Shown: in pieces, positions 1 to 64,000 of the stretch
How the letters are laid out: the number at the start of each line of letters is the position of its first letter
Position numbering within the stretch: the stretch's first letter is position 1
IMG/VR virus record: IMGVR_UViG_3300025530_000275
Span: 1 to 64,000 of that record
Length of the DNA stretch: 64,000 nt
Source: a virus
Strand: one strand, 5' to 3'
The notes under the pieces: model-generated
Databases searched by the model: none
Seen by the model: only the letters and a program-made list of their open reading frames with translations
What the model was told of the DNA's origin: nothing
Program-made: the position numbers and the translations under genes

Positions 1-440
1 CGCCCTTCAGCATGAGACGCAGTACCAGATGCTTCTGTGTAATTCCCTTCAGCATGAGATGCAATACCAGATGCTACTGTAGACCAGCCTTCAGCATGAG
101 AATAATCACCAGATGCTTCTGTGTAATACCCTTCAGCATGAGATGTAATACCAGATGCTTCTGTGTTTCTACCCTCAGCATGAGAATATTCACCAGCTGC
201 TACTGTATACCGCCCTTCAACATGAGACCCAACACCAGATGCTACTGTAGACCAGCCTTCAGCATGAGAATAATCACCAGATGCTACTGTATACCGCCCT
301 TCAGCATGAGACGTAAGACCAGATGCTACTGTAGACCAGCCTTCGGCATGAGATGAGATACCAGATGCTACTGTATACTGTCCTTCAGCATGAGAATAAT
401 CACCAGATGCTACTGTAGACCAGCCTTCAGCATGTGTCGG
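1..440 (-). repeat. Coding tandem repeat, 42-bp period, 11 HAEG units
   Basis: CATG recurs at 11, 53, 95 ... 431 with exact 42-bp spacing. Confidence 0.95.
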
Positions 441-1484
441 ATAGAGATGATCAGAATCCACCTTAATAATGTATCTCCAATTAACGCTAGGAGTAGCTTC
501 TACAGTTAATACTCCTTCTTCATTTTTATTAACTATTTTAGTTTTAATAGGGGTCATTGAATCTATTGATACGTATATTTCATCATTCACATTAAAAAGA
601 TTTGGATTTTCAACTGTTATAGTTTTATTATCCGCGTTATATGATATAATTCTCGTGGTTGCTCCAGAACTTAATGCGAGAGTATATTGTCCTTCAGCAT
701 GAGACGCAGTACCAGCTGCTATCGTTTCTTTACCCTCAGCATGAGATGCTTCGCCAGATGCTACTGTGTAATTCCCTTCAGCATGAGACGCAAAACCAGA
801 TGCAGCTGTATACCACCCTTCAGCATGAGAATAATTACCAGATGCTTCTGTGTAATACCCTTCAGCATGAGATGCAATACCAGATGCTACTGTAGACCAG
901 CCTTCGGCATGGGATGAGCGTCCAAATGCTAAGGTGCTTTCACCTTCGGCATGTGTTGGATACCTGTTAGAATCGTCTGGGGTAGTTTTTCTTATCAGGA
1001 AGCCCCATTCATAAGTAGGGGTTAAATTTTTCAATTTTACAACACTATCAACTACTTCTTCCACTACATCAATTAAAGGGGCACTATTCATTACCTTTAT
1101 AATTACTTCATCGCCAATATCTAAATCCAGCGGACCTTCTAATGTGACAGTTTTTTCTGCCGCATTTATTCCCAATATTCTTCTTCCAGTTGTATTAATT
1201 GCAATATTGTAAATTCCTTCAGTATAAGCATAATCACCAATAGATATAGATTTATGGCCTATTGCAACAGCTGCAATCCCGCTTTGGGAAGAATTGTTCC
1301 CCTCAACTATATTATCCCTACCAATATTAATGCCTCGTTCTTCAATAATAATATTTTTATCATCATCATAAATCCCACTATTTTCTACTGAATTTCCATT
1401 AAATTTGGGCACCCAATTATCGGTCCCTGACTTTCTAACTATAGGCAGTCCAGAAAGAGTAGTATTTCCTCTTAAATCAGCCAT
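1..1484 (-). CDS. Tail fibre/adhesin with (S)HAEG 14-aa beta-roll repeats; runs off the window start and is absent from the ORF track
   Basis: ATG at 1484 after an AAAGGAGG RBS. The frame reads MADLRGNTTLSGLP...PTHAEGESTLAFGRSSHAEGWSTVASGIASHAEG... and stays open to the window edge. Repeats resemble YadA/Hep_Hag heads. Confidence 0.85.
   Translation of the reverse strand, partial: MADLRGNTTLSGLPIVRKSGTDNWVPKFNGNSVENSGIYDDDKNIIIEERGINIGRDNIVEGNNSSQSGIAAVAIGHKSISIGDYAYTEGIYNIAINTTGRRILGINAAEKTVTLEGPLDLDIGDEVIIKVMNSAPLIDVVEEVVDSVVKLKNLTPTYEWGFLIRKTTPDDSNRYPTHAEGESTLAFGRSSHAEGWSTVASGIASHAEGYYTEASGNYSHAEGWYTAASGFASHAEGNYTVASGEASHAEGKETIAAGTASHAEGQYTLALSSGATTRIISYNADNKTITVENPNLFNVNDEIYVSIDSMTPIKTKIVNKNEEGVLTVEATPSVNWRYIIKVDSDHLYPTHAEGWSTVASGDYSHAEGQYTVASGISSHAEGWSTVASGLTSHAEGRYTVASGDYSHAEGWSTVASGVGSHVEGRYTVAAGEYSHAEGRNTEASGITSHAEGYYTEASGDYSHAEGWSTVASGIASHAEGNYTEASGTASHAEG
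690..955 (-). repeat. Coding tandem repeat, 42-bp period, 7 HAEG units
   Basis: CATG recurs at 698 ... 950 with 42-bp spacing. Confidence 0.95.
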
Positions 1485-1523
1485 TTATAATACCTCCTTT
1501 AGGTTTATCCCAATTACAGTTAT

Positions 1524-1535
1524 TATTCTGATGTT
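1524..1535 (-). promoter_or_regulatory. Putative late promoter AACA-N6-TA
   Basis: AACA TCAGAA TA, 40 nt upstream of the fibre ATG. Confidence 0.6.
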
Positions 1536-1563
1536 CCAAAATCTTGTATGTCGCAGGAAAAAT

Positions 1564-1602
1564 AAAAAAAAATGGGAAGAGGATCTACCTCTTCCCATTT
1601 TT
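1564..1602 (-). terminator. Intrinsic terminator
   Basis: ATGGGAAGAGG-atcta-CCTCTTCCCAT flanked by A/T runs. Confidence 0.8.
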
Positions 1603-1977
1603 ATCTGTTCCTTTCTTAGTTTCCTTAGATTTTTCATCAGAATGATTAGCAGATTCCACATGTTCTTCTTTCTTTTCAATAGGAATTGGATTATTAAGAA
1701 TATGAATAAGTCTTGTAACTTTCTCAATGGAAGAAAGTCCGCGCGTTTTAAGCTCAATATCTGCAAGCATTTTGATAAAATTAACTCCATTGGTAGATAA
1801 TGAAATGATCGTGCCTCTTTGGTTATCAATAGAGGTAATACCATTATTTAATTCATAAATAAGACTTGAAATTCCCCTAAAATGCTTTATCCCCGTTTGC
1901 CTCAAGGTAGTATCAATAATAGTATCAATAGTTATGAGATCTTCATTAGTAAAGCCGTAGTTATTTCTTTCATTCAT
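1585..1977 (-). CDS. Hypothetical protein (130 aa) in the tail-fibre block
   Basis: GGGAGGGA RBS; two similar halves ending LIYELNN and LIHILNN. Confidence 0.7.
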   Translation of the reverse strand: MNERNNYGFTNEDLITIDTIIDTTLRQTGIKHFRGISSLIYELNNGITSIDNQRGTIISLSTNGVNFIKMLADIELKTRGLSSIEKVTRLIHILNNPIPIEKKEEHVESANHSDEKSKETKKGTDKNGKR

Positions 1978-2026
1978 AAGTTAGAATCCCTCCCTGAATT
2001 TTATTCAGGGTTTGTAATCTATTTTT

Positions 2027-5000
2027 TTAGAGAATATAGCCTTCTATAAGATCTCCTTGAATATAAATATTATCAAAATCTTTCATTTTGAAGATATTGC
2101 TAAACATTTTTTCTATAATATCTTCATCTAAAGCGCGTTTTAGTACAACAAGATTTCTATACATTGTATTACAATCGACGCCTCTATATCCACCTAATTT
2201 GAAATCATAGCCATCGTCGCAAACAAAATAGTCCGGGTTGGATATAGAAACATTTTCAACAAATTCATAGCCAGAGCTATTTAATCCCCAGAACTTCCAT
2301 TTTATAGTATCACCATTCTTGACTATAGAAACCATATGAAGTTTATCAAAATATTTAGTAAGATCAATAGGTATATTTCCAACACTATTGACCCTTAAAT
2401 TATTAGAATCAATTTGTTTACCCCACCATCTATAACCTCCGCCGACTGTATTATTAAACATCCCAAGAGATTCTACGTTATATCCGGTGAGGTCATTTCT
2501 ATTGGTCCCTTTAGGTATTTTCCAGTAAATGATGCTCCAATCAGCACTCCAGTCCAGATTTATTTCTTTATGAAAATTGAATTCCAGTTTAGATGTTTTA
2601 AGCGAAGTTTTATGAAATGGAACTTCATAAGTGGCATTCACAAACAAGGGATTTCTATAAAGGATGTATCCTCGTGATGCCTTATTATTATCATAGCATG
2701 GAGATAATAATATCCGAACATCTTCGTCGGATTCGGAAATGAAAGTAGTGATCAATTTCTGCCAAGAGCCTTTTTTAGATAGATCATATTTTAATTTTTC
2801 TGAACTGCTTTTATCAATGATTATAAATTCATCATAATCTCCATCATAGTCCAGAGATACAAATACTTCTACACAGAAAGTATATCTTTTATTTATTTCT
2901 AACGGTATGATATTTCCTTTGTAGTTAGTAAGCTCTTTATGAAAGTTATATTTATATACGACGAATGTATCATCAAACGATAGCGGTTTAAATTTCTTGC
3001 CAACATTTTCTTCAAAGAGATTAGTATTTTCATATACTTTGAATAGTTGTCGTCTTTCAGATACTGCCCACACATATCCTTTATCAAAGATAAGATTTTC
3101 TTTATTTACAGCATCAACTACATAATTTTCATCCAGAGTATTTTCGCTTAATGGCCAATAATATGCATCCTCTGGTACATAGAATGACTTCTCATTAATT
3201 TTTCCATTAATAGACCCATTGTCCTGTATTCTTAATTTTACATCAGTTTCAAATAACTCTTTAACCTCATCGGAGTCTAATGATCTATCATATATTGATA
3301 ATGAGTGAATAATATGGCCAGGAACTGCTCCTGGATTTCCATTAGAAGTAAGATCCAGGTATTCTATAAATTCCCCAGGTCCATTGATATTTTTAGTTTC
3401 ATTCAAAATTCCGTTTATATAAACACTTGCTTCGCTTTCATCTACTGAGATAGTTATATTATTCCTCTTATCTTGATAAAAATCATCTTCAGACAATATA
3501 AATTCATTCTCATCATCCCCATTTATTCTTATGCGATATACGTTTTCTTCAGCATCTTTCCAGAATGCTATTTTATCAAGAGATGAATTACCGCTCAAGA
3601 TATTAATTTCCTTCTCAATATTATTGGGATTTGATGGGGTGACATCTATATTTATAGTATAAGGAGATTTAAGTTTTACCGGAATTTTACATTTAGGCGT
3701 GCCATTATATACAAGAGGATTAGTCACAGTATTTGATTTCTCACATTGAGGTAAATAAACTTCTATATATTCACCTTTATTAGAGATTGAACCGATGGTT
3801 AGTAATACACGTCTTGTATTCTGAAGAATTTCTTGGGTCACTTTAAGCTGTTTAAACGTATTTGTAATATCAAGATAATCTGAGTGTGCGACGTAGAGCT
3901 CAGAATTATATTGATTCAATAGGGATATAGATAATCTAACTTTATCAGGGACGTTTGATCTAATATATGCAGAGAATGTTATAATATCACCAGTTTCAAA
4001 TCCTTGATCGATTTGTGTATGAAGAGTTTGTTCGTCGGAAGTAGAATTTTCTTTAATGGAAATCATTTGAGAATAGTGATTTTCAAAGCTGTTTCTCACA
4101 ATCTTCTTTGTATTAGTTTCTCTTAGCATATCGCCAATATAATTTATTGATGAAAGTACTAAATGGGGCTTATCATTAAAATATTGATAGCTTAAAATAT
4201 GTTGACCGCCAGGCAATGCAATAAGACCATAAACCATTCCATTTGTGCTAGTAGTTTTTAGAAAACTTATACTATCTTTATCTTTTTCAAATAATGTCAA
4301 TGCACCAGGGCTGACCGTAGCTCCGGTTATTATAAATCTTCCATTTTCGAAAAATTCTATTGATGAAGCCTGACCGGAAATTTGATTTTGATAAATTAAG
4401 GTGAGATTATCCTTATCTCGTTTAAGTATAGCTATATTGTCACTTGCCACAGCTAAATAATTTCCATCCGGCGAAAACTTTGTTTTGAATAATGACCCTA
4501 TTCCCAATAAAACACTATTGACTATTTGTAACGAGTTATTAACAATTTTTAGCAAATAAACGTTAAATTGACCAATGCTGGGCGTTACGATTGATACATA
4601 TTTACCATCAGGGCTAAACGCTATATCATGTACAGATAGAGGAAAATCAATTGAATGCTGATAAATCAACGTATCTTCTTCTAATTTTAATAGAAAAATA
4701 GATCGAGAATTCGCCGAATATCTACTTTCTGCCACTATATGTTCCCCATCAGGAGAAAATCGAATATCTTCAAACCTATGACCGGGGTAGTTAAATGTGT
4801 CAATCAGTTCCAAACTATCCCCATCTCTTCTTAAAAGAAATATACCATGGGTTTCAGATATATTTGTTATAACCAGATATTCCCCATCCGGTGAGAATGA
4901 GATATAAGAAACCTCCCCGGATACTGGGAGTACAAGTTCGCTAACAAGATCAAATGAGTCTTCTGTGCGCTTATATAGATATACAATATCAGAGTTATAT

Positions 5001-6967
5001 CTTGTCATTGCTATATAAACTCCATCCGGAGTAGCATCAAAAGTCGTTGAAGATGGTTGTAATTCCTGTGAAAATTCCGTAGTGAGAGTAATATCGGCAT
5101 TTTTTGTTTTAGTAAACCATCCTATGTCTAGGGAATCCATCGAGTCCCCCCTATTCAAAAAAGGATACTCGATTAATTTTTCTTTAGCTTCATGGAGCCC
5201 AATGCCATTCGGCAGATATGCCACATTTTCATTTTCATATGATTCAGGTATAAATATGACGTCTTCAATTCCATTTATTAGGTCGAAGATAGTTGGAGAA
5301 GTTTCATCCACTTCTTCAATTCTAGGATGGTAAGTATAGTATTTTCCTCCAACTTCTGAAGGTCCATGGACATAGAACTCAGAACCAGCCTGAGAAGCAT
5401 CATTAGTCCACTTAAAATCAACTACAGTATCGATTATTTTTTTCCCACTGGTATCATATATTCCAGTTTCAGGATGAATTTCAGTTGAATCATATTCACT
5501 CGATCTTACATGGCTAACAATAAGAATCCATTTATCAGATAATTTCTTTATTTTATCGTCTTTTAATTCCACTATTATCGCATCTTCAATAGGCTCTGAT
5601 TCCCCTAATGGAGTAACTGAATTAGATGGTCTTATAGTAAAGCTAACTTCCCCGCTAGTTACATCTTCCATTTTTAACCATAAGCAAAATCTATATGTTT
5701 TACTAGGATCTATAATTCCACTAGAATTAACCCAACCCCCTATTGGGGCAATATTATTAGAATGTACAGTAGTTCTCCAAATAGCATCTATATCTCCTAA
5801 ATGGTTTGGATAATAGATAATTTCATTACATTTATCAGGATCTATAAATTCAACAAAATAGAGACTTTTAGTTTTATCTCCTACATTAAATGCTATATGA
5901 ATATTTTTGTTTATAAATGAAACGTTTTTTATATCAGAGATTGGTGGAACGTATCCGTAAATATTATCTATATTATTTTCATTTATTTTTAAAATTTTGA
6001 ATCCGAACAGTGAATCTACTATTATAATATATCTATTATCACTAGAGAATGAAAAACTTACTCCATTATTAACGAAAGGTTCTGTCCAAAAATGTTGTAT
6101 AGTATTTTTATCTCTTTTGAGGATAACTAAGGAGCTATCTGTCATTATTCCTATATACTTTCCGTTAGGTGATACTATCGTTTTTCTTGCTGGTTCCCCT
6201 GTTGCACTGAAAGTATTTGCTTGAAAAATAAGATCTTTATATCTCTTCATAAAAGTAAAATAAGGGGCTTGAGTATGAGCTACTGCTATATATTCATCAT
6301 CTGGGGCAAATGATACCGATTCAACTTCTCCAGATAGAATATATGAACTGGTTAAAGAAATAATATTCTCTTCTATTTTTAAGAGATGTACTCTTGATGC
6401 AGTATCGGCTACTATTATATAATTTCCACCATATGAAAATGAAACATCATTTCCCGGAACATCAAGTTCATAACCATCTAACAGACTTAAAAGATTATCA
6501 TTTATTTGTAATAATACAAAATATGGATTTTCATCTTGGATGATTGCAATAAATTTGTCATCATGTGAAAAGGACGCTTTCAACCCATTTCCCTGAAGCT
6601 CATAGGAATCCAAAAATGTGGCCGAGTTATTAGCTACCTCATATAATGAGAAATTTTTTTCATTAATAATCCCAATATATTTTCCGCTAGGAGATACGAA
6701 AAATTCATCAACGTCTCCTATTTCTAAATTAAAAGGATCTTTCAGAGCCATAGGATTATATGCTAAGAAATCACCCTGATCACCTGAGGAACCAGGTCTC
6801 CATTGTTTGATATTAAGAAGATTCCTTTTCTTATTATAATCCTTCCCGTTTAATGTATAATCAAAAGGGTAATGAATTTTCAAACCGTCCGTAAATTTTG
6901 GGACTCTTTCGTCTACTCTTCCTATAATGGATAAGTTTCCATCCTTTATTTTACCCACTGTAAACAT
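2027..6967 (-). CDS. Large tail/receptor-binding protein with two WD40-like propellers and LamG-like domains
   Basis: Repeated SFSPDGxY blades; LamG-like ...VYINGIL...SLSIYDRSL segment; located among fibre genes. Confidence 0.75.
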   Translation of the reverse strand: MFTVGKIKDGNLSIIGRVDERVPKFTDGLKIHYPFDYTLNGKDYNKKRNLLNIKQWRPGSSGDQGDFLAYNPMALKDPFNLEIGDVDEFFVSPSGKYIGIINEKNFSLYEVANNSATFLDSYELQGNGLKASFSHDDKFIAIIQDENPYFVLLQINDNLLSLLDGYELDVPGNDVSFSYGGNYIIVADTASRVHLLKIEENIISLTSSYILSGEVESVSFAPDDEYIAVAHTQAPYFTFMKRYKDLIFQANTFSATGEPARKTIVSPNGKYIGIMTDSSLVILKRDKNTIQHFWTEPFVNNGVSFSFSSDNRYIIIVDSLFGFKILKINENNIDNIYGYVPPISDIKNVSFINKNIHIAFNVGDKTKSLYFVEFIDPDKCNEIIYYPNHLGDIDAIWRTTVHSNNIAPIGGWVNSSGIIDPSKTYRFCLWLKMEDVTSGEVSFTIRPSNSVTPLGESEPIEDAIIVELKDDKIKKLSDKWILIVSHVRSSEYDSTEIHPETGIYDTSGKKIIDTVVDFKWTNDASQAGSEFYVHGPSEVGGKYYTYHPRIEEVDETSPTIFDLINGIEDVIFIPESYENENVAYLPNGIGLHEAKEKLIEYPFLNRGDSMDSLDIGWFTKTKNADITLTTEFSQELQPSSTTFDATPDGVYIAMTRYNSDIVYLYKRTEDSFDLVSELVLPVSGEVSYISFSPDGEYLVITNISETHGIFLLRRDGDSLELIDTFNYPGHRFEDIRFSPDGEHIVAESRYSANSRSIFLLKLEEDTLIYQHSIDFPLSVHDIAFSPDGKYVSIVTPSIGQFNVYLLKIVNNSLQIVNSVLLGIGSLFKTKFSPDGNYLAVASDNIAILKRDKDNLTLIYQNQISGQASSIEFFENGRFIITGATVSPGALTLFEKDKDSISFLKTTSTNGMVYGLIALPGGQHILSYQYFNDKPHLVLSSINYIGDMLRETNTKKIVRNSFENHYSQMISIKENSTSDEQTLHTQIDQGFETGDIITFSAYIRSNVPDKVRLSISLLNQYNSELYVAHSDYLDITNTFKQLKVTQEILQNTRRVLLTIGSISNKGEYIEVYLPQCEKSNTVTNPLVYNGTPKCKIPVKLKSPYTINIDVTPSNPNNIEKEINILSGNSSLDKIAFWKDAEENVYRIRINGDDENEFILSEDDFYQDKRNNITISVDESEASVYINGILNETKNINGPGEFIEYLDLTSNGNPGAVPGHIIHSLSIYDRSLDSDEVKELFETDVKLRIQDNGSINGKINEKSFYVPEDAYYWPLSENTLDENYVVDAVNKENLIFDKGYVWAVSERRQLFKVYENTNLFEENVGKKFKPLSFDDTFVVYKYNFHKELTNYKGNIIPLEINKRYTFCVEVFVSLDYDGDYDEFIIIDKSSSEKLKYDLSKKGSWQKLITTFISESDEDVRILLSPCYDNNKASRGYILYRNPLFVNATYEVPFHKTSLKTSKLEFNFHKEINLDWSADWSIIYWKIPKGTNRNDLTGYNVESLGMFNNTVGGGYRWWGKQIDSNNLRVNSVGNIPIDLTKYFDKLHMVSIVKNGDTIKWKFWGLNSSGYEFVENVSISNPDYFVCDDGYDFKLGGYRGVDCNTMYRNLVVLKRALDEDIIEKMFSNIFKMKDFDNIYIQGDLIEGYIL

Positions 6968-7028
6968 TTATACTAACACCTTCCTTCTAACGAGTATGAA
7001 TTTATATATGGTTCTGAATAATAAAAAC

Positions 7029-7059
7029 TTCCGGATAGTTCATAAAGAACTATCCGGAA
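7029..7059 (-). terminator. Intrinsic terminator
   Basis: TTCCGGATAGTTC/GAACTATCCGGAA perfect stem followed by a T-run on the minus strand. Confidence 0.8.
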
Positions 7060-7065
7060 TTATTT

Positions 7066-10062
7066 TTAGGGAATCAATACGAAGTCAATAGAATTCTCGT
7101 CCTCATTATATAAAATTTGAAGTTTCTGAGGTCCAATAGGATTTTTGAACGACAAGCTAGTGGTCTCAATATTATTTTCCACATTTAGATTCCCATTAAT
7201 ATACACATCTCCAGTTAGTGTAGGAGAATCAGAAGAGACTTTTTCATCCAATTGATCTTGAATATTCCCAACAAGCCCGTTAAGGAATGATAGTTGAGCA
7301 TAAGAAATGTCTCCGATAACTGTAGTCTCAGGGAGCTTCACGTTACCTGTAAATACCGGTGAATCAATAGGAGCCCTTGATGTGTCCGTGGGATGAACGT
7401 GATCCTCTCTGGCAAATCTTGTGGAAGTACCAGCATCTGCTTCGCCATCCATTAAAGGATCTGAATTCCCAGCCTGATTAATTACAAATTCAGTAGTTGC
7501 GATTTGTTTGTTATTAGTATCAACTGGGGCTGTGGGCGCGGTAGGAGTACCAATAAATTCTGGTGAGTCACTTTCTATCTTTTTATTAAGCTGAGTTTGA
7601 ATATTATCGGTAAGTCCAGAGAGATATGAAATCTCTTCAGGAGTAACATCCCCTATTGTAGTAGTATAAGGAAGTATTACGTTTCCAGTAAATACAGGAG
7701 AGTCAGTCGGCGCAGCTTCAAACCCTGTACTAGATTTCGGTATCGGCGCAGAATGAATTCCAACACCTGTGCCGCCAGCAGTTATAACTGGTAATGCGAT
7801 TTGTACTACAGCTCCGCCAGGAGCATATAAATAAGGAGCAAGTTTATCATATCCAGAATCAGTTAATATTACCGATTGAATATGAACCCAATCGTCTTCA
7901 GTCGTGAGTTCTAAATAATCCCCGTTGACTTCAACACCGTTTTTATAGAGTTTAAAACTTTTCTTAATAGTCATACCATCGCCGTCTTTAAGGCGAATCC
8001 ATGCGCTAAACGTAAAGAATCTTCCTGATCCAGAAAAGTCTCTATTGTTTATAGTTAATATATAGTGATGATCATTTACGTCATGGGGATATTCAGTACC
8101 ATTACCCTGAGTTATACTGGCCACGTAAAACTCAGAACCATATCTTTTGCTTTTTCCAGTAAGGTCATTAATAACATCGAGCAATTCTTTAACGTCCGAG
8201 TTTAAAGATCCTCTATTGCCACCATTATCAGAGTTATTATTTATAAATTTTCCAGCAGGTGCTATAATACTATTATTATAGGTGCCGAAAAAGTCATTGA
8301 TGTTTTCAAATGGATATGAGGATTCTATAGAATATGGGTCAAGGAGTTTACCCATAAACCTACCGGAATCTCCCAGTAAGTTAACCACTGGGATATTTGC
8401 CACATTGTAGATATTGTTACCCTGAACATCAACGTCGGGAGTTTTTACTAATCCAGTAAATTCTGGTGAATTAACTGGCGCTCTTGATGTATCTGTAGGA
8501 TGGACGTGGTCCTCTCTAGAATATCTAGATGACGTACCAGCATTTGCATTGCCGTCCATCAGAGGATTTTCATCACTTGCTTGACCTAATACGTATTCAG
8601 TAGTAGCTAGACGTTTACTGTTATCATCTTTAGGCGGTGTGGGAGCTTTTGGTTCGCCAGTAAACTCCGGTGATTCAACTGGTGCTCTCGATGTATCTGT
8701 AGGATGGACGTGATCCTCTCTAGAATATCTAGATGACGTTCCAGGAGATTCTTCACCGTCCATCAGAGGATTTTCATCACTTGCTTGACCTAATACGTAT
8801 TCAGTAGTAGCTAGACGTTCACTGTTATCATCTTTGGGCGGTGTGGGAGCAGTAGGTGTACCAATAAATTCTGGGGAGTCTAAGTCTGCTTTTTCGTCAA
8901 ATCGCTCATCTATATAATCTATTAATGATAATCTTACAGTTTCAGTCAGGGATTCAATTACATCTAGCGGAAGTCGTTGCTCGTTGTCGTTGATATCCTT
9001 AAGAGCCCTATACAAATATCCAAAGAAACCCTCGGCTATATCAATAATTTGATAGTTTAATGTAGGTACAGTAAACGGCTCATTGGTAATTACGGTTATA
9101 GAGTAATGAGCCCCATCCTCTAACCCAATTACACTCTTTTTATCAGCAGATATTTTTAGGTCAACTTTTTCAATGCCATATATCGTAGTCTTTACAGCAG
9201 CCAATACTTTTAATATTTGATAGTCTTCATCATCACCAATGAATTGATAACTATTCCCTTCTATAATATCGACGACTTTGCGATACGATTCAAAAACAAA
9301 TTTATCATTTTTGTCAAGGAGAAACATTGTTGTATCAACTTTAACAGAAGCGGGAGCATTTCTTCTATTCAAGAACCAGAAAGGATACTTAAGATCCTCA
9401 GTTTCTTTATCTTTGATAATATAAAGATATCCATCAGTTCCAATATACATATGATCTCTAAAGTTAGGATCGTCCTTATTATCCTCAATCGTGAGAGGAT
9501 AGTTCAAGCTAGTTCGAACATCTTCAGTTTCTGTCATGAAAATTTTGAAAATTTTATTATTGCTTAGGGTTTCTTGATCGAGACTCTCAAGTATTTTTAC
9601 TTTCTTTACATACTCGGTCATTATACCCTTATTAATATCAATTTCATCTGCATAACCATTAAGTTTGCAGAAATAATCTGGGAAAAGAACTAAGTCTTTG
9701 AGATTATTGTCACTATCATAGTGAACAAGCATCACACGGTTGTGAATATCAGTTGCTGTTACTTTACTAAGAAGAGGCATTGATCGGGAAATTTTATCTG
9801 AGAAATCTCCCTCTTCGCCAACACCAACTGTTGCACTTTTTGTTTTCTGTGTAATGCTTATACTGTCAGGATTATAGATATTCTTATAGTCAGATACACT
9901 TAATATAGGATGTAAATTACCTTCCTCGTCTTTATATATAAGACGAAGAGTCGAATCAAACGCCAATTCATTATTTTGCATATCATTAGGATCATCAAAT
10001 ACTTTGAAGAAGTTAGCAAAATGTAGCTTCTTTATATCTACCATCAATATCTCACCGTCCAT
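7066..10062 (-). CDS. Tail fibre protein
   Basis: Typical fibre shaft motifs SPEFIGTPTAPT...LATTEYV and REDHVHPTD, three copies. Confidence 0.8.
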   Translation of the reverse strand: MDGEILMVDIKKLHFANFFKVFDDPNDMQNNELAFDSTLRLIYKDEEGNLHPILSVSDYKNIYNPDSISITQKTKSATVGVGEEGDFSDKISRSMPLLSKVTATDIHNRVMLVHYDSDNNLKDLVLFPDYFCKLNGYADEIDINKGIMTEYVKKVKILESLDQETLSNNKIFKIFMTETEDVRTSLNYPLTIEDNKDDPNFRDHMYIGTDGYLYIIKDKETEDLKYPFWFLNRRNAPASVKVDTTMFLLDKNDKFVFESYRKVVDIIEGNSYQFIGDDEDYQILKVLAAVKTTIYGIEKVDLKISADKKSVIGLEDGAHYSITVITNEPFTVPTLNYQIIDIAEGFFGYLYRALKDINDNEQRLPLDVIESLTETVRLSLIDYIDERFDEKADLDSPEFIGTPTAPTPPKDDNSERLATTEYVLGQASDENPLMDGEESPGTSSRYSREDHVHPTDTSRAPVESPEFTGEPKAPTPPKDDNSKRLATTEYVLGQASDENPLMDGNANAGTSSRYSREDHVHPTDTSRAPVNSPEFTGLVKTPDVDVQGNNIYNVANIPVVNLLGDSGRFMGKLLDPYSIESSYPFENINDFFGTYNNSIIAPAGKFINNNSDNGGNRGSLNSDVKELLDVINDLTGKSKRYGSEFYVASITQGNGTEYPHDVNDHHYILTINNRDFSGSGRFFTFSAWIRLKDGDGMTIKKSFKLYKNGVEVNGDYLELTTEDDWVHIQSVILTDSGYDKLAPYLYAPGGAVVQIALPVITAGGTGVGIHSAPIPKSSTGFEAAPTDSPVFTGNVILPYTTTIGDVTPEEISYLSGLTDNIQTQLNKKIESDSPEFIGTPTAPTAPVDTNNKQIATTEFVINQAGNSDPLMDGEADAGTSTRFAREDHVHPTDTSRAPIDSPVFTGNVKLPETTVIGDISYAQLSFLNGLVGNIQDQLDEKVSSDSPTLTGDVYINGNLNVENNIETTSLSFKNPIGPQKLQILYNEDENSIDFVLIP
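8452..8877 (-). repeat. 204-bp (68-aa) near-identical tandem duplication; diverged third copy at about 7345-7566
   Basis: ctctagaatatctagatgacgt at 8514 and 8718. Confidence 0.9.
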
Positions 10063-10110
10063 TGTTTAAATTAGAGGAGAAGACCTGTGATACAGATCTT
10101 CTCCGTATTC

Positions 10111-10122
10111 TAATAAAATGTT
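10111..10122 (-). promoter_or_regulatory. Putative late promoter followed by a hairpin (10076-10104)
   Basis: AACA TTTTAT TA; the downstream stem GGAGAAGA..TCTTCTCC lacks a clear U-tract. Confidence 0.5.
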
Positions 10123-10125
10123 CCC

Positions 10126-13100
10126 TTACAGAGGATAACGAGGATAAGGGCCGGATCTCATCGTAGAAATCGGTATACGACCATCAGGCAACATTGTTCC
10201 AGGGAGCTCTTTTGGTATCATTTTCATATCCTGCTCAGTAAGGGATTCTCTACCCTTTAAGCAGTAATGATAAAGAATTTCAAAAAGATGTCTTTCAGTG
10301 AGATAAACTTCCCTTGAATTATATTCTCCTTGATTTGCCTGATAGAGTGGACCAATCAGTTCCTCCAGCTCTTGTTCTGAAAGAGTCTTCAGATACTCAG
10401 TCCATTTATCCTCAATGCCAGCAAATTTATCTTTATCAATACAATCAATTCTTTTTCTGTATATACACATATTATTAATCGAGTTTGTTTTAATAGAAAA
10501 TCTATAGTTATCAATCTCCTTAATGTCCCCAGGGTAAATTAACCTGCCATCTACGAATACTAAGAAGTAATTCTTTGAGAAAGGAATTTCTTTATTTGTG
10601 AGAGTAATTATTTTCTCACCATCTTGTAATTGCACATTGTACTCAATGAGCTCAAATTCAGTAGTGAAATAGCCTGTAAATAATTCTCCGTCTATAGTAT
10701 TCGTATCCAAGTCAGTTGCTATAACTGTATCTCCTTTAACCACTGTGTAATTAAAAGGATCGAACAAATGATATCTATCATGTTCAAGAAGTCTTCCGTT
10801 TAAGAAGATTAACATTCTTTCTTTAGGAACAAAGCTTACCCATGTGGGTAATTTCTCCAAGAGTCCATCATAACTATGACCCTCAGAAATAACTTTGTTA
10901 TACCGTTTTTCGCATATAGCGGCATAATTTCCAGTAACCTCACTTGCAAAGCTAACCTTATAAATATTCTCATCTATTTCTACAGAATATTCATTTTCGT
11001 TCATTAATCTGAGACTGCCTTTACTATCATTAATTTGAGGAATATATTCAAATAAATCAACTTTAGACCTAGGGTTAAAATGAGACGATGGGCCGAACAC
11101 CACAGTATTAGTTTCTATAGGTTTGATTTCATAGTATGGTTCATAATTTTCTCCAGTATCAAGCTCATCAATTCTATTCCCATGTATACTATTTGCCCTA
11201 AACCAGAACGTCCATCTTTTAGATATTCGATCAAATCTATATTTATCAGGGGCGACATTTAGACCATTAACAAAAAGAAGTCTTTGTCTTAAATCATGTC
11301 TAGTAGTAAGGGATATAGGATGTAGTAATTCATTAGGCAATTTTATAACTTTGCTGAAATCATCGTAATAGAGCTTGAACGTGGTGTGCTCATCTACAGA
11401 TAAATCGTTTACTAAGCTATAATTATCACTGATTTCAGAAGAACTTCTACCCACATTAGAAATTCTAGCATCATGAATGATGATATTGCTAGTTCCTTCC
11501 TCATGATCTGAACCGATATAGAAATGTTCCCCTATAATAGCACTAGGTACACTTGTTTTAAATCCGATTAAGGTTCCGTTTAAATATAAACGCAAAGTTC
11601 CATTTTTCCAATAGGTACTTACATAATAAGGCTCATTGATGTTAATACGACCAGGATTAGATACAATAAATTTATCCGGATGGTCTATACCACAAATTGA
11701 TGTACCTATTCTTCCATCAGATTCTATAAAAATAGATAATATTTCAGATTCGGATTGTTTATCATTGCGAACAATCCAAGTTTTATCATTTTCCCTAAGA
11801 TTTTTAAGTGTGAACCAAATCTCTATATTTCCCTCTTCAGGATTAAGAACATTTTTTGAGGGCACTTTTAATATTTCTTTAGATTTTTCACCAACTGTGA
11901 ATGTCAGGCCGTGTGATTTTTCTAATACTTGAAATTCTTTTAGATAGTAATCTTTTTCATCATAGCCATTTTCTTTACCCCAAAGACCAAAAGATATAAC
12001 ATCTCCAGAACCTGTAAATGTGCCTGTCGGCATTCTGTATTCTCTATAAATAAATCCATCTTCACCCATTTCATTAATGTGTAAATATTGCTCCAACTTA
12101 ATAGGAGCATCCCCTACCGCAGAACCATAAGCCCAAAGTGAATGATCTTCTGTATTCGTAACATATTTTATCTTAAAATGTACTGTAAGAGGAGATGATT
12201 TGTCTATCGTCATAGACGGGCTGTTAAGTTTTATAGTTCCATTATTTGCATTAAAGGAAGTATGTCTCAACACATTATTTTTGACTGTAGTGTTAGAGGA
12301 AATCATTTTATTATAATCAGAAATGCTCCAATTGGAAGGGTTTGACTCGTCTGAGTCACCCAACAATATCTCATTTTCAAATAAAGGGTCAGAAATTTTA
12401 TTAACTACCTCTTCTTCTATGATGACCCCTCTTTTAAGAGGATCTTCATTTTTAATATATCTCGGCTCATTAATATCAAGAGTTTTATATTTACCATCTA
12501 CACTTGTAGCGGTACTTTCTCTTATAAATACAGGATTTATATCACTAATTTCATAACTTCTAAAGTGAATAGGAGCAGAGTTCTCCTCTATATAATTTTT
12601 CAAGAAATCGGGAAAATCTTTAACAGCTGTGAGCATTTTACTTTCAAATTCAGAAAAAGGACTATCTATAGTAACATTAGGTTTAAAAGGTTTATAGTTC
12701 TTAATAAAATCAGGAAGAGTATCATTTATATATTCATCCATAAAATCTTTATACTCATTATATTTATGGAGAAGATCATAATAGCTTGTAACGAAGTTGA
12801 TTCTTTTGGAGAATGCAACTAATCTTGGAGAATCGTCATCAACTTCTTTTTTCCATACAACTCCTCCATTTAAATCTCCATTTGCCGACCCAATATCGTC
12901 TACTATTTCAGTTCCATCATTTTCATTCATAAGCCAACGATGTTTTAATCCATCATATATTGCAACACCATCTGTAATATAAGCAATTTCAGTAAATCTC
13001 AAAATTCTATCATAAATCTGAATCATATCAACTTCAATATCCGCATATTTTTGAGATTCATTAGCCTGGCGACCCAGAACCAATTCATCGGTTCCGGAAT

Positions 13101-15183
13101 CATCTGCTGAATCTATGATCATTTCAGCATTATGCTGTATCTTATTTATATACATAAATGGCGAATACTGCGAATTATTTCTAGCAGTTATTACAATATC
13201 ATACCACTTATTCTCTTCCAGCACTTCAGAAGAAATATTTTTCGTTAAATCATATTGTTTATATTGGAATATCAGTCTTTTATCAGAAGTGATTCGCAAT
13301 GACCAACCTTTACCATCAGAATTACCTCGTTGAAGAATTTGGGAAAGATTGCTGAAATTATTTACTTTCAATCTAATATGCAAAGTAAGGTTGTCATAGC
13401 CAGGAAATGAACCAAAGGATACATAACCAGTAGCCCCGTCAAACACCAAAGATGTTCTATATACGTCTTCAACTTTAAATCCATCATAGAGAGGAGTGTG
13501 AAACACCGGTTGTGTAAAACCAGCTTCCCTATTTTTCCATATGAATATATTGCTCAAGTTGGTGTAACCAATATTTTCAGGGAATAAAATATAACTAAAT
13601 TTGCTATTACTTTGAGGTGTTAATTTATGAAATTTGAGATCTTCGGTTACAAGTAATATAGAAAATCCGCCCTGTGCCCTAATTGGGACTTTAGTTACAT
13701 TGCTTCTTTTTAATAGAGTAAAATAAGGAGAACTATCATGTCCTACAGCTATATATTGACCATCGGGAGAGAATGATACACCATAGCCACTATTAGGTAA
13801 TGTATAAGTACTAGCTAATTCTACAGTATTTCCATTTCTTTTTAATAGAGTAAAATGAGGAGAACCTTGATGTCCTACAGCTATATATTGACCATCGGGA
13901 GAGAATGATACACCATAGCCAATATTAGATAATGTATAAGTACTAGCTAATTCTACAGTATTTCCATTTCTTTTTAATAGAGTAAAATAAGGATGCCCTT
14001 CATGTCCTATAGCTATATATTGACCATCGGGAGAGAATGATACAGATCGTCCAGTACTAGGTAATGTATAAGTACTAGCTAGTTCTACATTATCTCCATT
14101 TCTTTTTAGTAAAGTAAAATAAGGAGAACCACCATGTCCTACAGCTATATATCGACCATCGGGAGAGAATGATACACCCAAGCCATTACTAGGTAATGTA
14201 TAAGTACTAGCTAATTCTACATTATCTCCATTTCTTTTTAGTAAAGTAAAACGAGGAGAAAGATTATGTCCTATAGCTATATATTGACCATCGGGGGAGA
14301 ATGATACACCATAGCCACTACTAGGTAATGTATAAGTACTAGCTCGTTCTACACTATCTCCATTTCTTTTTAATAAAGTAAAACGAGGAGAACCACTATG
14401 TCCTACAGCTATATATTGACCATCGGGAGAGAATGAGACAGACTGTCCAATACCAGGTAATGTGTAATTACTAGCTAATTCTACATTATCTCCATTTCTT
14501 TTTAATAGAGTAAAATAGGGAGAAATATCATGTGCTACAGCTATATATTGACCATCAGGAGAGAATGAGACAGAGCGTCCAATATTAGGCAAATTATATG
14601 AACTAGCCGGCTCCACATTGTCACCTATAGGGTCAATCCACTCTATAGCTGCACTATCACAGTTAGGGAGTTTTGACCATACCATAAATGAATTTCTTAA
14701 ATGATTAGGAATTTGTACGTCTATATTAGTATTATATCTTCTATATAAATAGATACCTTTAAATAAGTATAATGATAAGTATGGTATATCACTTTTATTT
14801 ATAATAAAAACTATCTTATTAGTTCCAGTAACATAAACTTTAATCAATTCTGGGTCTATAAGCCCATCTTGATCACTAATGAGTATAGCAACTTTTGTTC
14901 TAGTAATAAAATCTGAGAGATTATAAATAGTGTGGGGAGCTATCGTCTTACGGTCTATTAACGTTTTATCATTCAGAATGCTCTCATAAAGATAAATAGC
15001 AGAACTGTTGAAGAGCAAATCTTTCCTATCTTTAGGAAAATTTAGAAACTCTTCTGTTTCTATAACACTTGGCGAAAATACAGTCGTACTTATATCATTC
15101 ATTTTACTAAGTTCATTTTTTCGCTCTAAGGTTTTGGAATATATCCTATTATAAATATTCTCATATTTTTTCATTTTATACAC
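10126..15183 (-). CDS. Large baseplate/tail protein with a 7-blade beta-propeller and two LamG-like domains
   Basis: Seven 44-aa repeats VSFSPDGQYIAVGH..SP.FTLLKRNG; SLVFDGATGY and LRLYLNGTL...DARISNVGRS LamG-like motifs. Confidence 0.8.
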   Translation of the reverse strand: MYKMKKYENIYNRIYSKTLERKNELSKMNDISTTVFSPSVIETEEFLNFPKDRKDLLFNSSAIYLYESILNDKTLIDRKTIAPHTIYNLSDFITRTKVAILISDQDGLIDPELIKVYVTGTNKIVFIINKSDIPYLSLYLFKGIYLYRRYNTNIDVQIPNHLRNSFMVWSKLPNCDSAAIEWIDPIGDNVEPASSYNLPNIGRSVSFSPDGQYIAVAHDISPYFTLLKRNGDNVELASNYTLPGIGQSVSFSPDGQYIAVGHSGSPRFTLLKRNGDSVERASTYTLPSSGYGVSFSPDGQYIAIGHNLSPRFTLLKRNGDNVELASTYTLPSNGLGVSFSPDGRYIAVGHGGSPYFTLLKRNGDNVELASTYTLPSTGRSVSFSPDGQYIAIGHEGHPYFTLLKRNGNTVELASTYTLSNIGYGVSFSPDGQYIAVGHQGSPHFTLLKRNGNTVELASTYTLPNSGYGVSFSPDGQYIAVGHDSSPYFTLLKRSNVTKVPIRAQGGFSILLVTEDLKFHKLTPQSNSKFSYILFPENIGYTNLSNIFIWKNREAGFTQPVFHTPLYDGFKVEDVYRTSLVFDGATGYVSFGSFPGYDNLTLHIRLKVNNFSNLSQILQRGNSDGKGWSLRITSDKRLIFQYKQYDLTKNISSEVLEENKWYDIVITARNNSQYSPFMYINKIQHNAEMIIDSADDSGTDELVLGRQANESQKYADIEVDMIQIYDRILRFTEIAYITDGVAIYDGLKHRWLMNENDGTEIVDDIGSANGDLNGGVVWKKEVDDDSPRLVAFSKRINFVTSYYDLLHKYNEYKDFMDEYINDTLPDFIKNYKPFKPNVTIDSPFSEFESKMLTAVKDFPDFLKNYIEENSAPIHFRSYEISDINPVFIRESTATSVDGKYKTLDINEPRYIKNEDPLKRGVIIEEEVVNKISDPLFENEILLGDSDESNPSNWSISDYNKMISSNTTVKNNVLRHTSFNANNGTIKLNSPSMTIDKSSPLTVHFKIKYVTNTEDHSLWAYGSAVGDAPIKLEQYLHINEMGEDGFIYREYRMPTGTFTGSGDVISFGLWGKENGYDEKDYYLKEFQVLEKSHGLTFTVGEKSKEILKVPSKNVLNPEEGNIEIWFTLKNLRENDKTWIVRNDKQSESEILSIFIESDGRIGTSICGIDHPDKFIVSNPGRININEPYYVSTYWKNGTLRLYLNGTLIGFKTSVPSAIIGEHFYIGSDHEEGTSNIIIHDARISNVGRSSSEISDNYSLVNDLSVDEHTTFKLYYDDFSKVIKLPNELLHPISLTTRHDLRQRLLFVNGLNVAPDKYRFDRISKRWTFWFRANSIHGNRIDELDTGENYEPYYEIKPIETNTVVFGPSSHFNPRSKVDLFEYIPQINDSKGSLRLMNENEYSVEIDENIYKVSFASEVTGNYAAICEKRYNKVISEGHSYDGLLEKLPTWVSFVPKERMLIFLNGRLLEHDRYHLFDPFNYTVVKGDTVIATDLDTNTIDGELFTGYFTTEFELIEYNVQLQDGEKIITLTNKEIPFSKNYFLVFVDGRLIYPGDIKEIDNYRFSIKTNSINNMCIYRKRIDCIDKDKFAGIEDKWTEYLKTLSEQELEELIGPLYQANQGEYNSREVYLTERHLFEILYHYCLKGRESLTEQDMKMIPKELPGTMLPDGRIPISTMRSGPYPRYPL
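13700..14625 (-). repeat. 132-bp tandem repeat, 7 copies (propeller blades)
   Basis: Near-identical DNA units, e.g. gaccatcgggagagaatga every 132 bp. Confidence 0.95.
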
Positions 15184-15216
15184 TTAACCCTCCGTTTCTA
15201 CAATCTTATAACTGAT

Positions 15217-15228
15217 TATTTTTGTGTT
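15217..15228 (-). promoter_or_regulatory. Putative late promoter
   Basis: AACA CAAAAA TA upstream of the 1685-aa gene. Confidence 0.65.
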
Positions 15229-15318
15229 TTCGACATGTTTTTAGACCACAAAAAATTGGTATAAAAAATACTGTATAAATTATTATGTAAGGGAGGTTAT
15301 GTACCTAAAAGGTCGCAC

Positions 15319-15332
15319 AAATATATATTATT
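15319..15332 (+). promoter_or_regulatory. Putative early (virion-RNAP) promoter
   Basis: AAATATATATTATT, one of 6 oriented copies. Confidence 0.7.
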
Positions 15333-15408
15333 TAAATGTAAAGCAGAATAGATAGAGGAGATATTTTTTCTATTTTGCTAAAAAAAATGTAAAGGAGGAA
15401 TTTTTAAC

Positions 15409-16407
15409 GTGCTCCACAATTATTACCCGGCGACCTACGAAGAGTACAAAAAACTTACATCAGAGTCAAATCATCAAAAGAAAGCCTTGACCTTGGATGA
15501 GAAGGTGGATCGAGACACCAAAAGATTGGTCAAGCGTCTAAAAATGCTAGAAGAACAAGGATTTGTCTACAAAGAATCTAAAACTGCAAGGGAACGAAAT
15601 CGAAGAATTCAGGAGAAAATTAATCTTCGCCTTAGAGAAACTTTTATTCGCCGATATAAAAACGGTGAAATCACTCTTAGTCAATTACCTAGAGATTTAT
15701 TTCCGGAATTATTTGAAGAAAAGCCTACTTATGATGATAGACCCAATTGGAAGAACCATATTCATCATCATATAAGATGTGAATTGATGGATAATGGTGT
15801 TGGTATAAATATATTTTGTCATACCTGCTCTGAAGAGCCCGATGGTAAACTTATAACGAATTTCTATAAAACTGATGAGGAATTTATAAAATTCTTTAGA
15901 GTGGGTAATAGGAAAAATACTAGAAGCCATCCATTTTATAGATGTAATTATTGTAAGTGTCAGATATCAGTAAAGAATTTCTATAAAACATATCAACTTC
16001 ACCGCTGCCCTAATTGTGAATCTCATAATATAAATAAAATGAGAGATATAGAGGTCCACGATAGGGAAATATTTAAACTTTTATCAAAAAGGGAGAGATT
16101 AAAACTTGAATTAGAGTTCTTAATTGAAGAAAGTCTCAAAAAGTTAAAGGAATATGATTATCTTGACAGTAGGCAGGTAATAACCTGCAAAGAACCAAAG
16201 ATTGATAAACAAGAATACCTCAATGAATTGCTCCGCAGACGTGCTCGCATAGTATTAAAAGACACACATATCTTAACTGACCAAAATATAATCACCAAAC
16301 TAAGGGAAGAAGAAGAGAGAAAAAGAGAGGCTCTCCCCAAATATGAGAAGAGCCGATGGGAAGAAAAAAGGATCTACAAGAAACGAGGCAGAAAGCTTAA
16401 ACTCTGA
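15409..16407 (+). CDS. Basic zinc-binding hypothetical protein, putatively early
   Basis: AAAGGAGG RBS with GTG start; CHTC, CNYC and CPNC motifs. Confidence 0.75.
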   Translation: MLHNYYPATYEEYKKLTSESNHQKKALTLDEKVDRDTKRLVKRLKMLEEQGFVYKESKTARERNRRIQEKINLRLRETFIRRYKNGEITLSQLPRDLFPELFEEKPTYDDRPNWKNHIHHHIRCELMDNGVGINIFCHTCSEEPDGKLITNFYKTDEEFIKFFRVGNRKNTRSHPFYRCNYCKCQISVKNFYKTYQLHRCPNCESHNINKMRDIEVHDREIFKLLSKRERLKLELEFLIEESLKKLKEYDYLDSRQVITCKEPKIDKQEYLNELLRRRARIVLKDTHILTDQNIITKLREEEERKREALPKYEKSRWEEKRIYKKRGRKLKL

Positions 16408-16491
16408 TAAAGAATTAGGCTCTGGTAGGGTAAAGAAAAAGGTGAAAGGCATACTAGCCGCATTATATAACTTTTTAAAACACAAAAAAAT

Positions 16492-16568
16492 AACGGATAT
16501 CCAATTTAGTTAATTAATAGTGATTTAATATAATAGAAACTATTAATTAATTAAATTGGGTATTCGTT
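16492..16568 (+). other. 30-bp RNA hairpin with a 17-nt loop
   Basis: Arms 16492-16521 and 16539-16568; all three non-Watson-Crick pairs are G-U on the + strand. Confidence 0.75.
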
Positions 16569-16602
16569 TCGGGGGATTGGAATTATTTTTTTAAGAAAGG
16601 AG

Positions 16603-17325
16603 ATGAGTATTGAACAAATGTCTAATAAGACTCATATACCCTTTAAATTCTATTATAAATATATTATACTTGTAATTATATTTATTGCTTGTATGATTAT
16701 AGCAAATATTAACTTCTTCAATTTTTTTGATATAAAGAAAGATTCTGAGTTTGAACCCCCGTTTATACAAGTTTTAGGAAGCGACGAACGTCTTGTCAGG
16801 ATTTATCCATCAGTCCATAATACCAAATTTACCTCAAGTAGCATACTTAATTTGGATGTAATATCCCAGTTGATGGGTAAGCAAATTAGATATCAAGATT
16901 TTTCAGGATATGTATTCGGGCGGATAGATCATTATGTAGATGATGGGGTATATGAGGTATTCAATAAATTTAATAATAAGGTCTGTACTATCTATGAAGA
17001 TAAAATAGTTATAGGTTTTTCATGCGTATATTTAGACAGTACGGTTATAGAAGGTAATAATTCAACTAATCAGTATTTACTTAAGGAAGTAAATAAAATT
17101 CAGGGTTTTATAGGGACAAACTTTAGTGTTGAGTCGGATCAAAATTCTAAAAACTTTATAGTTGGGAAGGATAATCGGACTTATATATTCACTATAGTTG
17201 CAAATGATGTAGATGGAAAAACCATTTACGATATAATTAAAACAAATCGCGAGTTTATGCTAAAAATCTCTATGTTCCTGGACTATAACTCATATAAAAG
17301 ATCAATATATCCGGAAGGGAATTAA
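16603..17325 (+). CDS. Hypothetical membrane-anchored protein
   Basis: AAAGGAG RBS; N-terminal TM segment YIILVIIFIACMIIANI. Confidence 0.75.
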   Translation: MSIEQMSNKTHIPFKFYYKYIILVIIFIACMIIANINFFNFFDIKKDSEFEPPFIQVLGSDERLVRIYPSVHNTKFTSSSILNLDVISQLMGKQIRYQDFSGYVFGRIDHYVDDGVYEVFNKFNNKVCTIYEDKIVIGFSCVYLDSTVIEGNNSTNQYLLKEVNKIQGFIGTNFSVESDQNSKNFIVGKDNRTYIFTIVANDVDGKTIYDIIKTNREFMLKISMFLDYNSYKRSIYPEGN

Positions 17326-17340
17326 TTTTCCCTTCCGGAT
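17309..17340. terminator. Terminator hairpin between convergent genes
   Basis: ATCCGGAAGGG..CCCTTCCGGAT followed by a long T run on the + strand. Confidence 0.8.
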
Positions 17341-17359
17341 TATTTTATTTTTTTTTTTC

Positions 17360-18313
17360 TTAGAGCTTCGAATACCTGTCAGAAACTTTCTGTTCTATTT
17401 TACGATAGATAGTAGTAAGCTGATCTCCAACCTCAATTGTTATTTTATTGAGGTTAACTGTTGGAGATACAACAGCTGCACTGATTAGCATGTATATAAA
17501 GAATGGAATATACTCGCTTGCAAATAACGTAGATGAACCGTAAGACATAGTCCACCTATCAATAAAGTTTTTATAATTCAATTTCTTCATCTCAGGGAAA
17601 ATTGTGGATAGATGATCGATAAATGTTTTAAGATCTTTATATCCAGAATCTTCTGTATGCATAGGAATTTTGGCATCAAGAGATTTAATAACATCAATAC
17701 TATTATACTTAATTTGAGAATACATTGGATTTGTAAACGGATTTGAATTACCATATATGCTATAGTAGAAGAAATTTGTGGCCAAGAAATTGAATTTCTC
17801 CTTCTTAACACTATCCATATATCCCAGATTCGAAATTACGTTGGAGAACAATCTTGCATAAATAGGGGCCACATCTCTTGCAATAGAAATAATTGTTTGA
17901 TCAATTATAGTTGCATATGCGGCAGATAAGAGTGAAGCATAAAGAATGTTGGGGGAAATTCTAAGGGTTCCATCTTTTGTAATTTTACCATAGTTTGTAA
18001 CATTTACAACCATAGAAGATTTCCCATTAACGACTTTTCTAAAGAAGGGGATTGCGGTTGTAAGACGGAGTTCATCATTATAGACCAGTTCAATCATTCT
18101 ATTTTTAACCATTTTATCAATAATATATTTAGAAGGGAAAGGAGATGTTCTACCAGTGATATCCGTCATAACATCCGCAATGACATCATACTCTAAAACT
18201 TCGGTCCCATTTCTTCCAAGACTGTACGCCATTACAGTCTTTGTGAGACTACCCTTTGATGCCTCTTCGGCGTAAGTAAATACTGAAGTCATGTTAAGCG
18301 GGGTTATCGCCAT
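17360..18313 (-). CDS. Hypothetical protein, late and possibly virion
   Basis: 317-aa ORF; GGAAGGA RBS; late motif at 18342-18353. Confidence 0.7.
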   Translation of the reverse strand: MAITPLNMTSVFTYAEEASKGSLTKTVMAYSLGRNGTEVLEYDVIADVMTDITGRTSPFPSKYIIDKMVKNRMIELVYNDELRLTTAIPFFRKVVNGKSSMVVNVTNYGKITKDGTLRISPNILYASLLSAAYATIIDQTIISIARDVAPIYARLFSNVISNLGYMDSVKKEKFNFLATNFFYYSIYGNSNPFTNPMYSQIKYNSIDVIKSLDAKIPMHTEDSGYKDLKTFIDHLSTIFPEMKKLNYKNFIDRWTMSYGSSTLFASEYIPFFIYMLISAAVVSPTVNLNKITIEVGDQLTTIYRKIEQKVSDRYSKL

Positions 18314-18341
18314 AAAATTATCATCCTTCCATTTATACTTT

Positions 18342-18353
18342 TAATAAGCTGTT
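18342..18353 (-). promoter_or_regulatory. Putative late promoter
   Basis: AACA GCTTAT TA. Confidence 0.6.
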
Positions 18354-18356
18354 TTC

Positions 18357-19577
18357 TTATTTAACTATCTTCTTCAACGTTAAATTCGTAGTAAGGGAAA
18401 ATTCGTTATCAGTTGCTTTAGTAATATTTATTACTGCATGGGATAACCTATAGTCTCCATTTATAGGATTAATGGACTCATATGATTTATGGGCTGTAAC
18501 TTTATAAAGAAGATTTGGTCTGATCATATCATAATCCACATCTATCAAATTTACAAGAAGAGCATGTTTAATTTCTTTAGAAATGTGTTGTAATTGCCTG
18601 GTTATCTTTTGATTCTGAACAAATACAGGTTTTGTCAGAGATCCTTCTCCACCATTTATTTTTGTGACCTGTAAAGTATTAGCATCAACACTTAAAATTG
18701 ATGAGCCATCTATGAGTTCGGAGTAATTATCAAGTTTAACTACTTTAGGAGGTTCAGTTATATTTACCACGTATGCCTCATTTTCCTTTGTACAACCAAC
18801 ATCAGTTTGTTCAGGACTTCCGTCTTCTTCTAAGAATAGTGAAACCCGAGAAGGCTCATTTTCTTCAACCGCTTTACCAAGATTTATCTTATCTAAAAGA
18901 TAGTTTTTAGTTATATCCATGAAAAATATATAATTCGTATCAAAGATTCCATAATATTTATTAAGATGGCTAAGTGTAGCCAATAAATTACCTGTCGGTA
19001 CTACTATATTGCCAGAATATTCCCCATTTATCCTATTCATAAGAACTGAATTGAACCCTCTTGAAGCAAATGCAGCCGCAAGCGCATTCGTAATTGTAGT
19101 ATTAACAGATAAAGAGCCCAGTTTTCTATACCTATTAATATTTTCTATATCTAGTAAATAAAAAGATGCATCTACCAAAGCATTGGGGTTTTCAGAATCA
19201 ATTATATTTTCATCTTCTTTTTCATTTAAAAAAGTCCTAAATTCTTCAGGTTGTACATCATACTCGTTTCTAATCTCGAAGGTTTTATTGAATACCAATT
19301 CCCTTGCTTGAACCTCCGAGTTTACAATACTCTTATACATAACTATCAACGCTTTTAGATTTGCTTCATCAATGGTAAGAGCCTTATAGACATCTTTAGT
19401 CACGGATGCAACAACTTGTATGATTGGCATTATATTTTGATCATAATTGTTTACTATAGTTATACTTTTTATAAAAGTAGCGGGTATAACGAGCTGTTCA
19501 TTGGTTCCTTTTTTAGAGATAATAATATCATTCAGAATATATTTATACTGGTCCAGATCTCCAACAGAACGAAGCAT
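18357..19577 (-). CDS. Hypothetical protein, possibly baseplate hub-like
   Basis: Start moved to ATG 19577 (GGAGGTG RBS); beta-rich; C-terminal GDYRLSHAVINI resembles hub proteins (weak). Confidence 0.55.
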   Translation of the reverse strand: MLRSVGDLDQYKYILNDIIISKKGTNEQLVIPATFIKSITIVNNYDQNIMPIIQVVASVTKDVYKALTIDEANLKALIVMYKSIVNSEVQARELVFNKTFEIRNEYDVQPEEFRTFLNEKEDENIIDSENPNALVDASFYLLDIENINRYRKLGSLSVNTTITNALAAAFASRGFNSVLMNRINGEYSGNIVVPTGNLLATLSHLNKYYGIFDTNYIFFMDITKNYLLDKINLGKAVEENEPSRVSLFLEEDGSPEQTDVGCTKENEAYVVNITEPPKVVKLDNYSELIDGSSILSVDANTLQVTKINGGEGSLTKPVFVQNQKITRQLQHISKEIKHALLVNLIDVDYDMIRPNLLYKVTAHKSYESINPINGDYRLSHAVINITKATDNEFSLTTNLTLKKIVK

Positions 19578-19599
19578 TATTACACCTCCAAAAAAAAAT

Positions 19600-19630
19600 A
19601 ACACGAACCTCTTTATTTAGAGGTTCGTGT
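19600..19630 (-). terminator. Intrinsic terminator after dut
   Basis: ACACGAACCTCT/AGAGGTTCGTGT stem plus T-run. Confidence 0.8.
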
Positions 19631-19639
19631 CATGAATGA

Positions 19640-20212
19640 TTATTTTACTCCTGTATGACCAAATCCACCAGACCCGCGTTGAGTTTCAGAAAGTTCCTCA
19701 CTTTCAATAAATACCCCTTTAATTACGCGACAAAGAATTCCTTGAGCAATTCTATCTCCTTTATGAATAATGATTGTTCCAACAGGATAAGAATCATTAA
19801 GTTCTTCGTAATTACCTTCAAGGTTAAGAACGTGGCGAGATTTTAAAAATTCAATCTGACCAGTATTCTTATTGAGGTAATATTTGGGATATGCAAAATT
19901 ATCAACAATTACTCTGTATTCTCCTCTGTATACAGAATCACCAGTTCCAAGCACTATTCTCAATTTTGTTTTAGAAGAAATACCAGAGCGGGGTCTTACT
20001 TGGAGTTCCACTCCGAGAGGCAATTCAAAAGCCAAACCAGCACGAACTGTGGTAGTTTGTCCCGGCTCCAGAATGATATCTTCCATGGCATAGAGATCAA
20101 AACCGGAATCTCCGTGGATTTTATATTTTGGGAGACCGATTTCATTATTGATCAGTTTTGTTTTGATCTCTACTTTTTCATAGAAGTTTTCTTTAGTTTC
20201 CATTTTTGTCAA
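19640..20212 (-). CDS. dut: Trimeric dUTPase with an insertion between motifs III and IV
   Basis: Motifs SGFDL, RSG, GTGDSVYRGE, RIAQ, RGSGGFGHTG. Confidence 0.92.
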   Translation of the reverse strand: MTKMETKENFYEKVEIKTKLINNEIGLPKYKIHGDSGFDLYAMEDIILEPGQTTTVRAGLAFELPLGVELQVRPRSGISSKTKLRIVLGTGDSVYRGEYRVIVDNFAYPKYYLNKNTGQIEFLKSRHVLNLEGNYEELNDSYPVGTIIIHKGDRIAQGILCRVIKGVFIESEELSETQRGSGGFGHTGVK

Positions 20213-20309
20213 CTCCCTTTTATCTAATTTATCAAAATAGTTGTACAGAAATTAAAAGTTTATAAAAAAGAAGAGCCCAGCTCTAGTGACAGAGCTGGAC
20301 TTTGTTTTT

Positions 20310-21431
20310 TTAAATTGCCTCTTCTCCAAGAGGCTCATCTGGATGCAATTCAAATTCGTCAACAATATCAAAGTCAAAGTGTTTATCTTCAAGAGGCTGA
20401 ATATTCATAGCAAGAGAATAACCATTTCCAATTCCGCTTCCAGAGGAGAAGAAGTCTTGGTTTACTGTATTCTGACTCAATCCATTCAACACGATTGCAT
20501 TTACAGATGAATCAGTAATATCAGGGAAGGGTTCATCCAAATCAAGATTTTGGAATGCAAGATTGGCATTGTATTTGAGGAATTTAATAACTTCGTCCTC
20601 AATGCCTATTTTTTGATATAAAGACTTCGTATATTCAACTTCATTTTCAAAAAGAGTGTTGAAAATTCTATTAAACTCATCCAATACGGATTGCTTTTCT
20701 TCATCAGGAATCATCTCAAAAATTTCTTGAGCAACGGTTCCAGTATAAAGACCATGAATCGCTTCATCCCTACAAATCAATCCAATACCTTCAGCACTTG
20801 CTCTCATTCTACCCTGACCGCCAAGGTATAAGGGATAGAAGAAGCCAGAATAGAAGAGAAAACTTTCGAGTAGAACTGAGCAAGCCATGCAGAGATATAC
20901 AGAAACAGGATCAAATTCAAACGTTTCAGTATATTTTTTCAGAGCATTTCTATAATATGCTTCAATAATAGAAACTTTCTTTTGGAGATAATCATTTTCT
21001 TCAACCCATTTAAACAACTCCCTGATCTCTTCTCTAGAGAGAAGAGTTGTAAACACAGAGCTGTACATTTTAGCATGGATACTTTCCATAAACGCAAAGT
21101 TGTTGAAAGCCATTCTTCTTTGCTCGTCTCCACAGATAAGAGAAATCGCTGTCGCACCGATAGAGGATTGTTTTGTATCTAGTAGGGTTAATCCTGCGAA
21201 AACTTTTTTAAAGGTATCTCTTTCATTATCACTTAATACCCTCCAATCACCAAGGTCATCAGAGAAAATAAGTCTTTGGTCATGCCAAAAAGCTGAAATC
21301 GCTGTGTCGATAAAATCTTTTGTATAACCATCAGTCGGCTCAGTCCAGTTTACGGCATAGAAAGGCTGAGAATCTTTATATGTTAGAATCCCATCATTAT
21401 ATTCCAGTCGAATATTTTTAATGTTTGTCAT
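20310..21431 (-). CDS. nrdF: Class Ib ribonucleotide reductase beta subunit
   Basis: GLTLLDT, MESIHAKMY, LESFLFYSGF, RDEAIHG; all metal ligands present. Confidence 0.95.
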   Translation of the reverse strand: MTNIKNIRLEYNDGILTYKDSQPFYAVNWTEPTDGYTKDFIDTAISAFWHDQRLIFSDDLGDWRVLSDNERDTFKKVFAGLTLLDTKQSSIGATAISLICGDEQRRMAFNNFAFMESIHAKMYSSVFTTLLSREEIRELFKWVEENDYLQKKVSIIEAYYRNALKKYTETFEFDPVSVYLCMACSVLLESFLFYSGFFYPLYLGGQGRMRASAEGIGLICRDEAIHGLYTGTVAQEIFEMIPDEEKQSVLDEFNRIFNTLFENEVEYTKSLYQKIGIEDEVIKFLKYNANLAFQNLDLDEPFPDITDSSVNAIVLNGLSQNTVNQDFFSSGSGIGNGYSLAMNIQPLEDKHFDFDIVDEFELHPDEPLGEEAI

Positions 21432-21447
21432 TTTCTATCTCCTCTCT

Positions 21448-23766
21448 TTATACTGAACAAGCGATACATTCTGTTACATCATAATCTCCGACAGGAGGTT
21501 TAGAGAGTTTCTTCCTGTTTGTAGTCTTTTCATTATAATTTTTACGATTAGTCCTTGTATAATACAAAGATTTCAAGCCTTTTGCATTTGCATAAATATA
21601 ATAGCTTGCAAGATCAGCAGTCGAAATATCAGAGTTTACATACAGCGTGCAGCTTATTCCCTGATCCACATGTTCTTGAATAACCGAGATCATGTCGATC
21701 ACTTTCTTCATATCCATATTATATGCAGATTTGTAGTACCACATGTTTTCTTTGGAGAAGTGTGGGGCAGGGTAATAGATTTTACCTTTCTTGTAAGAAC
21801 GAATTTCAACCACATCAACGATAGGCATAACAGAGCTTGTAGCATTTTGTACATAACTGATTCCTTGAGTCGGGGCAATTGCAAGTCTATAAGCATGATA
21901 TAGCCCATATTTCATAACATCTTCTTTCAATCTTGCCCAATCTTCTTTTGTGGGTATATAGATATCTTTGAACAATCTTTTAACTTTTGCAGTCTTTGGA
22001 TGGTAATTATTAATCAAATATTTTTCAAAGTAAACCCCTGTATGGTAGTCGGAACCATAAAAGCCTTTAAATACTTTTCCTCGTTCTTTTGCAATTTCAC
22101 AGGATCTTTCAATTGAATAGAAATTAAGCATCATGAAGAATGTACGAGCGAAGTCGCGTGCTTCAAAAGATTCGTACATGATTCTATTTTTTGCAAGGAA
22201 TCCGTTCAGATCCATTGCACCGACACCAACAGAATGCATTTCTTTATTTGCTTTAAGAACACCAGGAACTGTTTTGATTTCAGTGAAATCGGAAACTGCC
22301 GTAACCACATCCATTGCTGTGTGTACAGTTTCTTTTATATCCTTCAATTCCATGGTGTTCGTGATATTAATGGACGCAAGATTACAAGAGATATCTCTCT
22401 TGATTTGATCCTTTTCAAAATAGGAAGTGATATGAGAAACCTCTTGTATTTGCATAATCTCAGTGCAAAGATTGGTCATTATAATACGACCTTCATTTTT
22501 TAGAGCATGTTGCTTATTTGCATTTGTAATATTGAAAATATACGGATACCCAGCTTCCAATTGAATTTGGGCAACCTTATTCAAGAAATCTCTGGCATTC
22601 ATTATCTTTACTTTTCTGATCCGTTCGTCTTCCATGAAAATATCATAGAAGATATCAAAATCCACTTCAGTAAATGTCAGACCATAATATTTCTTAATGT
22701 CGTGAGGGCTAAATCCATAGAAATCCTTATTTTCTTTTGCCAAGTCGTAGAATTTTTGCGGAACCGTCAACCCTAACGACAGTGTTTTCAATCTTATTGA
22801 GTCATCTGCGTTTTCTTTTTTGGAATCCAGAACTATGTTCACGTCTGGATGGAATACGTTGATATAACCAGCCCCGCTTCCTGCTCTTTGACCGAGCTGA
22901 TCATAAAATGTGAAAATCTTTTCTGCAATGAGTAGAACATGAAGAGGTCCTTTTGCGGCTTTTTCAATACCTTTAATCGGATCTCCAAATGCTCTCAGAT
23001 TGCTGACTTCAAATGCAACTCCTCCGCCAATTCTGCTGAGGTTTGCCATATTTGTAAGATTATATTGAATAGAATCGGTGCTGTCATCCATTGCAAGAAG
23101 GAAACAGCTAACCAATTCTCCACGACGTGCTCTTCCTGCGTTTAAATAAGTGGGTGTTGCAGGCTGAACTCTTTGTTCCATGAATGAGCGAAGGTATCTT
23201 TTTGCAGTTTCAAAATCCCCATCTGCAAGATACATTGCGGCAATGCAGTTATGTTCTTCAAAATTCTCCAGATAAGTATTATTATCATCAGTCTTCAATG
23301 CGTAATCTTCATAGAATTTAAATGCTTGCATGAAGGTTTTGAATTTAAAATTGTAAGATTTAGCTATTTCATGCAATTCAATAATTTGATCTTCAGTATA
23401 TTTATCAATAACTTTTCTATCATAGAATGGAAGAGTTTTATCCTCATCATCAGTTTTCATTTTTTTCATAGTTTCTTCAAATACTTTGACATAATTTGGT
23501 TCGCTTATTTTCAATTTCATTTTATCAAGTCTTTCATAAACTTTATTTATATCAAATTTGATTTTTCTAGGTTGAGGAGTTGTGAGATAATTAATGCGAT
23601 CCATTACAGAATCAAATTTTAAGCTATTTTGATTGATGTATTCAAGATATTTTTCAAGTGAAAGCTTATCGTATTCTAATTGGAGAAATCCATCTTCTCC
23701 CCGGATCATGATCTTATTATTAAGCTCGTAGAAGTTCATGTTCTCTGCCGCTGTCAACAATTTCAT
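21448..23766 (-). CDS. nrdE: Class Ib ribonucleotide reductase alpha subunit
   Basis: QPATPTYLNAG, SCFLL, TNLCTEI, KSLYY and C-terminal CIAC. Confidence 0.95.
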   Translation of the reverse strand: MKLLTAAENMNFYELNNKIMIRGEDGFLQLEYDKLSLEKYLEYINQNSLKFDSVMDRINYLTTPQPRKIKFDINKVYERLDKMKLKISEPNYVKVFEETMKKMKTDDEDKTLPFYDRKVIDKYTEDQIIELHEIAKSYNFKFKTFMQAFKFYEDYALKTDDNNTYLENFEEHNCIAAMYLADGDFETAKRYLRSFMEQRVQPATPTYLNAGRARRGELVSCFLLAMDDSTDSIQYNLTNMANLSRIGGGVAFEVSNLRAFGDPIKGIEKAAKGPLHVLLIAEKIFTFYDQLGQRAGSGAGYINVFHPDVNIVLDSKKENADDSIRLKTLSLGLTVPQKFYDLAKENKDFYGFSPHDIKKYYGLTFTEVDFDIFYDIFMEDERIRKVKIMNARDFLNKVAQIQLEAGYPYIFNITNANKQHALKNEGRIIMTNLCTEIMQIQEVSHITSYFEKDQIKRDISCNLASINITNTMELKDIKETVHTAMDVVTAVSDFTEIKTVPGVLKANKEMHSVGVGAMDLNGFLAKNRIMYESFEARDFARTFFMMLNFYSIERSCEIAKERGKVFKGFYGSDYHTGVYFEKYLINNYHPKTAKVKRLFKDIYIPTKEDWARLKEDVMKYGLYHAYRLAIAPTQGISYVQNATSSVMPIVDVVEIRSYKKGKIYYPAPHFSKENMWYYKSAYNMDMKKVIDMISVIQEHVDQGISCTLYVNSDISTADLASYYIYANAKGLKSLYYTRTNRKNYNEKTTNRKKLSKPPVGDYDVTECIACSV

Positions 23767-24115
23767 TCATCCTTTCCATGAATTTTTGTACTGTTTCAAT
23801 ATTACCAGCCAGCTCAAATTTGGAAATTATTGGTACATTAAATTGCTCTGATATAATATCAGCTGCAATTGCGAAGGTATTTTTCCACCTTCTATTACCA
23901 CTTGATGCAACGCCTATTAAAAGATCCCCATTATTTTCAAGAAATTTTTGAGTAGTCTCTGGAACTTCTCCAACCTTGTCGGTAAAAGTTACAAGAACGA
24001 ATTTTTCATTAACTTTATCTACTTCTCTTAAATAAACAGATTTCAATCCTAATTTTTTAACAAACCTCCTAACATTGCCGGTTCTTGAATCAAATACTAT
24101 TAAAGGATATCTCAT
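23720..24115 (-). CDS. nrdI: NrdI flavodoxin
   Basis: FDSRTGNVRRFV, GVASSGNRRW, KFELAG; directly upstream of nrdE. Confidence 0.95.
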   Translation of the reverse strand: MRYPLIVFDSRTGNVRRFVKKLGLKSVYLREVDKVNEKFVLVTFTDKVGEVPETTQKFLENNGDLLIGVASSGNRRWKNTFAIAADIISEQFNVPIISKFELAGNIETVQKFMERMNEIVDSGREHELLRA

Positions 24116-24268
24116 AATACATCACTTCCTCTAAAAAAAATATAAAAAAAAATAAGTTAACCCTCTCTTGAGAAGGGTTAGCATGATGGCTTATTAAAGT
24201 GTTCATATGATGCTTATTTTTTAACTAGAACTAAATTCTAAGCGCATTTTTTAAAGTTTGGTAAAATT

Positions 24269-24685
24269 TTATTTGAAACTTGGATATTCGAGTTGCTCAG
24301 ACCTATAATTTCCGAATAATGCAATGAATGAGCATAATAAAACCAGTGGGAAGGTCATAAATAATATTATTGATAGATAACCAATAGTTATAATGATGTA
24401 ATCAATTACTTTATATTCTTTAACTTTAATATGCCCGAAAGATATTGTAAAAATAATAAGAACCAATAGTTCTATCAGAAATATACAAAATAATACCATA
24501 AGCTTCAGAGTAGCAAGCATTATAGTAGCAGGTTTATTATATTCAACTGATTTATCATATCTCTTATAAAGGAAGTTAAAATACTTTATTCTATAATAAG
24601 CAGCTAAGAGGTAGTAAAATAGATTAACCCCCATATATAGAAATAAAAAATGCTGAACGAGGAAATTTTTAATCGTATCTATCAA
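24269..24685 (-). CDS. Hypothetical membrane protein (about 3 TM)
   Basis: Three hydrophobic stretches; GGGAGGG RBS. Confidence 0.7.
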   Translation of the reverse strand: MIDTIKNFLVQHFLFLYMGVNLFYYLLAAYYRIKYFNFLYKRYDKSVEYNKPATIMLATLKLMVLFCIFLIELLVLIIFTISFGHIKVKEYKVIDYIIITIGYLSIILFMTFPLVLLCSFIALFGNYRSEQLEYPSFK

Positions 24686-24739
24686 AAATTATACCCTCCC
24701 ATTTATCGTGCCCATGGTGACATATCTACTCAAAAAATG

Positions 24740-25810
24740 CTACCATTTAAAAGTAGATTTAGTCGAAGCGTATTTAAATAATTCTTCAATCATTAAAGAG
24801 TTCTCTCCAGTAAAAACCATCTGATTCAATTTCAGTAAATCTCTCTTATTATATTTATCTTTAATGCAATCTTGTAATGATTGTTTTTGAGCAGAAGTTA
24901 AATTATTTAACTGGAAGGTCAAATCTAGAGCCCTGAATGCATTAATCAAATATTTTGATTGATTGCCGGTATAAATTTCATCAATAATATTTTTTATATG
25001 TGTATATTTCGATCTAATAATACCTCTCTCTATAGCTAAGTCCAATATTTTAACTATTTTTGTATATCCATATCCGGATAAACCTTTTATATCTCTAGTC
25101 TTGATACCAGCAAATGAGTAAATGATTGAAAGCAATTCATGATTAACAAATTTCTTTTTATAGACTGAATTTTTCAATAGAATATCTATAACATTTTCTT
25201 TAGTAATCACATAACTATCATCCCGCTTCAGTCTAAGAACTTCAGTGTTGGACAGCGAAACGGTTTGATACCATAAAAGATCCTTAGACAAAACAAGATT
25301 GAGTTTATCCAACTCTTTCATTATCATATATGAACAGGCGATCATCGGCTCTATATTTCCACAATCTATAAAGTAAATCCCAGGTAGGTAAGTGGCAATA
25401 ATTTTAATAAGCCTCAAAGAGAAATAGACTTCTTTATTCACAGGTTTGAAGTCTTCATTATCTTTTGAATATTTATCAAAGAATTTATAACCATATTCTG
25501 CAAGATAGTTAGAATTGTTTCTTGGTTTTTCAGAGCCAAAATACATATATATTTTGGTAGGGATTTTATTCTTTCCAAAATAAAGTCTATAGTGTGAACA
25601 TAAATTTATAATACATGAAGTTATTACAGTATTGGTTTTTTCATTTAACCAGTTTGTTTCTTCATAATTTCTAGGATCGTAAAGAGATTCCAAAACACTG
25701 TGTAAATCTATATGAATAGATATTGATTTAAAATCTTTCAACCTATCAGAGAATAAATCATCCAAAACAGTAAATTTAATTCTGTTGGTATTTATTATTT
25801 TTTCTATCAT
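24740..25810 (-). CDS. 5'-3' exonuclease/RNase H (FEN/PIN-like) family protein
   Basis: N-terminal IHIDL strand, VLSKD motif and H3TH-like DIKGLSGYGYTKIVK. Confidence 0.5.
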   Translation of the reverse strand: MIEKIINTNRIKFTVLDDLFSDRLKDFKSISIHIDLHSVLESLYDPRNYEETNWLNEKTNTVITSCIINLCSHYRLYFGKNKIPTKIYMYFGSEKPRNNSNYLAEYGYKFFDKYSKDNEDFKPVNKEVYFSLRLIKIIATYLPGIYFIDCGNIEPMIACSYMIMKELDKLNLVLSKDLLWYQTVSLSNTEVLRLKRDDSYVITKENVIDILLKNSVYKKKFVNHELLSIIYSFAGIKTRDIKGLSGYGYTKIVKILDLAIERGIIRSKYTHIKNIIDEIYTGNQSKYLINAFRALDLTFQLNNLTSAQKQSLQDCIKDKYNKRDLLKLNQMVFTGENSLMIEELFKYASTKSTFKW

Positions 25811-25850
25811 TTTTCATCCCTTTCCTCTAATAATATGTAGATAAAAAAAT

Positions 25851-25889
25851 TAAAATCCAGCTATGAGTTTCCCCCATAGCTGGATTTTA
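25851..25889 (-). terminator. Intrinsic terminator
   Basis: TAAAATCCAGCTATG/CATAGCTGGATTTTA. Confidence 0.75.
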
Positions 25890-25902
25890 TTTATTCTTTC
25901 AT

Positions 25903-26352
25903 CTATTGAGATAGCGAAGGGAGTATGACCTCCTGCACAATTTTTCCAGCCGCATTATTTGATATAATATCGGCTATATCCATGTGTGAGAGATCATATA
26001 AATTTTTCCCCTCGATTGCAAATCTTTGCTCACAAAGAATAACAGAGTTTTTAAAGAAATTAAACAGTTCTTCAAATTCGAGCTGAATTGAATCATTAGT
26101 AATATCGACCAATGTTAAAAGTTTTATCTTTGCGGCAATCATTTCAAAGATGGCACCACAAATCGTGGTATCTATGATGCGTTCATATCCTTCTTTAATC
26201 AAAATTTCTTTATTTTTCTTAAAGTCGCTAACAGATAAAGGTTTTTCACCTACTGTTGTCTCAGGAAGCACTTCGCTTTCCACGTATTCAATAAATCGTT
26301 TAAAAATTTTTTCCAGTTTCAAATCTTCTTCTTTAAATACAATCTGTTCCAT
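25903..26352 (-). CDS. Hypothetical protein
   Basis: 149 aa; AAAGGAG RBS. Confidence 0.75.
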   Translation of the reverse strand: MEQIVFKEEDLKLEKIFKRFIEYVESEVLPETTVGEKPLSVSDFKKNKEILIKEGYERIIDTTICGAIFEMIAAKIKLLTLVDITNDSIQLEFEELFNFFKNSVILCEQRFAIEGKNLYDLSHMDIADIISNNAAGKIVQEVILPSLSQ

Positions 26353-26375
26353 TAGTAGCAGCTCCTTTAATTTTT

Positions 26376-26867
26376 TTATCTCTTATAATTGAAGGTCGGC
26401 CCTTTCTTATGAAAAAGGCCTGATTTCTTCGGAACTACCCTCCAATTACCATATACCACAGTTTCAGCTTGTTCATCCTCAGTCACACCTTCGGCAGATT
26501 CTGAATCGTTCTCCTCTACCTCATCATCTCCACCCTGCATCACTTGAACGAGTTGTTCAACGTCAACTTCCGCCTCTTCCTGTTCCTTCAGGATTTGATA
26601 TACTCGTTCTCGATCATACTTAATTTCGATAGGGTTCGAAAGGAGGATGTAAACGAGTTCCACGGCTTCCTCGGGAGTAAGGCTGATGCCTTTGGTGAGG
26701 ATATCATCCATTACATTATATCGACGAATATCAATTGTGTCTGGGCGATTGTTCCATGATGCAACCGCAACAACTTTCTGTTCGTTCTTGGAGTTTACTT
26801 CGCTGAGTTCCCCAAGAATATTTTTGATGTCCAAATCAAGATCTTTTGGCATTGTGATTACCTCCAT
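26376..26867 (-). CDS. PC4/YdbC-family ssDNA-binding protein with acidic extension
   Basis: LGELSE...VASWNNRPDTIDIRRY...KGISLTPEE; true start probably MPKD. Confidence 0.8.
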   Translation of the reverse strand: MEVITMPKDLDLDIKNILGELSEVNSKNEQKVVAVASWNNRPDTIDIRRYNVMDDILTKGISLTPEEAVELVYILLSNPIEIKYDRERVYQILKEQEEAEVDVEQLVQVMQGGDDEVEENDSESAEGVTEDEQAETVVYGNWRVVPKKSGLFHKKGPTFNYKR

Positions 26868-27007
26868 TTAATAGATTAAAGTGTATAATACATCTTAATA
26901 ATAAGATGTAAATACCAATTTCTTATGTGTTTTAAGATAATCAAAATTGATAGAAAGTTTTATCAAATCACCTTCCAGATAGAAATATTTCAATTTAAGT
27001 TCGTTAT

Positions 27008-27021
27008 AATAATATATATTT
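27008..27021 (-). promoter_or_regulatory. Putative early promoter
   Basis: AAATATATATTATT. Confidence 0.65.
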
Positions 27022-27188
27022 TGAATAGAAATGGATCAATTACTGTTTAGAGTATCTTGAATTTTAAAAAATGCCTTCGCGGAAACTATTGAACCATGAA
27101 TAGGGTTATGCTTATCAAGAATTTCACTTATACATTTAATATAATCTCCTTATATAATAATAGTTATAAAATACAAAAAAAAAAATAA

Positions 27189-27216
27189 GGAGTGATGCCG
27201 TTTAAGCATCACTCCC
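27189..27216 (-). terminator. Intrinsic terminator
   Basis: GGAGTGATGC/GCATCACTCC plus long T-run. Confidence 0.85.
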
Positions 27217-27226
27217 TTGAAGCGAT

Positions 27227-27889
27227 TTAGCAATCGTCGTCATCATCTTCGTCAACATCCACATATTCCGCAGACTTCCAATCAGTGACTTGCTCCGGGC
27301 TGAATCCTTGATTGTCTCCCTTTGCAGACCGCTGGATTTTTGCGAATATGATAGTTTTCTTCTTGTCCTTGAATTTGTGGGAATCGTATTTCTTCTTTCG
27401 AAGAACTTCTTCGGAAGCGTCGACGATGAAGTGCGGGTCGCTGAAATCGCTGTCCGTGATAATAGCCATCGTGACTTCAGCGTTGAATTCGATCTCAACG
27501 CCTTTCTTGTATTCCGTCACACTGACCATCAGAACTTTCCGGCCATCTTCATCAACATACGAGTAGCCGAGTTCTTCCAGAACCCTTTTTGCGTCATCCG
27601 TGAGCTCAGATCTGTCACGGATTTCAGCCGCACCGGCAAGGGTCAAGCCGCCATACGCCGTTGTACGGTTGTCACCACAGTCGAAAACATCCGAATCTTT
27701 GTCCAGAATCGCCAAGATGCGAAGACGCTTCTTATCTTGGCCAATCTGAATGTTTTGGATGTCGTCGGGGGCTCCGCCCATCATGATGACAACCTTGGCA
27801 ATAAAGTCTTGGATGACTTCCGGACCCACTTTGAATACTTCAAGATCCGGCTTAGCCACCCCTCTTACTTGATCGAGAAGTTCAGACAT
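27227..27889 (-). CDS. Hypothetical, probably highly expressed early protein with acidic tail
   Basis: GGGAGGA RBS; GC-richer biased codons; own promoter and terminator; ends VDVDEDDDDDC. Confidence 0.85.
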   Translation of the reverse strand: MSELLDQVRGVAKPDLEVFKVGPEVIQDFIAKVVIMMGGAPDDIQNIQIGQDKKRLRILAILDKDSDVFDCGDNRTTAYGGLTLAGAAEIRDRSELTDDAKRVLEELGYSYVDEDGRKVLMVSVTEYKKGVEIEFNAEVTMAIITDSDFSDPHFIVDASEEVLRKKKYDSHKFKDKKKTIIFAKIQRSAKGDNQGFSPEQVTDWKSAEYVDVDEDDDDDC

Positions 27890-27964
27890 TTTTATCCTCC
27901 CTTTATAAAATATTTATAGGAAGTCTAGTTCATAATAAATAACTATTCTTCCTATGGCTATTAT

Positions 27965-27978
27965 AATAATATATAATT
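27965..27978 (-). promoter_or_regulatory. Putative early promoter
   Basis: AATTATATATTATT. Confidence 0.7.
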
Positions 27979-27991
27979 GCTGTTTTTTCCG

Positions 27992-28606
27992 TCAATGATA
28001 ATATATCACATTATTATAAGTCGATATACAAAATTGTTCAAATGCTGCTTTGTATCTTTCAATCAGAATTTTAATTGTAAACTTATCCTTCCCATCAAAA
28101 AGTTTCTTTAAAGCGTATTTAAGGCTTCTATTCTGAATATTATATTTTGATTCTGATTTATAATTCCCTATAACTATAAAACTTAGATCTGGTTCTGGGT
28201 TATTAAGGTCATCAACTATAAATGTAGTAACCTCGTATTTCTTTATCGATTCAGTGAATAGATCTACAAATTTATAAATATAATTTTTGGTAATTTGGTT
28301 AATACTTGACTGCTTCATTATATCATTTCTATACGCATTTAAAATATTAATTGAAACATTAATATCTCTAAAGATGCTCCTACATACATTCTCTGCCTCT
28401 TCTCTACCAATTCCAATGAGCCTAACACAATTTTCGAATTCATCATTTAAAATATGAAACTCTAAACAGCACTCATCATTCCCGGCTATCACCAGCTTAA
28501 TACAGGTAATATCATTGAGCTGATAGATATACTCATTAAAAAGTCTGGTAGTTCCCTGATAGAGAAGAAAATCAGAGTTTAGCATTTGATTAGTAGTCAA
28601 CTTCAT
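27992..28606 (-). CDS. Hypothetical protein, putatively early
   Basis: 204 aa; AAAGGA RBS; early motif upstream. Confidence 0.7.
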   Translation of the reverse strand: MKLTTNQMLNSDFLLYQGTTRLFNEYIYQLNDITCIKLVIAGNDECCLEFHILNDEFENCVRLIGIGREEAENVCRSIFRDINVSINILNAYRNDIMKQSSINQITKNYIYKFVDLFTESIKKYEVTTFIVDDLNNPEPDLSFIVIGNYKSESKYNIQNRSLKYALKKLFDGKDKFTIKILIERYKAAFEQFCISTYNNVIYYH

Positions 28607-28655
28607 AGAATCATTCCTTTCATAAATATAAAGAGTATAAGTAAGTATACATATT

Positions 28656-28669
28656 AATAATATATAATT
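28656..28669 (-). promoter_or_regulatory. Putative early promoter
   Basis: AATTATATATTATT just downstream of a terminator. Confidence 0.7.
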
Positions 28670-28685
28670 TTGAAAATCTAATACT

Positions 28686-28712
28686 CCGGTATAGGATTTC
28701 TCCTATACCGGA
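28686..28712 (-). terminator. Terminator-like hairpin
   Basis: TCCGGTATAGGA/TCCTATACCGGA. Confidence 0.7.
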
Positions 28713-28720
28713 CTTTTATA

Positions 28721-29653
28721 TTAAAAATTATCTCTTATAAATTCTTTATAGAGATTTACATGATGATATTCAGTCACGGAAAATTTATAGAAGTTTGTAG
28801 ACTCATAAAAAGAATCAAGATCAAAATCATCTTCTTGTGCTTTGATTTTGTCAATATAATCTTTTAAAGACTTCTTTATACTCTTCCTAAGAACTGAATA
28901 TTTTGAATATAATTCGCTATCCGGCTGGAAATCAGTATATATAAAATCATTTTCAATTAAAATTTGCATAAATTTAAGTTTAGCAACTTCTGTCTTTAAT
29001 GCGTTAATATCCACAGAAGATTCATTCATGTTTCTAATAGAAGAAAAAGATCTGTTATATATAGATATCAAATCGTTATTTAATCCTGATTTGATCAATT
29101 TATATGAATCTGCATCGTTAGCATTGAATGATTCAACAATAGTTGATTCTACCAGGGATGTATTCCTTATATTTCCCTCAATGTCTGAGAGTTTTCTTTT
29201 ATAATAGTCTTGAATTTTCGGATTTCTTGGATCGAGTTTGGGATTCCAGAGATGATCATTAAGTAATTGAGTATATAAAATCCTTTCATATAAGGATTCA
29301 GAAATTCTATATAGTTCATAAAACTGGAGTACATTTCTGGACCATTGTTCAATCATCTGGTCATCTGTTTCTATGACTTCAGGTCTATTGGATGGATCTT
29401 TATCATAAAGAAACCATCTGGCCCATTTGATAAATCTTCTTATGAAGAATGAATGTTTTACATATTCACTACACAGATCATATAGTTTATCCTCAGAGAA
29501 TAACTGTGAGAGTTTAGTAGTTTTAAGGTAATCACAGAATTCATTTTTATTTTGAAGAGAGCCTCTGAATCCAAATGCCACTGTAGGCTCATGTTTATCT
29601 AGGTTTGTAATCGATGGAATGAATTCCATTTTACTCCCATCTCCATAATTCAT
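28721..29653 (-). CDS. Hypothetical, probably processed virion protein (start may be 29629)
   Basis: LVES, IVES and MNES sites; shares a MIExW motif with its neighbour. Confidence 0.7.
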   Translation of the reverse strand: MNYGDGSKMEFIPSITNLDKHEPTVAFGFRGSLQNKNEFCDYLKTTKLSQLFSEDKLYDLCSEYVKHSFFIRRFIKWARWFLYDKDPSNRPEVIETDDQMIEQWSRNVLQFYELYRISESLYERILYTQLLNDHLWNPKLDPRNPKIQDYYKRKLSDIEGNIRNTSLVESTIVESFNANDADSYKLIKSGLNNDLISIYNRSFSSIRNMNESSVDINALKTEVAKLKFMQILIENDFIYTDFQPDSELYSKYSVLRKSIKKSLKDYIDKIKAQEDDFDLDSFYESTNFYKFSVTEYHHVNLYKEFIRDNF

Positions 29654-30698
29654 TGGCCATCACTTGTTTACCTTTTTGGTGAAGCTTAACATCATCAGTA
29701 TACGTATAAAGTTTCAGACTCAGTGCATTATCAGCAATATCCGGATTTTGTTCGTTGAATTTTTCAACAATATCTTTTACAATATTAAATCCGATTTCGG
29801 CAGATTTGATAATAGGAGATTTTCCATTAATATAGTTCTTTTGGAAATCCTCAGGATCGGTAATCCCAAGATCCGCCAGTTTCTGCTTAGTCTCTACGTC
29901 TATATGTCGTGTAGCTTTAAGTTTGAGAGTGCCAGGGCGTAAAGGATCTTCCCCTTCAGTGAGAAGCTCATATACTCTCTGTTTCCATGATTCGATCATC
30001 AAACGATCGTAGGTAATATTCCTATATCCGTTTCTATAATTTTCATCCCATTCTCTCAATACTGCGCAAAATTGAATATGCTCTATATTATTGATAACGT
30101 CAATATTACTACATTCGTTGAGATAGCCCCTATAATCTACAATAACAGAAGTTTCAGATAAAGTTTTGATCCCGCCGTTATTGCTTTTCAGATCATCTTT
30201 ACTAAGAGGATAGTCCGTATAAAGTATCGGATAATCCTCGCCCATTTCATTCATAATATACGATTTAACGGTTCCGAGAAGAAGCTTTCTCTTCAAATAA
30301 TCCTCAGGTACTTGGGAGTCGATATCGTCTACCGTAGTGATAGTCTTTTTAACTAGAAGAGATTCAATGATTTCTTTTCCTTTAGTACCAAATAATATTT
30401 CAAAATGTTCGGTGTTAACGTTTTCAAATAATGAGGTGCTTTCTTCGATGTTTTTCATCTCTCCAGGAATATATTCGTATAAAGGATTTTTCCTTGTAAC
30501 TTTGATGTTAGATTTAAGTTCCCTCCAACGTCTCACAATATTTTTAGCGAGTTCCTGGCGTTTTTCTGGAGGGGCTGCAAAGAAATATGTGATAGCAGCT
30601 CTCAAGTGGGCTTCATCATGCATAGGATATTTCCGTTCCTTTGGGAGGCCGAATTCTCTTAACGGGATGCGCATCAATTCTCTTTTCGTCAAAGGCAT
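29631..30698 (-). CDS. Putative head-associated protein with an N-terminal KYPMHDEAHLRAA (DUF6582-like) domain
   Basis: FGLPKERKYPMHDEAHLRAAITYF; IEES and IIES sites. Confidence 0.65.
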   Translation of the reverse strand: MPLTKRELMRIPLREFGLPKERKYPMHDEAHLRAAITYFFAAPPEKRQELAKNIVRRWRELKSNIKVTRKNPLYEYIPGEMKNIEESTSLFENVNTEHFEILFGTKGKEIIESLLVKKTITTVDDIDSQVPEDYLKRKLLLGTVKSYIMNEMGEDYPILYTDYPLSKDDLKSNNGGIKTLSETSVIVDYRGYLNECSNIDVINNIEHIQFCAVLREWDENYRNGYRNITYDRLMIESWKQRVYELLTEGEDPLRPGTLKLKATRHIDVETKQKLADLGITDPEDFQKNYINGKSPIIKSAEIGFNIVKDIVEKFNEQNPDIADNALSLKLYTYTDDVKLHQKGKQVMANELWRWE

Positions 30699-30715
30699 TT
30701 TGAAACATCTCCTTT

Positions 30716-33700
30716 TTAATTATGATTCAATTTACCCTGATCTATTTTTATAAAATCAGGGTTGGCGATTATTTTCCCTATGTTATAACTTGGGTGCGAG
30801 AAAATAGATTTAAAAATTGTAGTAAATGCTTCGGTATCTGAGCTATAAGCATATGAATTATTAGGCGAATTTTCTATCATGTCAACAAGTTTTTTGTAAT
30901 CCTTTAAAGGATTTTCAAATCCTATATATCTATATATTGAATAGAATAAATCCTCGTTTGAAAGATTCGATGATTTGAAATAAGAAAATCTATTTTTATC
31001 ATATACGATAGGATTATCAGTAGACTCCAGCGATACTCCAATTTTATATTCTTCATCTTCTAGGTCTTTATATACTGTGATATAAAATGGTTTTTCCTTA
31101 TAATCAATCTCTCTACCTACAAACCCAGTAACGATAGGGCTTATACCGGCAAGAGTTTGGGTTTCAGATATAATTGTAGATTCTGTTAGTAATGTGCCAA
31201 GGTCTTCCTCAGAAGTTGCAACTAATTGTCCGATAGATGAATTATACATTTCATTTGACCAATTCAAAATATCAGACATTCTGCTTGAAAGATTTTTAGC
31301 TTTAGTTTCAAGCAATACCGTATATATAAATACGTCAACCTGTTGTCCAATTCTATGAATTCTGTCACAGGCTTGGTCAAAGTCTGCAGATCTCCAAGGC
31401 GGTCCAAAGAAAAACATTTGAGATGCTTCTGTTAATGTAACACCAGTGCTAAGAGTTTGAGATGTTGCAACTAAGACTTGAGTTTCATCATCCTCTTTAA
31501 ATTGTAGCAATACATCTAACTTATTTTTAATATCCCCTGTAATTTTAACAGTCTTAATACCATTATCATTCAAGGATTTATAAATATAGTCAACAACGTC
31601 TTTTATTTGAGAAAAGATTATTGTTTTCTCGTTATTTTTAGTAATCATTGAGATAAAAAGATCCTTGTTTTGTTCATACATTTCTATAAACATTGCTTTT
31701 CTTTTAACTGGAAGTATTTCTCCAATTGCTTTACCCATAGAAGATTGTTTCATCTTTATAAAATTCGTATCCAACCAAATTACACGATTAATAATATTTT
31801 GATCAGGTATATTTGGAATAACAAACATGCTCAAGAATTTTTTGAAGAAATCAGAGTCTAGTTCATGTATATTCATTTCTTTTCCAGTATTAACAGATGA
31901 TACTATCCATTTTATATAATGCTCTGTATCATTTTTGGATGCTGAAGAATATTTTCTAATTAATGAAATAAACTCATCGCGCAATGTATTATTTTCTTTA
32001 AGCCTTTCATTATAAATTTCTTCAAATCGTGAACGTACTTCTTCACGGGTCTTTTCCAATAAAAAGGTTTCAGGGTTTTTTATTTTAACATATAAATCTT
32101 TAACCGTTTTATTAGGTAAAGATAATTCCTGTTTAGTTTTTCTATAGATGATTCGACCAAAACGTTCCTTAATAATATCCATAGCCATAGTTGATTCAAG
32201 ATTAAAACATTTATTGTATATAGATGCAACTTCTTCAGTGAACAATGGATCGATAAGTCGTAACATTGGGCTAATTTCATTGGGAGTAGCTTTAATTGGC
32301 GTGCCTGACATGACTAAAATACTATCAGGATTCATTTTTTCTTTCAGTGTGATAAGGTCATTTACTCTTGAACCATCAATATTTCTAAAATTGTGTGATT
32401 CATCAATTATAAGCATATTCTTACCATTTTTAATGAAAGGATACATTTTAGGAATAGATTCATTATTTATTATGAAAAATCTTGCTTGAGATGAAGAATC
32501 TTTATCTTTACATAATACAACTTCTTTTCTCCATAAAGCTTCATCTTCATTATATTTATCATAATATTTTCTAATTTCCAACATCCAGTTTTCTTGAACC
32601 GAATTTGGGCAGACGATGTAAATATTATCTACACCCAAACATTCAGCAAGACCTATGGAAGTTAATGTTTTACCCATACCTTGCTCAAAAGTGAGAATAT
32701 AACCATTGAGATTTAGATAACTCTTTAGTTTATTGTAATTCCTTATGAATTCTTTCTGATAATCATTTAATGTGAGCGAAAGATTTTTTAAATTATCAAG
32801 AGGTATGAAATCAACAGATCTAGAATCACATTTGGACAACCAAGTCTTTTCATATATTTGCTTAGAAATTCTACCATAAGCAGGTTCTCTAAATTTTTTG
32901 TATAACTGATCAAAAATTGATACCAATTCTAGTGCAAAAAATAGTGGAGTTTTAATATATGTGATTCTCATTTTATTTCTTGAAATTTTCTTTTTATTAA
33001 ATTTCTTTAGATCTTTTTCATCATATTCTTTTAAGAATATATTCCACAAGTTACTTTCATTATAAAGGTTTTTAATTCTAAACATTAAACGTTTATAATT
33101 TATTCCTCTTATATAGATATATTTATCATCAACGATTACATTATGAAAAGGAGAAATAATTTTTCCAATAAAACTTCTATTATTGAAAAGCTTTTTCTTC
33201 CATGAACTAAATTCATAAGAATCACTTTTAGACGATGCTTCTAATAAAAATTGAGGTGTTTCAATTGATTCTTTTCTATCAAGTATTGTATTAATAGATT
33301 CGCCAATTACAACCAGACGTTCTTTAGTTTCAAAACTATTATTTTCAATTAATTTAAACATTGTTTTCAATAAGGGGCCAAATTTATTATCTACTACTTT
33401 TATATAATTATGAGTAGTATTTTTCTTAATTGCATCTTCCTTAGCTTTATCTTTTTTTACATCAATTGCCTGGATTTTATGATGGAGATTTGGATTATCT
33501 CCGCCATGTTTAACTTCAATAATTAAATCAAGTATATCTATATAAAAATCAGGAGTATAAGCATGTGTTTCCCCATCATATTCATAATATATCGTAAATG
33601 GACAAGGGGCATGTATATATTTCGGATTTATATCAAGAATATTGTCTAAGAAGCTAAGAAGTCTTTTTTCATAAGATCCCACATATGGAATTTTTGTTCT

Positions 33701-34066
33701 TCCGTCAGACCATAAATATTCTCCGGAGATTTTTCTTCTTGAAAGCATATACATTTGATGATCTTGATTGTTTAGAAGATGTGGGACTCCATATTTTTTA
33801 ATATTCCTAGACTGAGCAATTTCGGCAAAAGTTTGTTTACATTTTGGATTATCACAAAATATTGCAGGTCTTCCTATTTTCTCATCAAATTTTGTATCAT
33901 CACCACAAATTCTACAACTTCCTGTAGTTCTACCTCCATGGATATGTGCAAATAAAAATTTTGCAGGACTCATATTTTCAGGGAGTTGTCTAGAATGTCT
34001 TACAGAAATGTGATGAACCATATCTTTTTTATATTGATACCTTTTTCCACAAAATGGACATTTCAC
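30716..34066 (-). CDS. Multidomain protein: C2H2/Zn fingers, TnsA-like PD-(D/E)xK nuclease and SNF2 helicase
   Basis: CPFC..HISVRH; YTPDFY..IIEVK; GMGKT, DESH, SGTP, DQACDRIHRIGQ. Confidence 0.88.
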   Translation of the reverse strand: MKCPFCGKRYQYKKDMVHHISVRHSRQLPENMSPAKFLFAHIHGGRTTGSCRICGDDTKFDEKIGRPAIFCDNPKCKQTFAEIAQSRNIKKYGVPHLLNNQDHQMYMLSRRKISGEYLWSDGRTKIPYVGSYEKRLLSFLDNILDINPKYIHAPCPFTIYYEYDGETHAYTPDFYIDILDLIIEVKHGGDNPNLHHKIQAIDVKKDKAKEDAIKKNTTHNYIKVVDNKFGPLLKTMFKLIENNSFETKERLVVIGESINTILDRKESIETPQFLLEASSKSDSYEFSSWKKKLFNNRSFIGKIISPFHNVIVDDKYIYIRGINYKRLMFRIKNLYNESNLWNIFLKEYDEKDLKKFNKKKISRNKMRITYIKTPLFFALELVSIFDQLYKKFREPAYGRISKQIYEKTWLSKCDSRSVDFIPLDNLKNLSLTLNDYQKEFIRNYNKLKSYLNLNGYILTFEQGMGKTLTSIGLAECLGVDNIYIVCPNSVQENWMLEIRKYYDKYNEDEALWRKEVVLCKDKDSSSQARFFIINNESIPKMYPFIKNGKNMLIIDESHNFRNIDGSRVNDLITLKEKMNPDSILVMSGTPIKATPNEISPMLRLIDPLFTEEVASIYNKCFNLESTMAMDIIKERFGRIIYRKTKQELSLPNKTVKDLYVKIKNPETFLLEKTREEVRSRFEEIYNERLKENNTLRDEFISLIRKYSSASKNDTEHYIKWIVSSVNTGKEMNIHELDSDFFKKFLSMFVIPNIPDQNIINRVIWLDTNFIKMKQSSMGKAIGEILPVKRKAMFIEMYEQNKDLFISMITKNNEKTIIFSQIKDVVDYIYKSLNDNGIKTVKITGDIKNKLDVLLQFKEDDETQVLVATSQTLSTGVTLTEASQMFFFGPPWRSADFDQACDRIHRIGQQVDVFIYTVLLETKAKNLSSRMSDILNWSNEMYNSSIGQLVATSEEDLGTLLTESTIISETQTLAGISPIVTGFVGREIDYKEKPFYITVYKDLEDEEYKIGVSLESTDNPIVYDKNRFSYFKSSNLSNEDLFYSIYRYIGFENPLKDYKKLVDMIENSPNNSYAYSSDTEAFTTIFKSIFSHPSYNIGKIIANPDFIKIDQGKLNHN

Positions 34067-34095
34067 ATACTTTCACCCTCTCATTACTATTACTT

Positions 34096-34131
34096 TAATT
34101 GGCTGTTTTTCATATAAAAAACACAAAAATA
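34096..34131. promoter_or_regulatory. Back-to-back divergent late promoters
   Basis: Minus AACA GCCAAT TA (34096-34107) and plus AACA CAAAAA TA (34120-34131). Confidence 0.7.
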
Positions 34132-34172
34132 ACATATGATATTTAAAAATTGATAAAAGGAGGAGCTTTAAA

Positions 34173-34535
34173 ATGAAGGATGTGTCGTTCGAAATAGATG
34201 AATTTTCTAAAAATAAAATTTATGATGGAGCCCATGCTCTAGCAATGCAACTATATGTATTACTTATTATGAAACCAGGAGATCATCCTGATGACCTTGA
34301 GAAAGGAATAGATATATTTAAATACAGAGTCGATTTTTCTGAAGAAACGGCAAGTGAATTAGAAATGGTAATAAATAGGCAAGTCGAAGAATACTGCGAT
34401 TTTTCGATAAATGATATGATCATTGAGTATGTGGACGGGGAATTATATATTGGAATCCAATCCCCGAGTTTTCAGGAAATTGTTTTATTTAATACAGATG
34501 GTGATGAAGTCCTTGTCACGCTTTCTGAAGAGTAA
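34173..34535 (+). CDS. Baseplate wedge gp25-like protein
   Basis: LLIMKPGDHPDDLEKGIDI resembles the gp25 LxTxPGERPxxPxFG motif; 120 aa. Confidence 0.6.
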   Translation: MKDVSFEIDEFSKNKIYDGAHALAMQLYVLLIMKPGDHPDDLEKGIDIFKYRVDFSEETASELEMVINRQVEEYCDFSINDMIIEYVDGELYIGIQSPSFQEIVLFNTDGDEVLVTLSEE

Positions 34536-34601
34536 TATTGAAAATAATTATAGAAACATTGTAAAAACTACCATTACTTTTACAGTAAAGGAGAATTAGC
34601 T

Positions 34602-36293
34602 ATGAGCGAGAATGTAAAGGCTACCGAATCAAATGGTGCCCAGCAAGCATCATCTCCCCTTAGAGAAAAAATGTCCGAGCTGCTGGCTCAAAAGAGAGTT
34701 ACTACTAACAATACTACTCCTACATCTCAACTTGAAAGTATGGCCAATTCTGTTACTGATCAACAGGATTCTGCCCCTCAGGATCAGCAGGCCACTGCTG
34801 GAACTCCTAATATTAATGAGGCTCTTAATGATTTGATGGAAACTCAATGGTTCAAAGATCTTCCTAAAGAACATAAAGAATTTATTATGAATGGTGGAAA
34901 TCCTGATAAGCTTATGGATGACCTGGATAAGGCTGTTATTGAACAGCAGTTGGACGCCGTTCGAGAAATCAATCGTGTTCGCCGCGAAGTTGAAGGCAAA
35001 GAGGAAATCACTATGGAAGAGTACAGAAGCGGCGAATTCCTCGAAGAACGCGATGAAGAAAATAAGGATGAAGAAAACGAATTCATCAAAATGATGAAGG
35101 AGCTTGACGGTGGAGAAGATGATGGTGACGAAGAAGAGGCCCAAGAACGCTTCTTTAAAGAACTTGAACGTCGCTTTGAAAATTCCATTGATGTTGAGCT
35201 CACTGGTGCTACTAAAGAATATGACAGATCGTCAGCGGCTCTCCGTGTAGATATCAAGAGAAATAAATCATATGAAAAATCTATTAAAAATATTCTTGAA
35301 GCTAACGATATCAAAATTAAAACCACTAAAAAGGGTAATATCAAGAGGGCTGTACTTAAATCATATACACAGCGTCATGATCATGTGACTACACCTCTTG
35401 TAAATTCTGGGTTTCATATCACACTTTCTGGTGCATCCATTCCGGAAATCATTGCTATTGCTAGTATTGAAAATCCGAAATCTCTCTTGGAGCTCGAAAC
35501 TAAGAAACTCAGTGTGATCAAGAAACATCTTGTAGACACATCATTTGGAAATGTACCGTCTCTATATGATCTTATGAAAGTAATACACTACAAAGATGAG
35601 CAAACTTTATACTACAACCTATTCATTGCAACCTTCCCTGAAGAGAATGACTATCCGTTCACGTGTACGAATGAAAAATGTGGTGCTGAATTGAATCTGA
35701 AGATCCATGGTGCCGATTTGGTACTCAACCCTGAAGAATTCAAAGAAGATCATGATATTATTCTCTATAAAAATATGGATATTAAAGACGTCATCAAACA
35801 TACAAAATTATCTAAAATCAAGCAAATTATTCTCAGTGATGGTACAGTGGTTGGAATTAGAATCCCTTCACTGTATGATCGCCTCATGACTATGAGTAAG
35901 ATTGAAGCATGGGTAAATAAATATAATAAAGATACTACTAACCTTAACGTAGTATTTGGATATCTGATGTTCGTTGAATATATTGCACTCCTCACAGAAG
36001 ATGGGGAACATGTAAGATTTGATTCCATCGACGATCTCATTGAAATCTTGATCTCCATGGATTCTGAAGCTCATAACGAGATTGATATGGAGATAGAAAA
36101 GTATGACGACAGTAAAGAGATCGAATATGGAATTAAGTCGTTTGTCTGTCCGTCCTGTAAACGTGTTCATAAACAACAGCGTCAGAAGATGGATGATTTG
36201 CTTTTTACTTTATCCCAGGTAAGGGGGATGAGGAACACATTGGAGCGTCGGAAGAACAGAGAAAAGCTGAAATCCTTAAACGAAGAGAAGTAG
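34602..36293 (+). CDS. T4 gp26-like baseplate hub/tail assembly chaperone with acidic N-terminal extension
   Basis: FTCTNEKCG ... IRIPSLYD ... FVCPSCK ... LLF architecture. Confidence 0.55.
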   Translation: MSENVKATESNGAQQASSPLREKMSELLAQKRVTTNNTTPTSQLESMANSVTDQQDSAPQDQQATAGTPNINEALNDLMETQWFKDLPKEHKEFIMNGGNPDKLMDDLDKAVIEQQLDAVREINRVRREVEGKEEITMEEYRSGEFLEERDEENKDEENEFIKMMKELDGGEDDGDEEEAQERFFKELERRFENSIDVELTGATKEYDRSSAALRVDIKRNKSYEKSIKNILEANDIKIKTTKKGNIKRAVLKSYTQRHDHVTTPLVNSGFHITLSGASIPEIIAIASIENPKSLLELETKKLSVIKKHLVDTSFGNVPSLYDLMKVIHYKDEQTLYYNLFIATFPEENDYPFTCTNEKCGAELNLKIHGADLVLNPEEFKEDHDIILYKNMDIKDVIKHTKLSKIKQIILSDGTVVGIRIPSLYDRLMTMSKIEAWVNKYNKDTTNLNVVFGYLMFVEYIALLTEDGEHVRFDSIDDLIEILISMDSEAHNEIDMEIEKYDDSKEIEYGIKSFVCPSCKRVHKQQRQKMDDLLFTLSQVRGMRNTLERRKNREKLKSLNEEK

Positions 36294-36517
36294 CACAGAG
36301 AAGGGTGGAGGAATATCGTAAGCTTCTTGATTTTGCTTACGATTTCCTTTCCCCTATCATGTCTGAAGAACGTATAAGAAATATGCCTTTAAGACAATTA
36401 CTTATAGAGCTCGAAAGAAGACGTCTATTCGTTGAACAAAATAGAAGGGAAATGGAACGAAGACAACTGGAAGAGCAATTAAAAGAACAAAGACGCTCTA
36501 ACCAGAATAGAAAATAA
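36197..36517 (+). CDS. Small chaperone-like ORF (track start 36305), probably the -1 frameshift extension of the upstream gene
   Basis: The -1 frame is open from 36197; EERIRNMPLRQ resembles G-T/gp51-type chaperone C-terminal domains. Confidence 0.55.
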   Translation, partial: FAFYFIPGKGDEEHIGASEEQRKAEILKRREVAQRRVEEYRKLLDFAYDFLSPIMSEERIRNMPLRQLLIELERRRLFVEQNRREMERRQLEEQLKEQRRSNQNRK

Positions 36518-36534
36518 AGAAGGGAGGAGCGTAG

Positions 36535-36894
36535 ATGACTGAGGTTCGTGACGTAACACGAGTAGACATGTTATTGGAAATGATAAAGAAAAATAATTCA
36601 TATAGTGAAGAAATATTTGATATATTAGTGCCTAAATACTACTCTGAGTGTTATTCTTTATATAATATATTGGATCGGGCCGGAATACTGGATAAATGTA
36701 AGTTTAAAAACCCTGAAGTGTTCAATGATATACTCAGCTTTCCTATTAACCTTCCTTCAAAGTCTACTAAAAAAATAATGGAATACCTGGAATCGAAAAA
36801 ATTCAGGGTAAAGTATCTTAAACATGAGGACTTTACCGTTGATATAGTTAAAACTTCAAATGGAATTTTAGTCACATTTACTCGAAATGAATAG
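36535..36894 (+). CDS. Hypothetical protein
   Basis: GGGAGGAG RBS; 119 aa. Confidence 0.75.
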   Translation: MTEVRDVTRVDMLLEMIKKNNSYSEEIFDILVPKYYSECYSLYNILDRAGILDKCKFKNPEVFNDILSFPINLPSKSTKKIMEYLESKKFRVKYLKHEDFTVDIVKTSNGILVTFTRNE

Positions 36895-36896
36895 AA

Positions 36897-36925
36897 GAAG
36901 GAGTATGGGGTTTCCATACTCCTTC
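36897..36925 (+). terminator. Intrinsic terminator
   Basis: GAAGGAGTATGG/CCATACTCCTTC plus T-run. Confidence 0.85.
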
Positions 36926-36939
36926 GTTTTTATTTCCAA

Positions 36940-36951
36940 AACACACAGATA
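36940..36951 (+). promoter_or_regulatory. Putative late promoter of the beta-prime gene
   Basis: AACA CACAGA TA. Confidence 0.65.
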
Positions 36952-36969
36952 ATCAATGATTATTTAAGG

Positions 36970-38565
36970 ATGGTGTTCATAATGAAGCTCCACAAAGCTG
37001 ATATTGATAGAATAGTTCAGCTAAATGGTCTGCGACCTGTTAGCGGACCTGTTCCTATTGATAAGGGTTTGCCCACAGATGATTCTGTTTTTTCCTATAG
37101 CATTTTTGGACAGACTTCTTATGAAAGACAGAATATACCCGCATATATAGATCTTAAAGGACAGTATTTACATCCCTTGACTTACCATAACCTTAGGCTG
37201 ATAGATCGAAATTTTGAATCCTGTATCTCAGGAACACAGAATTTTTCTATAAAGGATGGAAAATTAACTCCCGATCCGGATGGTGAATCTGGGCTAGATT
37301 TTCTTTATAAGAATTGGGATAAATTAAAGTTTGAAGAACGTAAATCTGTTCTTTCTAATGAAAGAATAAAAAATGTTAAAGATAAATCTAAAGCATGGGT
37401 AACTAAATGGATTATCCTTCCTGCATTCTATAGAGATGTTAACTATAATGAGGAAGGGCGTCCGGCATATGATGAATTGAATGACTTGTATCTGTATATT
37501 ATAAGAATGGTAGAAAGTGTGGCTCAACAGGAGCAATATGGCCTAGTCTCAAATATCACTAAAGCAAGAATACAATTAGCATTGGTTGATATTCATGATA
37601 GAATTACTCATATGCATCTAAGAGAAAAGAGAGGCACATTTAAAAAATATGTATTAGGTAAAAATACAGATTTTGGTGCAAGGCTGGTAATATCGGCACC
37701 AATTGTTTCTGGCGACACATACGATCAGGTACAAGTAAGATTTGGTCGCATAGGAGTACCTCTTTCAAGTGTGTGTGCAATATTTATGCCTTTTGTGATT
37801 CATGGAGTTAGAGAGTTCCTACAGAATGAATTTCAGTTATCTGGTAAATATCCATATAAAAACGAAAAAGGGGAAATTGAGTATTTAACCTTAACAAATC
37901 CCGAATATTATACCTCCGAAGAATATATTATAAAAATGATAAAACGGTTTATTTATGGAACATCTACAAGGTTTAGACCTATTGAACTTCCTGAAAACGA
38001 AGAGGGTAAAAAAGGATATTTATATTTAACAGGCAAATTTGGTAAGGATCAAACTACAGTTTCTAATAGACCAATGACGTGGACCGATCTTTTATTCATA
38101 GTATGTAGCGACAAATTGGCTGATAAGCATGTTTACTTTACTCGATACCCAATTGAGGATAGTTTTGGTATAAATCCTTCTAAATTTACTATTCTCACTA
38201 CAAAGAAAACAATGCCTGCTCTTATTGGTGATAAATACTATCAATTTTATCCGATAGTAAATGTGGGAGAGGATAGTAGTATTGCATTTATTGACACTCT
38301 CCATGTTCATAATAGCTATCTTCCGGGGCTCGGTGGAGACTATGACGGAGATATGCTTACTCTTACTGGCGTATTTAGCGAAGAGGCCAATCAAGATGCG
38401 GAAAGATATATGCAAGACAAAAAATATATTATGACTTTGGTTGGAGAAAATATCAGAATTATTCAAAGGGACTTTGTTCAAACCTTATATCAATTTACCA
38501 AACAGCCAAAATCGGGGGATGGCATTCCTGAATTCAAAAATCTTTCAAGAGTTGCGAAATTTTAA
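36970..38565 (+). CDS. Phage RNA polymerase beta-prime N-terminal subunit, probably virion RNAP
   Basis: KRGTFKKYVLGKNTDFGARLVIS, FTRYP and LGGDYDGD catalytic loop; late promoter upstream. Confidence 0.9.
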   Translation: MVFIMKLHKADIDRIVQLNGLRPVSGPVPIDKGLPTDDSVFSYSIFGQTSYERQNIPAYIDLKGQYLHPLTYHNLRLIDRNFESCISGTQNFSIKDGKLTPDPDGESGLDFLYKNWDKLKFEERKSVLSNERIKNVKDKSKAWVTKWIILPAFYRDVNYNEEGRPAYDELNDLYLYIIRMVESVAQQEQYGLVSNITKARIQLALVDIHDRITHMHLREKRGTFKKYVLGKNTDFGARLVISAPIVSGDTYDQVQVRFGRIGVPLSSVCAIFMPFVIHGVREFLQNEFQLSGKYPYKNEKGEIEYLTLTNPEYYTSEEYIIKMIKRFIYGTSTRFRPIELPENEEGKKGYLYLTGKFGKDQTTVSNRPMTWTDLLFIVCSDKLADKHVYFTRYPIEDSFGINPSKFTILTTKKTMPALIGDKYYQFYPIVNVGEDSSIAFIDTLHVHNSYLPGLGGDYDGDMLTLTGVFSEEANQDAERYMQDKKYIMTLVGENIRIIQRDFVQTLYQFTKQPKSGDGIPEFKNLSRVAKF

Positions 38566-38572
38566 TATAAAA

Positions 38573-38598
38573 GTGGTAGAGGAAGATCCTCTACCACA
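38573..38598. terminator. Hairpin between convergent genes
   Basis: GTGGTAGAGG/CCTCTACCAC. Confidence 0.75.
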
Positions 38599-38606
38599 TA
38601 ATTTAT

Positions 38607-39143
38607 TTATTCTGGCTGATTGTAGCAGGTTGATAAGAAATCCTTCATATGATTGACTACCACATTAAATAAATATTCATTAGATGATAATTGTATAACT
38701 TTAGAATTTCCGGAATCGACTATTAAATCATCTATAAATTCGTCCCATTTTTCATTCATAAGATCTATAAACGGTTTTGGACTTCCCCTTGTTTTAAATC
38801 TTTCAATATATTCTACCTTCAAGAATTTTTTGGGATATACTAACACATATTTTATTCCTGAATCCTTTAGAGCATCTCTCACTTCTTTATGCGTGGAGAC
38901 AAATATAATATCTGCCTTACCAATATTGTCTTTAATAAATTTAATATAGTTATTAGGAAAATCCGGATTTCGCTCGCCTGGTCGAGACCATGAGAATTTA
39001 GATGAATCTGCGTCAATCACAATTGGAAGTCTCTGTCTATCATCTGGATCTACAAAATTACTATTCATTGTATTTTGTATCATATTGAAGAAAATAGTCT
39101 TGCCAACACCAGGGAATGCTGAAATTATAACAGTTTTCCTCAT
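38607..39143 (-). CDS. P-loop NTPase/kinase-like protein
   Basis: IISAFPGVGKT Walker A; IDADSS. Confidence 0.7.
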   Translation of the reverse strand: MRKTVIISAFPGVGKTIFFNMIQNTMNSNFVDPDDRQRLPIVIDADSSKFSWSRPGERNPDFPNNYIKFIKDNIGKADIIFVSTHKEVRDALKDSGIKYVLVYPKKFLKVEYIERFKTRGSPKPFIDLMNEKWDEFIDDLIVDSGNSKVIQLSSNEYLFNVVVNHMKDFLSTCYNQPE

Positions 39144-39219
39144 ATTTCATCCTTCCCTATATAAAATACTTTTACTTATTTTAATGTCAGACTTTTATGT
39201 AATCAAAAAAAAATAATAA

Positions 39220-39243
39220 TGGACGGGGTATTTCCCCGTCCAA
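39220..39243 (-). terminator. Intrinsic terminator
   Basis: TGGACGGGG/CCCCGTCCA plus T-rich run. Confidence 0.75.
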
Positions 39244-39251
39244 TGTTGACA

Positions 39252-39485
39252 TCACAAAACCTTCACATTCAATACGTATAGTTCAATATCCTGAGGAATG
39301 AAGATAACCTCGCCAGTTCCCAATTTTTTCCAAAATGTTTCAGCAATAACATCAACAAATTCAGGCATTGACGAATAATGCTCAGGAACTTTAATGATTA
39401 GATTGCTACCTTCTTTCAATTCAATAGTTTTTTCATTGACTACATTTCCATCAATATCAACTATTTGCAAGTTGGCAGTTTTCAT
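39252..39485 (-). CDS. Hypothetical protein
   Basis: AAGGAGGG RBS; 77 aa. Confidence 0.75.
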   Translation of the reverse strand: MKTANLQIVDIDGNVVNEKTIELKEGSNLIIKVPEHYSSMPEFVDVIAETFWKKLGTGEVIFIPQDIELYVLNVKVL

Positions 39486-39504
39486 CTATCGTCCCTCCTT
39501 AAAT

Positions 39505-41013
39505 TTATATCGCACTTAACGCGTAAAGTTCAGACAGTACAATCGCATAGTCTTTAATAAACGACATGCGTGTACTATATTTGCCATTTGTTCTAGAGAT
39601 ATAATTATATCTTGGGCTGAGAGTATATTCAAATGTCTTAATGAGTCTCCAATCTTTGAGAGGGATATAAGCAAGAGAATCACCATCATAATCTCCAGCA
39701 AATCCATCTAAAAGACTTGGACTTAGACTAAGAGTCAAATCATCTATATCGTCTTTGACCTTTCTTACTCGAAGTAATCTAAAAGATCTATCGGAGATTG
39801 ACGGCTGTCTATTTACCAGCACACTTATAGGAGTTTTACTTCTATCCACAATATTCTGAGCCAAAGCATGTATTTTTGGATTGAATTCTCTTAATGCTCT
39901 ATTCAGAATTGTGTATGCTTCGTTTTCAGTTATATTGTCGAGTCTTCTTAGAAGATATAGAATTTCTAATTCCAGAAATGTTATTGCTGTTACGTATGGA
40001 ATATCAACCTCATCCGGCTTAAGATCTTTTCCGTTCACGATAACAGATCTTGCACCATAGTCAATTCTTACTCCCCCAAATTGGGATCTAAACAATCCTT
40101 CTTTCCCAGCATAGGAGTCCACGATGAACTCATATAGCTCCATATATTCATACTGGATCTCAAAGAGTGCTGGAAGAATTGTCAACATATTACCCACATC
40201 AAGGGAGATCAATTCATATTGTTTCATTATAGTATCATAGTGTGTATTTGCTTTAAATGAACGAATTTTCTCATCAGATTTTATCAGCGGTCTCAATATC
40301 GCACTATATACAGGAATATAAGACGTGAAAATACAATCTTTATATTCCATTACCAACTCATAGATATCTTTCTTTTTTGGAAATTTCTTATAGTAAAACT
40401 CGATTATTTCATCGATCTTCTCCCTAAATTCCAGCATTCCAATATGTGCGTAAGGAGATTTAGGAGATCTTTCATAAATGATATTTCCATTAGAATCCAT
40501 TTTAGAGACATCAACTTTTAGAATATTTCTAATTTCATTTTTTCCAATGAGCATCTGAAGATGGATGAACAATGCTGGGTTAATAACACAATATTCGCCC
40601 AGAGGAATCCATCCCATTATAGTCAGGTCAGCATCAATGAACTCAACTGGTGTTCCGCATTTAGGACAAATTTCATCAATGAATATCGCACCAGCCAAAT
40701 TGCCACACTGGCATCTATACATATCTTTCGTCCCAAGCTGGTCATCGAATTGGGTATGACCAAACTTAGGAGAAAATATCCCATCGACAGTCTTTGTATT
40801 GTTTTTGCCGATAGAGACTGGGTTTGTAATGAGAAAATCTTTCCCCTTTTTCAGTCGCTCCTCGGCAATTTTATTCAGATTGAGTTTAACCAACCTTTCA
40901 GATTTAATTGCTTTTCCGTATTTTTCAAAATAGCGTTCGATTTTGGGGAGCTTGAATTGTTTTACGTCTCCAAGATCCAAAACATCCCCATTACTCATTA
41001 TTTCAATTCCCAA
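39505..41013 (-). CDS. Phage RNA polymerase beta-prime N-terminal subunit, probably non-virion RNAP
   Basis: GIFSPKFG, Zn ribbon CQCG..CPKCG, GKEGLFRSQFGGVRIDYGARSVI, NRQPS, FAGDYDGD. Confidence 0.92.
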   Translation of the reverse strand: MGIEIMSNGDVLDLGDVKQFKLPKIERYFEKYGKAIKSERLVKLNLNKIAEERLKKGKDFLITNPVSIGKNNTKTVDGIFSPKFGHTQFDDQLGTKDMYRCQCGNLAGAIFIDEICPKCGTPVEFIDADLTIMGWIPLGEYCVINPALFIHLQMLIGKNEIRNILKVDVSKMDSNGNIIYERSPKSPYAHIGMLEFREKIDEIIEFYYKKFPKKKDIYELVMEYKDCIFTSYIPVYSAILRPLIKSDEKIRSFKANTHYDTIMKQYELISLDVGNMLTILPALFEIQYEYMELYEFIVDSYAGKEGLFRSQFGGVRIDYGARSVIVNGKDLKPDEVDIPYVTAITFLELEILYLLRRLDNITENEAYTILNRALREFNPKIHALAQNIVDRSKTPISVLVNRQPSISDRSFRLLRVRKVKDDIDDLTLSLSPSLLDGFAGDYDGDSLAYIPLKDWRLIKTFEYTLSPRYNYISRTNGKYSTRMSFIKDYAIVLSELYALSAI

Positions 41014-41051
41014 CTAGAAGTCTCCTCCTTATGTCTATTTTTTTTTACAGA

Positions 41052-41567
41052 TTATCTTCTGTAGCCGATGAAATCCATAAAGTTTTCGAGCAACACGTCG
41101 GAGAAAATATTGCCCAGTTTAGGGCTTACTGTAATATTAAGTTGGGCAATATATTTATTTCTATCTGCATAAGGGAGAATATTTTCAGCAAATTTTTTAG
41201 AAATCAATTCATATTCCCCTCTAAGTCTTTCATATTCAAACTCAGTTTTAGGCTGCTTTTTAGAGATATCCATTATGTCTTCAATAAAATCTTTTGAACA
41301 GATCAAATTATTGATTGTAGACAGGATAACCATAATAGCGGAATTCTGAAGACGCTTTCCATAATAGATTCTTTCAAAAATGGTGAAGTTACTATGGATG
41401 ATATTTTTGATAAATTTAGGGTAGATTACAACTTCAGTTACGTCAAATTTTCTAGATAACTTCAATTTGTATGGGCCGTTATCGACAGTCTTCTTGTCGA
41501 TGATAAATTTGTAGCCCCTAAAATATCTTTCTACCATAGTTTCAATTTGAGTAATAAGTTTTTTCAT
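41052..41567 (-). CDS. Hypothetical protein, early, upstream of the RNAP gene
   Basis: Start moved to ATG 41567 (GGAGG RBS), downstream of the early motif. Confidence 0.7.
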   Translation of the reverse strand: MKKLITQIETMVERYFRGYKFIIDKKTVDNGPYKLKLSRKFDVTEVVIYPKFIKNIIHSNFTIFERIYYGKRLQNSAIMVILSTINNLICSKDFIEDIMDISKKQPKTEFEYERLRGEYELISKKFAENILPYADRNKYIAQLNITVSPKLGNIFSDVLLENFMDFIGYRR

Positions 41568-41672
41568 AACATTGACCTCCATTTTCCTTGATTGAAAGTT
41601 AGGTAAATAGTAAAAATAAAGAGACTTATTAGTAGGAATCTTTTTTAAAAGATTGATATTTAGTCTCACCAT

Positions 41673-41686
41673 AATAATATATAATT
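41673..41686 (-). promoter_or_regulatory. Putative early promoter
   Basis: AATTATATATTATT. Confidence 0.7.
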
Positions 41687-41716
41687 CGTCGTTTAAGATA
41701 GGCTAAATAAATAATT

Positions 41717-41741
41717 CCCTAGTGGGACAGCCCACTAGGGA
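41717..41741 (-). terminator. Intrinsic terminator
   Basis: TCCCTAGTGGG/CCCACTAGGGA. Confidence 0.75.
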
Positions 41742-41746
41742 TATGA

Positions 41747-42742
41747 TTATTTTTCTTCATCTTCAGAAGTTATTTTAATAGCAGAATGAATTAGCCTCAC
41801 ATATGCATTATAGCAAGATTCGGCTACTCCCATTCTGGCTGAATTTATTGAATACACTATTCGATTATATTGCTCCCTGGCATTAACCATATTTTTTGTA
41901 ATTTGATTGGGGTCTTTGCCCTCTTCGCGTTTATCGGGTTTATTAGGATCATCAGATCCAGAAGGTTGCTCTTGTTTATCCACTGTATTAGACGTTACCG
42001 GACCATCTTGTTCAAGCAACATATTGACAGTATCCAGAAATTCATTACTTTCTCTAAATACTGCTGATCTTATTTTTCTTATAGAGTTATTTAAAAATTC
42101 GATAATTTTATTATTTCTAGTATTTATACTTCTGGCAAGTTCCGCATAACTTTCAACATATTTAACCATGTTAGGATATTGTTCCAGGAACATCTTCTTA
42201 TTCATTACAACTTTTTTAGTCCCACCCTGGAATACTGCCTTAGGGTTAAATTCTGTTTTACCATCTTCAGTTATATAGAGATCTTTAAAATATTTCTGCT
42301 TGAATGATTCAACATCCTTAAGCTCTTCCAGAAATTCAGGAGTTTCCCTAAACTCTGGAAATCTATAATTCCTTAGTTTATCTTCGCCCCTCCAATAAGG
42401 ATAAACTTCGGCTTTGAAATTATCTGGGACTTTATCCCCAATGGCAGATTTTGCTTTAACTTTTGCCAACCAAGCTTTATTTTTTGTAATAAGTTTATTT
42501 GCAAGAGTTATGAATTTGCGGGATAGAGCTGTAATTGCGGCAATCAATTTCTTTAATGCTTCTATAAGAATATTTTTATTATTCTCAGTAGCTTCAGTTA
42601 TAAATAAGTGATCCGAAAAGTTTTCTTTTAAGTATACATTATTGAATAAATTTTCAGTTTCTCGTATAATTTCTCTTGTAATTTCAGAGAAATTTTCTAT
42701 GCCATATGAATTATCTGAATGGGTAATAATTATCTCGCTCAT
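41747..42742 (-). CDS. Putative internal head protein (paralogue family)
   Basis: ITEA site followed by amphipathic LKKLIAAI..KFI..NK helix. Confidence 0.65.
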   Translation of the reverse strand: MSEIIITHSDNSYGIENFSEITREIIRETENLFNNVYLKENFSDHLFITEATENNKNILIEALKKLIAAITALSRKFITLANKLITKNKAWLAKVKAKSAIGDKVPDNFKAEVYPYWRGEDKLRNYRFPEFRETPEFLEELKDVESFKQKYFKDLYITEDGKTEFNPKAVFQGGTKKVVMNKKMFLEQYPNMVKYVESYAELARSINTRNNKIIEFLNNSIRKIRSAVFRESNEFLDTVNMLLEQDGPVTSNTVDKQEQPSGSDDPNKPDKREEGKDPNQITKNMVNAREQYNRIVYSINSARMGVAESCYNAYVRLIHSAIKITSEDEEK

Positions 42743-42743
42743 A

Positions 42744-42884
42744 TCAGGACGCCCTCTCTTCTTTATTAGATCTTATAATACGAACCGGTTCAGGTTCTAT
42801 TGCAGTAATATTTAAATTATGAAGAGGTGCTATAATTAAAAGTGTACTAATAATGGAGATACTTCTGATCAATCTTTGCGTCAT
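42744..42884 (-). CDS. 46-aa small ORF with signal-peptide-like N-terminus (below the track cutoff)
   Basis: GGGGGA RBS; MTQRLIRSISIISTLLIIAPLHNLNITAIEPEPVRIIRSNKEERAS; fills the gap and abuts the next ATG. Confidence 0.6.
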   Translation of the reverse strand: MTQRLIRSISIISTLLIIAPLHNLNITAIEPEPVRIIRSNKEERAS

Positions 42885-42899
42885 TCAAATTCCCCCATA

Positions 42900-43775
42900 T
42901 TACGCTGTACTGGAAATAAATCTCACTTCGTCAACGGGAATTTCTGTAGGGGAATCATAAAACTTACTTCTAGCTCTATGTGTGCAGCAGAAATATTTAC
43001 CATTTTTGGCATTCTTAAAGAAACTACATTCAACTTTTCCATATTTCTCTTTAACTGCTTCTCTTTCAGATGGCGTTAAGCTAACTTTTTCGATAGTGCC
43101 TTCAAAAAGAAATGATTGACTTTCCTGGATTTGTATTCTATTTAGAATACCCTTTTTGAGCATTTTATATTCATTAGTAGATTCAATAAAAAAGTCTTTT
43201 ATTCTTGTCACATTTTTAAAGATATCGTCCGGGATGTAGTTTTCATTAACCACATTTTCATTTTCATTAGAGTCTGGAATAAATTCTTCATGGTCTCTTT
43301 CAGCAGTTCCTTTATAAACCCCATAATACGTAGGGGTTGTTTTCAGATCCAACATTTTAATTGCCCCAAATCTATGGTTTCCATCTGTAAGGATTGCTTT
43401 TCCTTTAGATTGCCAGTTGAAACCATGTATCTTATTTACCACTATAAGTGGAGTTATATTACCTTTTTCCTCAATAGATTTTGCAATATCGAATACTTTT
43501 TTCATATTAAGAGGCTTATTAAAGGATTCAATTTTATCGACACTTAATTCCTTTTCTTTCCAATCATAGTTATTTACAAATTTAATACAGGATTTAACTG
43601 CCTTAATTTTCTTTTCAGGTGTGTTATATTCATGACTGCTAGAAAACCCGTAAGCGATAGCTTTCTTTATCTCATCGTCCCCGAAAGCTTCTTCGAACGC
43701 TTTAATCTTTCCATCTTTATCGGGGAGATAATATTCGTTAGGCATTGAGGCTTCTCTTAATAAATCGGTGAACAT
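42900..43775 (-). CDS. ParB/sulfiredoxin-like domain protein plus small C-terminal domain
   Basis: SIEEKGNITPLIV...ILTDGNHRFGAIKML; leader MFTDLLREAS. Confidence 0.7.
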   Translation of the reverse strand: MFTDLLREASMPNEYYLPDKDGKIKAFEEAFGDDEIKKAIAYGFSSSHEYNTPEKKIKAVKSCIKFVNNYDWKEKELSVDKIESFNKPLNMKKVFDIAKSIEEKGNITPLIVVNKIHGFNWQSKGKAILTDGNHRFGAIKMLDLKTTPTYYGVYKGTAERDHEEFIPDSNENENVVNENYIPDDIFKNVTRIKDFFIESTNEYKMLKKGILNRIQIQESQSFLFEGTIEKVSLTPSEREAVKEKYGKVECSFFKNAKNGKYFCCTHRARSKFYDSPTEIPVDEVRFISSTA

Positions 43776-43829
43776 ATGACTTAACCATCCTTTCTTAATT
43801 GTAAATTATTTCTTAATATTTTTACCGTG

Positions 43830-44783
43830 TTAAACTACTAAACTTATAATCTTTTTCAATATTTCAGTTTCCATATTGTATTTATCTTTAAGTGCATCTA
43901 ATTTCTCTTTAAATACCACAGAATATGATTCCATTATTTGAGATATAAATGAAACAATCAGTGCCTGGTATTCTTTATGTCTATTTGCAGTTGCAATATC
44001 TACCACAACTTTTTCCCCTTTATCACTCTTCAAAGATGCCCCAAGAGAATCAACATCAAATTTAACGTTTATCACATTCAATGCAATTTTTACATATTTA
44101 TCATATTCTCTTAGAATATTATCTCTATCAGCTTCAATCATTTTCTTAACATCTTTATATTTTATAAAGTCATCAATCATTCTATTAAGGTCTCTCTTGG
44201 TAAGTTCTTTTACAAATACTTCATCGGAACCCCTGAATATGGATTTAATTCTGGAAGCGAATTCATATTGAGGTACCTTCTCAGAGACTCCTATTATTTT
44301 TCCTCTAATCAGATCCAATTGTTCGGTGTAAATATATTTAAAATTTTCAATATCTGCCGTAGTTATCTTTAATTTGGAAAGATTTGTTATGGATTTCTGA
44401 ATTATATTAAAATAACCATATGACGGCACATTTTTAGGAAAGTTAAATTCCTTATATTCATATACGATATTTTTCAAATCCTCATCGGTTAAATTTTTAA
44501 TGAACCCTGAGTATTTATTCAAAATATACTCGATATAATCAGTTTTCTTCATAAATAAAGAAATAAATTTTTCATACAAATACTTTATAAATTTCACTAT
44601 CTTTTGAGCTACGATATTTATAGCATCAATAAATGCTGATTCGTTGACGATGTTTGAACTTTCAATCATGTAGCTATTTATGATAGATTGGGTCTCAAAT
44701 GCGGATTCTAAAATTTCAGTAATCTCATCAGAAATATTCTCTTTAATAGACTCCTCGATTATGGCATCCGAAAATAATCTCAT
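43830..44783 (-). CDS. Putative internal head protein (paralogue family)
   Basis: IEES, ILES, MIES and VNES sites followed by an amphipathic helix. Confidence 0.65.
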   Translation of the reverse strand: MRLFSDAIIEESIKENISDEITEILESAFETQSIINSYMIESSNIVNESAFIDAINIVAQKIVKFIKYLYEKFISLFMKKTDYIEYILNKYSGFIKNLTDEDLKNIVYEYKEFNFPKNVPSYGYFNIIQKSITNLSKLKITTADIENFKYIYTEQLDLIRGKIIGVSEKVPQYEFASRIKSIFRGSDEVFVKELTKRDLNRMIDDFIKYKDVKKMIEADRDNILREYDKYVKIALNVINVKFDVDSLGASLKSDKGEKVVVDIATANRHKEYQALIVSFISQIMESYSVVFKEKLDALKDKYNMETEILKKIISLVV

Positions 44784-44918
44784 TTTTTATATCCCTACCC
44801 TCAATTTGTTATATAGACATTTATTTAACGTTGTTTTTAATTTATAAGTATTATTCGTAATTGTGAAGGAAAAAAATAATATTAATTGTAGGTTTACTTA
44901 TGTAAAATAAAAACAAAA

Positions 44919-44947
44919 CGCGAGTAGTTCCGTAAGGAACTACTCGC
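44919..44947 (-). terminator. Intrinsic terminator
   Basis: CGAGTAGTTCC-gtaa-GGAACTACTCG plus T-run. Confidence 0.85.
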
Positions 44948-44968
44948 TCGAATGAGGGGAGATGTGAA

Positions 44969-46111
44969 TCAGAATACGAAACCGTTTGCGCTTTCACCGA
45001 TTTGGTCTTCGTCGTCATCTTCCACATCTTCAATATTTTCAAAGAGCGGATCGAACGGAATCACAGCAGCGCTTTCATTTACCGGCTTCTTGTAGCGAGC
45101 AGCGTACATACAGAATGCACGAGCTTCGCTCAGTTGACGTTTCAGAGTGTTCAGCTTCAGGCTGAGCAGCTCAGCGAACACATCAGCAATTGCCGAAGTT
45201 CTCTTGCGAAGGTAGTTGAGATATGCGATCTTGCCGGATGCGAATTTGGCATTGGCGCCATCACCACCGGAACCTTCCTTCTTCGCATACTGAGCTTTTT
45301 GGGAGAGATAATCAACAAGCTTTTTAAATTCGCCTTTGGTCTTCTCCATAATGCTCTTGATATTGCCAGCATTGGCCGAATAATTTTCGATGACTTTGAA
45401 ATAGTCCATAGAGAATGTTTTCGTGGTCTTCTTTCCGCCGCCCAGGAGAGCGAGGCGCAGAGCATCTTTGTACTTGCCCCAATCTTTGGTTTCCGAGATG
45501 TTCACACGAGTCAAGCGGTTTGCAATATCGATCTTCTCAAAGTCGATAGCAGCACGCTTATCTTCGTTGTACTTCTGAACAATTTGGTCCAGTTTGTCTT
45601 TGTTCTGAGCATTGTACTCGGTGCGTGCTTCTGCTTCAATGTCGCTGAGGACAGTTTTCACATTGTCGATGTTGATCACGTCCGGCTTGTAGTCGTATGA
45701 CGTCATCGTAATCTTCGCCATATCCTGAGCCGACAGATTCTTCTTCTCAACTTCCGGCTTGATTTTCTCGATGAACTTCTTGTTGCTTGTCAACAGAGTG
45801 GCGATGAAGTTGACAGCCGAATCAACTATTTTCACAATCCACTCCCACAGACGCTTCAGAGCGGCGACAATCTTGTTGCCGACATGATCGTTTGCTTGTT
45901 CGAGGACCATGATGACGTTGTCATCAACAGAACCTGCACTTTCTTGCAGGGCCTCCGTCATCAGTCCGCGATACGACTGGATGAGAGTGTCGATTGTGGA
46001 ATCCGCCTCGCCAAGATATGCGGAGAACTCTTGCGCATCGAACGCAGAGCTCAATTGCAGTTGAGGTGCGGACTGTGTCGAACCTTCAAAAAGATCCTTG
46101 AACATTTGCAT
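44969..46111 (-). CDS. Putative abundant internal head protein
   Basis: Strong codon bias; AAGGAGG RBS; own late motif (46145-46156) and terminator; LFEG, LQES and VNES sites. Confidence 0.75.
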   Translation of the reverse strand: MQMFKDLFEGSTQSAPQLQLSSAFDAQEFSAYLGEADSTIDTLIQSYRGLMTEALQESAGSVDDNVIMVLEQANDHVGNKIVAALKRLWEWIVKIVDSAVNFIATLLTSNKKFIEKIKPEVEKKNLSAQDMAKITMTSYDYKPDVINIDNVKTVLSDIEAEARTEYNAQNKDKLDQIVQKYNEDKRAAIDFEKIDIANRLTRVNISETKDWGKYKDALRLALLGGGKKTTKTFSMDYFKVIENYSANAGNIKSIMEKTKGEFKKLVDYLSQKAQYAKKEGSGGDGANAKFASGKIAYLNYLRKRTSAIADVFAELLSLKLNTLKRQLSEARAFCMYAARYKKPVNESAAVIPFDPLFENIEDVEDDDEDQIGESANGFVF

Positions 46112-46193
46112 TTCCTCCTTAATATTGTTTGGAATGATTTTCCTTATACCTATGTTACAAGGAAACTGTGGATAGTATTACAATTGGATGTTA

Positions 46194-47288
46194 TTAATTA
46201 TCTTGATTATTTAAAAGAATTATCCAGTGTCCATTTAGTAATTCAGAATGTTTTTCCAGAATCTTTTCATTATTATGAGGGTTGATAATACCCTCCTTAC
46301 TTTCATGATCTTCAGAAATTGTTTCATATCCTCCAATAATGACTTTTCTATAATTGATGCACATTTGTTCGAACAGAGCCAGTTTCATCTTAATAATATC
46401 TTCTATAATTTCAAGACATTTTGTAATCAGATTACATTTGATAACCAAGGCGTTTGTATATACGCTATCCAAATATACATTAGTGTATTTATTAGAAATT
46501 TCTACTTTAAAGGAATTAGCTTCAAATATTTCTTTTTGTATCAAATTAATTATTTTATCAATAGGTTTAGTATCAATGTAGGATTCCCTGAGAGTTCTGA
46601 ATATCTCATCTCCAATTCTTTTAATTTGGAGGTTATTTTCTTTAACAAGGGAATTTTTGATAACTTCTTTTATATTTAAAATATTATAAGAATTCGGCAC
46701 TCCTAATGCAACTCGTTTCAATGTTTCTTCATACTCATGAGAATTATTTTCATATCTATTGACTATGCCGATCATAGCCTCGGGCGAAACACTATTATTT
46801 CCATAAATATTAAAACCAATTTTATTGAAGATATAGTCAATTACTCTATTATAAACGTCATCCGGCTCCAAGTTATCCAGAGTATATTCAGGAATTTGAT
46901 AACTCCATTTATGTCTGTCAAGGCGTTTCAGAAGAGGTTCATAAATTTCAATGACCTCTTTATTGACGTTCTTCAGGAAGTCCATTTCTTCCATAATAAT
47001 ATTTTTATAGATAATCAGAACGTCTATGCTAGATTCATATGTTTTAACTATATCGTCTAAGGTTTCGACACAATGTGCCTTCAGATCAGATTGCACATAT
47101 TCATTGTATACATAATTTGATTCGCGCAAGGAATTTTCTATAGTAGAATTATATTTTTCCATAGATTTACCAAACTCTATGCCAGATTCAGAGAGAAGTG
47201 AATTGAAATAATTTTTATTTTTTTGAATATTAATGGCTAATGTATCCCTTTTCATAGTCTTTCTCTCTAAAGTGAACAAAATAATCAT
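46194..47288 (-). CDS. Putative internal head protein (diverged paralogue)
   Basis: LSES and LRES sites; NKEVIEIY..YQIPEY; late motif 47306-47317. Confidence 0.6.
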   Translation of the reverse strand: MIILFTLERKTMKRDTLAINIQKNKNYFNSLLSESGIEFGKSMEKYNSTIENSLRESNYVYNEYVQSDLKAHCVETLDDIVKTYESSIDVLIIYKNIIMEEMDFLKNVNKEVIEIYEPLLKRLDRHKWSYQIPEYTLDNLEPDDVYNRVIDYIFNKIGFNIYGNNSVSPEAMIGIVNRYENNSHEYEETLKRVALGVPNSYNILNIKEVIKNSLVKENNLQIKRIGDEIFRTLRESYIDTKPIDKIINLIQKEIFEANSFKVEISNKYTNVYLDSVYTNALVIKCNLITKCLEIIEDIIKMKLALFEQMCINYRKVIIGGYETISEDHESKEGIINPHNNEKILEKHSELLNGHWIILLNNQDN

Positions 47289-47355
47289 CCTCCAGTATTA
47301 ATTATTATAAAACTGTTTTTCAAATGAAAAAAGGATACTCTTTTATGAGCATCCT

Positions 47356-48528
47356 TTAATGTATGATTCCATCATCATTATCCTCATACCAGAAGACATT
47401 ATCGTTATAATGAAGATCGTCCGGCTGTTCAAATACCCAACTCAGATTATCAATTTCGCTTTTTAGATGTATAAATACTTCAGCGTGCATTGTCGCAAAA
47501 ACTTGTATTATTGACATCTGATATTCAATCAGTTTTACTATCTTACCCAAGGCGGAATTTAGATTTTCAATTGTTTTTCTATCCAAAGAAGAATCCATAG
47601 ATCTATTTGTATTTATATCAAATTGTAATCTATTTATATGCGTTTGAAATTCTTTCTGTACATTATCAAGGGATTCGGGTAACGTCTTTTGTATCCATTT
47701 CGCAAAAACTTCACATTCATAATCTATCTTCTCAAGTTTTCTTGTAAGCTCTAATAAAAAAGTTGTAGTTACTTCTTTGGTTATTACATCACCATACAAT
47801 TTTTTAAATACCTGCTTCTTATCATATTCTACAGATAAAGATTTTTTAAATATTTTATCAAAAAAGTTTTTCTTTTGAAGTAGTTCATCTGTTGATATTA
47901 TTTCTTCATGCTTGGATGGATCATTTTTTAGCCGATCTATATAATCAGATATGGTTTTATATACCTTCATAAATCCTTCTTCAAAGAAGTTCTCCCTTTT
48001 AAATATGTGCTCAAATAATGTCACTTCATGCCTTTCTGGTATATATTCTATGGCCCCCGAATCTCGCCTATAAAACTCTTCATCATCAACGGGTTCATGT
48101 GATGGTTCGGGTTCAGGCGGAATATCTTTTACCTTAGTTTCAGTATTAACTCTTTTAACTTCTTTAGGTTTATTATAGGATGGTGCCTTTCTACCACTTT
48201 CAACTTTTTTAGCAGCAGTCCTTGCATCGCGGACTGTCTGTTTTGTCCCCTTTCTAATCCCAGAAAATTTACTAGCTATAAATCTAACAAATTGCATTAT
48301 TTTATCCCTAAGCCATCTTAATACTCTTTTAATAGTTTCAAGTAAAGATCTTTTTGTATTATTCATACTAACTTCCATTATATAGTTAATATCAGAAGTT
48401 AAAGAACTTGAAAGCATAGTGGTAAAATCTATATAGGAGTGCTCATATAGTGGAGAGAAATCCTGTGACTGTATATCTTGAAGCGAATATCCCTCCTTAA
48501 TAAAACGAAGTTTCTTTTGTATGTCCAT
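47356..48528 (-). CDS. Putative internal head protein
   Basis: Leader MDIQKKLRFIKEGYSL; LLETIKRVLRWLRDKIMQF helix. Confidence 0.65.
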   Translation of the reverse strand: MDIQKKLRFIKEGYSLQDIQSQDFSPLYEHSYIDFTTMLSSSLTSDINYIMEVSMNNTKRSLLETIKRVLRWLRDKIMQFVRFIASKFSGIRKGTKQTVRDARTAAKKVESGRKAPSYNKPKEVKRVNTETKVKDIPPEPEPSHEPVDDEEFYRRDSGAIEYIPERHEVTLFEHIFKRENFFEEGFMKVYKTISDYIDRLKNDPSKHEEIISTDELLQKKNFFDKIFKKSLSVEYDKKQVFKKLYGDVITKEVTTTFLLELTRKLEKIDYECEVFAKWIQKTLPESLDNVQKEFQTHINRLQFDINTNRSMDSSLDRKTIENLNSALGKIVKLIEYQMSIIQVFATMHAEVFIHLKSEIDNLSWVFEQPDDLHYNDNVFWYEDNDDGIIH

Positions 48529-48569
48529 ATATTAAACTCCTTTGAAAATAAATATCAAACTGAAGCTTT

Positions 48570-48812
48570 TTACTGCAAACCTTTAGCCCTGAGTTCATAA
48601 ATACGTTCCTCTAACCTGTCAATTTTCTCTAAACATCTTTTTTTCTCCATAGGATCTTTTGCTACAAGAGCTCTTGTTTTTTCAGCATCCAGTTCCTTTT
48701 TGAGTCTATATAATTCTTCAAACTCCTCTTTAGATAGTGCCATTTCTTCAATATATACATTTTCATAAGTTCCTTCCAAGATACTTTTAAGCTTTTCTTT
48801 AATAGAGCTCAT
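48570..48812 (-). CDS. Small helical protein with KLKSILEG leader
   Basis: GAGGTGAG RBS; 80 aa. Confidence 0.7.
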   Translation of the reverse strand: MSSIKEKLKSILEGTYENVYIEEMALSKEEFEELYRLKKELDAEKTRALVAKDPMEKKRCLEKIDRLEERIYELRAKGLQ

Positions 48813-48863
48813 TACATTCTCACCTCATTTATTTCTTATATAAATGTCTCAAATCAAAAGAAA

Positions 48864-48894
48864 ACTGAGAGCCAAATTTTTTATGGCTCTCAGT
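48864..48894 (-). terminator. Intrinsic terminator
   Basis: ACTGAGAGCCA/TGGCTCTCAGT plus T-run. Confidence 0.75.
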
Positions 48895-48918
48895 CATTTT
48901 TATTAATTTATACACACA

Positions 48919-49368
48919 TCAAAATTTCCCATTAAGATATTTTACAACTTCATCAAGAGTTTTACACCATTTTGCACCATTAGATTGAACCATCATACCT
49001 ACTGAATTTAAAGAGCTTATTTGGTGATCATTAAATTTTAATTCTTTACCTTTAACATTATCAGTTAATAAATAGCAAAAAATTGTTTTATTAGGACGTT
49101 TGTTACTATCGTCAACTACTTCAGCTATGCTATAAACACCAGACATGGCTGGTGTTATTACATAAAGAAGATAGTCTGCAATGGATCTCATTTCAATTTC
49201 TTTTTGTTTGCATTCATCTGTCCAATTATCTACTATAGGATTGAAGTAATCTATTTTGAGTTCAGGTATAATTTTGTCTCTCCAAGTAGAACCATTGGCT
49301 GTTCCACCAAGAAAAACCAGCTTCTTCCTACCTGAGATCTTTTCAAAAATATCTGTAAACATGATCAA
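48919..49368 (-). CDS. Nucleoside 2-deoxyribosyltransferase-like protein
   Basis: VFLGGT..STWR..YFNP.V.NW...ADYLLYVIT..GVYSIAEV. Confidence 0.75.
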   Translation of the reverse strand: MIMFTDIFEKISGRKKLVFLGGTANGSTWRDKIIPELKIDYFNPIVDNWTDECKQKEIEMRSIADYLLYVITPAMSGVYSIAEVVDDSNKRPNKTIFCYLLTDNVKGKELKFNDHQISSLNSVGMMVQSNGAKWCKTLDEVVKYLNGKF

Positions 49369-50360
49369 AATAACATAATGTCTTCTGGGGTTAATTTAAC
49401 TTTAGATTCAATTTCAGCTTGCTTCTCACCTTTTTCATAGGTGAATGCAAACTTGTCTGATAGTTTGGTAAGCTTATCAGCAAACCATTTTTGGATTTTA
49501 TACGTTCTACTATCTTTACTTACGCCTTTATTTCTCAAGGCCTCAAGATTGCCATTAATCAAATTTGCCTGAATTGCAAACGCTTCGCTTAATTGCAATC
49601 TTGTATAATAGAAGAGATAAATCAGTTCTTTTACGATAGGAATAAATTTGAGGAGGGCAATGATACCAAAAATAATGAGTCCGGTCGTCAACGCTACGGA
49701 CTCGCTGATAGGACGCGCATTTTGTTTCATATAAAGCTGCATTGCTTTGTCGAACGTTCCGTTTTCTACTTGTTCATTAAAGCGTTTCAGAGCATCGATC
49801 ATAAGATAACTATTGTGTCTTCTATATTTATTATTAATAATGATATCCACATTTTCGGTAGTTTTAGACTGATCTCCACTGAGGCCTGCATTGATAAAGT
49901 CCACAAGAACTGAGATCATCAACGAAGTAGCGCAATATACGGCCATTGTGAGAAGATTGTACGTCATTATAATAGGGGAATTCTTCCGAACAAACCCTGT
50001 ATAGAAAGTATCCTCATATTTGATGATATTATCTACTGCTTTCGAGATAATACCAATTTCAGGGATGTTTTGTTTCGAGTCTTTTGCAATATTAGACAGA
50101 AGTTCCAAAGATGATACGAGGTTGTCATACTCCCTCATATTTCTGATTTTACCCATTGACTTTGGAATCATTTCGAAGTTTATAGACTTATAGCGCTCCG
50201 CAATGATTATATAGATTTGGTCAATGAGTCCTTTGCTTATTGAGACTTTATCAGCCTCAGTAAGAGTCATATATTTGTGCATAGTAAGAGAACCAGAGTA
50301 ATTCTCTTTAATCAACGAGTATAGATCGAGTTCCTCTCTTGTGAGATGCATTATATTCAC
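49365..50360 (-). CDS. Hypothetical virion protein with hydrophobic segments
   Basis: LTEA and ISES sites; VALTTGLIIFGIIALLKFIPIV. Confidence 0.7.
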   Translation of the reverse strand: MNIMHLTREELDLYSLIKENYSGSLTMHKYMTLTEADKVSISKGLIDQIYIIIAERYKSINFEMIPKSMGKIRNMREYDNLVSSLELLSNIAKDSKQNIPEIGIISKAVDNIIKYEDTFYTGFVRKNSPIIMTYNLLTMAVYCATSLMISVLVDFINAGLSGDQSKTTENVDIIINNKYRRHNSYLMIDALKRFNEQVENGTFDKAMQLYMKQNARPISESVALTTGLIIFGIIALLKFIPIVKELIYLFYYTRLQLSEAFAIQANLINGNLEALRNKGVSKDSRTYKIQKWFADKLTKLSDKFAFTYEKGEKQAEIESKVKLTPEDIMLF

Positions 50361-50365
50361 CCCTC

Positions 50366-51484
50366 TTAGACACGTCCCATTGCGCGAATCATCTCACGCA
50401 ACGTTTTGTCTTGGTTGTTTGCTTCTCGTTCCAGTGTCCTATATGGATATTCTTGAAAATCCGGATAGGCATCAAACATCACGTATGCGATTTCATTTGT
50501 TTGGTCTAGAATTGTAAATCCTAAGAGATAGTATTGATTCATAATTTTTCTAGCTTCCTTGAATACATCAACGTCATATTGGTTTTTCAGAATATTGACC
50601 TCATTCATAGTCAATACAATGGTACCAATAGGTTTATAATTATCTGCTACTGTGCCCCATGCAAGCTTTGCAAGGCGCCGTCTGCGTTTAAATGCATCGA
50701 GCCATGGAGACTTAGTTCTGTTTAACAAGTCCTCTTTAATATTCGAAATTCCAAAAAGAAAATCAATCAAGGACTTTTGTTCACCAGAAATATATTTAAC
50801 GAAATTTAAAAATCCTTTACTTTGATGTATGCTTCCTACAATATCCTTTACTAATACTTGAGTAGGCACTTTATGCATAACTGCTTTAATATGAACAGGA
50901 ATTTCTACAGTTGTATCCTTTACATTCAAAGGAATGATAACCGTAGTAGGAAGAACTTCATTTGCCTTTTTCCATTCATGGTCAACAGTAGCAGTTGCCG
51001 ATTGAGAAGCTGCCTTTTTCTTTTGAGCATGAATGTCAGCCTTTTCTACAGAAACTTTTGATCTCAAATTTTCTACAAATTCTTTAGCTGCATTATTTTC
51101 ATTTAAAATACCATAATTAATTCTCTCGGAAGCCGCTTCTAATTTAATACTAACTGAGCCGATATTGGCCGGTACACCAATATTCTGATGCACTTTAGAG
51201 AGATGTTCCTTGATGCCATACTCACTGTTTGACATATCCACAAAGGGAATGAGGGAAAATGCAGTTCTCGTGAATACAGCATAGTTCCTTTCAAACATCT
51301 TCATCAACATCATGAGTTCATCAGATGTAAGCTGCTCCGAGCAGGCAATAGGGAAAAAGTACGTAGATTCCGTGGATGCTTGTGATAGAGACTTAAACCT
51401 TTGCGTAAGAGTAATCTTCTTTGTCTTCAAAATGTTATCTTTAATAATTTTCCTACCGAGCATAATGATATCCTCGATAAACAT
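50366..51484 (-). CDS. Hypothetical protein, late and probably structural
   Basis: 372 aa; GGAGGGAG RBS; late motif 51525-51536. Confidence 0.7.
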   Translation of the reverse strand: MFIEDIIMLGRKIIKDNILKTKKITLTQRFKSLSQASTESTYFFPIACSEQLTSDELMMLMKMFERNYAVFTRTAFSLIPFVDMSNSEYGIKEHLSKVHQNIGVPANIGSVSIKLEAASERINYGILNENNAAKEFVENLRSKVSVEKADIHAQKKKAASQSATATVDHEWKKANEVLPTTVIIPLNVKDTTVEIPVHIKAVMHKVPTQVLVKDIVGSIHQSKGFLNFVKYISGEQKSLIDFLFGISNIKEDLLNRTKSPWLDAFKRRRRLAKLAWGTVADNYKPIGTIVLTMNEVNILKNQYDVDVFKEARKIMNQYYLLGFTILDQTNEIAYVMFDAYPDFQEYPYRTLEREANNQDKTLREMIRAMGRV

Positions 51485-51592
51485 AAGAGACTACACTCCC
51501 TCCAATGGTGTTATAAATTATTATTATTAGTGTGTTCAGAAGAGATTAATAGATTTAATTTTTTAAGAAAAAAAATATCCCTTTCTTCTTTC

Positions 51593-51722
51593 GCAACCCT
51601 TTCGGGCTGCTACATGGCCTATATTAAATATTAAACGACCCAGTGTCTGCGTATGACTATTTTTTCGCATAGTGCGATAACATGAAGGTGCCCAGACCAA
51701 GGATTGTTTAATATTTAATATA
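51593..51722. ncRNA. Candidate structured RNA element
   Basis: Perfect 17-bp closing stem 51620-51636/51706-51722 with nested stems, plus a GCAGCCC-GAAA-GGGTTGC hairpin on the minus strand. Confidence 0.45.
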
Positions 51723-51950
51723 TTAAGAACTAAAAATCCTTATAAGCTCCCTGATAAGCTTAGCCGACTTTCCAACTTTATTATCGGCCAATGCAACAAG
51801 GTCTAAGAGTTCATTCGCAACTGCTCCTACTTTCTTAAATGTAGCAAGTCGTCGCGTGACACTCTTTCCTTTATAATCAGCTATCTGGGAGACCTTTTTG
51901 AGTTGCTCAAATTTTTCGGCATCGAAAACGATTTTTAACAATATTATCAT
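51723..51950 (-). CDS. Small hypothetical protein, putatively early
   Basis: AAAGGA RBS; early motif at 51974-51987. Confidence 0.6.
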   Translation of the reverse strand: MIILLKIVFDAEKFEQLKKVSQIADYKGKSVTRRLATFKKVGAVANELLDLVALADNKVGKSAKLIRELIRIFSS

Positions 51951-51973
51951 TCCTTTCTATTTTCTTCTACTAA

Positions 51974-51987
51974 AATAATATATAATT
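51974..51987 (-). promoter_or_regulatory. Putative early promoter
   Basis: AATTATATATTATT. Confidence 0.65.
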
Positions 51988-52028
51988 GATTCTTTCTTGG
52001 CTCAATTCTGATACAAATATGTATTGAA

Positions 52029-52040
52029 AACACCAAAATA
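52029..52040 (+). promoter_or_regulatory. Putative late promoter
   Basis: AACA CCAAAA TA. Confidence 0.65.
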
Positions 52041-52045
52041 ACCGT

Positions 52046-53164
52046 ATGAATAATAAAGGAAAGGAGTTGCTTAAATACATGTCACTCACATGGTCCAGTC
52101 TTATACAGGCTAGAAGAGGGATTTCTGCTACTGAATTTGAAAGACGACAAGATGAGAGAGCATTAATAGGAACCCACTCATCAAATCCATGGTATCAAAT
52201 GGAAATGTTTAATAGATATAACCTGCCACAAGGATTTCAATGGCCAGGTGGATTAAGAGGGCATATTTTCTTCACCAGGCCCGATTGCAACATAGTAGAT
52301 CTTGAAAATAAAGCTCTTCCTATAAGAGAGAAGCTTAGAGGAAGATCGGGATTTATTTCATTCCTCGAAGAAGATGTAGATAACGTTGAAAGTATTAAGA
52401 ATCCTGTAAATAAAGTAGTAATAAAACAATTGCAGCATAATACTGGACATCCAAGCGCATTCATGCCAGTGTTTTCAAATACATTTAGAGGGTACACACC
52501 TGAAGATCAAACTCTTGACACGGTGGAAAAAGGTGATACCTTACATGGAATTCGTCTAGTATATGCAAAGCATAGTATGAATTCTAGAACCTCTGGGACG
52601 TTTACTCTGACATTTCAAGATTTAAGAGATTTCCCAGTATATAAAACATTGTGTTTATGGACTGATTATATAGAAGCAGTATTTTTGGGCGACCATTCTC
52701 CAAATGAGTACTATATTAAATCTGGTATTATAGATTATGCAGTTGCTATGTACTATATAGTAACTAGAGATCATGTTGGGCCTGAAGTTGAAGCCTCAAG
52801 AGGAATTCTAAATAAAGGCGCATTAGAAATTGTATATTGGGAAAAACTTCTTGGAGTATTTCCTATTACAAGACCTGATAGTTCTTTTGCGACTGAAACC
52901 AGTAGATTCACTTATCCGGAATTTTCTGTGCAGTTTAAATATTCTATAAAAAGCAAATCTAGCATTCTTGATCCTTATGTCTTATCTGAATTGAATAGTT
53001 TATCCGCATTGCACCATAGGAAACCTAAAACTATAGCAGATAATTCTTTTAATGTCGGAGACGGTTGGACCGATACTGGTCATCCGTTTGTGAGCAACCC
53101 TATAGTGCAGAAATATAATGGTAAATTCTTTCTGAGTTGGAATATACATGATTCAGCAATTTAA
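52046..53164 (+). CDS. Tail-tube-fold baseplate/tube initiator protein (start probably 52079)
   Basis: GTFTLTFQD...W..YI...DYA...LLGVFP...FSVQFKY pattern of gp19/gp54-like proteins. Confidence 0.6.
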   Translation: MNNKGKELLKYMSLTWSSLIQARRGISATEFERRQDERALIGTHSSNPWYQMEMFNRYNLPQGFQWPGGLRGHIFFTRPDCNIVDLENKALPIREKLRGRSGFISFLEEDVDNVESIKNPVNKVVIKQLQHNTGHPSAFMPVFSNTFRGYTPEDQTLDTVEKGDTLHGIRLVYAKHSMNSRTSGTFTLTFQDLRDFPVYKTLCLWTDYIEAVFLGDHSPNEYYIKSGIIDYAVAMYYIVTRDHVGPEVEASRGILNKGALEIVYWEKLLGVFPITRPDSSFATETSRFTYPEFSVQFKYSIKSKSSILDPYVLSELNSLSALHHRKPKTIADNSFNVGDGWTDTGHPFVSNPIVQKYNGKFFLSWNIHDSAI

Positions 53165-53183
53165 AGAAAGGCGGGATAGATAA

Positions 53184-56100
53184 ATGATTCTAAGCTCGGA
53201 TGTAATCAATAAAATTATTGATGATATCGCACCGAAGTATTTTGATGATGATTTTGATGAAATATCTAAAAACCGAATTGGTATTTTTGGTATGGTTGCT
53301 GAAACAATGGCAACCCTTTATGAAAACTCTATTGTCAATAATGCAATTAAAGCCAGAGAGCGTCTTACCATAACTGCGTCAAAAAGCACTCTGATGCAGG
53401 AAGCATCTAGCTATCCTGAATTAGTTATACCTGGTGCAAATCCTGCTACTATAAATGTAAGTATCGGTGTTCCTATAAATTATCTCGAATCCAGATTTAT
53501 GATTGACTCATTTAACGTAAGGTTTGTGCTTCATAAAGATACCCTAATTACTATTTCAGGTTTCCCGTTCATGCTTCCTTACACTGTTAATATCATTGGT
53601 CGGAAAGTAAATAACCAATTTGTATATAGTGCCCAATATACATTGGATGGAGAGAACCCAATTTCGAATATTTCTAACCCGTTTTTGATAACTCAAAACC
53701 TTATGCTTAACGGAGAGAGATATCTCTTCTTTAATACAAACCTTATGCAAGTAAGTAAAAAATATGATAGCTACAATATAACTGAAACTGAACGAATCCC
53801 GCTTCAGGGAATCGAATTCACATATGACGATCAACTTGTATTCTTCAACGTATTTTATAGAGATAATGATAACTCTGAATTTGAAATGGTGGAGAAGTAT
53901 TATTACACTACTAAGATTGTAAATACGGGAAATAGATATATATTTTATAATGACACCGAAGATGGGAAGATTCGTCTTTCTATTCCGGAAGATTTCGATT
54001 TCACGTTTAATGGTGAGCTGAGAATTGATATATATACGACTAAAGGAAAAGCTGCGAATTTCACTTATAATGGCGGGACGATTGAAATATCCCCTCAATC
54101 ATATCTTAATCAGATTGACTATACCGGAAGCTACTTCCAGTTTGTCGTAGTGTCTGACTCAACCGGTGGAACGGATTCTCTCACTACTGAGGAAATAAGA
54201 GAAAGAATAATTAATTACAAATCTACGTTAAGATCAATTGATACTGAAAATGATTTGAATAAATATTTTAGAGAAATCGACAGAACAAACAATACCATCT
54301 TTATTAAGAAAAGAATTGATATCTATGAAAAGAAGTATACTGCATTTATGATAATGCGGGATGAAGATTCTAATATTATCAGTACCAACTCACTCGATGG
54401 GCTTATAAAATCTTCGGATATAAATGTTCATTATCCTCAAACTTCTCGTAGGATAGTTTATCCTTCTACTGCTTATTCATTAATGGATGGAGAGAGATTT
54501 AAGATAGAGAAGAATGATGAAATCTATAGGAAAATAAAAAGAATAAGACTGAGACTGACTGGGAATACTTTGGATAGTTATTCGAGGCTAAGGGAAATTG
54601 ATATACGTGATATGTATTCTAATAGATTAGATAGCACAGACTTTGTGTTTTCGCAAGGGGCCAATAACTCTGGTTCTTTGGATCTCGACCCTGAAGAAAT
54701 CGAAAAGGCTTTTGATGGTGACGGATCTACTTATTGGGTTATTGGTGACACTGAATATAATGGAGATGCTGAAAAATTTAGTGAGGTTATACTTACTTTA
54801 AATGAACCAACCCTCCTTTCGTTTATAACCATGGGAACTGCATATGATGAAGTTACAGAATATATCATGGGCTCAATTGAAGTTCAATATGAAGACCAAG
54901 CGGGAACTAATCCTGATGGTTCTGACGGAACTTGGGTTGAAATAATAACCCCTAGGAATTTTGTAATTAAAGAAATAGGAAATCCTCAGGGTAATACATT
55001 TAACGAGGTCGTGCCATTGAGGCGGAATAATAATGCAATTTTATCATATGAAGAGAATGCAGATAAATTCCTCTTTGCATGTCCATACTTAATGGTTATC
55101 AATGAAGATCCCCCTTCTACATCATTTTACCTGAATAGTGTAGATAGTGAACATACGCTGACTATCAGTTATTCGAATATTAATGCACCTATACAATTTA
55201 TTATTAACAGATTTAGAATTTCTAGAAATGCCATTGATAATGAATTTGCATATAAAATGAATTTCAATATAGTCCCTGCAAGTGAACTTCCTGAGGGAAT
55301 TGTAGATGAAGATGGGAATATAATTAGTTGGGATGCAATACGCATCTATGGTTTTGTATACTCGCCGACAGATGAAACCGATATTGTCGGATATTTTCCT
55401 ATGAATATTACTTCTTATAATAAGAATGAAAACTATTTCACAGTAACATCTGAACTTAGGACTGACGACTATATTACCCTTAATGATGAATTACGCATAA
55501 GAGATACTGTATATGCGAGGGGAACAGAGGAAGTTTTCGACTATATAACTCCTCTCAATAATATAAAAATAGGTATAGCGGTTTATTACAATGATGGTGA
55601 ATATAATGACAAAGGGGATTATGAATCCATAATTCCTGGACTGGATTCATATGGTCTTCTTAATATTTATACTAATGAATTCGATAAAGTCACTTTCATG
55701 ATTAATATGACTAGACTTGTTCAATCTGTAGTCAACTTTGTCCCAGATGAAGTTAACAGTGGGGTCATAAATTTTGATATAAAACAGATTCCGCTAGTAC
55801 GATATAGCGAGCTAAGGTCAAATTTTGATAGAATTTCTAATGTAATTATGAGAACCAATACAGAAATGAGATCTCTCTTGAATCAAATCAAAAACAACTC
55901 ATCTATCGATTATAAATTCTATGCCACATATGGAAAATCCAGATTCTTTAAGATGGAAAATACTAATGTGGATCTCGATCGTTTGGATATTAAGATGAGG
56001 TTCAGGGTTCGTATTCTTTCAACTAGAACTGATAATACTCTTATAGCAGACCTTAAAGCATTTATCAAACCTCTCATCGAAAGCATAAACGTTTCAAGCA

Positions 56101-56348
56101 TGAATATAAATCAAAGCATTTACTTCTCTAACATCATAACTCAAGTAGAAAACGAGTTTAAATATAGACAAGATAGAATACTGGCATTCGAACTTCGTCA
56201 AGTTAATGAATATGATACTTTATATCAATCTCTTATAAATACAACTCCTGATCTTGAAACTATGACTAAAGAACAATTACTACAATTTATACCTGAATTC
56301 GTAAAACTTGATATCAATAAAATCGAGATCGAAGTAATTCCTGTATAG
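53184..56348 (+). CDS. Baseplate wedge protein (gp6/J-like) with inserted discoidin-like domain
   Basis: IYTTKGKAANF...STGGTDSLTTEEIR...IDTENDL signature. Confidence 0.7.
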   Translation: MILSSDVINKIIDDIAPKYFDDDFDEISKNRIGIFGMVAETMATLYENSIVNNAIKARERLTITASKSTLMQEASSYPELVIPGANPATINVSIGVPINYLESRFMIDSFNVRFVLHKDTLITISGFPFMLPYTVNIIGRKVNNQFVYSAQYTLDGENPISNISNPFLITQNLMLNGERYLFFNTNLMQVSKKYDSYNITETERIPLQGIEFTYDDQLVFFNVFYRDNDNSEFEMVEKYYYTTKIVNTGNRYIFYNDTEDGKIRLSIPEDFDFTFNGELRIDIYTTKGKAANFTYNGGTIEISPQSYLNQIDYTGSYFQFVVVSDSTGGTDSLTTEEIRERIINYKSTLRSIDTENDLNKYFREIDRTNNTIFIKKRIDIYEKKYTAFMIMRDEDSNIISTNSLDGLIKSSDINVHYPQTSRRIVYPSTAYSLMDGERFKIEKNDEIYRKIKRIRLRLTGNTLDSYSRLREIDIRDMYSNRLDSTDFVFSQGANNSGSLDLDPEEIEKAFDGDGSTYWVIGDTEYNGDAEKFSEVILTLNEPTLLSFITMGTAYDEVTEYIMGSIEVQYEDQAGTNPDGSDGTWVEIITPRNFVIKEIGNPQGNTFNEVVPLRRNNNAILSYEENADKFLFACPYLMVINEDPPSTSFYLNSVDSEHTLTISYSNINAPIQFIINRFRISRNAIDNEFAYKMNFNIVPASELPEGIVDEDGNIISWDAIRIYGFVYSPTDETDIVGYFPMNITSYNKNENYFTVTSELRTDDYITLNDELRIRDTVYARGTEEVFDYITPLNNIKIGIAVYYNDGEYNDKGDYESIIPGLDSYGLLNIYTNEFDKVTFMINMTRLVQSVVNFVPDEVNSGVINFDIKQIPLVRYSELRSNFDRISNVIMRTNTEMRSLLNQIKNNSSIDYKFYATYGKSRFFKMENTNVDLDRLDIKMRFRVRILSTRTDNTLIADLKAFIKPLIESINVSSMNINQSIYFSNIITQVENEFKYRQDRILAFELRQVNEYDTLYQSLINTTPDLETMTKEQLLQFIPEFVKLDINKIEIEVIPV

Positions 56349-56357
56349 TAAAATATG

Positions 56358-56393
56358 AAAACTGTATAGGATTTGAATATCCTATACAGTTTT
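56358..56393 (+). terminator. Intrinsic terminator
   Basis: AAAACTGTATAGGAT/ATCCTATACAGTTTT. Confidence 0.8.
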
Positions 56394-56406
56394 CTTTTGT
56401 GGTTTA

Positions 56407-56418
56407 AACACATCTATA
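56407..56418 (+). promoter_or_regulatory. Putative late promoter
   Basis: AACA CATCTA TA. Confidence 0.65.
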
Positions 56419-56453
56419 AGGAAATCCAATATTAAGTAGGGAGGAAATAGCAA

Positions 56454-58724
56454 ATGTTCGATTTTTCAGAATTCGCGTTGCAAGATAGCATTGCGAACTA
56501 TAATCGGAAAATGATGCTTGAGTCAGAAAAAGCTGCAATTCAATCTCGTAAACGTCTGATCGAGAGTATTGTCGACACATTGGTCCATGAGTATGATAGG
56601 ACCTACAATACGGAAGCATCTAGAGTTATTGATAGAAAGTTCATCAGGGAAGGTGCGGTGATTCATATTGTCAAGGAAGCTGTTTATAGTATCTTCGAAT
56701 CCGCACTTCTTATTGATGAATCTGTAAAGGCTCAGTATAAAGATAATATTAAGATGATTTTCGAAAATTATTTCTACCAAATTCTTAAAGAGAGTAATAT
56801 TAAAACGCTTTCTCAATTTAAGCAATATGTAAAAAATTCGCACAAACTGTTTGAGAATGTTATCGAGCGCGCAGAGAAACTCGTTGAAATCAATGAAAGT
56901 GTGTATAATGAACTGCTTGAAACCACGTATAATAGCACGTCTCTGGATAATCTTATCATAGAGGCTGCTAATGCGGCAGCAGATCCTGAGACCCCTATTG
57001 ATGATAAAGTTGCCAAAGCGCGGGCAATGGTTGATAAGCTCAGTGAAGACTTTAGAAGATTTACTCTTGAACAGCGATTTGCCTCGGCGCATAAATTGAT
57101 TCAGGCTGCCATCATTATTCTCAAACTCGGCGTAGCGTTTGATAAGATATGGTACTCTCTTCTTGATAAACTCCTCTCCGTTGTCAACACTATATTTGGA
57201 CGAGAGTCTACCGAAAGCTTAAAAGAGAAATTGATGCGTAAGACGCTAAAAGAAGTTGATAATTACTATTATGTGGCAATCGACGTTGCAATTACTCTCA
57301 AGAAGCTGCAAAAGAAATTCCCTCCGGATTCTAAAGATTATATCAAGCTCGGAGATAGGATTGCTTCTATTTATAAGGCAATTGTAATAATAAACGATTA
57401 TCGACAAGAACTTATTGCTAAGTCTCAAAACAAGCCTCTTAAAGAAATGACTATCGCTGAGTTCATCACGGAATCTGATTCTGTTATTATGGATACATCT
57501 GCTAGGGATACTGTAATTGATGGGATTAAAGAAAAGCTTAATTCTACGATTGCAGATTTCGATCCATACGATGCATTAGAAAATCTTCAGCTTGTAAATA
57601 AAATCGTAGCAGAACCTCTTTATCAGCAAACATTTGTAACCCAAGGAAATTCGGGCTCGAATGTTGTCCTTGTTATTATCAAGGCACTGAAAACTCCTAA
57701 TATTCCTGATAAACTGAAAGCTCAATTTATTAAAGAAGCAAGAACTTTCAAACACAACTTGGACTCTGTGATTGAAACTGCTCGTAAGAGTGGTCGACAT
57801 GAACAAGTTCCTAGTTTGGTTAAACAAAGTAAGCGCCTCGAATCTTTCTTAGATCAATATGAAAAGAAAGGATACTTTGATACCAAGTTGGTTAGAGAAA
57901 GTATTTCCCCTCTTCTTTCCATTGACCATAAAGTTGGAATGGATGTGCTTGCATCTAATATCGCTGAAGCTACACAGTTCATTCTTCTCTACGAAACTAC
58001 TCCTGGAGATCTTGAATACATCACGCAAATGGTGAATGAAGCCGACGACCATGATCCTGATACGAAAGAGGATCTGAAAAATCTTTCTAAAATTATTAAA
58101 GAAGAAATTGATGACGATTCTGCGTCCGAGGATCTCTTAAAGGAAAGCTTGAAGCTGGAATCTGCCATTTATGAGAAACTTTACATGAATAGACCTGAAG
58201 GAATTTCTGAGGCTGCTGGCAATGAACTCAAGAAAGGGAAATATCCTAAGTTTGAGGACTTTATTGATGCTGACGAGAAAGAACTCATTGCGCACATCGT
58301 ATCAGCATCTGGTAAAGATAAAGTTGTTGATATTATTAAAGCTAAAATTATTAATGTGATTGAAAATGAGGAGAAAAAGATGGAAAAACTTGAGGAAGAA
58401 GAGCATAAGCTAATCTCAAGACTTTCTAAAAGATCTCCTGAAGGGGAAAAAGAGCTTCAAGAAGCTGTTAGGGCTGGTCTTGGCAGAATCAATGTCCCGA
58501 GAACTCTCTTTGAGTCGATTGTAATGAATCGTTCTAAAAAATATATTCAGGAAGCAGTTTCTCTTGGAACTGGTTTTGATATTGATATGCATAAAGAAAC
58601 TATTATGGGCGAAGCGATTACACTGTATACAATTCATGAAACTTTTAATACCCTTTATTTCGGAGGGTACAACCTCTCTAAGATCAATAAACTTACGGTT
58701 GATTACTATAATGGAAAAATTTGA
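56454..58724 (+). CDS. Large helical virion (head) protein, probably proteolytically processed
   Basis: Many hydrophobic-x-E-S/A sites (MLES, LIES, INES, IIEA, ITES, VRES, ISEA, LQEA, IQEA). Confidence 0.65.
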   Translation: MFDFSEFALQDSIANYNRKMMLESEKAAIQSRKRLIESIVDTLVHEYDRTYNTEASRVIDRKFIREGAVIHIVKEAVYSIFESALLIDESVKAQYKDNIKMIFENYFYQILKESNIKTLSQFKQYVKNSHKLFENVIERAEKLVEINESVYNELLETTYNSTSLDNLIIEAANAAADPETPIDDKVAKARAMVDKLSEDFRRFTLEQRFASAHKLIQAAIIILKLGVAFDKIWYSLLDKLLSVVNTIFGRESTESLKEKLMRKTLKEVDNYYYVAIDVAITLKKLQKKFPPDSKDYIKLGDRIASIYKAIVIINDYRQELIAKSQNKPLKEMTIAEFITESDSVIMDTSARDTVIDGIKEKLNSTIADFDPYDALENLQLVNKIVAEPLYQQTFVTQGNSGSNVVLVIIKALKTPNIPDKLKAQFIKEARTFKHNLDSVIETARKSGRHEQVPSLVKQSKRLESFLDQYEKKGYFDTKLVRESISPLLSIDHKVGMDVLASNIAEATQFILLYETTPGDLEYITQMVNEADDHDPDTKEDLKNLSKIIKEEIDDDSASEDLLKESLKLESAIYEKLYMNRPEGISEAAGNELKKGKYPKFEDFIDADEKELIAHIVSASGKDKVVDIIKAKIINVIENEEKKMEKLEEEEHKLISRLSKRSPEGEKELQEAVRAGLGRINVPRTLFESIVMNRSKKYIQEAVSLGTGFDIDMHKETIMGEAITLYTIHETFNTLYFGGYNLSKINKLTVDYYNGKI

Positions 58725-58732
58725 TGCAAAAG

Positions 58733-58765
58733 GTGAAGGATAGGGAATAGTTCCCTATCCTTCAC
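58733..58765. terminator. Bidirectional terminator
   Basis: GTGAAGGATAGGGAA/TTCCCTATCCTTCAC between convergent genes. Confidence 0.85.
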
Positions 58766-59472
58766 TTATTTTTTTTTATCTTTTCCTTCCATAAATCATA
58801 TATAGAATTTGCTATAATTTCAGGTGGATACCATTCATTAGATGAGTTAAATTTTCTTGTAGCAATCGGGTCCCAATTTTTTAGTGATATCAATGTATGG
58901 AGAAATTGCTCAACTTCTCCTTGATAGTTTATATCTCTTTCATTTATATCTAATTCTTTTCTATTACTCATAGCCTCTCGGGAGCTTTTCGAATCACTAA
59001 TAAGGACAAATACTCTATTAGGTTTAGGTATACGGAATAACTTATGCTCTATAAATTCTATAAAATTGGAAATACTGATCTTATCTTCATATGTTTTACC
59101 CTTAGCGCCCTGGTACAGCATATTTGAAGTACTATATCTATCAAATATTACAAAATCATAGTTTTTGATAATCGATTTTACTTTAGTATAGTACCCAATT
59201 ATTCTATCAAATGAATAGAATAATGATGCGATTCTTGGAGGAACTGAGTAGGGAGATTTCCCAAATTTTCCTTTAAGAAACCATCTTACAAGAAATGAGT
59301 GCCATTTATCATACATAGGAAAAGATACGGTTAAAACTTTATAGCCATCCTCTGTTAGAATATCATATAACTTTTTTGTAGTGGTTTCCTTTCCCGAACC
59401 GTCCAATCCTTCGATTACAAAAATATAAGGTGTCTTTTTCCCCACAATTTTCTCCCCTTCTATTATAATCAC
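58762..59472 (-). CDS. tmk: Thymidylate (dNMP) kinase
   Basis: IEGLDGSGKET P-loop, SFP, FDRYSTSNMLYQ, DINE lid. Confidence 0.88.
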   Translation of the reverse strand: MIIIEGEKIVGKKTPYIFVIEGLDGSGKETTTKKLYDILTEDGYKVLTVSFPMYDKWHSFLVRWFLKGKFGKSPYSVPPRIASLFYSFDRIIGYYTKVKSIIKNYDFVIFDRYSTSNMLYQGAKGKTYEDKISISNFIEFIEHKLFRIPKPNRVFVLISDSKSSREAMSNRKELDINERDINYQGEVEQFLHTLISLKNWDPIATRKFNSSNEWYPPEIIANSIYDLWKEKIKKNK

Positions 59473-59505
59473 TTTTTCAATATCAAAAAAATATCTTTAA
59501 TTAAG

Positions 59506-59533
59506 GGTTAGTGAGATTATTACTCACTAACCC
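59506..59533 (-). terminator. Terminator-like hairpin
   Basis: GGGTTAGTGAG/CTCACTAACCC. Confidence 0.7.
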
Positions 59534-59540
59534 GTTTGAA

Positions 59541-60755
59541 TTAATCAAGCATTTTCATATTGTCAAATACTTTGGCAACCTGCTCTCTCATTACAGCTTC
59601 GCCAAGACCAAATTTATATTTGGCTACACCTATGACTGCACCTTTAAGGTATGCATCTTTAATTGCCTCAGCAGCCCAATGATCTGAAGGCACGTCTTCA
59701 TAAATGTCAGGAACTTCCCAAAAGTCATCGACTGTAATGAGGCCAAGATTTTCGAGAATTTTTACAAACTGCTCTCTAGTAAGAGTATCTCCCAATCCAA
59801 ATTTTTCAGAGGAGATACCATTAATGATGCCGGTCGTATATGCTTTCTTAATAGAATTAATAGCCCAATGGTTGTCAGGAACATCCTTGAACGGAAAATC
59901 TTCTCTAATGATAGGTTTATCATTCATAAGTCCAAGCCTATCAATTACCGCAACAACTTCTTCGCGTTTTACTTCCATATTAAGACCAAACTTTTTGTCC
60001 CCAATACCACTCATGATTCCTTTATTATATGCTTTCTTAATAGATTCAGCAGCCCAGTGATTTTCCGGGACATCGTCAAACATTTCAAGAGTTTTTATAG
60101 GTTCAATAACTACTGGAGGTTCAGGCTGCTCAACCTTTTCTTTATATTGACCCCAGAAGATTTCAGGATTGAAGCATTCATTTAAATCGACATTAATTCC
60201 ATTGACCATAATATCATTCTTATATTGATATAGATCGGCATATTTCGAGAGTTTTCCTTTACTCCAGGCATAGGTTTGCCAGAAGTATTTACAAGCCCCT
60301 CGTTTAGCCATCTCTTCGATTACGTCGAATTTACCATATATTCCGGCAAAATAGTCATCTCCGAGAATTTCTTGTGCGCCTTTCAAAAATGCTTCAAATT
60401 GGTCGTAATCCGATTTAGGGGCATCATAATCTACAGCAAAGAAAATTGCGCTCTTTTTAGGCTGACCAAGGGCAATAGCGCGTTGTTTGGCTTTATTAGC
60501 AGCAACTTTCCCTGCACTGTACCCATATTTGGGACCATCTTTTCCTTCTTGGAAAACCGAACCGATCATAAATCCGGCTTTCTTAAGGTTTTCAACCTCT
60601 GTTTTGGAGAAATATTTCCAAGATTCAGGTCCTGCGAGGTAACGTATGAAGAAGCTCCCAAATTTCCCATTTTGATAACTTGCAAGACTTTTAGCCTGAG
60701 CTAAACTAAGGCCAGCGCCTCTGTCATATCCGAAGATACTTGACATTGTTATCAT
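59541..60755 (-). CDS. Endolysin: DUF1906/GH25-like glycoside hydrolase plus 3 SLH domains
   Basis: RYL..K....E, IFFAVDYD, YFWQTYAWS, VDLN; three F.DVP..HWA...REE/REQ repeats. Confidence 0.88.
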   Translation of the reverse strand: MITMSSIFGYDRGAGLSLAQAKSLASYQNGKFGSFFIRYLAGPESWKYFSKTEVENLKKAGFMIGSVFQEGKDGPKYGYSAGKVAANKAKQRAIALGQPKKSAIFFAVDYDAPKSDYDQFEAFLKGAQEILGDDYFAGIYGKFDVIEEMAKRGACKYFWQTYAWSKGKLSKYADLYQYKNDIMVNGINVDLNECFNPEIFWGQYKEKVEQPEPPVVIEPIKTLEMFDDVPENHWAAESIKKAYNKGIMSGIGDKKFGLNMEVKREEVVAVIDRLGLMNDKPIIREDFPFKDVPDNHWAINSIKKAYTTGIINGISSEKFGLGDTLTREQFVKILENLGLITVDDFWEVPDIYEDVPSDHWAAEAIKDAYLKGAVIGVAKYKFGLGEAVMREQVAKVFDNMKMLD

Positions 60756-60781
60756 CCTTTCCTATGAATTTATATAAGGTT

Positions 60782-61474
60782 TTAAGATATTACATCTGAT
60801 ATCTCAATATCGGCTGGTATACTTTTAAAGCTTTTTCTATTCTTAATCTTTTTATATACATATATAGATGTAAATTTATCTTCATAATAGATAGTCATTT
60901 CAATCCTGGGTAAGAATGAATAAAACTTCTCTATATGTGCTTTATAGATCAAATCATCATCTAATAAAAGAGTGCCAATAAGACTGTCAGTATATGTTTT
61001 AAAAGCATTATCTATATCGGGCTTTGTTGCAGGAGGAATGATTCCAGCTTCGAATAAAACTTGCTCTTCTATAGACGCACTAGAGGGCATTGGATGATAG
61101 AAGTTGATTTTTATAAACATCGGAGTATGGATATTTATGTCTTTTCTAAGTTTTTTTATAAACTTAGTGATATAGTTCTTATTATCCTTAGCATTTGGTA
61201 CATAGGGGGATATGAATCCACCAATTGACCTATACCTGGGACGTTCACTCTGAACAGGTTCTTCGTAAATAGTGATATTTATACACGAATAACTTCGCTT
61301 TTCAAGTATTCTTTTCTTTCTATTTATTATATCTTTCACACGTTTTTCAGTTAATTTATCTCCAATACAATACATGACTCTTTCTATTGGGTCATATTTT
61401 GGGACACCCTTATATTTTGAATTATATTCATCAATTCTATTCTTCCTGGATTTTATTCTTCTTTTTTTAGCCAT
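60782..61474 (-). CDS. rusA: RusA-like Holliday junction resolvase
   Basis: RPRY...TKPDIDNAFK...D.L..LLLDDDLI...KFY. Confidence 0.8.
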   Translation of the reverse strand: MAKKRRIKSRKNRIDEYNSKYKGVPKYDPIERVMYCIGDKLTEKRVKDIINRKKRILEKRSYSCINITIYEEPVQSERPRYRSIGGFISPYVPNAKDNKNYITKFIKKLRKDINIHTPMFIKINFYHPMPSSASIEEQVLFEAGIIPPATKPDIDNAFKTYTDSLIGTLLLDDDLIYKAHIEKFYSFLPRIEMTIYYEDKFTSIYVYKKIKNRKSFKSIPADIEISDVIS

Positions 61475-61531
61475 TAACCTCCAACCTTTTTTAGTATTTT
61501 ATCTAACGTTTGGGAAATAATAACAAAAGCA

Positions 61532-61558
61532 ACTCCAAGGGCTTTAAACCCTTGGAGT
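61532..61558 (-). terminator. Intrinsic terminator
   Basis: ACTCCAAGGG/CCCTTGGAGT. Confidence 0.75.
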
Positions 61559-61564
61559 CTTGTA

Positions 61565-62170
61565 TTATTTTTTCTTACGTACTTGTTGTTTTTTGGTCTT
61601 AGGCTTCTCCGTCGTCTGTTGATCTTCTTCGGGTTCGCCAGTTTGACCATCTCCCGCCTCAGTGGATTCATTCTGTTCAGAATTTGACTCGTTATCGGAA
61701 TCACTGGGATCGGAAACTTCACCAATCGGTTGTTCCGGCTCAGTCGGTTCAGATTGTTGTCCATCGGTATCCACGGGATCTTCAGTCTTAGGCGTCTCGT
61801 CTTCCGGTTCCTTAGGAGGTTGTTCAGTATTTTTGTCTTCCTCTTTAGGAGGAGCCTTGGGAGGATCGACAGTTTTTACACCCTTCTCCCACGGGAATAC
61901 CTTTCCAGGATTTTGTTCTTTCCAAATTTCCTCGAAAGATTTGCGATAGTTCGATTTGTTGAGAAGAACTCTGAGAGAATGGTCTTTTTCATAAACTTCA
62001 TACATAGCAGTAACCTTTGAAATGTTCAAAAGCTGCCCAATTGTTTCTACAGGAAATCTAGAAGGTTTGTAGATCGGGCTCTGAAAGCCGAACCCAATAG
62101 GGGAGAGTTCTCGATTTAAGTCATTGATAACAATGAGTTTATGAGTAGGTGCGTTTGACATTGTATTCAA
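61565..62170 (-). CDS. Hypothetical protein with long Pro/Glu-rich disordered C-terminal half
   Basis: AAGGAG RBS; globular N-terminal half, low-complexity tail ending in a Lys-rich tip. Confidence 0.75.
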   Translation of the reverse strand: MNTMSNAPTHKLIVINDLNRELSPIGFGFQSPIYKPSRFPVETIGQLLNISKVTAMYEVYEKDHSLRVLLNKSNYRKSFEEIWKEQNPGKVFPWEKGVKTVDPPKAPPKEEDKNTEQPPKEPEDETPKTEDPVDTDGQQSEPTEPEQPIGEVSDPSDSDNESNSEQNESTEAGDGQTGEPEEDQQTTEKPKTKKQQVRKKK

Positions 62171-62190
62171 CTCCTTAATTTGTTTTTGTA

Positions 62191-62532
62191 TTACTTACAG
62201 TCGCTACAGTCGTCTTTGTTGATAGATTCAAGCTTTTCCATGATGTGACTAGCAAGAGAATTCAATTCCTCGTTACTCATGTTTTCAACATCTTTATTCT
62301 TGATAATATCATCAATAACTTGATTTTCTTCAGGAGTGAGATCGAACTCATCGCTATCGTCCAGATCAACGAGAAGTCCTACATCATTAACAGAGATTTC
62401 TCCAGTTTCTTCATCCTCATCAACATCGAGGACACATTCGCGGATGATTCTATTATGCATAGCATCGATTTCTTTCTTTCGACGTTCCCGCGCAAGTGCT
62501 CCAAACATATTTGTACCACCTTTCTCAAACAT
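62191..62532 (-). CDS. Acidic hypothetical protein
   Basis: 113 aa; late motif 62544-62555. Confidence 0.7.
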   Translation of the reverse strand: MFEKGGTNMFGALARERRKKEIDAMHNRIIRECVLDVDEDEETGEISVNDVGLLVDLDDSDEFDLTPEENQVIDDIIKNKDVENMSNEELNSLASHIMEKLESINKDDCSDCK

Positions 62533-62565
62533 ATTAAGCTTCTTATTGGTTTGTTGCTATAATAA

Positions 62566-63777
62566 TTATTTTAACAATGCCTTTATTTTCACTTTCAGAA
62601 TAAATAAAACGTATGGTATCAGGTAAAATCTTTCAATATCATTCGCTTCATAGTCATCTATTACCGAATTAAATTCTTCTATAGTTATTTCCTCATTATT
62701 ATATGCTTTAGCTATGACCAATTTTAATCCGGAGAGGTCTTCATAGTCCTTATCTATCATTTTATTTATAAATTCATAATCGAGCACTTTAATAAATTTA
62801 TTAAGATTTTCCTCATCTTCTTTATACACAAATTCTACGGATTGGAAAAGATCAATATCTTCAATCTCTTTGAATAGGCTTACGGCTAATGGTCTGAAAA
62901 GCACATAAGCATTCTTATCCCTCTCCATGGATTTGGTTATAAATTTCTGGAGAAAGAATGTTCTATTATATAAGCGATTATGCTTTGGTTCAAAGGGTAT
63001 CGGAGTCTCGAACGCAAAAATTAACTCCAATACCTCATCAAAGTAAATTACTCTATTATCCATCAAAAATTTTATCAAATATTTACAAGTTCCCATACCG
63101 GGAAGCTCATCGGATAATATATCCGGGGTTCTTAAATATCCAATACTGTCATCATAGTTTTCTTCAAGATATCTTGTAAGAATTTTTGAGTATGAATCAG
63201 TGCATTTTTCCAGGATGTTATAGTCTTCACGTCTTATAATAGCCTTATCTTCTGTACCAATATTTCTATAGATAGTATCATAAACTTCAGTGACCTGGTT
63301 TTCAATCTTCTTTGATCTAGAAGTTGGTACTACTGAATAATCTATAATATAATGATCTTCGCCTTTAATGGCCCTAATCTGAACATCAGTTACTATAAAT
63401 ATTATCTCAGAATTAAATGAGGGAATTATAAATGCGTCGCCTGCAACTGGCCTAATGGTTTGGTTAAGCATCATACACTGATCAGAATATTCAGTATAAG
63501 TACCATTTACCTCATCGTAAGTAATAGTTGCAGTGATAGCATTTACTGCAAATAATGGAAAGTTAAAAATCTTATTATATCTTACAGGAGAATCATCTCC
63601 AACATAAGACATTATATCCCTAGTACCAATCTCAGCCGTAGATTCCGCATTATTGATTGAAAAATAGGTACATGGAACTGGGTTAGTATCTAGGAATCTT
63701 GCGAATTGACTAAGGTTTCTCTCTTGTCGTAACCTGGCCTGAGACTCAATTAGATTTTGTACATCTAATACTCTCAT
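62566..63777 (-). CDS. Hypothetical late protein, possibly neck/head-closure-like N-terminal domain
   Basis: IRPVAGDAFII weakly resembles head-closure proteins; late motif 63853-63864. Confidence 0.55.
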   Translation of the reverse strand: MRVLDVQNLIESQARLRQERNLSQFARFLDTNPVPCTYFSINNAESTAEIGTRDIMSYVGDDSPVRYNKIFNFPLFAVNAITATITYDEVNGTYTEYSDQCMMLNQTIRPVAGDAFIIPSFNSEIIFIVTDVQIRAIKGEDHYIIDYSVVPTSRSKKIENQVTEVYDTIYRNIGTEDKAIIRREDYNILEKCTDSYSKILTRYLEENYDDSIGYLRTPDILSDELPGMGTCKYLIKFLMDNRVIYFDEVLELIFAFETPIPFEPKHNRLYNRTFFLQKFITKSMERDKNAYVLFRPLAVSLFKEIEDIDLFQSVEFVYKEDEENLNKFIKVLDYEFINKMIDKDYEDLSGLKLVIAKAYNNEEITIEEFNSVIDDYEANDIERFYLIPYVLFILKVKIKALLK

Positions 63778-63925
63778 ACTTATACACCTCTTTATAATAT
63801 TTTATGCGTCGTATTATAATATTTTATATTTATTTTTTACAGTATTATCCGTTATTGAAGTGTTTAACTTGAAGATAGTACAATAGGGAATTATTTTCCG
63901 GAAAATAAAAAATAGGAGGTAAAAT

Positions 63926-64000
63926 ATGAACCTGGCAGAAAAGCTTAAGCTTATACAGGAAGGTTATTCATTAGAAGATATTAATTCCGGTAGTATTAGT
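63926..64000 (+). CDS. Partial ORF MNLAEKLKLIQEGYSLEDINSGSIS...
   Basis: AGGAGG RBS; leader closely matches that of 47356-48528. Confidence 0.75.
   Translation, partial: MNLAEKLKLIQEGYSLEDINSGSIS

Follow-up and report, generated by a model that had tools for sequence, protein, structure and literature searches.

Known late-promoter systems

The closest described counterparts of these sites are the late promoters of Bacillus phages AR9 and PBS1, which are used by a non-virion RNA polymerase (nvRNAP) together with the specificity subunit gp226 (PMC5312081, PMC5449584, PMC9209446; PDB 7S01, 7UM0, 7UM1). The late motif of AR9 has been validated by dRNA-seq (PMC5312081). AR9 DNA contains uracil, and its nvRNAP is the textbook case of promoter reading from the template strand, which works only with uracil; a T at either -11 or -10 abolishes its activity. 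The side chain of gp226 V206 would clash with the methyl group of a thymine at -10, whereas exclusion of T at -11 stems from the conformation of the DNA backbone. A V206G mutant accepts T at -10, reading U and T equally there, but the requirement at -11 is unrelieved (PMC9209446). A 2026 review describes uracil as the means by which, in jumbo phages without a phage nucleus, transcription initiation is directed to the viral RNA polymerases (PMC13282480). Uracil DNA requires the absence of TS/Thy1 and of dUTPase (PMC7824862).

The phage analysed here is uncultured and has a genome of 206,953 bp (about 207 kb), of which a stretch of 64,000 nucleotides (the window) was examined site by site. By tblastn its closest cultured relatives are AR9-type phages. 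It shares with AR9 the late-promoter consensus AACA-N6-TA/G and the distance of this motif from the start codon, the classes of genes downstream (virion proteins, virion RNAP, tape measure, sheath), the early promoter AAATATATATTAT-N6-G, and split beta and beta' genes for both a non-virion and a virion RNAP. The nvRNAP of phiKZ with its gp68 subunit (PMC7598289, PMC5312081) is also a multisubunit phage polymerase with a sigma-like fifth subunit, and works on thymine DNA, but its late promoter, TATG, is unlike the AACA-N6-TA motif found here.

Distribution of the late-promoter motif

The 15 AACA-N6-TA sites listed in the initial annotation (Table 1) are all exact matches on the strand given there. 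By our own gene calls each is wholly intergenic and oriented towards a start codon 27-77 nt downstream. The annotation had cautioned that the word is short and that the evidence lay in its position, and this was borne out: the window as a whole is not enriched (44 sites versus 57±8 expected), whereas 15 of the 44 fall within the intergenic 7.4% of the window (binomial P=3.4e-7). The comparison with shuffled intergenic DNA that it proposed, made with 1000 dinucleotide shuffles of the window's intergenic segments, gave 4.8±2.2 sites and never more than 12.

Table 1. Predicted promoters and associated genes, in window coordinates unless stated otherwise
Feature	Position	Strand	Remarks
Predicted late promoter AACATCAGAATA	1524..1535	-	40 nt ahead of start of gene 3-1484(-)
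Predicted late promoter	10111..10122	-	Tail-fibre gene 7066-10062(-); hairpin between site and start codon
Predicted late promoter	15217..15228	-	1685-aa gene 10126-15183(-); motif also at G002 and G003 orthologues
Predicted late promoter	18342..18353	-	Virion-protein gene 17360-18313(-); motif kept in G002, G003, G004 and AR9 orthologues
Late-type site, doubtful as mRNA promoter	24192..24203	-	Upstream of nrdI-RNR genes
Predicted late promoter	34096..34107	-	Nuclease-SNF2 helicase gene 30716-34066(-); AR9 orthologue also has one
Predicted late promoter, divergent	34120..34131	+	Gene 34173-34535(+)
Predicted late promoter	36940..36951	+	Virion RNAP beta'N gene; motif kept in AR9 and G003
Predicted late promoter	46145..46156	-	Gene 44969-46105(-); TG variant at 46181-46192
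Predicted late promoter	47306..47317	-	Gene 46194-47279(-)
Predicted late promoter	51525..51536	-	Virion-protein gene 50366-51484(-); motif kept in all four compared genomes
Predicted late promoter	52029..52040	+	Virion-protein gene 52079-53164(+); motif kept in G004 and AR9
Predicted late promoter	56407..56418	+	Gene 56454-58724(+); motif kept in G002 and G003
Predicted late promoter	62544..62555	-	Gene 62191-62508(-)
Predicted late promoter	63853..63864	-	Virion-protein gene 62566-63777(-); motif kept in G002 and AR9
Early promoter core ATATATTAT	41674..41682	-	AR9-type
Other early promoter cores (starts)	15323, 27009, 27966, 28657, 51975	+, -, -, -, -	AR9-type
Virion RNAP beta'N subunit	36982..38565	+	Found by tblastn
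nvRNAP beta'N subunit (AR9 gp270 homologue)	39505..41013	-	Downstream of early promoter at 41674
gp226 homologue	71126-72619 (genome)	-	Outside window
Trimeric dUTPase, 187 aa	19640..20203	-	Motifs I-V intact
dTMP kinase family protein, 227 aa	58762..59445	-	P-loop and DRY motif

Across the whole genome, AACA-N6-T[AG] occurs at 43 upstream-sense sites ahead of 40 genes. In 1000 shuffles the corresponding count was 11.5±3.4 (maximum 24), so that the real number is about 9 standard deviations higher, and the orientation controls (antisense, 16; reversed, 11) were at background. When all words of the form 4-mer/gap/2-mer were listed without bias, AACA-N6-TA and its one-base-shifted forms came top after T-runs and Shine-Dalgarno words. 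Leave-one-out counts indicate an individual preference for each fixed base (six in all) and for the N6 spacing, as in AR9. Flanking positions that had not been searched for are also informative: 27 of the 43 sites have A at -12 and 34 have it at +2, and A is likewise conserved at -3 and -2. The presumed start lies 22-50 nt ahead of the ATG at 36 of the 43 sites. An identical test on AR9, used as a positive control, gave 75 upstream-sense sites versus 13.6±3.4 in shuffles; the relatives G002, G003 and G004 display the same signature.

Promoter class is conserved between orthologues. Among genes with an AR9 orthologue, the motif is present in AR9 for 16 of 20 that carry it here, versus 8 of 32 that do not (Fisher 1.6e-4). 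The same test gave 5e-7 against G002 and 8e-6 against G003, and presence of the motif is kept across orthologues of about 29% protein identity. The initial annotation had placed the sites mostly ahead of structural genes. This holds for at least 6 of the 15 (one tail-fibre gene, four virion-protein homologues and the virion RNAP beta'N gene), while several of the other downstream genes are without known function. The site at 24192 is doubtful as an mRNA promoter, because a hairpin and a T-run come before nrdI.

RNA polymerase and specificity subunit

All four core pieces of an AR9-type nvRNAP (beta'N, beta'C, betaN, betaC) were detected by tblastn, as were pieces of the virion RNAP. Almost the whole of the gp226 homologue can be aligned with PDB 7S01 chain A (E 2.4e-17, residues 24-474 versus 15-446), with about 24% identity to AR9 gp226. 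The AR9 gene order is also kept: GroEL, a homologue of the hypothetical gene located ahead of gp226 in AR9, the gp226 homologue and, farther on, primase. Like AR9 g226, the gp226 homologue has an early promoter, of the same type; six AR9-type early promoter cores are present in the window.

The view that the AACA-N6-TA sites behave as AR9-type late promoters, with their cognate machinery encoded by the phage, is supported by these sequence patterns. The phage's own four-piece nvRNAP, with the gp226-like, sigma-like specificity subunit, would read the late promoters, and transcription would start at the A after T, about 20-50 nt ahead of the start codon, as in AR9; both the start sites and the enzyme are predictions from sequence. 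AT-rich early promoters (aAATATATATTAT-T-N4-TG) would drive the nvRNAP and replication genes, as in AR9, and virion-protein and virion-polymerase genes would be served by the late promoters.

That the sites are merely chance AT-rich words, or a signal for host RNA polymerase, is highly improbable. The word is indeed short and unenriched in the window as a whole, but the excess in upstream-sense orientation over shuffles and controls, the tight spacing to the ATG, the conserved flanks and the persistence of the motif across diverged orthologues all argue against it. Furthermore, the motif is unlike a sigma-70 -35/-10 pair, and the phage encodes a matching RNAP with its specificity factor.

Genes of thymidylate and uracil metabolism

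The dUTPase and dTMP kinase noted in the initial annotation are both real genes, as judged from NCBIfam/Pfam profile scores and motifs. The dUTPase scores 118 bits with NF001862 (equivalog cut-off 103) and retains all five catalytic motifs, among them the Asp/Tyr of motif III and the arm of motif V; the motifs are legible in an alignment with 8HRV. The dCTP deaminase model TIGR02274 gave no match. The suggestion that the dut and tmk products might have altered specificity is without support, because the dUTPase passes its cut-off and keeps the motifs. Its gene lies directly after that for RNR beta, the position held by dCMP deaminase in AR9. It carries an insertion of about 40 aa, as in staphylococcal phage Dut, and phage dUTPases with such an insertion can have signalling roles. 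The dTMP kinase family protein scores 67 bits with Pfam Thymidylate_kin (gathering score 27), which places it in the family but below the NCBIfam equivalog cut-off; its P-loop and DRY motif are visible in an alignment with M. tuberculosis TMPK.

A search for thyA and thyX, also proposed in the initial annotation, revealed a divergent ThyX-family gene. The product scores 61.7 bits with Pfam Thy1 (gathering 24.8) and 44 bits with NCBIfam thyX (cut-off 87.9). The signature of ThyX is RHR-x7-S-x-R. Here, NEK is found at the RHR position (alignment by eye to a ThyX sequence), while an RHR that is invariant in the family occurs about 160 residues later, at residues 260-262, and S-x-x-S-x-R-Y is kept. 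No PDB sequence match was obtained, even by profile search; the matches listed by Foldseek were all ThyX, but weak. It shares 45-48% identity with a very large protein family (4555 matches; length about 380 aa) that does not seem to be confined to phages. dut, tmk and thyX each lie behind a terminator hairpin and have no recognisable early or late promoter.

Homologues of AR9 Ugi, dCMP deaminase and deoxyribonucleotidase were not found by tblastn (best E 0.24; Ugi is small and fast-evolving), nor did PF00383 give a match for dCMP deaminase. AR9 has these three genes and is devoid of dut, tmk, thyA and thyX, whereas in the phage described here the situation is reversed. A dUTPase, Tmk and either ThyX or ThyA are found in all four members (G000, G001, G002, G003) of a clade formed by this phage with its three nearest relatives. 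The one member without ThyX, G002, has a ThyA that passes the NCBIfam thymidylate synthase equivalog cut-off. In contrast, dUTPase, Tmk, ThyX and ThyA are absent from all six AR9-type genomes checked outside the clade, five of them cultured relatives (AR9, phiR1-37, Staphylococcus AH12, LPJP1, BpSp) and one the uncultured sister G004; these include known or presumed uracil-DNA phages. Jumbo phages with uracil DNA (PBS1/AR9, phiR1-37, S6-like) are recognised by lacking dUTPase and ThyA/ThyX, and the phage studied here does not fit this description.

Nature of the pyrimidine in the phage DNA

The DNA probably contains thymine, because the dUTPase would remove dUTP, the ThyX-family enzyme would make dTMP, and a dTMP kinase is also encoded. 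We put at roughly 75% the probability of the whole explanation, in which AR9-type late promoters are served by the phage's own nvRNAP/gp226 on a genome that, from its gene content, is most likely thymine DNA.

Two alternatives retain the promoters but differ in the base. The genome might be uracil DNA after all, with a dUTPase that is signalling or host-directed and a ThyX-like protein that is not a thymidylate synthase. Such a genome would suit the promoter consensus, which is unchanged from AR9 including the AA at -11/-10, as well as the atypical ThyX-like protein, the resemblance of the dUTPase insertion to that of moonlighting staphylococcal phage Duts, and the missing phage promoters of dut, tmk and thyX. 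We consider it unlikely, since a dUTPase with all catalytic motifs would drain the pool of dUTP on which a uracil genome depends, the gene set separates the clade (4/4) from the outsiders (0/6) with ThyA replacing ThyX once, and none of the three AR9 uracil-pathway homologues was found. Slightly less probable still is DNA with another C5-substituted uracil, either a hypermodified thymidine or 5-hydroxymethyluracil. Phages with 5-hydroxymethyluracil DNA (SPO1-type) have a core kit in which a dUTPase is combined with a thymidylate-synthase-like enzyme and a monophosphate kinase. The trio found here suits both pathways, and its ThyX-like enzyme is divergent. However, this enzyme belongs to a family that does not look restricted to phages, the G002 ThyA passes the equivalog cut-off for thymidylate synthase, and known dUMP hydroxymethylases are ThyA-type, not ThyX-type.

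The clade keeps the promoter word, the polymerase and the specificity factor, yet also has a dUTPase and a predicted complete route to thymidylate. There are two ways to read this: the system may function just as well on thymine DNA, in which case dependence on uracil arose late as a specialisation, or the phages of this clade may have reverted. If the clade does read its promoters with thymidines at -11 and -10, the strict deoxyuridine requirement of AR9 would be a specialisation of its lineage and not a property of the transcription system, and T-reading enzymes from nature would be at hand to set directly beside that of AR9. The clade is also a caution against taking AR9-type promoters in metagenomic phages as a sign of uracil DNA.

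Counterpart of the AR9 uracil pocket

The initial annotation recommended inspection of the uracil pocket in the gp226 homologue. In the alignment, G226, M227 and R230 take the place of AR9 residues V206, I207 and Y210; the conserved Val206 of the 2.1bis helix is thus not kept. In betaN, AR9 R363 aligns with Y378, while K375 is kept. The glycine stands at the position of the thymine-methyl clash at -10, as in the AR9 V206G mutant (PMC9209446). That mutation was made in the laboratory, as a single substitution in the protein of a uracil-DNA phage, whereas the glycine here is natural and occurs among other pocket changes. It is not a clean marker, as the residue is Arg in G003, where dut and ThyX are present, and Gly in G004, where both are absent. 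Exclusion of T at -11, being a matter of backbone conformation, counts against a T-reading pocket and lies beyond sequence-based assessment.

The template-strand pyrimidines at -11/-10, deoxyuridine in AR9, are probably thymidines here. We think there is a good chance that a natural clade reads AACA-N6-TA with thymidines at these positions, by means of a remodelled pocket (Gly226, Met227, Arg230; betaN Tyr378). Of the two readings offered in the initial annotation, an RNAP that uses the motif without uracil is the better one; its description as an evolutionary intermediate does not follow, as the nvRNAP beta-C tree is unrooted and places the clade as a separate, long-stemmed lineage. The natural variants of the -10 pocket within the clade provide material on how discrimination between U and T is built. 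GACA variants at -11 make up 7-8 of about 45 leave-one-out matches in the clade and are commoner there than in AR9 (1 of 76).

Late and early promoters

The AACA-N6-T[AG] sites of the phage genome (G000) are well supported as late promoters of the type used by the non-virion RNA polymerase (nvRNAP) of phage AR9, with predicted start positions. All 15 intergenic AACA-N6-TA sites listed in the initial annotation are present in the window on the strands assigned to them, and each faces a start codon 27-77 nt away. The accompanying caution that so short a word is common in AT-rich DNA was justified: the whole-window count is 44, compared with 57±8 in shuffles. Whole-window enrichment therefore fails as evidence, and only the positional test is informative. 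By the gene calls made here, intergenic DNA makes up 7.4% of the window yet contains 15 of the 44 occurrences (binomial P=3.4e-7); in the proposed check, 1000 shuffles of the intergenic segments gave 4.8±2.2 sites and never more than 12.

Genome-wide, 40 genes are preceded in their intergenic upstream DNA by AACA-N6-T[AG] in sense, at 43 sites in all. Dinucleotide-shuffled sequences give 11.5±3.4 such sites (maximum 24 in 1000), and the antisense and reversed controls yield 16 and 11, respectively. When all words of the 4-mer/gap/2-mer form were counted without preselection across the whole genome, AACA-N6-TA and its one-base-shifted versions rank top after T-runs and Shine-Dalgarno words. When the fixed bases were relaxed one by one, each of them, and the N6 spacing, proved to be individually preferred. 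Positions that were not part of the search are informative too, with A favored at -12 (27/43), -3, -2 and +2 (34/43). At 36 of the 43 sites the ATG follows the presumed start by 22-50 nt.

AR9, in which late promoters have been mapped by dRNA-seq and AACA-N6-TA/G is found at 94 of 118 late starts (PMC5312081), served as a control. Five genomes were put through an identical script, and upstream-sense sites were compared with the shuffle expectation. The counts were 75 against 13.6±3.4 in AR9, 43 against 12.0±3.5 in G000, 33 against 8.3±2.9 and 35 against 11.7±3.6 in G002 and G003 (uncultured relatives of the same clade), and 57 against 13.1±3.7 in G004, an uncultured sister genome outside the clade. 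The distance profile of late sites to the ATG is the same in AR9 and G000. Among reciprocal-best orthologues of the two phages (median identity 29%), the motif is present in AR9 for 16 of 20 orthologues of G000 late-motif genes, compared with 8 of 32 for genes without it (Fisher P=1.6e-4); the corresponding P values are 5e-7 against G002 and 8e-6 against G003. Genes with a late motif in both G000 and AR9 include those for virion proteins, the sheath, the tape measure and the two large virion RNAP subunits.

A second motif, aAAT-ATATATTAT-T-N4-TG, has about 35 intergenic copies genome-wide and is almost identical to the early (virion RNAP) consensus of AR9, AAATATATATTAT-N6-G (PMC5312081). Copies of this motif lie ahead of the nvRNAP beta'N operon, the homologue of gp226 (the sigma-like specificity subunit of AR9), the DNA polymerase and small early genes. 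Its conservation across orthologues behaves like that of the late motif. It is common to G000 and AR9 at DNA polymerase and at gp226, the gene for which follows an early promoter in both phages, and RNase H belongs to both the early and late classes in G000 as in AR9.

At 24140-24203 on the minus strand, a late-type site (24192) is followed within ~20 nt by a G+C-rich hairpin and T-run, before nrdI. This site would give a ~50-nt transcript or act as an attenuator, or it might be a chance site beside the terminator of the upstream gene.

Polymerase genes

Positions of early promoter cores, polymerase genes and thymidylate genes in G000
Feature	Position	Strand	Remarks
Early-type core	15323	+	aAAT-ATATATTAT-T-N4-TG; in window
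Early-type cores	27009, 27966, 28657, 41674, 51975	-	same motif; in window
dUTPase	19640-20203	-	187 aa; NCBIfam dUTP diphosphatase equivalog, 118 bits (cut-off 103)
dTMP kinase (thymidylate-kinase family)	58762-59445	-	P-loop and DRY motif
Thy1/ThyX-family protein	94772-95989	-	outside window
gp226 homologue	71126-72619	-	497 aa
nvRNAP beta'N	39505-41013		in window; tblastn
nvRNAP beta'C	97124-98431, 99039-99845		tblastn
nvRNAP betaN	118364-120253		tblastn
nvRNAP betaC	124009-126096		tblastn
Virion RNAP pieces, including beta'N	36982-38565 (beta'N)		in window; tblastn

A tblastn search of G000 with AR9 gp226 found no match. The homologue was identified by phmmer against PDB sequences, in which its residues 24-474 match residues 15-446 of AR9 gp226 (7S01 chain A; E 2.4e-17). 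As in the AR9 gene order, it lies between the homologue of the GroEL-adjacent gene of AR9 and the primase gene. The main reading of the initial annotation, that these are AR9-type late promoters, is thus supported by positional enrichment, the AR9 control, orthologue conservation and the encoded machinery. At the sequence level G000 shares every feature of an AR9-type late promoter except the uracil-specific one, the conserved valine not being present.

The nvRNAP beta'C gene is interrupted outside the window by a 608-nt non-coding spacer (98432-99038), with a GC content of 40% compared with 34% for the genome and a folding energy ~5 sd below shuffles. The break is at the same residue in G002 (610 nt) and G003 (1332 nt); the gene is uninterrupted in G004 and AR9. 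Rfam has no family in the spacer even at E<=1, and none in the window. The spacer may be either an unrecognised intron or the structured spacer of a split gene.

Thymidylate genes and the DNA base

All five motifs of the dUTPase (I-V) are present, among them the Asp/Tyr of motif III and the C-terminal arm, and an insertion of ~40 residues resembles the one in staphylococcal phage Duts. A dCTP deaminase signal on the dUTPases of G002 and G003 was rejected as a set of sub-threshold echoes. The gene search suggested in the initial annotation showed that a ThyX-family gene is present in G000 and that the dCTP deaminase model does not match the G000 dUTPase. AR9 Ugi, dCMP deaminase and 5'(3')-deoxyribonucleotidase have no tblastn counterpart. 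The dut, tmk and thyX genes each follow a terminator hairpin and lack a recognisable phage promoter. At window positions 19640-25810 the genes around RNR follow the same order as in AR9 (hypothetical genes flanking NrdI, RNR alpha and RNR beta); the gene behind RNR beta encodes the dUTPase in G000 and dCMP deaminase in AR9.

The ThyX-like protein is unusual. It falls in an uncharacterised and very large family of ~380-aa proteins (4555 matches at E<=1e-5). Aligned by eye to a ThyX sequence, it has NEK where the RHR signature falls; an invariant RHR is located ~160 residues further on (residues 260-262), and two C-terminal cysteines are also invariant. PDB sequences gave no match to the single sequence or to an 18-sequence profile, and a cluster look-up returned no names. 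An AF2 model (pLDDT 76) has weak Foldseek matches, all of them ThyX among the matches listed. The protein may be a fused or duplicated form of ThyX.

We estimate a probability of roughly 0.85-0.9 that the base in G000 DNA is thymine or some other C5-substituted uracil, based on gene content, on its pattern across genomes and on the statement of Iyer et al. that uracil DNA is possible only where TS/Thy1 and dUTPase are both lacking (PMC7824862). All four clade members (G000, G001, G002 and G003) have Tmk and a dUTPase that scores above the equivalog cut-off. Three of these have the ThyX-like gene, and G002 has instead a ThyA, which scores above the equivalog cut-off for thymidylate synthase. 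No dUTPase, Tmk, ThyX or ThyA was found in G004 or in five cultured relatives (AR9, phiR1-37, Staphylococcus AH12, LPJP1 and BpSp). Known or presumed uracil DNA is a property of AR9, phiR1-37 and S6-type staphylococcal phages (PMC5312081, bioRxiv 10.1101/2020.12.14.422802), and predicted gene content excludes G000 from the uracil-DNA group as now defined. The earlier argument that a dUTPase points to thymine is supported by motifs I-V, the score above cut-off and the clade-wide gene pattern. A uracil-DNA glycosylase gene, which would be incompatible with uracil DNA, is uninformative here, being found in none of these ten genomes.

The late system of G000 appears to work like that of AR9, and no AR9-type phage with thymine DNA is reported in the literature searched. 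A 2026 review still treats uracil as the means of steering initiation to the viral RNAPs in those jumbo phages that do not build a nucleus (PMC13282480); the G000 clade combines AR9-type promoters with thymidylate genes.

The -10/-11 pocket

In AR9 the -10 uracil is held between gp226 I207 and betaN R363, with its C5 atom 3.9 Å from V206, and a V206G mutant takes T at -10 (PMC9209446). In the inspection of the pocket proposed earlier, AR9 V206, I207 and Y210 align to G226, M227 and R230 of the G000 homologue; in betaN, R363 aligns to Y378 and K375 is kept. These substitutions fit a roomier pocket in G000 than in AR9, but were read from alignments of 24-30% identity. The V206 position is Arg in G003, which has thymidylate genes, and Gly in G004, which lacks them. 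Since glycine is neither universal in the clade nor confined to it, it is no marker of thymidylate genes on its own.

AR9 excludes T at -11 through the path of the DNA backbone (PMC9209446), a feature beyond the reach of sequence comparison. GACA variants at -11 are more frequent in the G000 clade (7-8 of ~45) than in AR9 (1 of 76), a possible hint that the contact at -11 is looser.

Genome and relatives

The IMG/VR record, whose first 64 kb form the window, comprises 206,953 bp at 34% G+C with a completeness rating of 100%. Megablast with 20 kb found no nucleotide-level match in GenBank phages, and relatives were therefore reached via protein. The nearest cultured ones are Bacillus AR9/PBS1 and BpSp, Listeria LPJP1, Yersinia phiR1-37 and staphylococcal jumbo phages; ~50 G000 genes have tblastn matches in AR9. 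A search of IMG/VR by alignment of gp226 homologues gave seven loci, from which the complete or near-complete G002, G003 and G004 were picked up, and a scan using one virion protein gave only one relative. In an nvRNAP beta-C tree, G000, G001, G002 and G003 group together with strong support as one clade, which has a long stem. This tree has no outgroup and so gives no polarity to the switch between uracil and thymine.

A probable endolysin (window 59541-60755, minus strand) combines a glycoside-hydrolase-like domain of Rv2525c type with two S-layer homology (SLH) domains, which point to a host with an SLH-anchoring cell wall, probably one of the Bacillota. The 178-aa protein encoded at 38607-39143 (minus strand) is 47% identical to an AR9 'AAA family ATPase' (RefSeq tag gp173). 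Its gene is among the best conserved between G000 and AR9, yet it has no Pfam match; the product may be a nucleotide kinase.

Follow-up and report, generated by a model that had tools for sequence, protein, structure and literature searches.

The 64,000-nt window analysed here (positions 1 to 64,000 of IMG/VR record IMGVR_UViG_3300025530_000275) probably holds part of the gene module for the head interior of a jumbo phage (207 kb) that is uncultivated and related to AR9; a set of its proteins start with one of two kinds of short leader ending in Glu. By analogy, we consider it fairly probable that these leaders work like the capsid-targeting sequences (CTS) of T4 and the 13-residue leader of phiKZ gp93. 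All seven N-termini quoted in an initial annotation of this DNA were present as described (Table 1), and the pattern was found to be stronger than first stated.

Table 1 Genes of the window array, other leader carriers and the protease. Genes are named in the text by their first coordinate; a slash marks a candidate cut site; "yes" marks N-termini quoted in the initial annotation
Position (nt)	Strand	Assignment	N-terminus	Evidence	Quoted
41747..42742	-	Last gene of the array	Leader of neither class	hhalign to 44969 family, 23% only	
42900..43775	-	ParB/Srx-like protein, DGNHR motif	Class A, MFTDLLRE/A, nt 43752-43775		yes
43830..44783	-	Probable further paralogue	MRLFSDAIIEE/S	hhalign 49%, 245 columns (44969 family); 38% (46194 family)	yes
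44969..46105	-	phiKZ-internal-head-protein-like helical protein	Class A, MFKDLFE/G, nt 46085-46105		yes
46194..47279	-	Diverged 44969 paralogue, own late promoter motif	MFTLE	hhalign to 44969 family: 94%, E 1.2e-7, 283 columns	
47356..48528	-	390-aa EGYS paralogue	Class B, residues 1-12, nt 48493-48528	Paralogy and motif	yes
48570..48812	-	80-aa protein	Class B, residues 1-13, nt 48774-48812	Motif scan	yes
48919..49362	-	NDT-like enzyme (PF15891)	Class A-type extension MFTDIFEK, nt ~49342-49362	Pfam 35.6 bits vs cut-off 30	yes
49365..50351	-	AR9 g215 virion protein homologue		tblastn E 2e-9; PHROG 23545, E 6.5e-15	
50366..51484	-	Opens the late operon; AR9 g214 (minor virion structural protein) homologue		tblastn to AR9 182107-183270, E 8e-22; PHROG 23804 virion structural protein, E 8e-21	
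63926..64000	+	Start of 290-aa EGYS paralogue; continues past the window end, to genome 64798	Class B		yes
genome 64817-65785		Second EGYS copy after the 63926 gene			
genome 116471-117352	+	Prohead protease		Pfam PF03420 (S77) 27.6 bits vs cut-off 27; AR9 g114 'prohead core scaffold protein and protease', E 7e-17	

Class B leaders

For class B, the strict motif L-[KRQ]-x-[ILM]-x-E-G was scanned in the six-frame translation of the 206,953-bp genome. Ten matches were found genome-wide in all six frames, nine of them at protein N-termini, within the first 16 residues of genes with a ribosome site 5' of them; the chance expectation is ~0.7 matches in the whole proteome. The tenth match is internal to a tape-measure-like protein and was treated as chance. 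In three complete relatives the leader was present on 6-16 proteins per genome. Among 40 class B leaders from four genomes, E-G was invariant, every leader ended in an I/L/M-x-E-G site, and the Glu stood at position 12 or 13 in 35. The class B leader is thus described as an amphipathic helix of 12-13 residues, M-[DSN]-[IVL]-x-x-[KR]-L-[KRQ]-x-I-x-E followed by G, with strict length and a hydrophobic P3 residue as properties of the tag. Since many synonymous codons are in use at the conserved residues, selection acts on the peptide rather than on the DNA or RNA, and an explanation at the level of either nucleic acid was ruled out on this ground.

The leader of the 80-aa protein is kept in its orthologue in relative G001, and an HMM search with the 47356 family returned 61 representatives, ~45 of which keep theirs. 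The AlphaFold2 (AF2) model of the 47356 protein was poor overall (pLDDT 44), too poor to serve as a structure-search query; in it the leader is predicted to be helical over residues 3-11. Behind this leader lie a conserved h-x-E/S site and an amphipathic Trp helix.

Class A leaders

The class A leader, MF-x-[DN]-h-h-x-E followed by a small residue, is weaker than class B but was replicated. The motif F[TKS]D[ILA][ILF].?E, which was defined post hoc, gave four N-terminal matches in the genome against ~0.1 expected, with two internal matches, and a looser form, scanned in three relatives only, gave nine N-terminal matches against 1.3 expected. An MF-D start is present on the tail sheath too, so that MF alone is no head signal. 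The class A leaders have the candidate cut sites LLRE/A and LFE/G.

The leader of the ParB-like protein is conserved in relatives G002 and G003 and in metagenome homologues. This protein gave no Pfam match at E 0.01 and weak PHROG ParB-like matches (E 0.003-0.01), with DGNHR present, and one homologue, P0003, has a precomputed PF02195 match; its C-terminal domain is homologous to AR9 g113 (47% identity, E 2e-13).

The start codon of the NDT-like gene abuts the stop codon of the gene upstream. Homologues of the enzyme numbered 6342 in all, of which the best-scoring 120 were inspected. All of these 120 carry PF15891 and most start with MKKVFLGG, and 14 of them, the window's own included, have an MF extension of 12-17 aa. 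Judged by these sequences, the extension is a clade-specific addition, confined to the phage's clade among the best 120 of the 6342. The Glu is missing from several of the NDT-like leaders and is not conserved among the orthologues, and cleavage of this particular leader is therefore doubtful.

Modularity and paralogy

The carriers had been described as unrelated proteins, a claim that stood in part. Where class B families were aligned to one another by hhalign, the aligned part was the leader only (residues 1-14 up to 1-24), which argues that the tag is modular. On the other side, the four EGYS paralogues with class B leaders (47356, 63926, 64817 and 181433) are similar over their first ~110 residues, and profile alignment shows clear paralogy between the 44969 and 46194 families and probable paralogy of 43830. 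The gene that closes the array may be remotely paralogous to the 44969 family, and its orthologues keep E/SY-type sites. PHROG and Pfam searches placed most carriers in no named family.

Such duplications are what would be expected if the shared N-termini were due merely to common descent, or to chance, and the peptide had no function. We hold this to be highly improbable, as families without other detectable similarity have the leader in common, the enrichment lies far above chance, the NDT-like enzyme gained its leader as an apparently clade-specific extension, and within one body family some paralogues have a class B leader and others an MF leader. Where homologues of the ParB-like protein are fused behind a kinase, the leader is kept at the junction and the kinase has a leader of its own, and the class B leader also occurs on a 76-aa protein and, in relatives, on a zincin protease. 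Taken as sequence comparisons, these observations support the view that the leaders are modular, clade-specific additions.

Head and late-gene context

The acidic protein encoded directly upstream of the major capsid gene, in the scaffold position, bears a class B leader in eight of eight genomes. The phage encodes a prohead protease (Table 1), for which a phmmer search against PDB sequences gave no match. Conserved h-x-E/small sites are found both in the N-terminus of this protease and in the capsid protein, where ELLTE/S near residue 97 is conserved; QFE/G of the capsid protein is not conserved and was ruled out as a maturation site. The leader cluster shows synteny with the AR9 genes for virion proteins g213-g215. 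Of 54 cluster proteins, 36 have an h-x-E within residues 3-16, whereas the share elsewhere is 29% (Fisher p = 5e-8). Late promoter motifs occur in the cluster, among them AACA-N6-TA ~52 nt upstream of the 50366 gene and a motif belonging to the 44969 gene, which is G+C-richer than its neighbours. The early motif stands upstream of none of the leader genes.

Three class B genes (63926, 148785 and 149854) lack both early and late promoter motifs, and two of them, 148785 and 149854, sit among replication genes. These two carriers, together with the tail sheath start noted above and the basic amphipathic character of the class B helix, a form able to bind membranes, would suit a function unrelated to the capsid, such as localisation to the membrane or elsewhere in the cell, a signal for stability or degradation, or binding of a shared non-structural partner. 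Such a function appears very unlikely to us. The scaffold-position protein is tagged in all genomes, the main cluster is late and adjoins virion protein homologues, and the invariant E-G fits a cut site, which a membrane helix does not need.

A nucleotide search of the region against phage records, a tblastn search of the 99969 protein against phage records and a single-protein locus search with 49365-50351 in viral contigs gave no match, and an alignment of the capsid protein used as query returned the same seven relatives as the single sequence.

Fold of the tandem paralogues

The AF2 model of the 44969 protein (pLDDT 78) has residues 1-20 disordered and places the E55/S56 site in a loop; E33 and E55 are conserved h-x-E sites in the family alignment. 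A Foldseek search of BFVD with this model returned matches of probability 1.0 to AR9 and phiKZ-like virion proteins (TM 0.26-0.51). Ranked by Z score, the PDB entry that came first was 8y6v_G, a phiKZ capsid chain (Z 10.2, 239 residues aligned); structural matches such as these lie in a range that helical bundles also attain by chance. Foldseek against the PDB gave no significant match, and its weak top rows, to ClyA-type pore-forming toxins, were set aside as helical-bundle noise. The 44969 protein itself scored 8.3 bits against PF12699, below the threshold of 27. This family matched two of 12 aligned members of the 44969 family (best E 1.6e-5), is a precomputed match of homologue P0141 (49% identity) and is present in 10-29% of the members of ESM Atlas neighbours of the 44969-type body. 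The modelled body of these paralogues appears to resemble phiKZ-type internal head proteins, and the three tandem genes are probably diverged paralogues of this kind, the membership of 43830 being only probable.

Comparison with known systems

In T4, the CTS is present on the internal proteins IPI-III and on Alt and is removed by the prohead protease gp21 (Mullaney and Black 1996; reviews, PMC9026906 and PMC5694885). It is 10-19 residues long, and replacement of its Glu by Asp stops cutting and not targeting (PMC9026906). The present phage is like T4 in having a short shared N-terminal peptide with a hydrophobic-x-Glu end on dissimilar proteins of presumed head-interior location, in encoding a gp21/S77-family protease, in the gene order protease, acidic scaffold-position gene, capsid gene, and in cargo sets that vary between related phages and are all tagged. 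It differs in consensus, KL[KR]xIxE/G (class B) or MFxDhhxE (class A) as against the printed T4 sequence MKTYQEFIAE (PMC8442874), in having two leader classes, and in its carriers, which include phiKZ-IP-like proteins, the NDT-like enzyme, the ParB-like protein, a P-loop kinase and a zincin protease.

Like phiKZ (PF12699; gp93 family, protease gp175), it is a jumbo phage that has a virion RNA polymerase and helix-rich paralogues which stand in tandem and have diverged strongly. phiKZ gp93 is cut between Glu13 and Ser14 (PMC11297242), losing a 13-residue leader, and is cut further downstream, and gp53 and gp54 of SPN3US have an identical 15-residue N-terminus on diverged bodies (PMC11297242, PMC5694885). 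In phiKZ and SPN3US, however, the motif is S/A/G-x-E and most propeptides exceed 100 residues, whereas here P3 is hydrophobic, as in T4, and length is strict. Unlike in phiKZ, the tag is also found on non-paralogous proteins, and PF12699 membership by sequence extends to some family members only.

The closest cultured relatives are the Bacillus phages AR9 and PBS1, with ~30% identity in the RNA polymerase. Besides the g213-g215 synteny, AR9 and our phage both have the g113 domain, the g114 protease and, upstream of the capsid gene, a gene for an acidic protein, and several virion proteins of AR9 start with a short h-h-x-E stretch. The class B motif was not found in a scan of the first 150 kb of AR9, the literature searched gave no AR9 cleavage-site data, and when hhalign was used to compare the carrier families with eight virion or neighbouring proteins of AR9, one weak match resulted, the 99969 family to g153 (27%).

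Proposed function of the leaders

Reading these peptides as capsid-targeting leaders, as the initial annotation did, was borne out in part. In favour stand the modularity, the h-x-E followed by a small residue as at T4-type prohead protease sites, the S77 protease, the scaffold-position carrier, the AR9 synteny, the late motifs and the phiKZ-type resemblance; against it stand the unconserved Glu of the NDT-like leader and the 42 head proteins of SPN3US that are uncleaved (PMC10052503), so that head location requires no leader. We propose that during prohead assembly the leader, which the scaffold-position protein has as well, would keep its protein attached to the inner shell or to the scaffolding core, and that a serine protease of T4 gp21 type would then cut after Glu and release the mature protein into the head interior. 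A propeptide of ~55-65 residues with several cut sites, the leader being only the first, may be present in the phiKZ-IP-like paralogues. The carriers would accordingly be targeted, cleaved, packaged and finally ejected.

A different possibility is that the leader is a protease-removed propeptide and not an address, with targeting residing elsewhere in the protein; it might keep the protein inactive or unassembled until head closure, or might merely precede a capsid-binding arm, as in phiKZ gp93. Both the EGYS and the 44969 families have further conserved h-x-E/S sites and a conserved segment between leader and helix-rich body, and in gp93 it is residues 14-84 that bind the capsid shell and not the 13 that are removed (PMC11297242). 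We nevertheless regard a pure propeptide as unlikely. The same 12-13 residues are found on armless proteins (the small 80-aa and 76-aa proteins and, as an enzyme, the zincin protease of relatives), for which an autonomous tag fits better, and T4 needs no more than the first 10 residues for targeting (PMC9026906).

The capsid-targeting reading can be extended to programmable sorting by two tags, in which class A and class B would be interchangeable labels for different places or fates in the head, and the tagged enzymes (NDT-like enzyme, ParB-like nuclease, P-loop kinase and zincin protease) would be injected with the DNA as anti-defence effectors of the first minutes. We give this extension only a slim chance. 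An anti-defence role of packaged enzymes is speculation, and a Gram-positive host is a guess.

Significance

By analogy, we infer that the tags of this phage belong with the known precedents, the capsid-targeting sequences of T4 and gp93-type processing in phiKZ. Work published on giant phages describes propeptides that are mostly long and gives no scaffold protein as confirmed (PMC5694885). The pattern in this clade is the opposite, a T4-style tag that is short, has strict spacing and follows a very clear consensus, and which the scaffold-position protein carries too. If confirmed, it would link T4 and phiKZ-type head assembly, provide a rule to predict, by sequence only, which proteins of uncultured jumbo phages lie in the head interior or are ejected, and offer a small tag to load foreign proteins into such capsids. 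The tagged enzymes form a concrete set of candidate injected effectors.

Results and discussion

Shared N-terminal leaders in the phage and its relatives

The window covers the opening 64 kb of a 206,953-bp virus record with 34% G+C. A search of deposited phages returned no nucleotide-level match; the record's split genes for a multisubunit RNA polymerase share ~30% identity with their counterparts in Bacillus phage AR9/PBS1, Staphylococcus jumbo phages and Yersinia phage phiR1-37. Seven related viral contigs with capsid protein identities of 62-85% were identified in IMG/VR, and the three complete genomes among them (G001, G002 and G003) were analysed whole. A simple whole-genome gene call yielded 198 ORFs and was followed by a motif scan.

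The N-termini quoted in the initial annotation were all recovered: those in 41747-49368 are encoded on the minus strand, and the remaining one starts at 63926. Six-frame translation of the entire genome gave ten matches to the strict class B pattern, L-[KRQ]-x-[ILM]-x-E-G, where ~0.7 per proteome would be expected by chance; nine lie within the first 16 residues of ORFs that have a Shine-Dalgarno site ahead of them. The sole internal match, at residue ~223 of a 3074-aa protein homologous to the tape-measure protein of AR9 (genome 164532-173756, minus strand), is probably fortuitous, in keeping with the ~0.7 expected, but could alternatively be a processing site. The class A pattern, F[TKS]D[ILA][ILF].?E, gave four N-terminal matches against ~0.1 expected, and two internal ones. 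As this pattern had been fitted to the phage's own genome, a looser form was scored in the three relatives only, where nine N-terminal matches were found against 1.3 expected. Both leader classes are therefore real, class B overwhelmingly so. An MFD start is also present in all four genomes on a 756-aa late protein (window 56454-58724, plus strand) and on the tail sheath (genome 104537-106321, minus strand), so an MF start is not restricted to head-interior genes.

Class B proteins number 16 in G001, nine in G002 and six in G003. Alignment of 40 class B leaders on the Glu gave the consensus M-[DSN]-[IVL]-x-x-[KR]-L-[KRQ]-[LMF]-I-x-E-G, with E and G invariant; the Glu is residue 12 in 22 leaders and residue 13 in 13. 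Many synonymous codons are in use at the conserved Leu, Ile, Gly and Arg positions, which shows selection on the peptide itself. A profile search of 1.84 billion proteins with the EGYS family (class B paralogues 47356, 63926, 64817 and 181433) returned 61 cluster representatives, ~45 of them with the leader retained. A local expansion that the window's genome lacks is seen in G001 (L048, 243152-244151): three tandem ~108-aa genes, each starting with a class B leader and then I-L-N-E-[SG]-D-V.

Class B leader genes and the major capsid gene
Feature	Genome position	Strand	Length	Other locus	Remark
Major capsid gene	113245-114891	-		L004:4245-5891	
Class B carrier, scaffold-position protein	114989-115636		215 aa		directly upstream of major capsid gene
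Class B carrier	47356-48528				
Class B carrier	48570-48812				
Class B carrier	63926-64798				
Class B carrier	64817-65785				
Class B carrier	99969-100490				
Class B carrier	148785-149015				
Class B carrier	149854-150510				
Class B carrier	181433-182575				
Zincin protease with class B leader				L036:8303-9574 (G001)	orthologues in G002 and G003

Modularity of the leaders

The carriers had been described as unrelated, which holds only in part. Pairwise hhalign of the EGYS, scaffold-position, 149854 and 99969 families covers only residues 1-14 up to 1-24, and BLAST places the cargo bodies in about ten groups. Some of the proteins are paralogues. The four continuing E-G-Y-S-L-x-D-I are related across their first ~110 residues; 44969 and 46194, which lie in tandem, form a clear pair (hhalign 94%, 283 columns), with 43830 a probable third copy (49% and 38%).

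Within one body family some members carry a class B leader and others an MF start. For the NDT-like enzyme (48919-49362), most of the best 120 of 6342 homologues start with MKKVFLGG, and a 12-17-residue MF extension is found in only 14 of these best 120, the window's own protein included. In five of 13 homologues of the ParB-like protein (42900-43775) a P-loop kinase is fused ahead of the ParB-like part; this kinase itself begins with MF-x-D-h-h-x-E, and G-M-F-G-D-L-L-R-E-A is retained at the junction. Taken together, the leader-only alignments, the clade-specific extension, the leader swaps and the fusion junctions identify the leaders as portable modules, and the central proposal of the initial annotation, that they are shared modular tags, is thereby upheld.

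The in-frame fusion of a 'uridine kinase'-like P-loop domain to the ParB-like protein occurs in G001 (L048, 245204-246706) and in proteins P0002 and P0005-P0008. Codons directly before the junction Met-Phe leader spell a ribosome-binding-like sequence, making internal initiation or polyprotein cleavage possible. In the window's ParB-like protein, the C-terminal domain matches AR9 g113, a small gene adjoining the AR9 protease. Homologues of the NDT-like enzyme from other phages (P0027-P0134) have different N-terminal additions, some amphipathic and ending LLKE or ILLE, others Cys-rich and zinc-ribbon-like; this variety hints at independent tagging in other lineages.

In the relatives a class B leader is also found on a zincin protease (HExxH) that is a homologue of AR9 g051; its gene is missing from the window's own genome. 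A second conserved site follows, h-x-E/[AS]-Y-[YF]-G (h, hydrophobic; slash, putative cut), with which the start of AR9 g051 coincides.

Capsid block, protease and late promoter motifs

The scaffold-position protein is very acidic beyond its leader, and both leader and arrangement are kept in all seven relatives. A 558-aa antisense frame (genome 113212-114888, plus strand) is open across the G+C-rich major capsid gene, where longest-ORF gene calling chooses the wrong strand. The protease divergent from this block just reaches the threshold of the Pfam model for the T4 gp21 family, Peptidase_S77 (27.6 bits, cut-off 27), and is homologous to AR9 g114. It has a conserved N-terminal Y-Y-I-V-E/A-A site, and the capsid protein has conserved L-R-E/D and E-L-L-T-E/S sites before its conserved body. 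These sites point to a likely T4-type specificity for hydrophobic-x-Glu followed by a small residue.

Genes 52079, 50366 and 49365 of the window are homologues, in the same order, of the AR9 virion protein genes g213, g214 and g215. An AR9-type late motif, AACA-N6-TA, is found 35-55 nt ahead of 50366, 46194, 44969, 99969, 181433 and 115650, the other cluster genes being co-oriented downstream of late-motif genes. Across the whole genome the AR9 early motif TATATTAT precedes 28 genes, mostly of replication and transcription (for instance 77476-81288 and 124009-126096), and none of the leader genes. The two gene sets hardly overlap, so this distant relative has apparently kept both promoter classes of AR9. 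Neither motif is found at class B genes 63926, 148785 and 149854, which leaves a gap in the argument.

Fold of the tandem paralogues

ESM Atlas neighbours of class A carrier 44969 (44969-46105) include clusters with PF12699 (phiKZ-like internal head protein) in 10-29% of members; 44969 itself is far under the Pfam threshold, and two of 12 aligned family members match (best E 1.6e-5). Its AF2 model (pLDDT 78, pTM 0.75) has 20 disordered N-terminal residues, a helix at 24-55, a nearly invariant L-Q-E55/S56 in the following loop and then long helices. Foldseek against viral models returned jumbo-phage proteins. Among them were two from AR9, a 268-aa virion protein and a syntenic 296-aa protein, which by length are g096 and g217 respectively, and also virion or internal head proteins from phages of the phiKZ type. 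The best solved structure was phiKZ capsid chain 8y6v_G (Z 10.2, 239 residues aligned), a score within the chance range for helical proteins. In Foldseek against the PDB the top rows were weak matches to ClyA-family alpha pore-forming toxins (MakA, AhlC, XaxB; E 0.04-0.3, not significant), a lead towards a possible membrane-inserting role for any head proteins that are ejected.

The 44969 and EGYS families share a layout of leader, ~45-55 residues with more conserved h-x-E/S sites, amphipathic helix and variable helical body. This mirrors phiKZ gp93, which is cut between Glu13 and Ser14, binds the inner capsid surface through residues 14-84 and has a helix-rich domain presumed to become part of the inner body (PMC11297242).

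Proposed role of the leaders

We propose that the leaders are capsid-targeting propeptides of late proteins, which would dock them onto the prohead scaffolding core or inner shell before removal by the S77 protease, cutting after the leader Glu. We consider this mechanism as a whole reasonably probable, the predicted cleavage after the class B Glu somewhat more so, and the leader as sole address less so. The principle is already known in T4, where the 10 N-terminal residues of IPIII are enough for targeting and allow foreign proteins to be loaded, and where Asp for Glu stops cutting but not targeting (PMC9026906). By analogy, targeting without cutting could explain those NDT-like leaders with Asp, or no acidic residue, at the Glu position. 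Longer propeptides serve the same principle in phiKZ, 201phi2-1 and SPN3US (PMC5694885, PMC7411985, PMC10052503). We found no description in the literature of such leaders in AR9-type phages; what is new here is the two consensus sequences with their strict leader length, the fact that the scaffold-position protein and several enzymes bear a leader, and the exchange of leader types inside one protein family.
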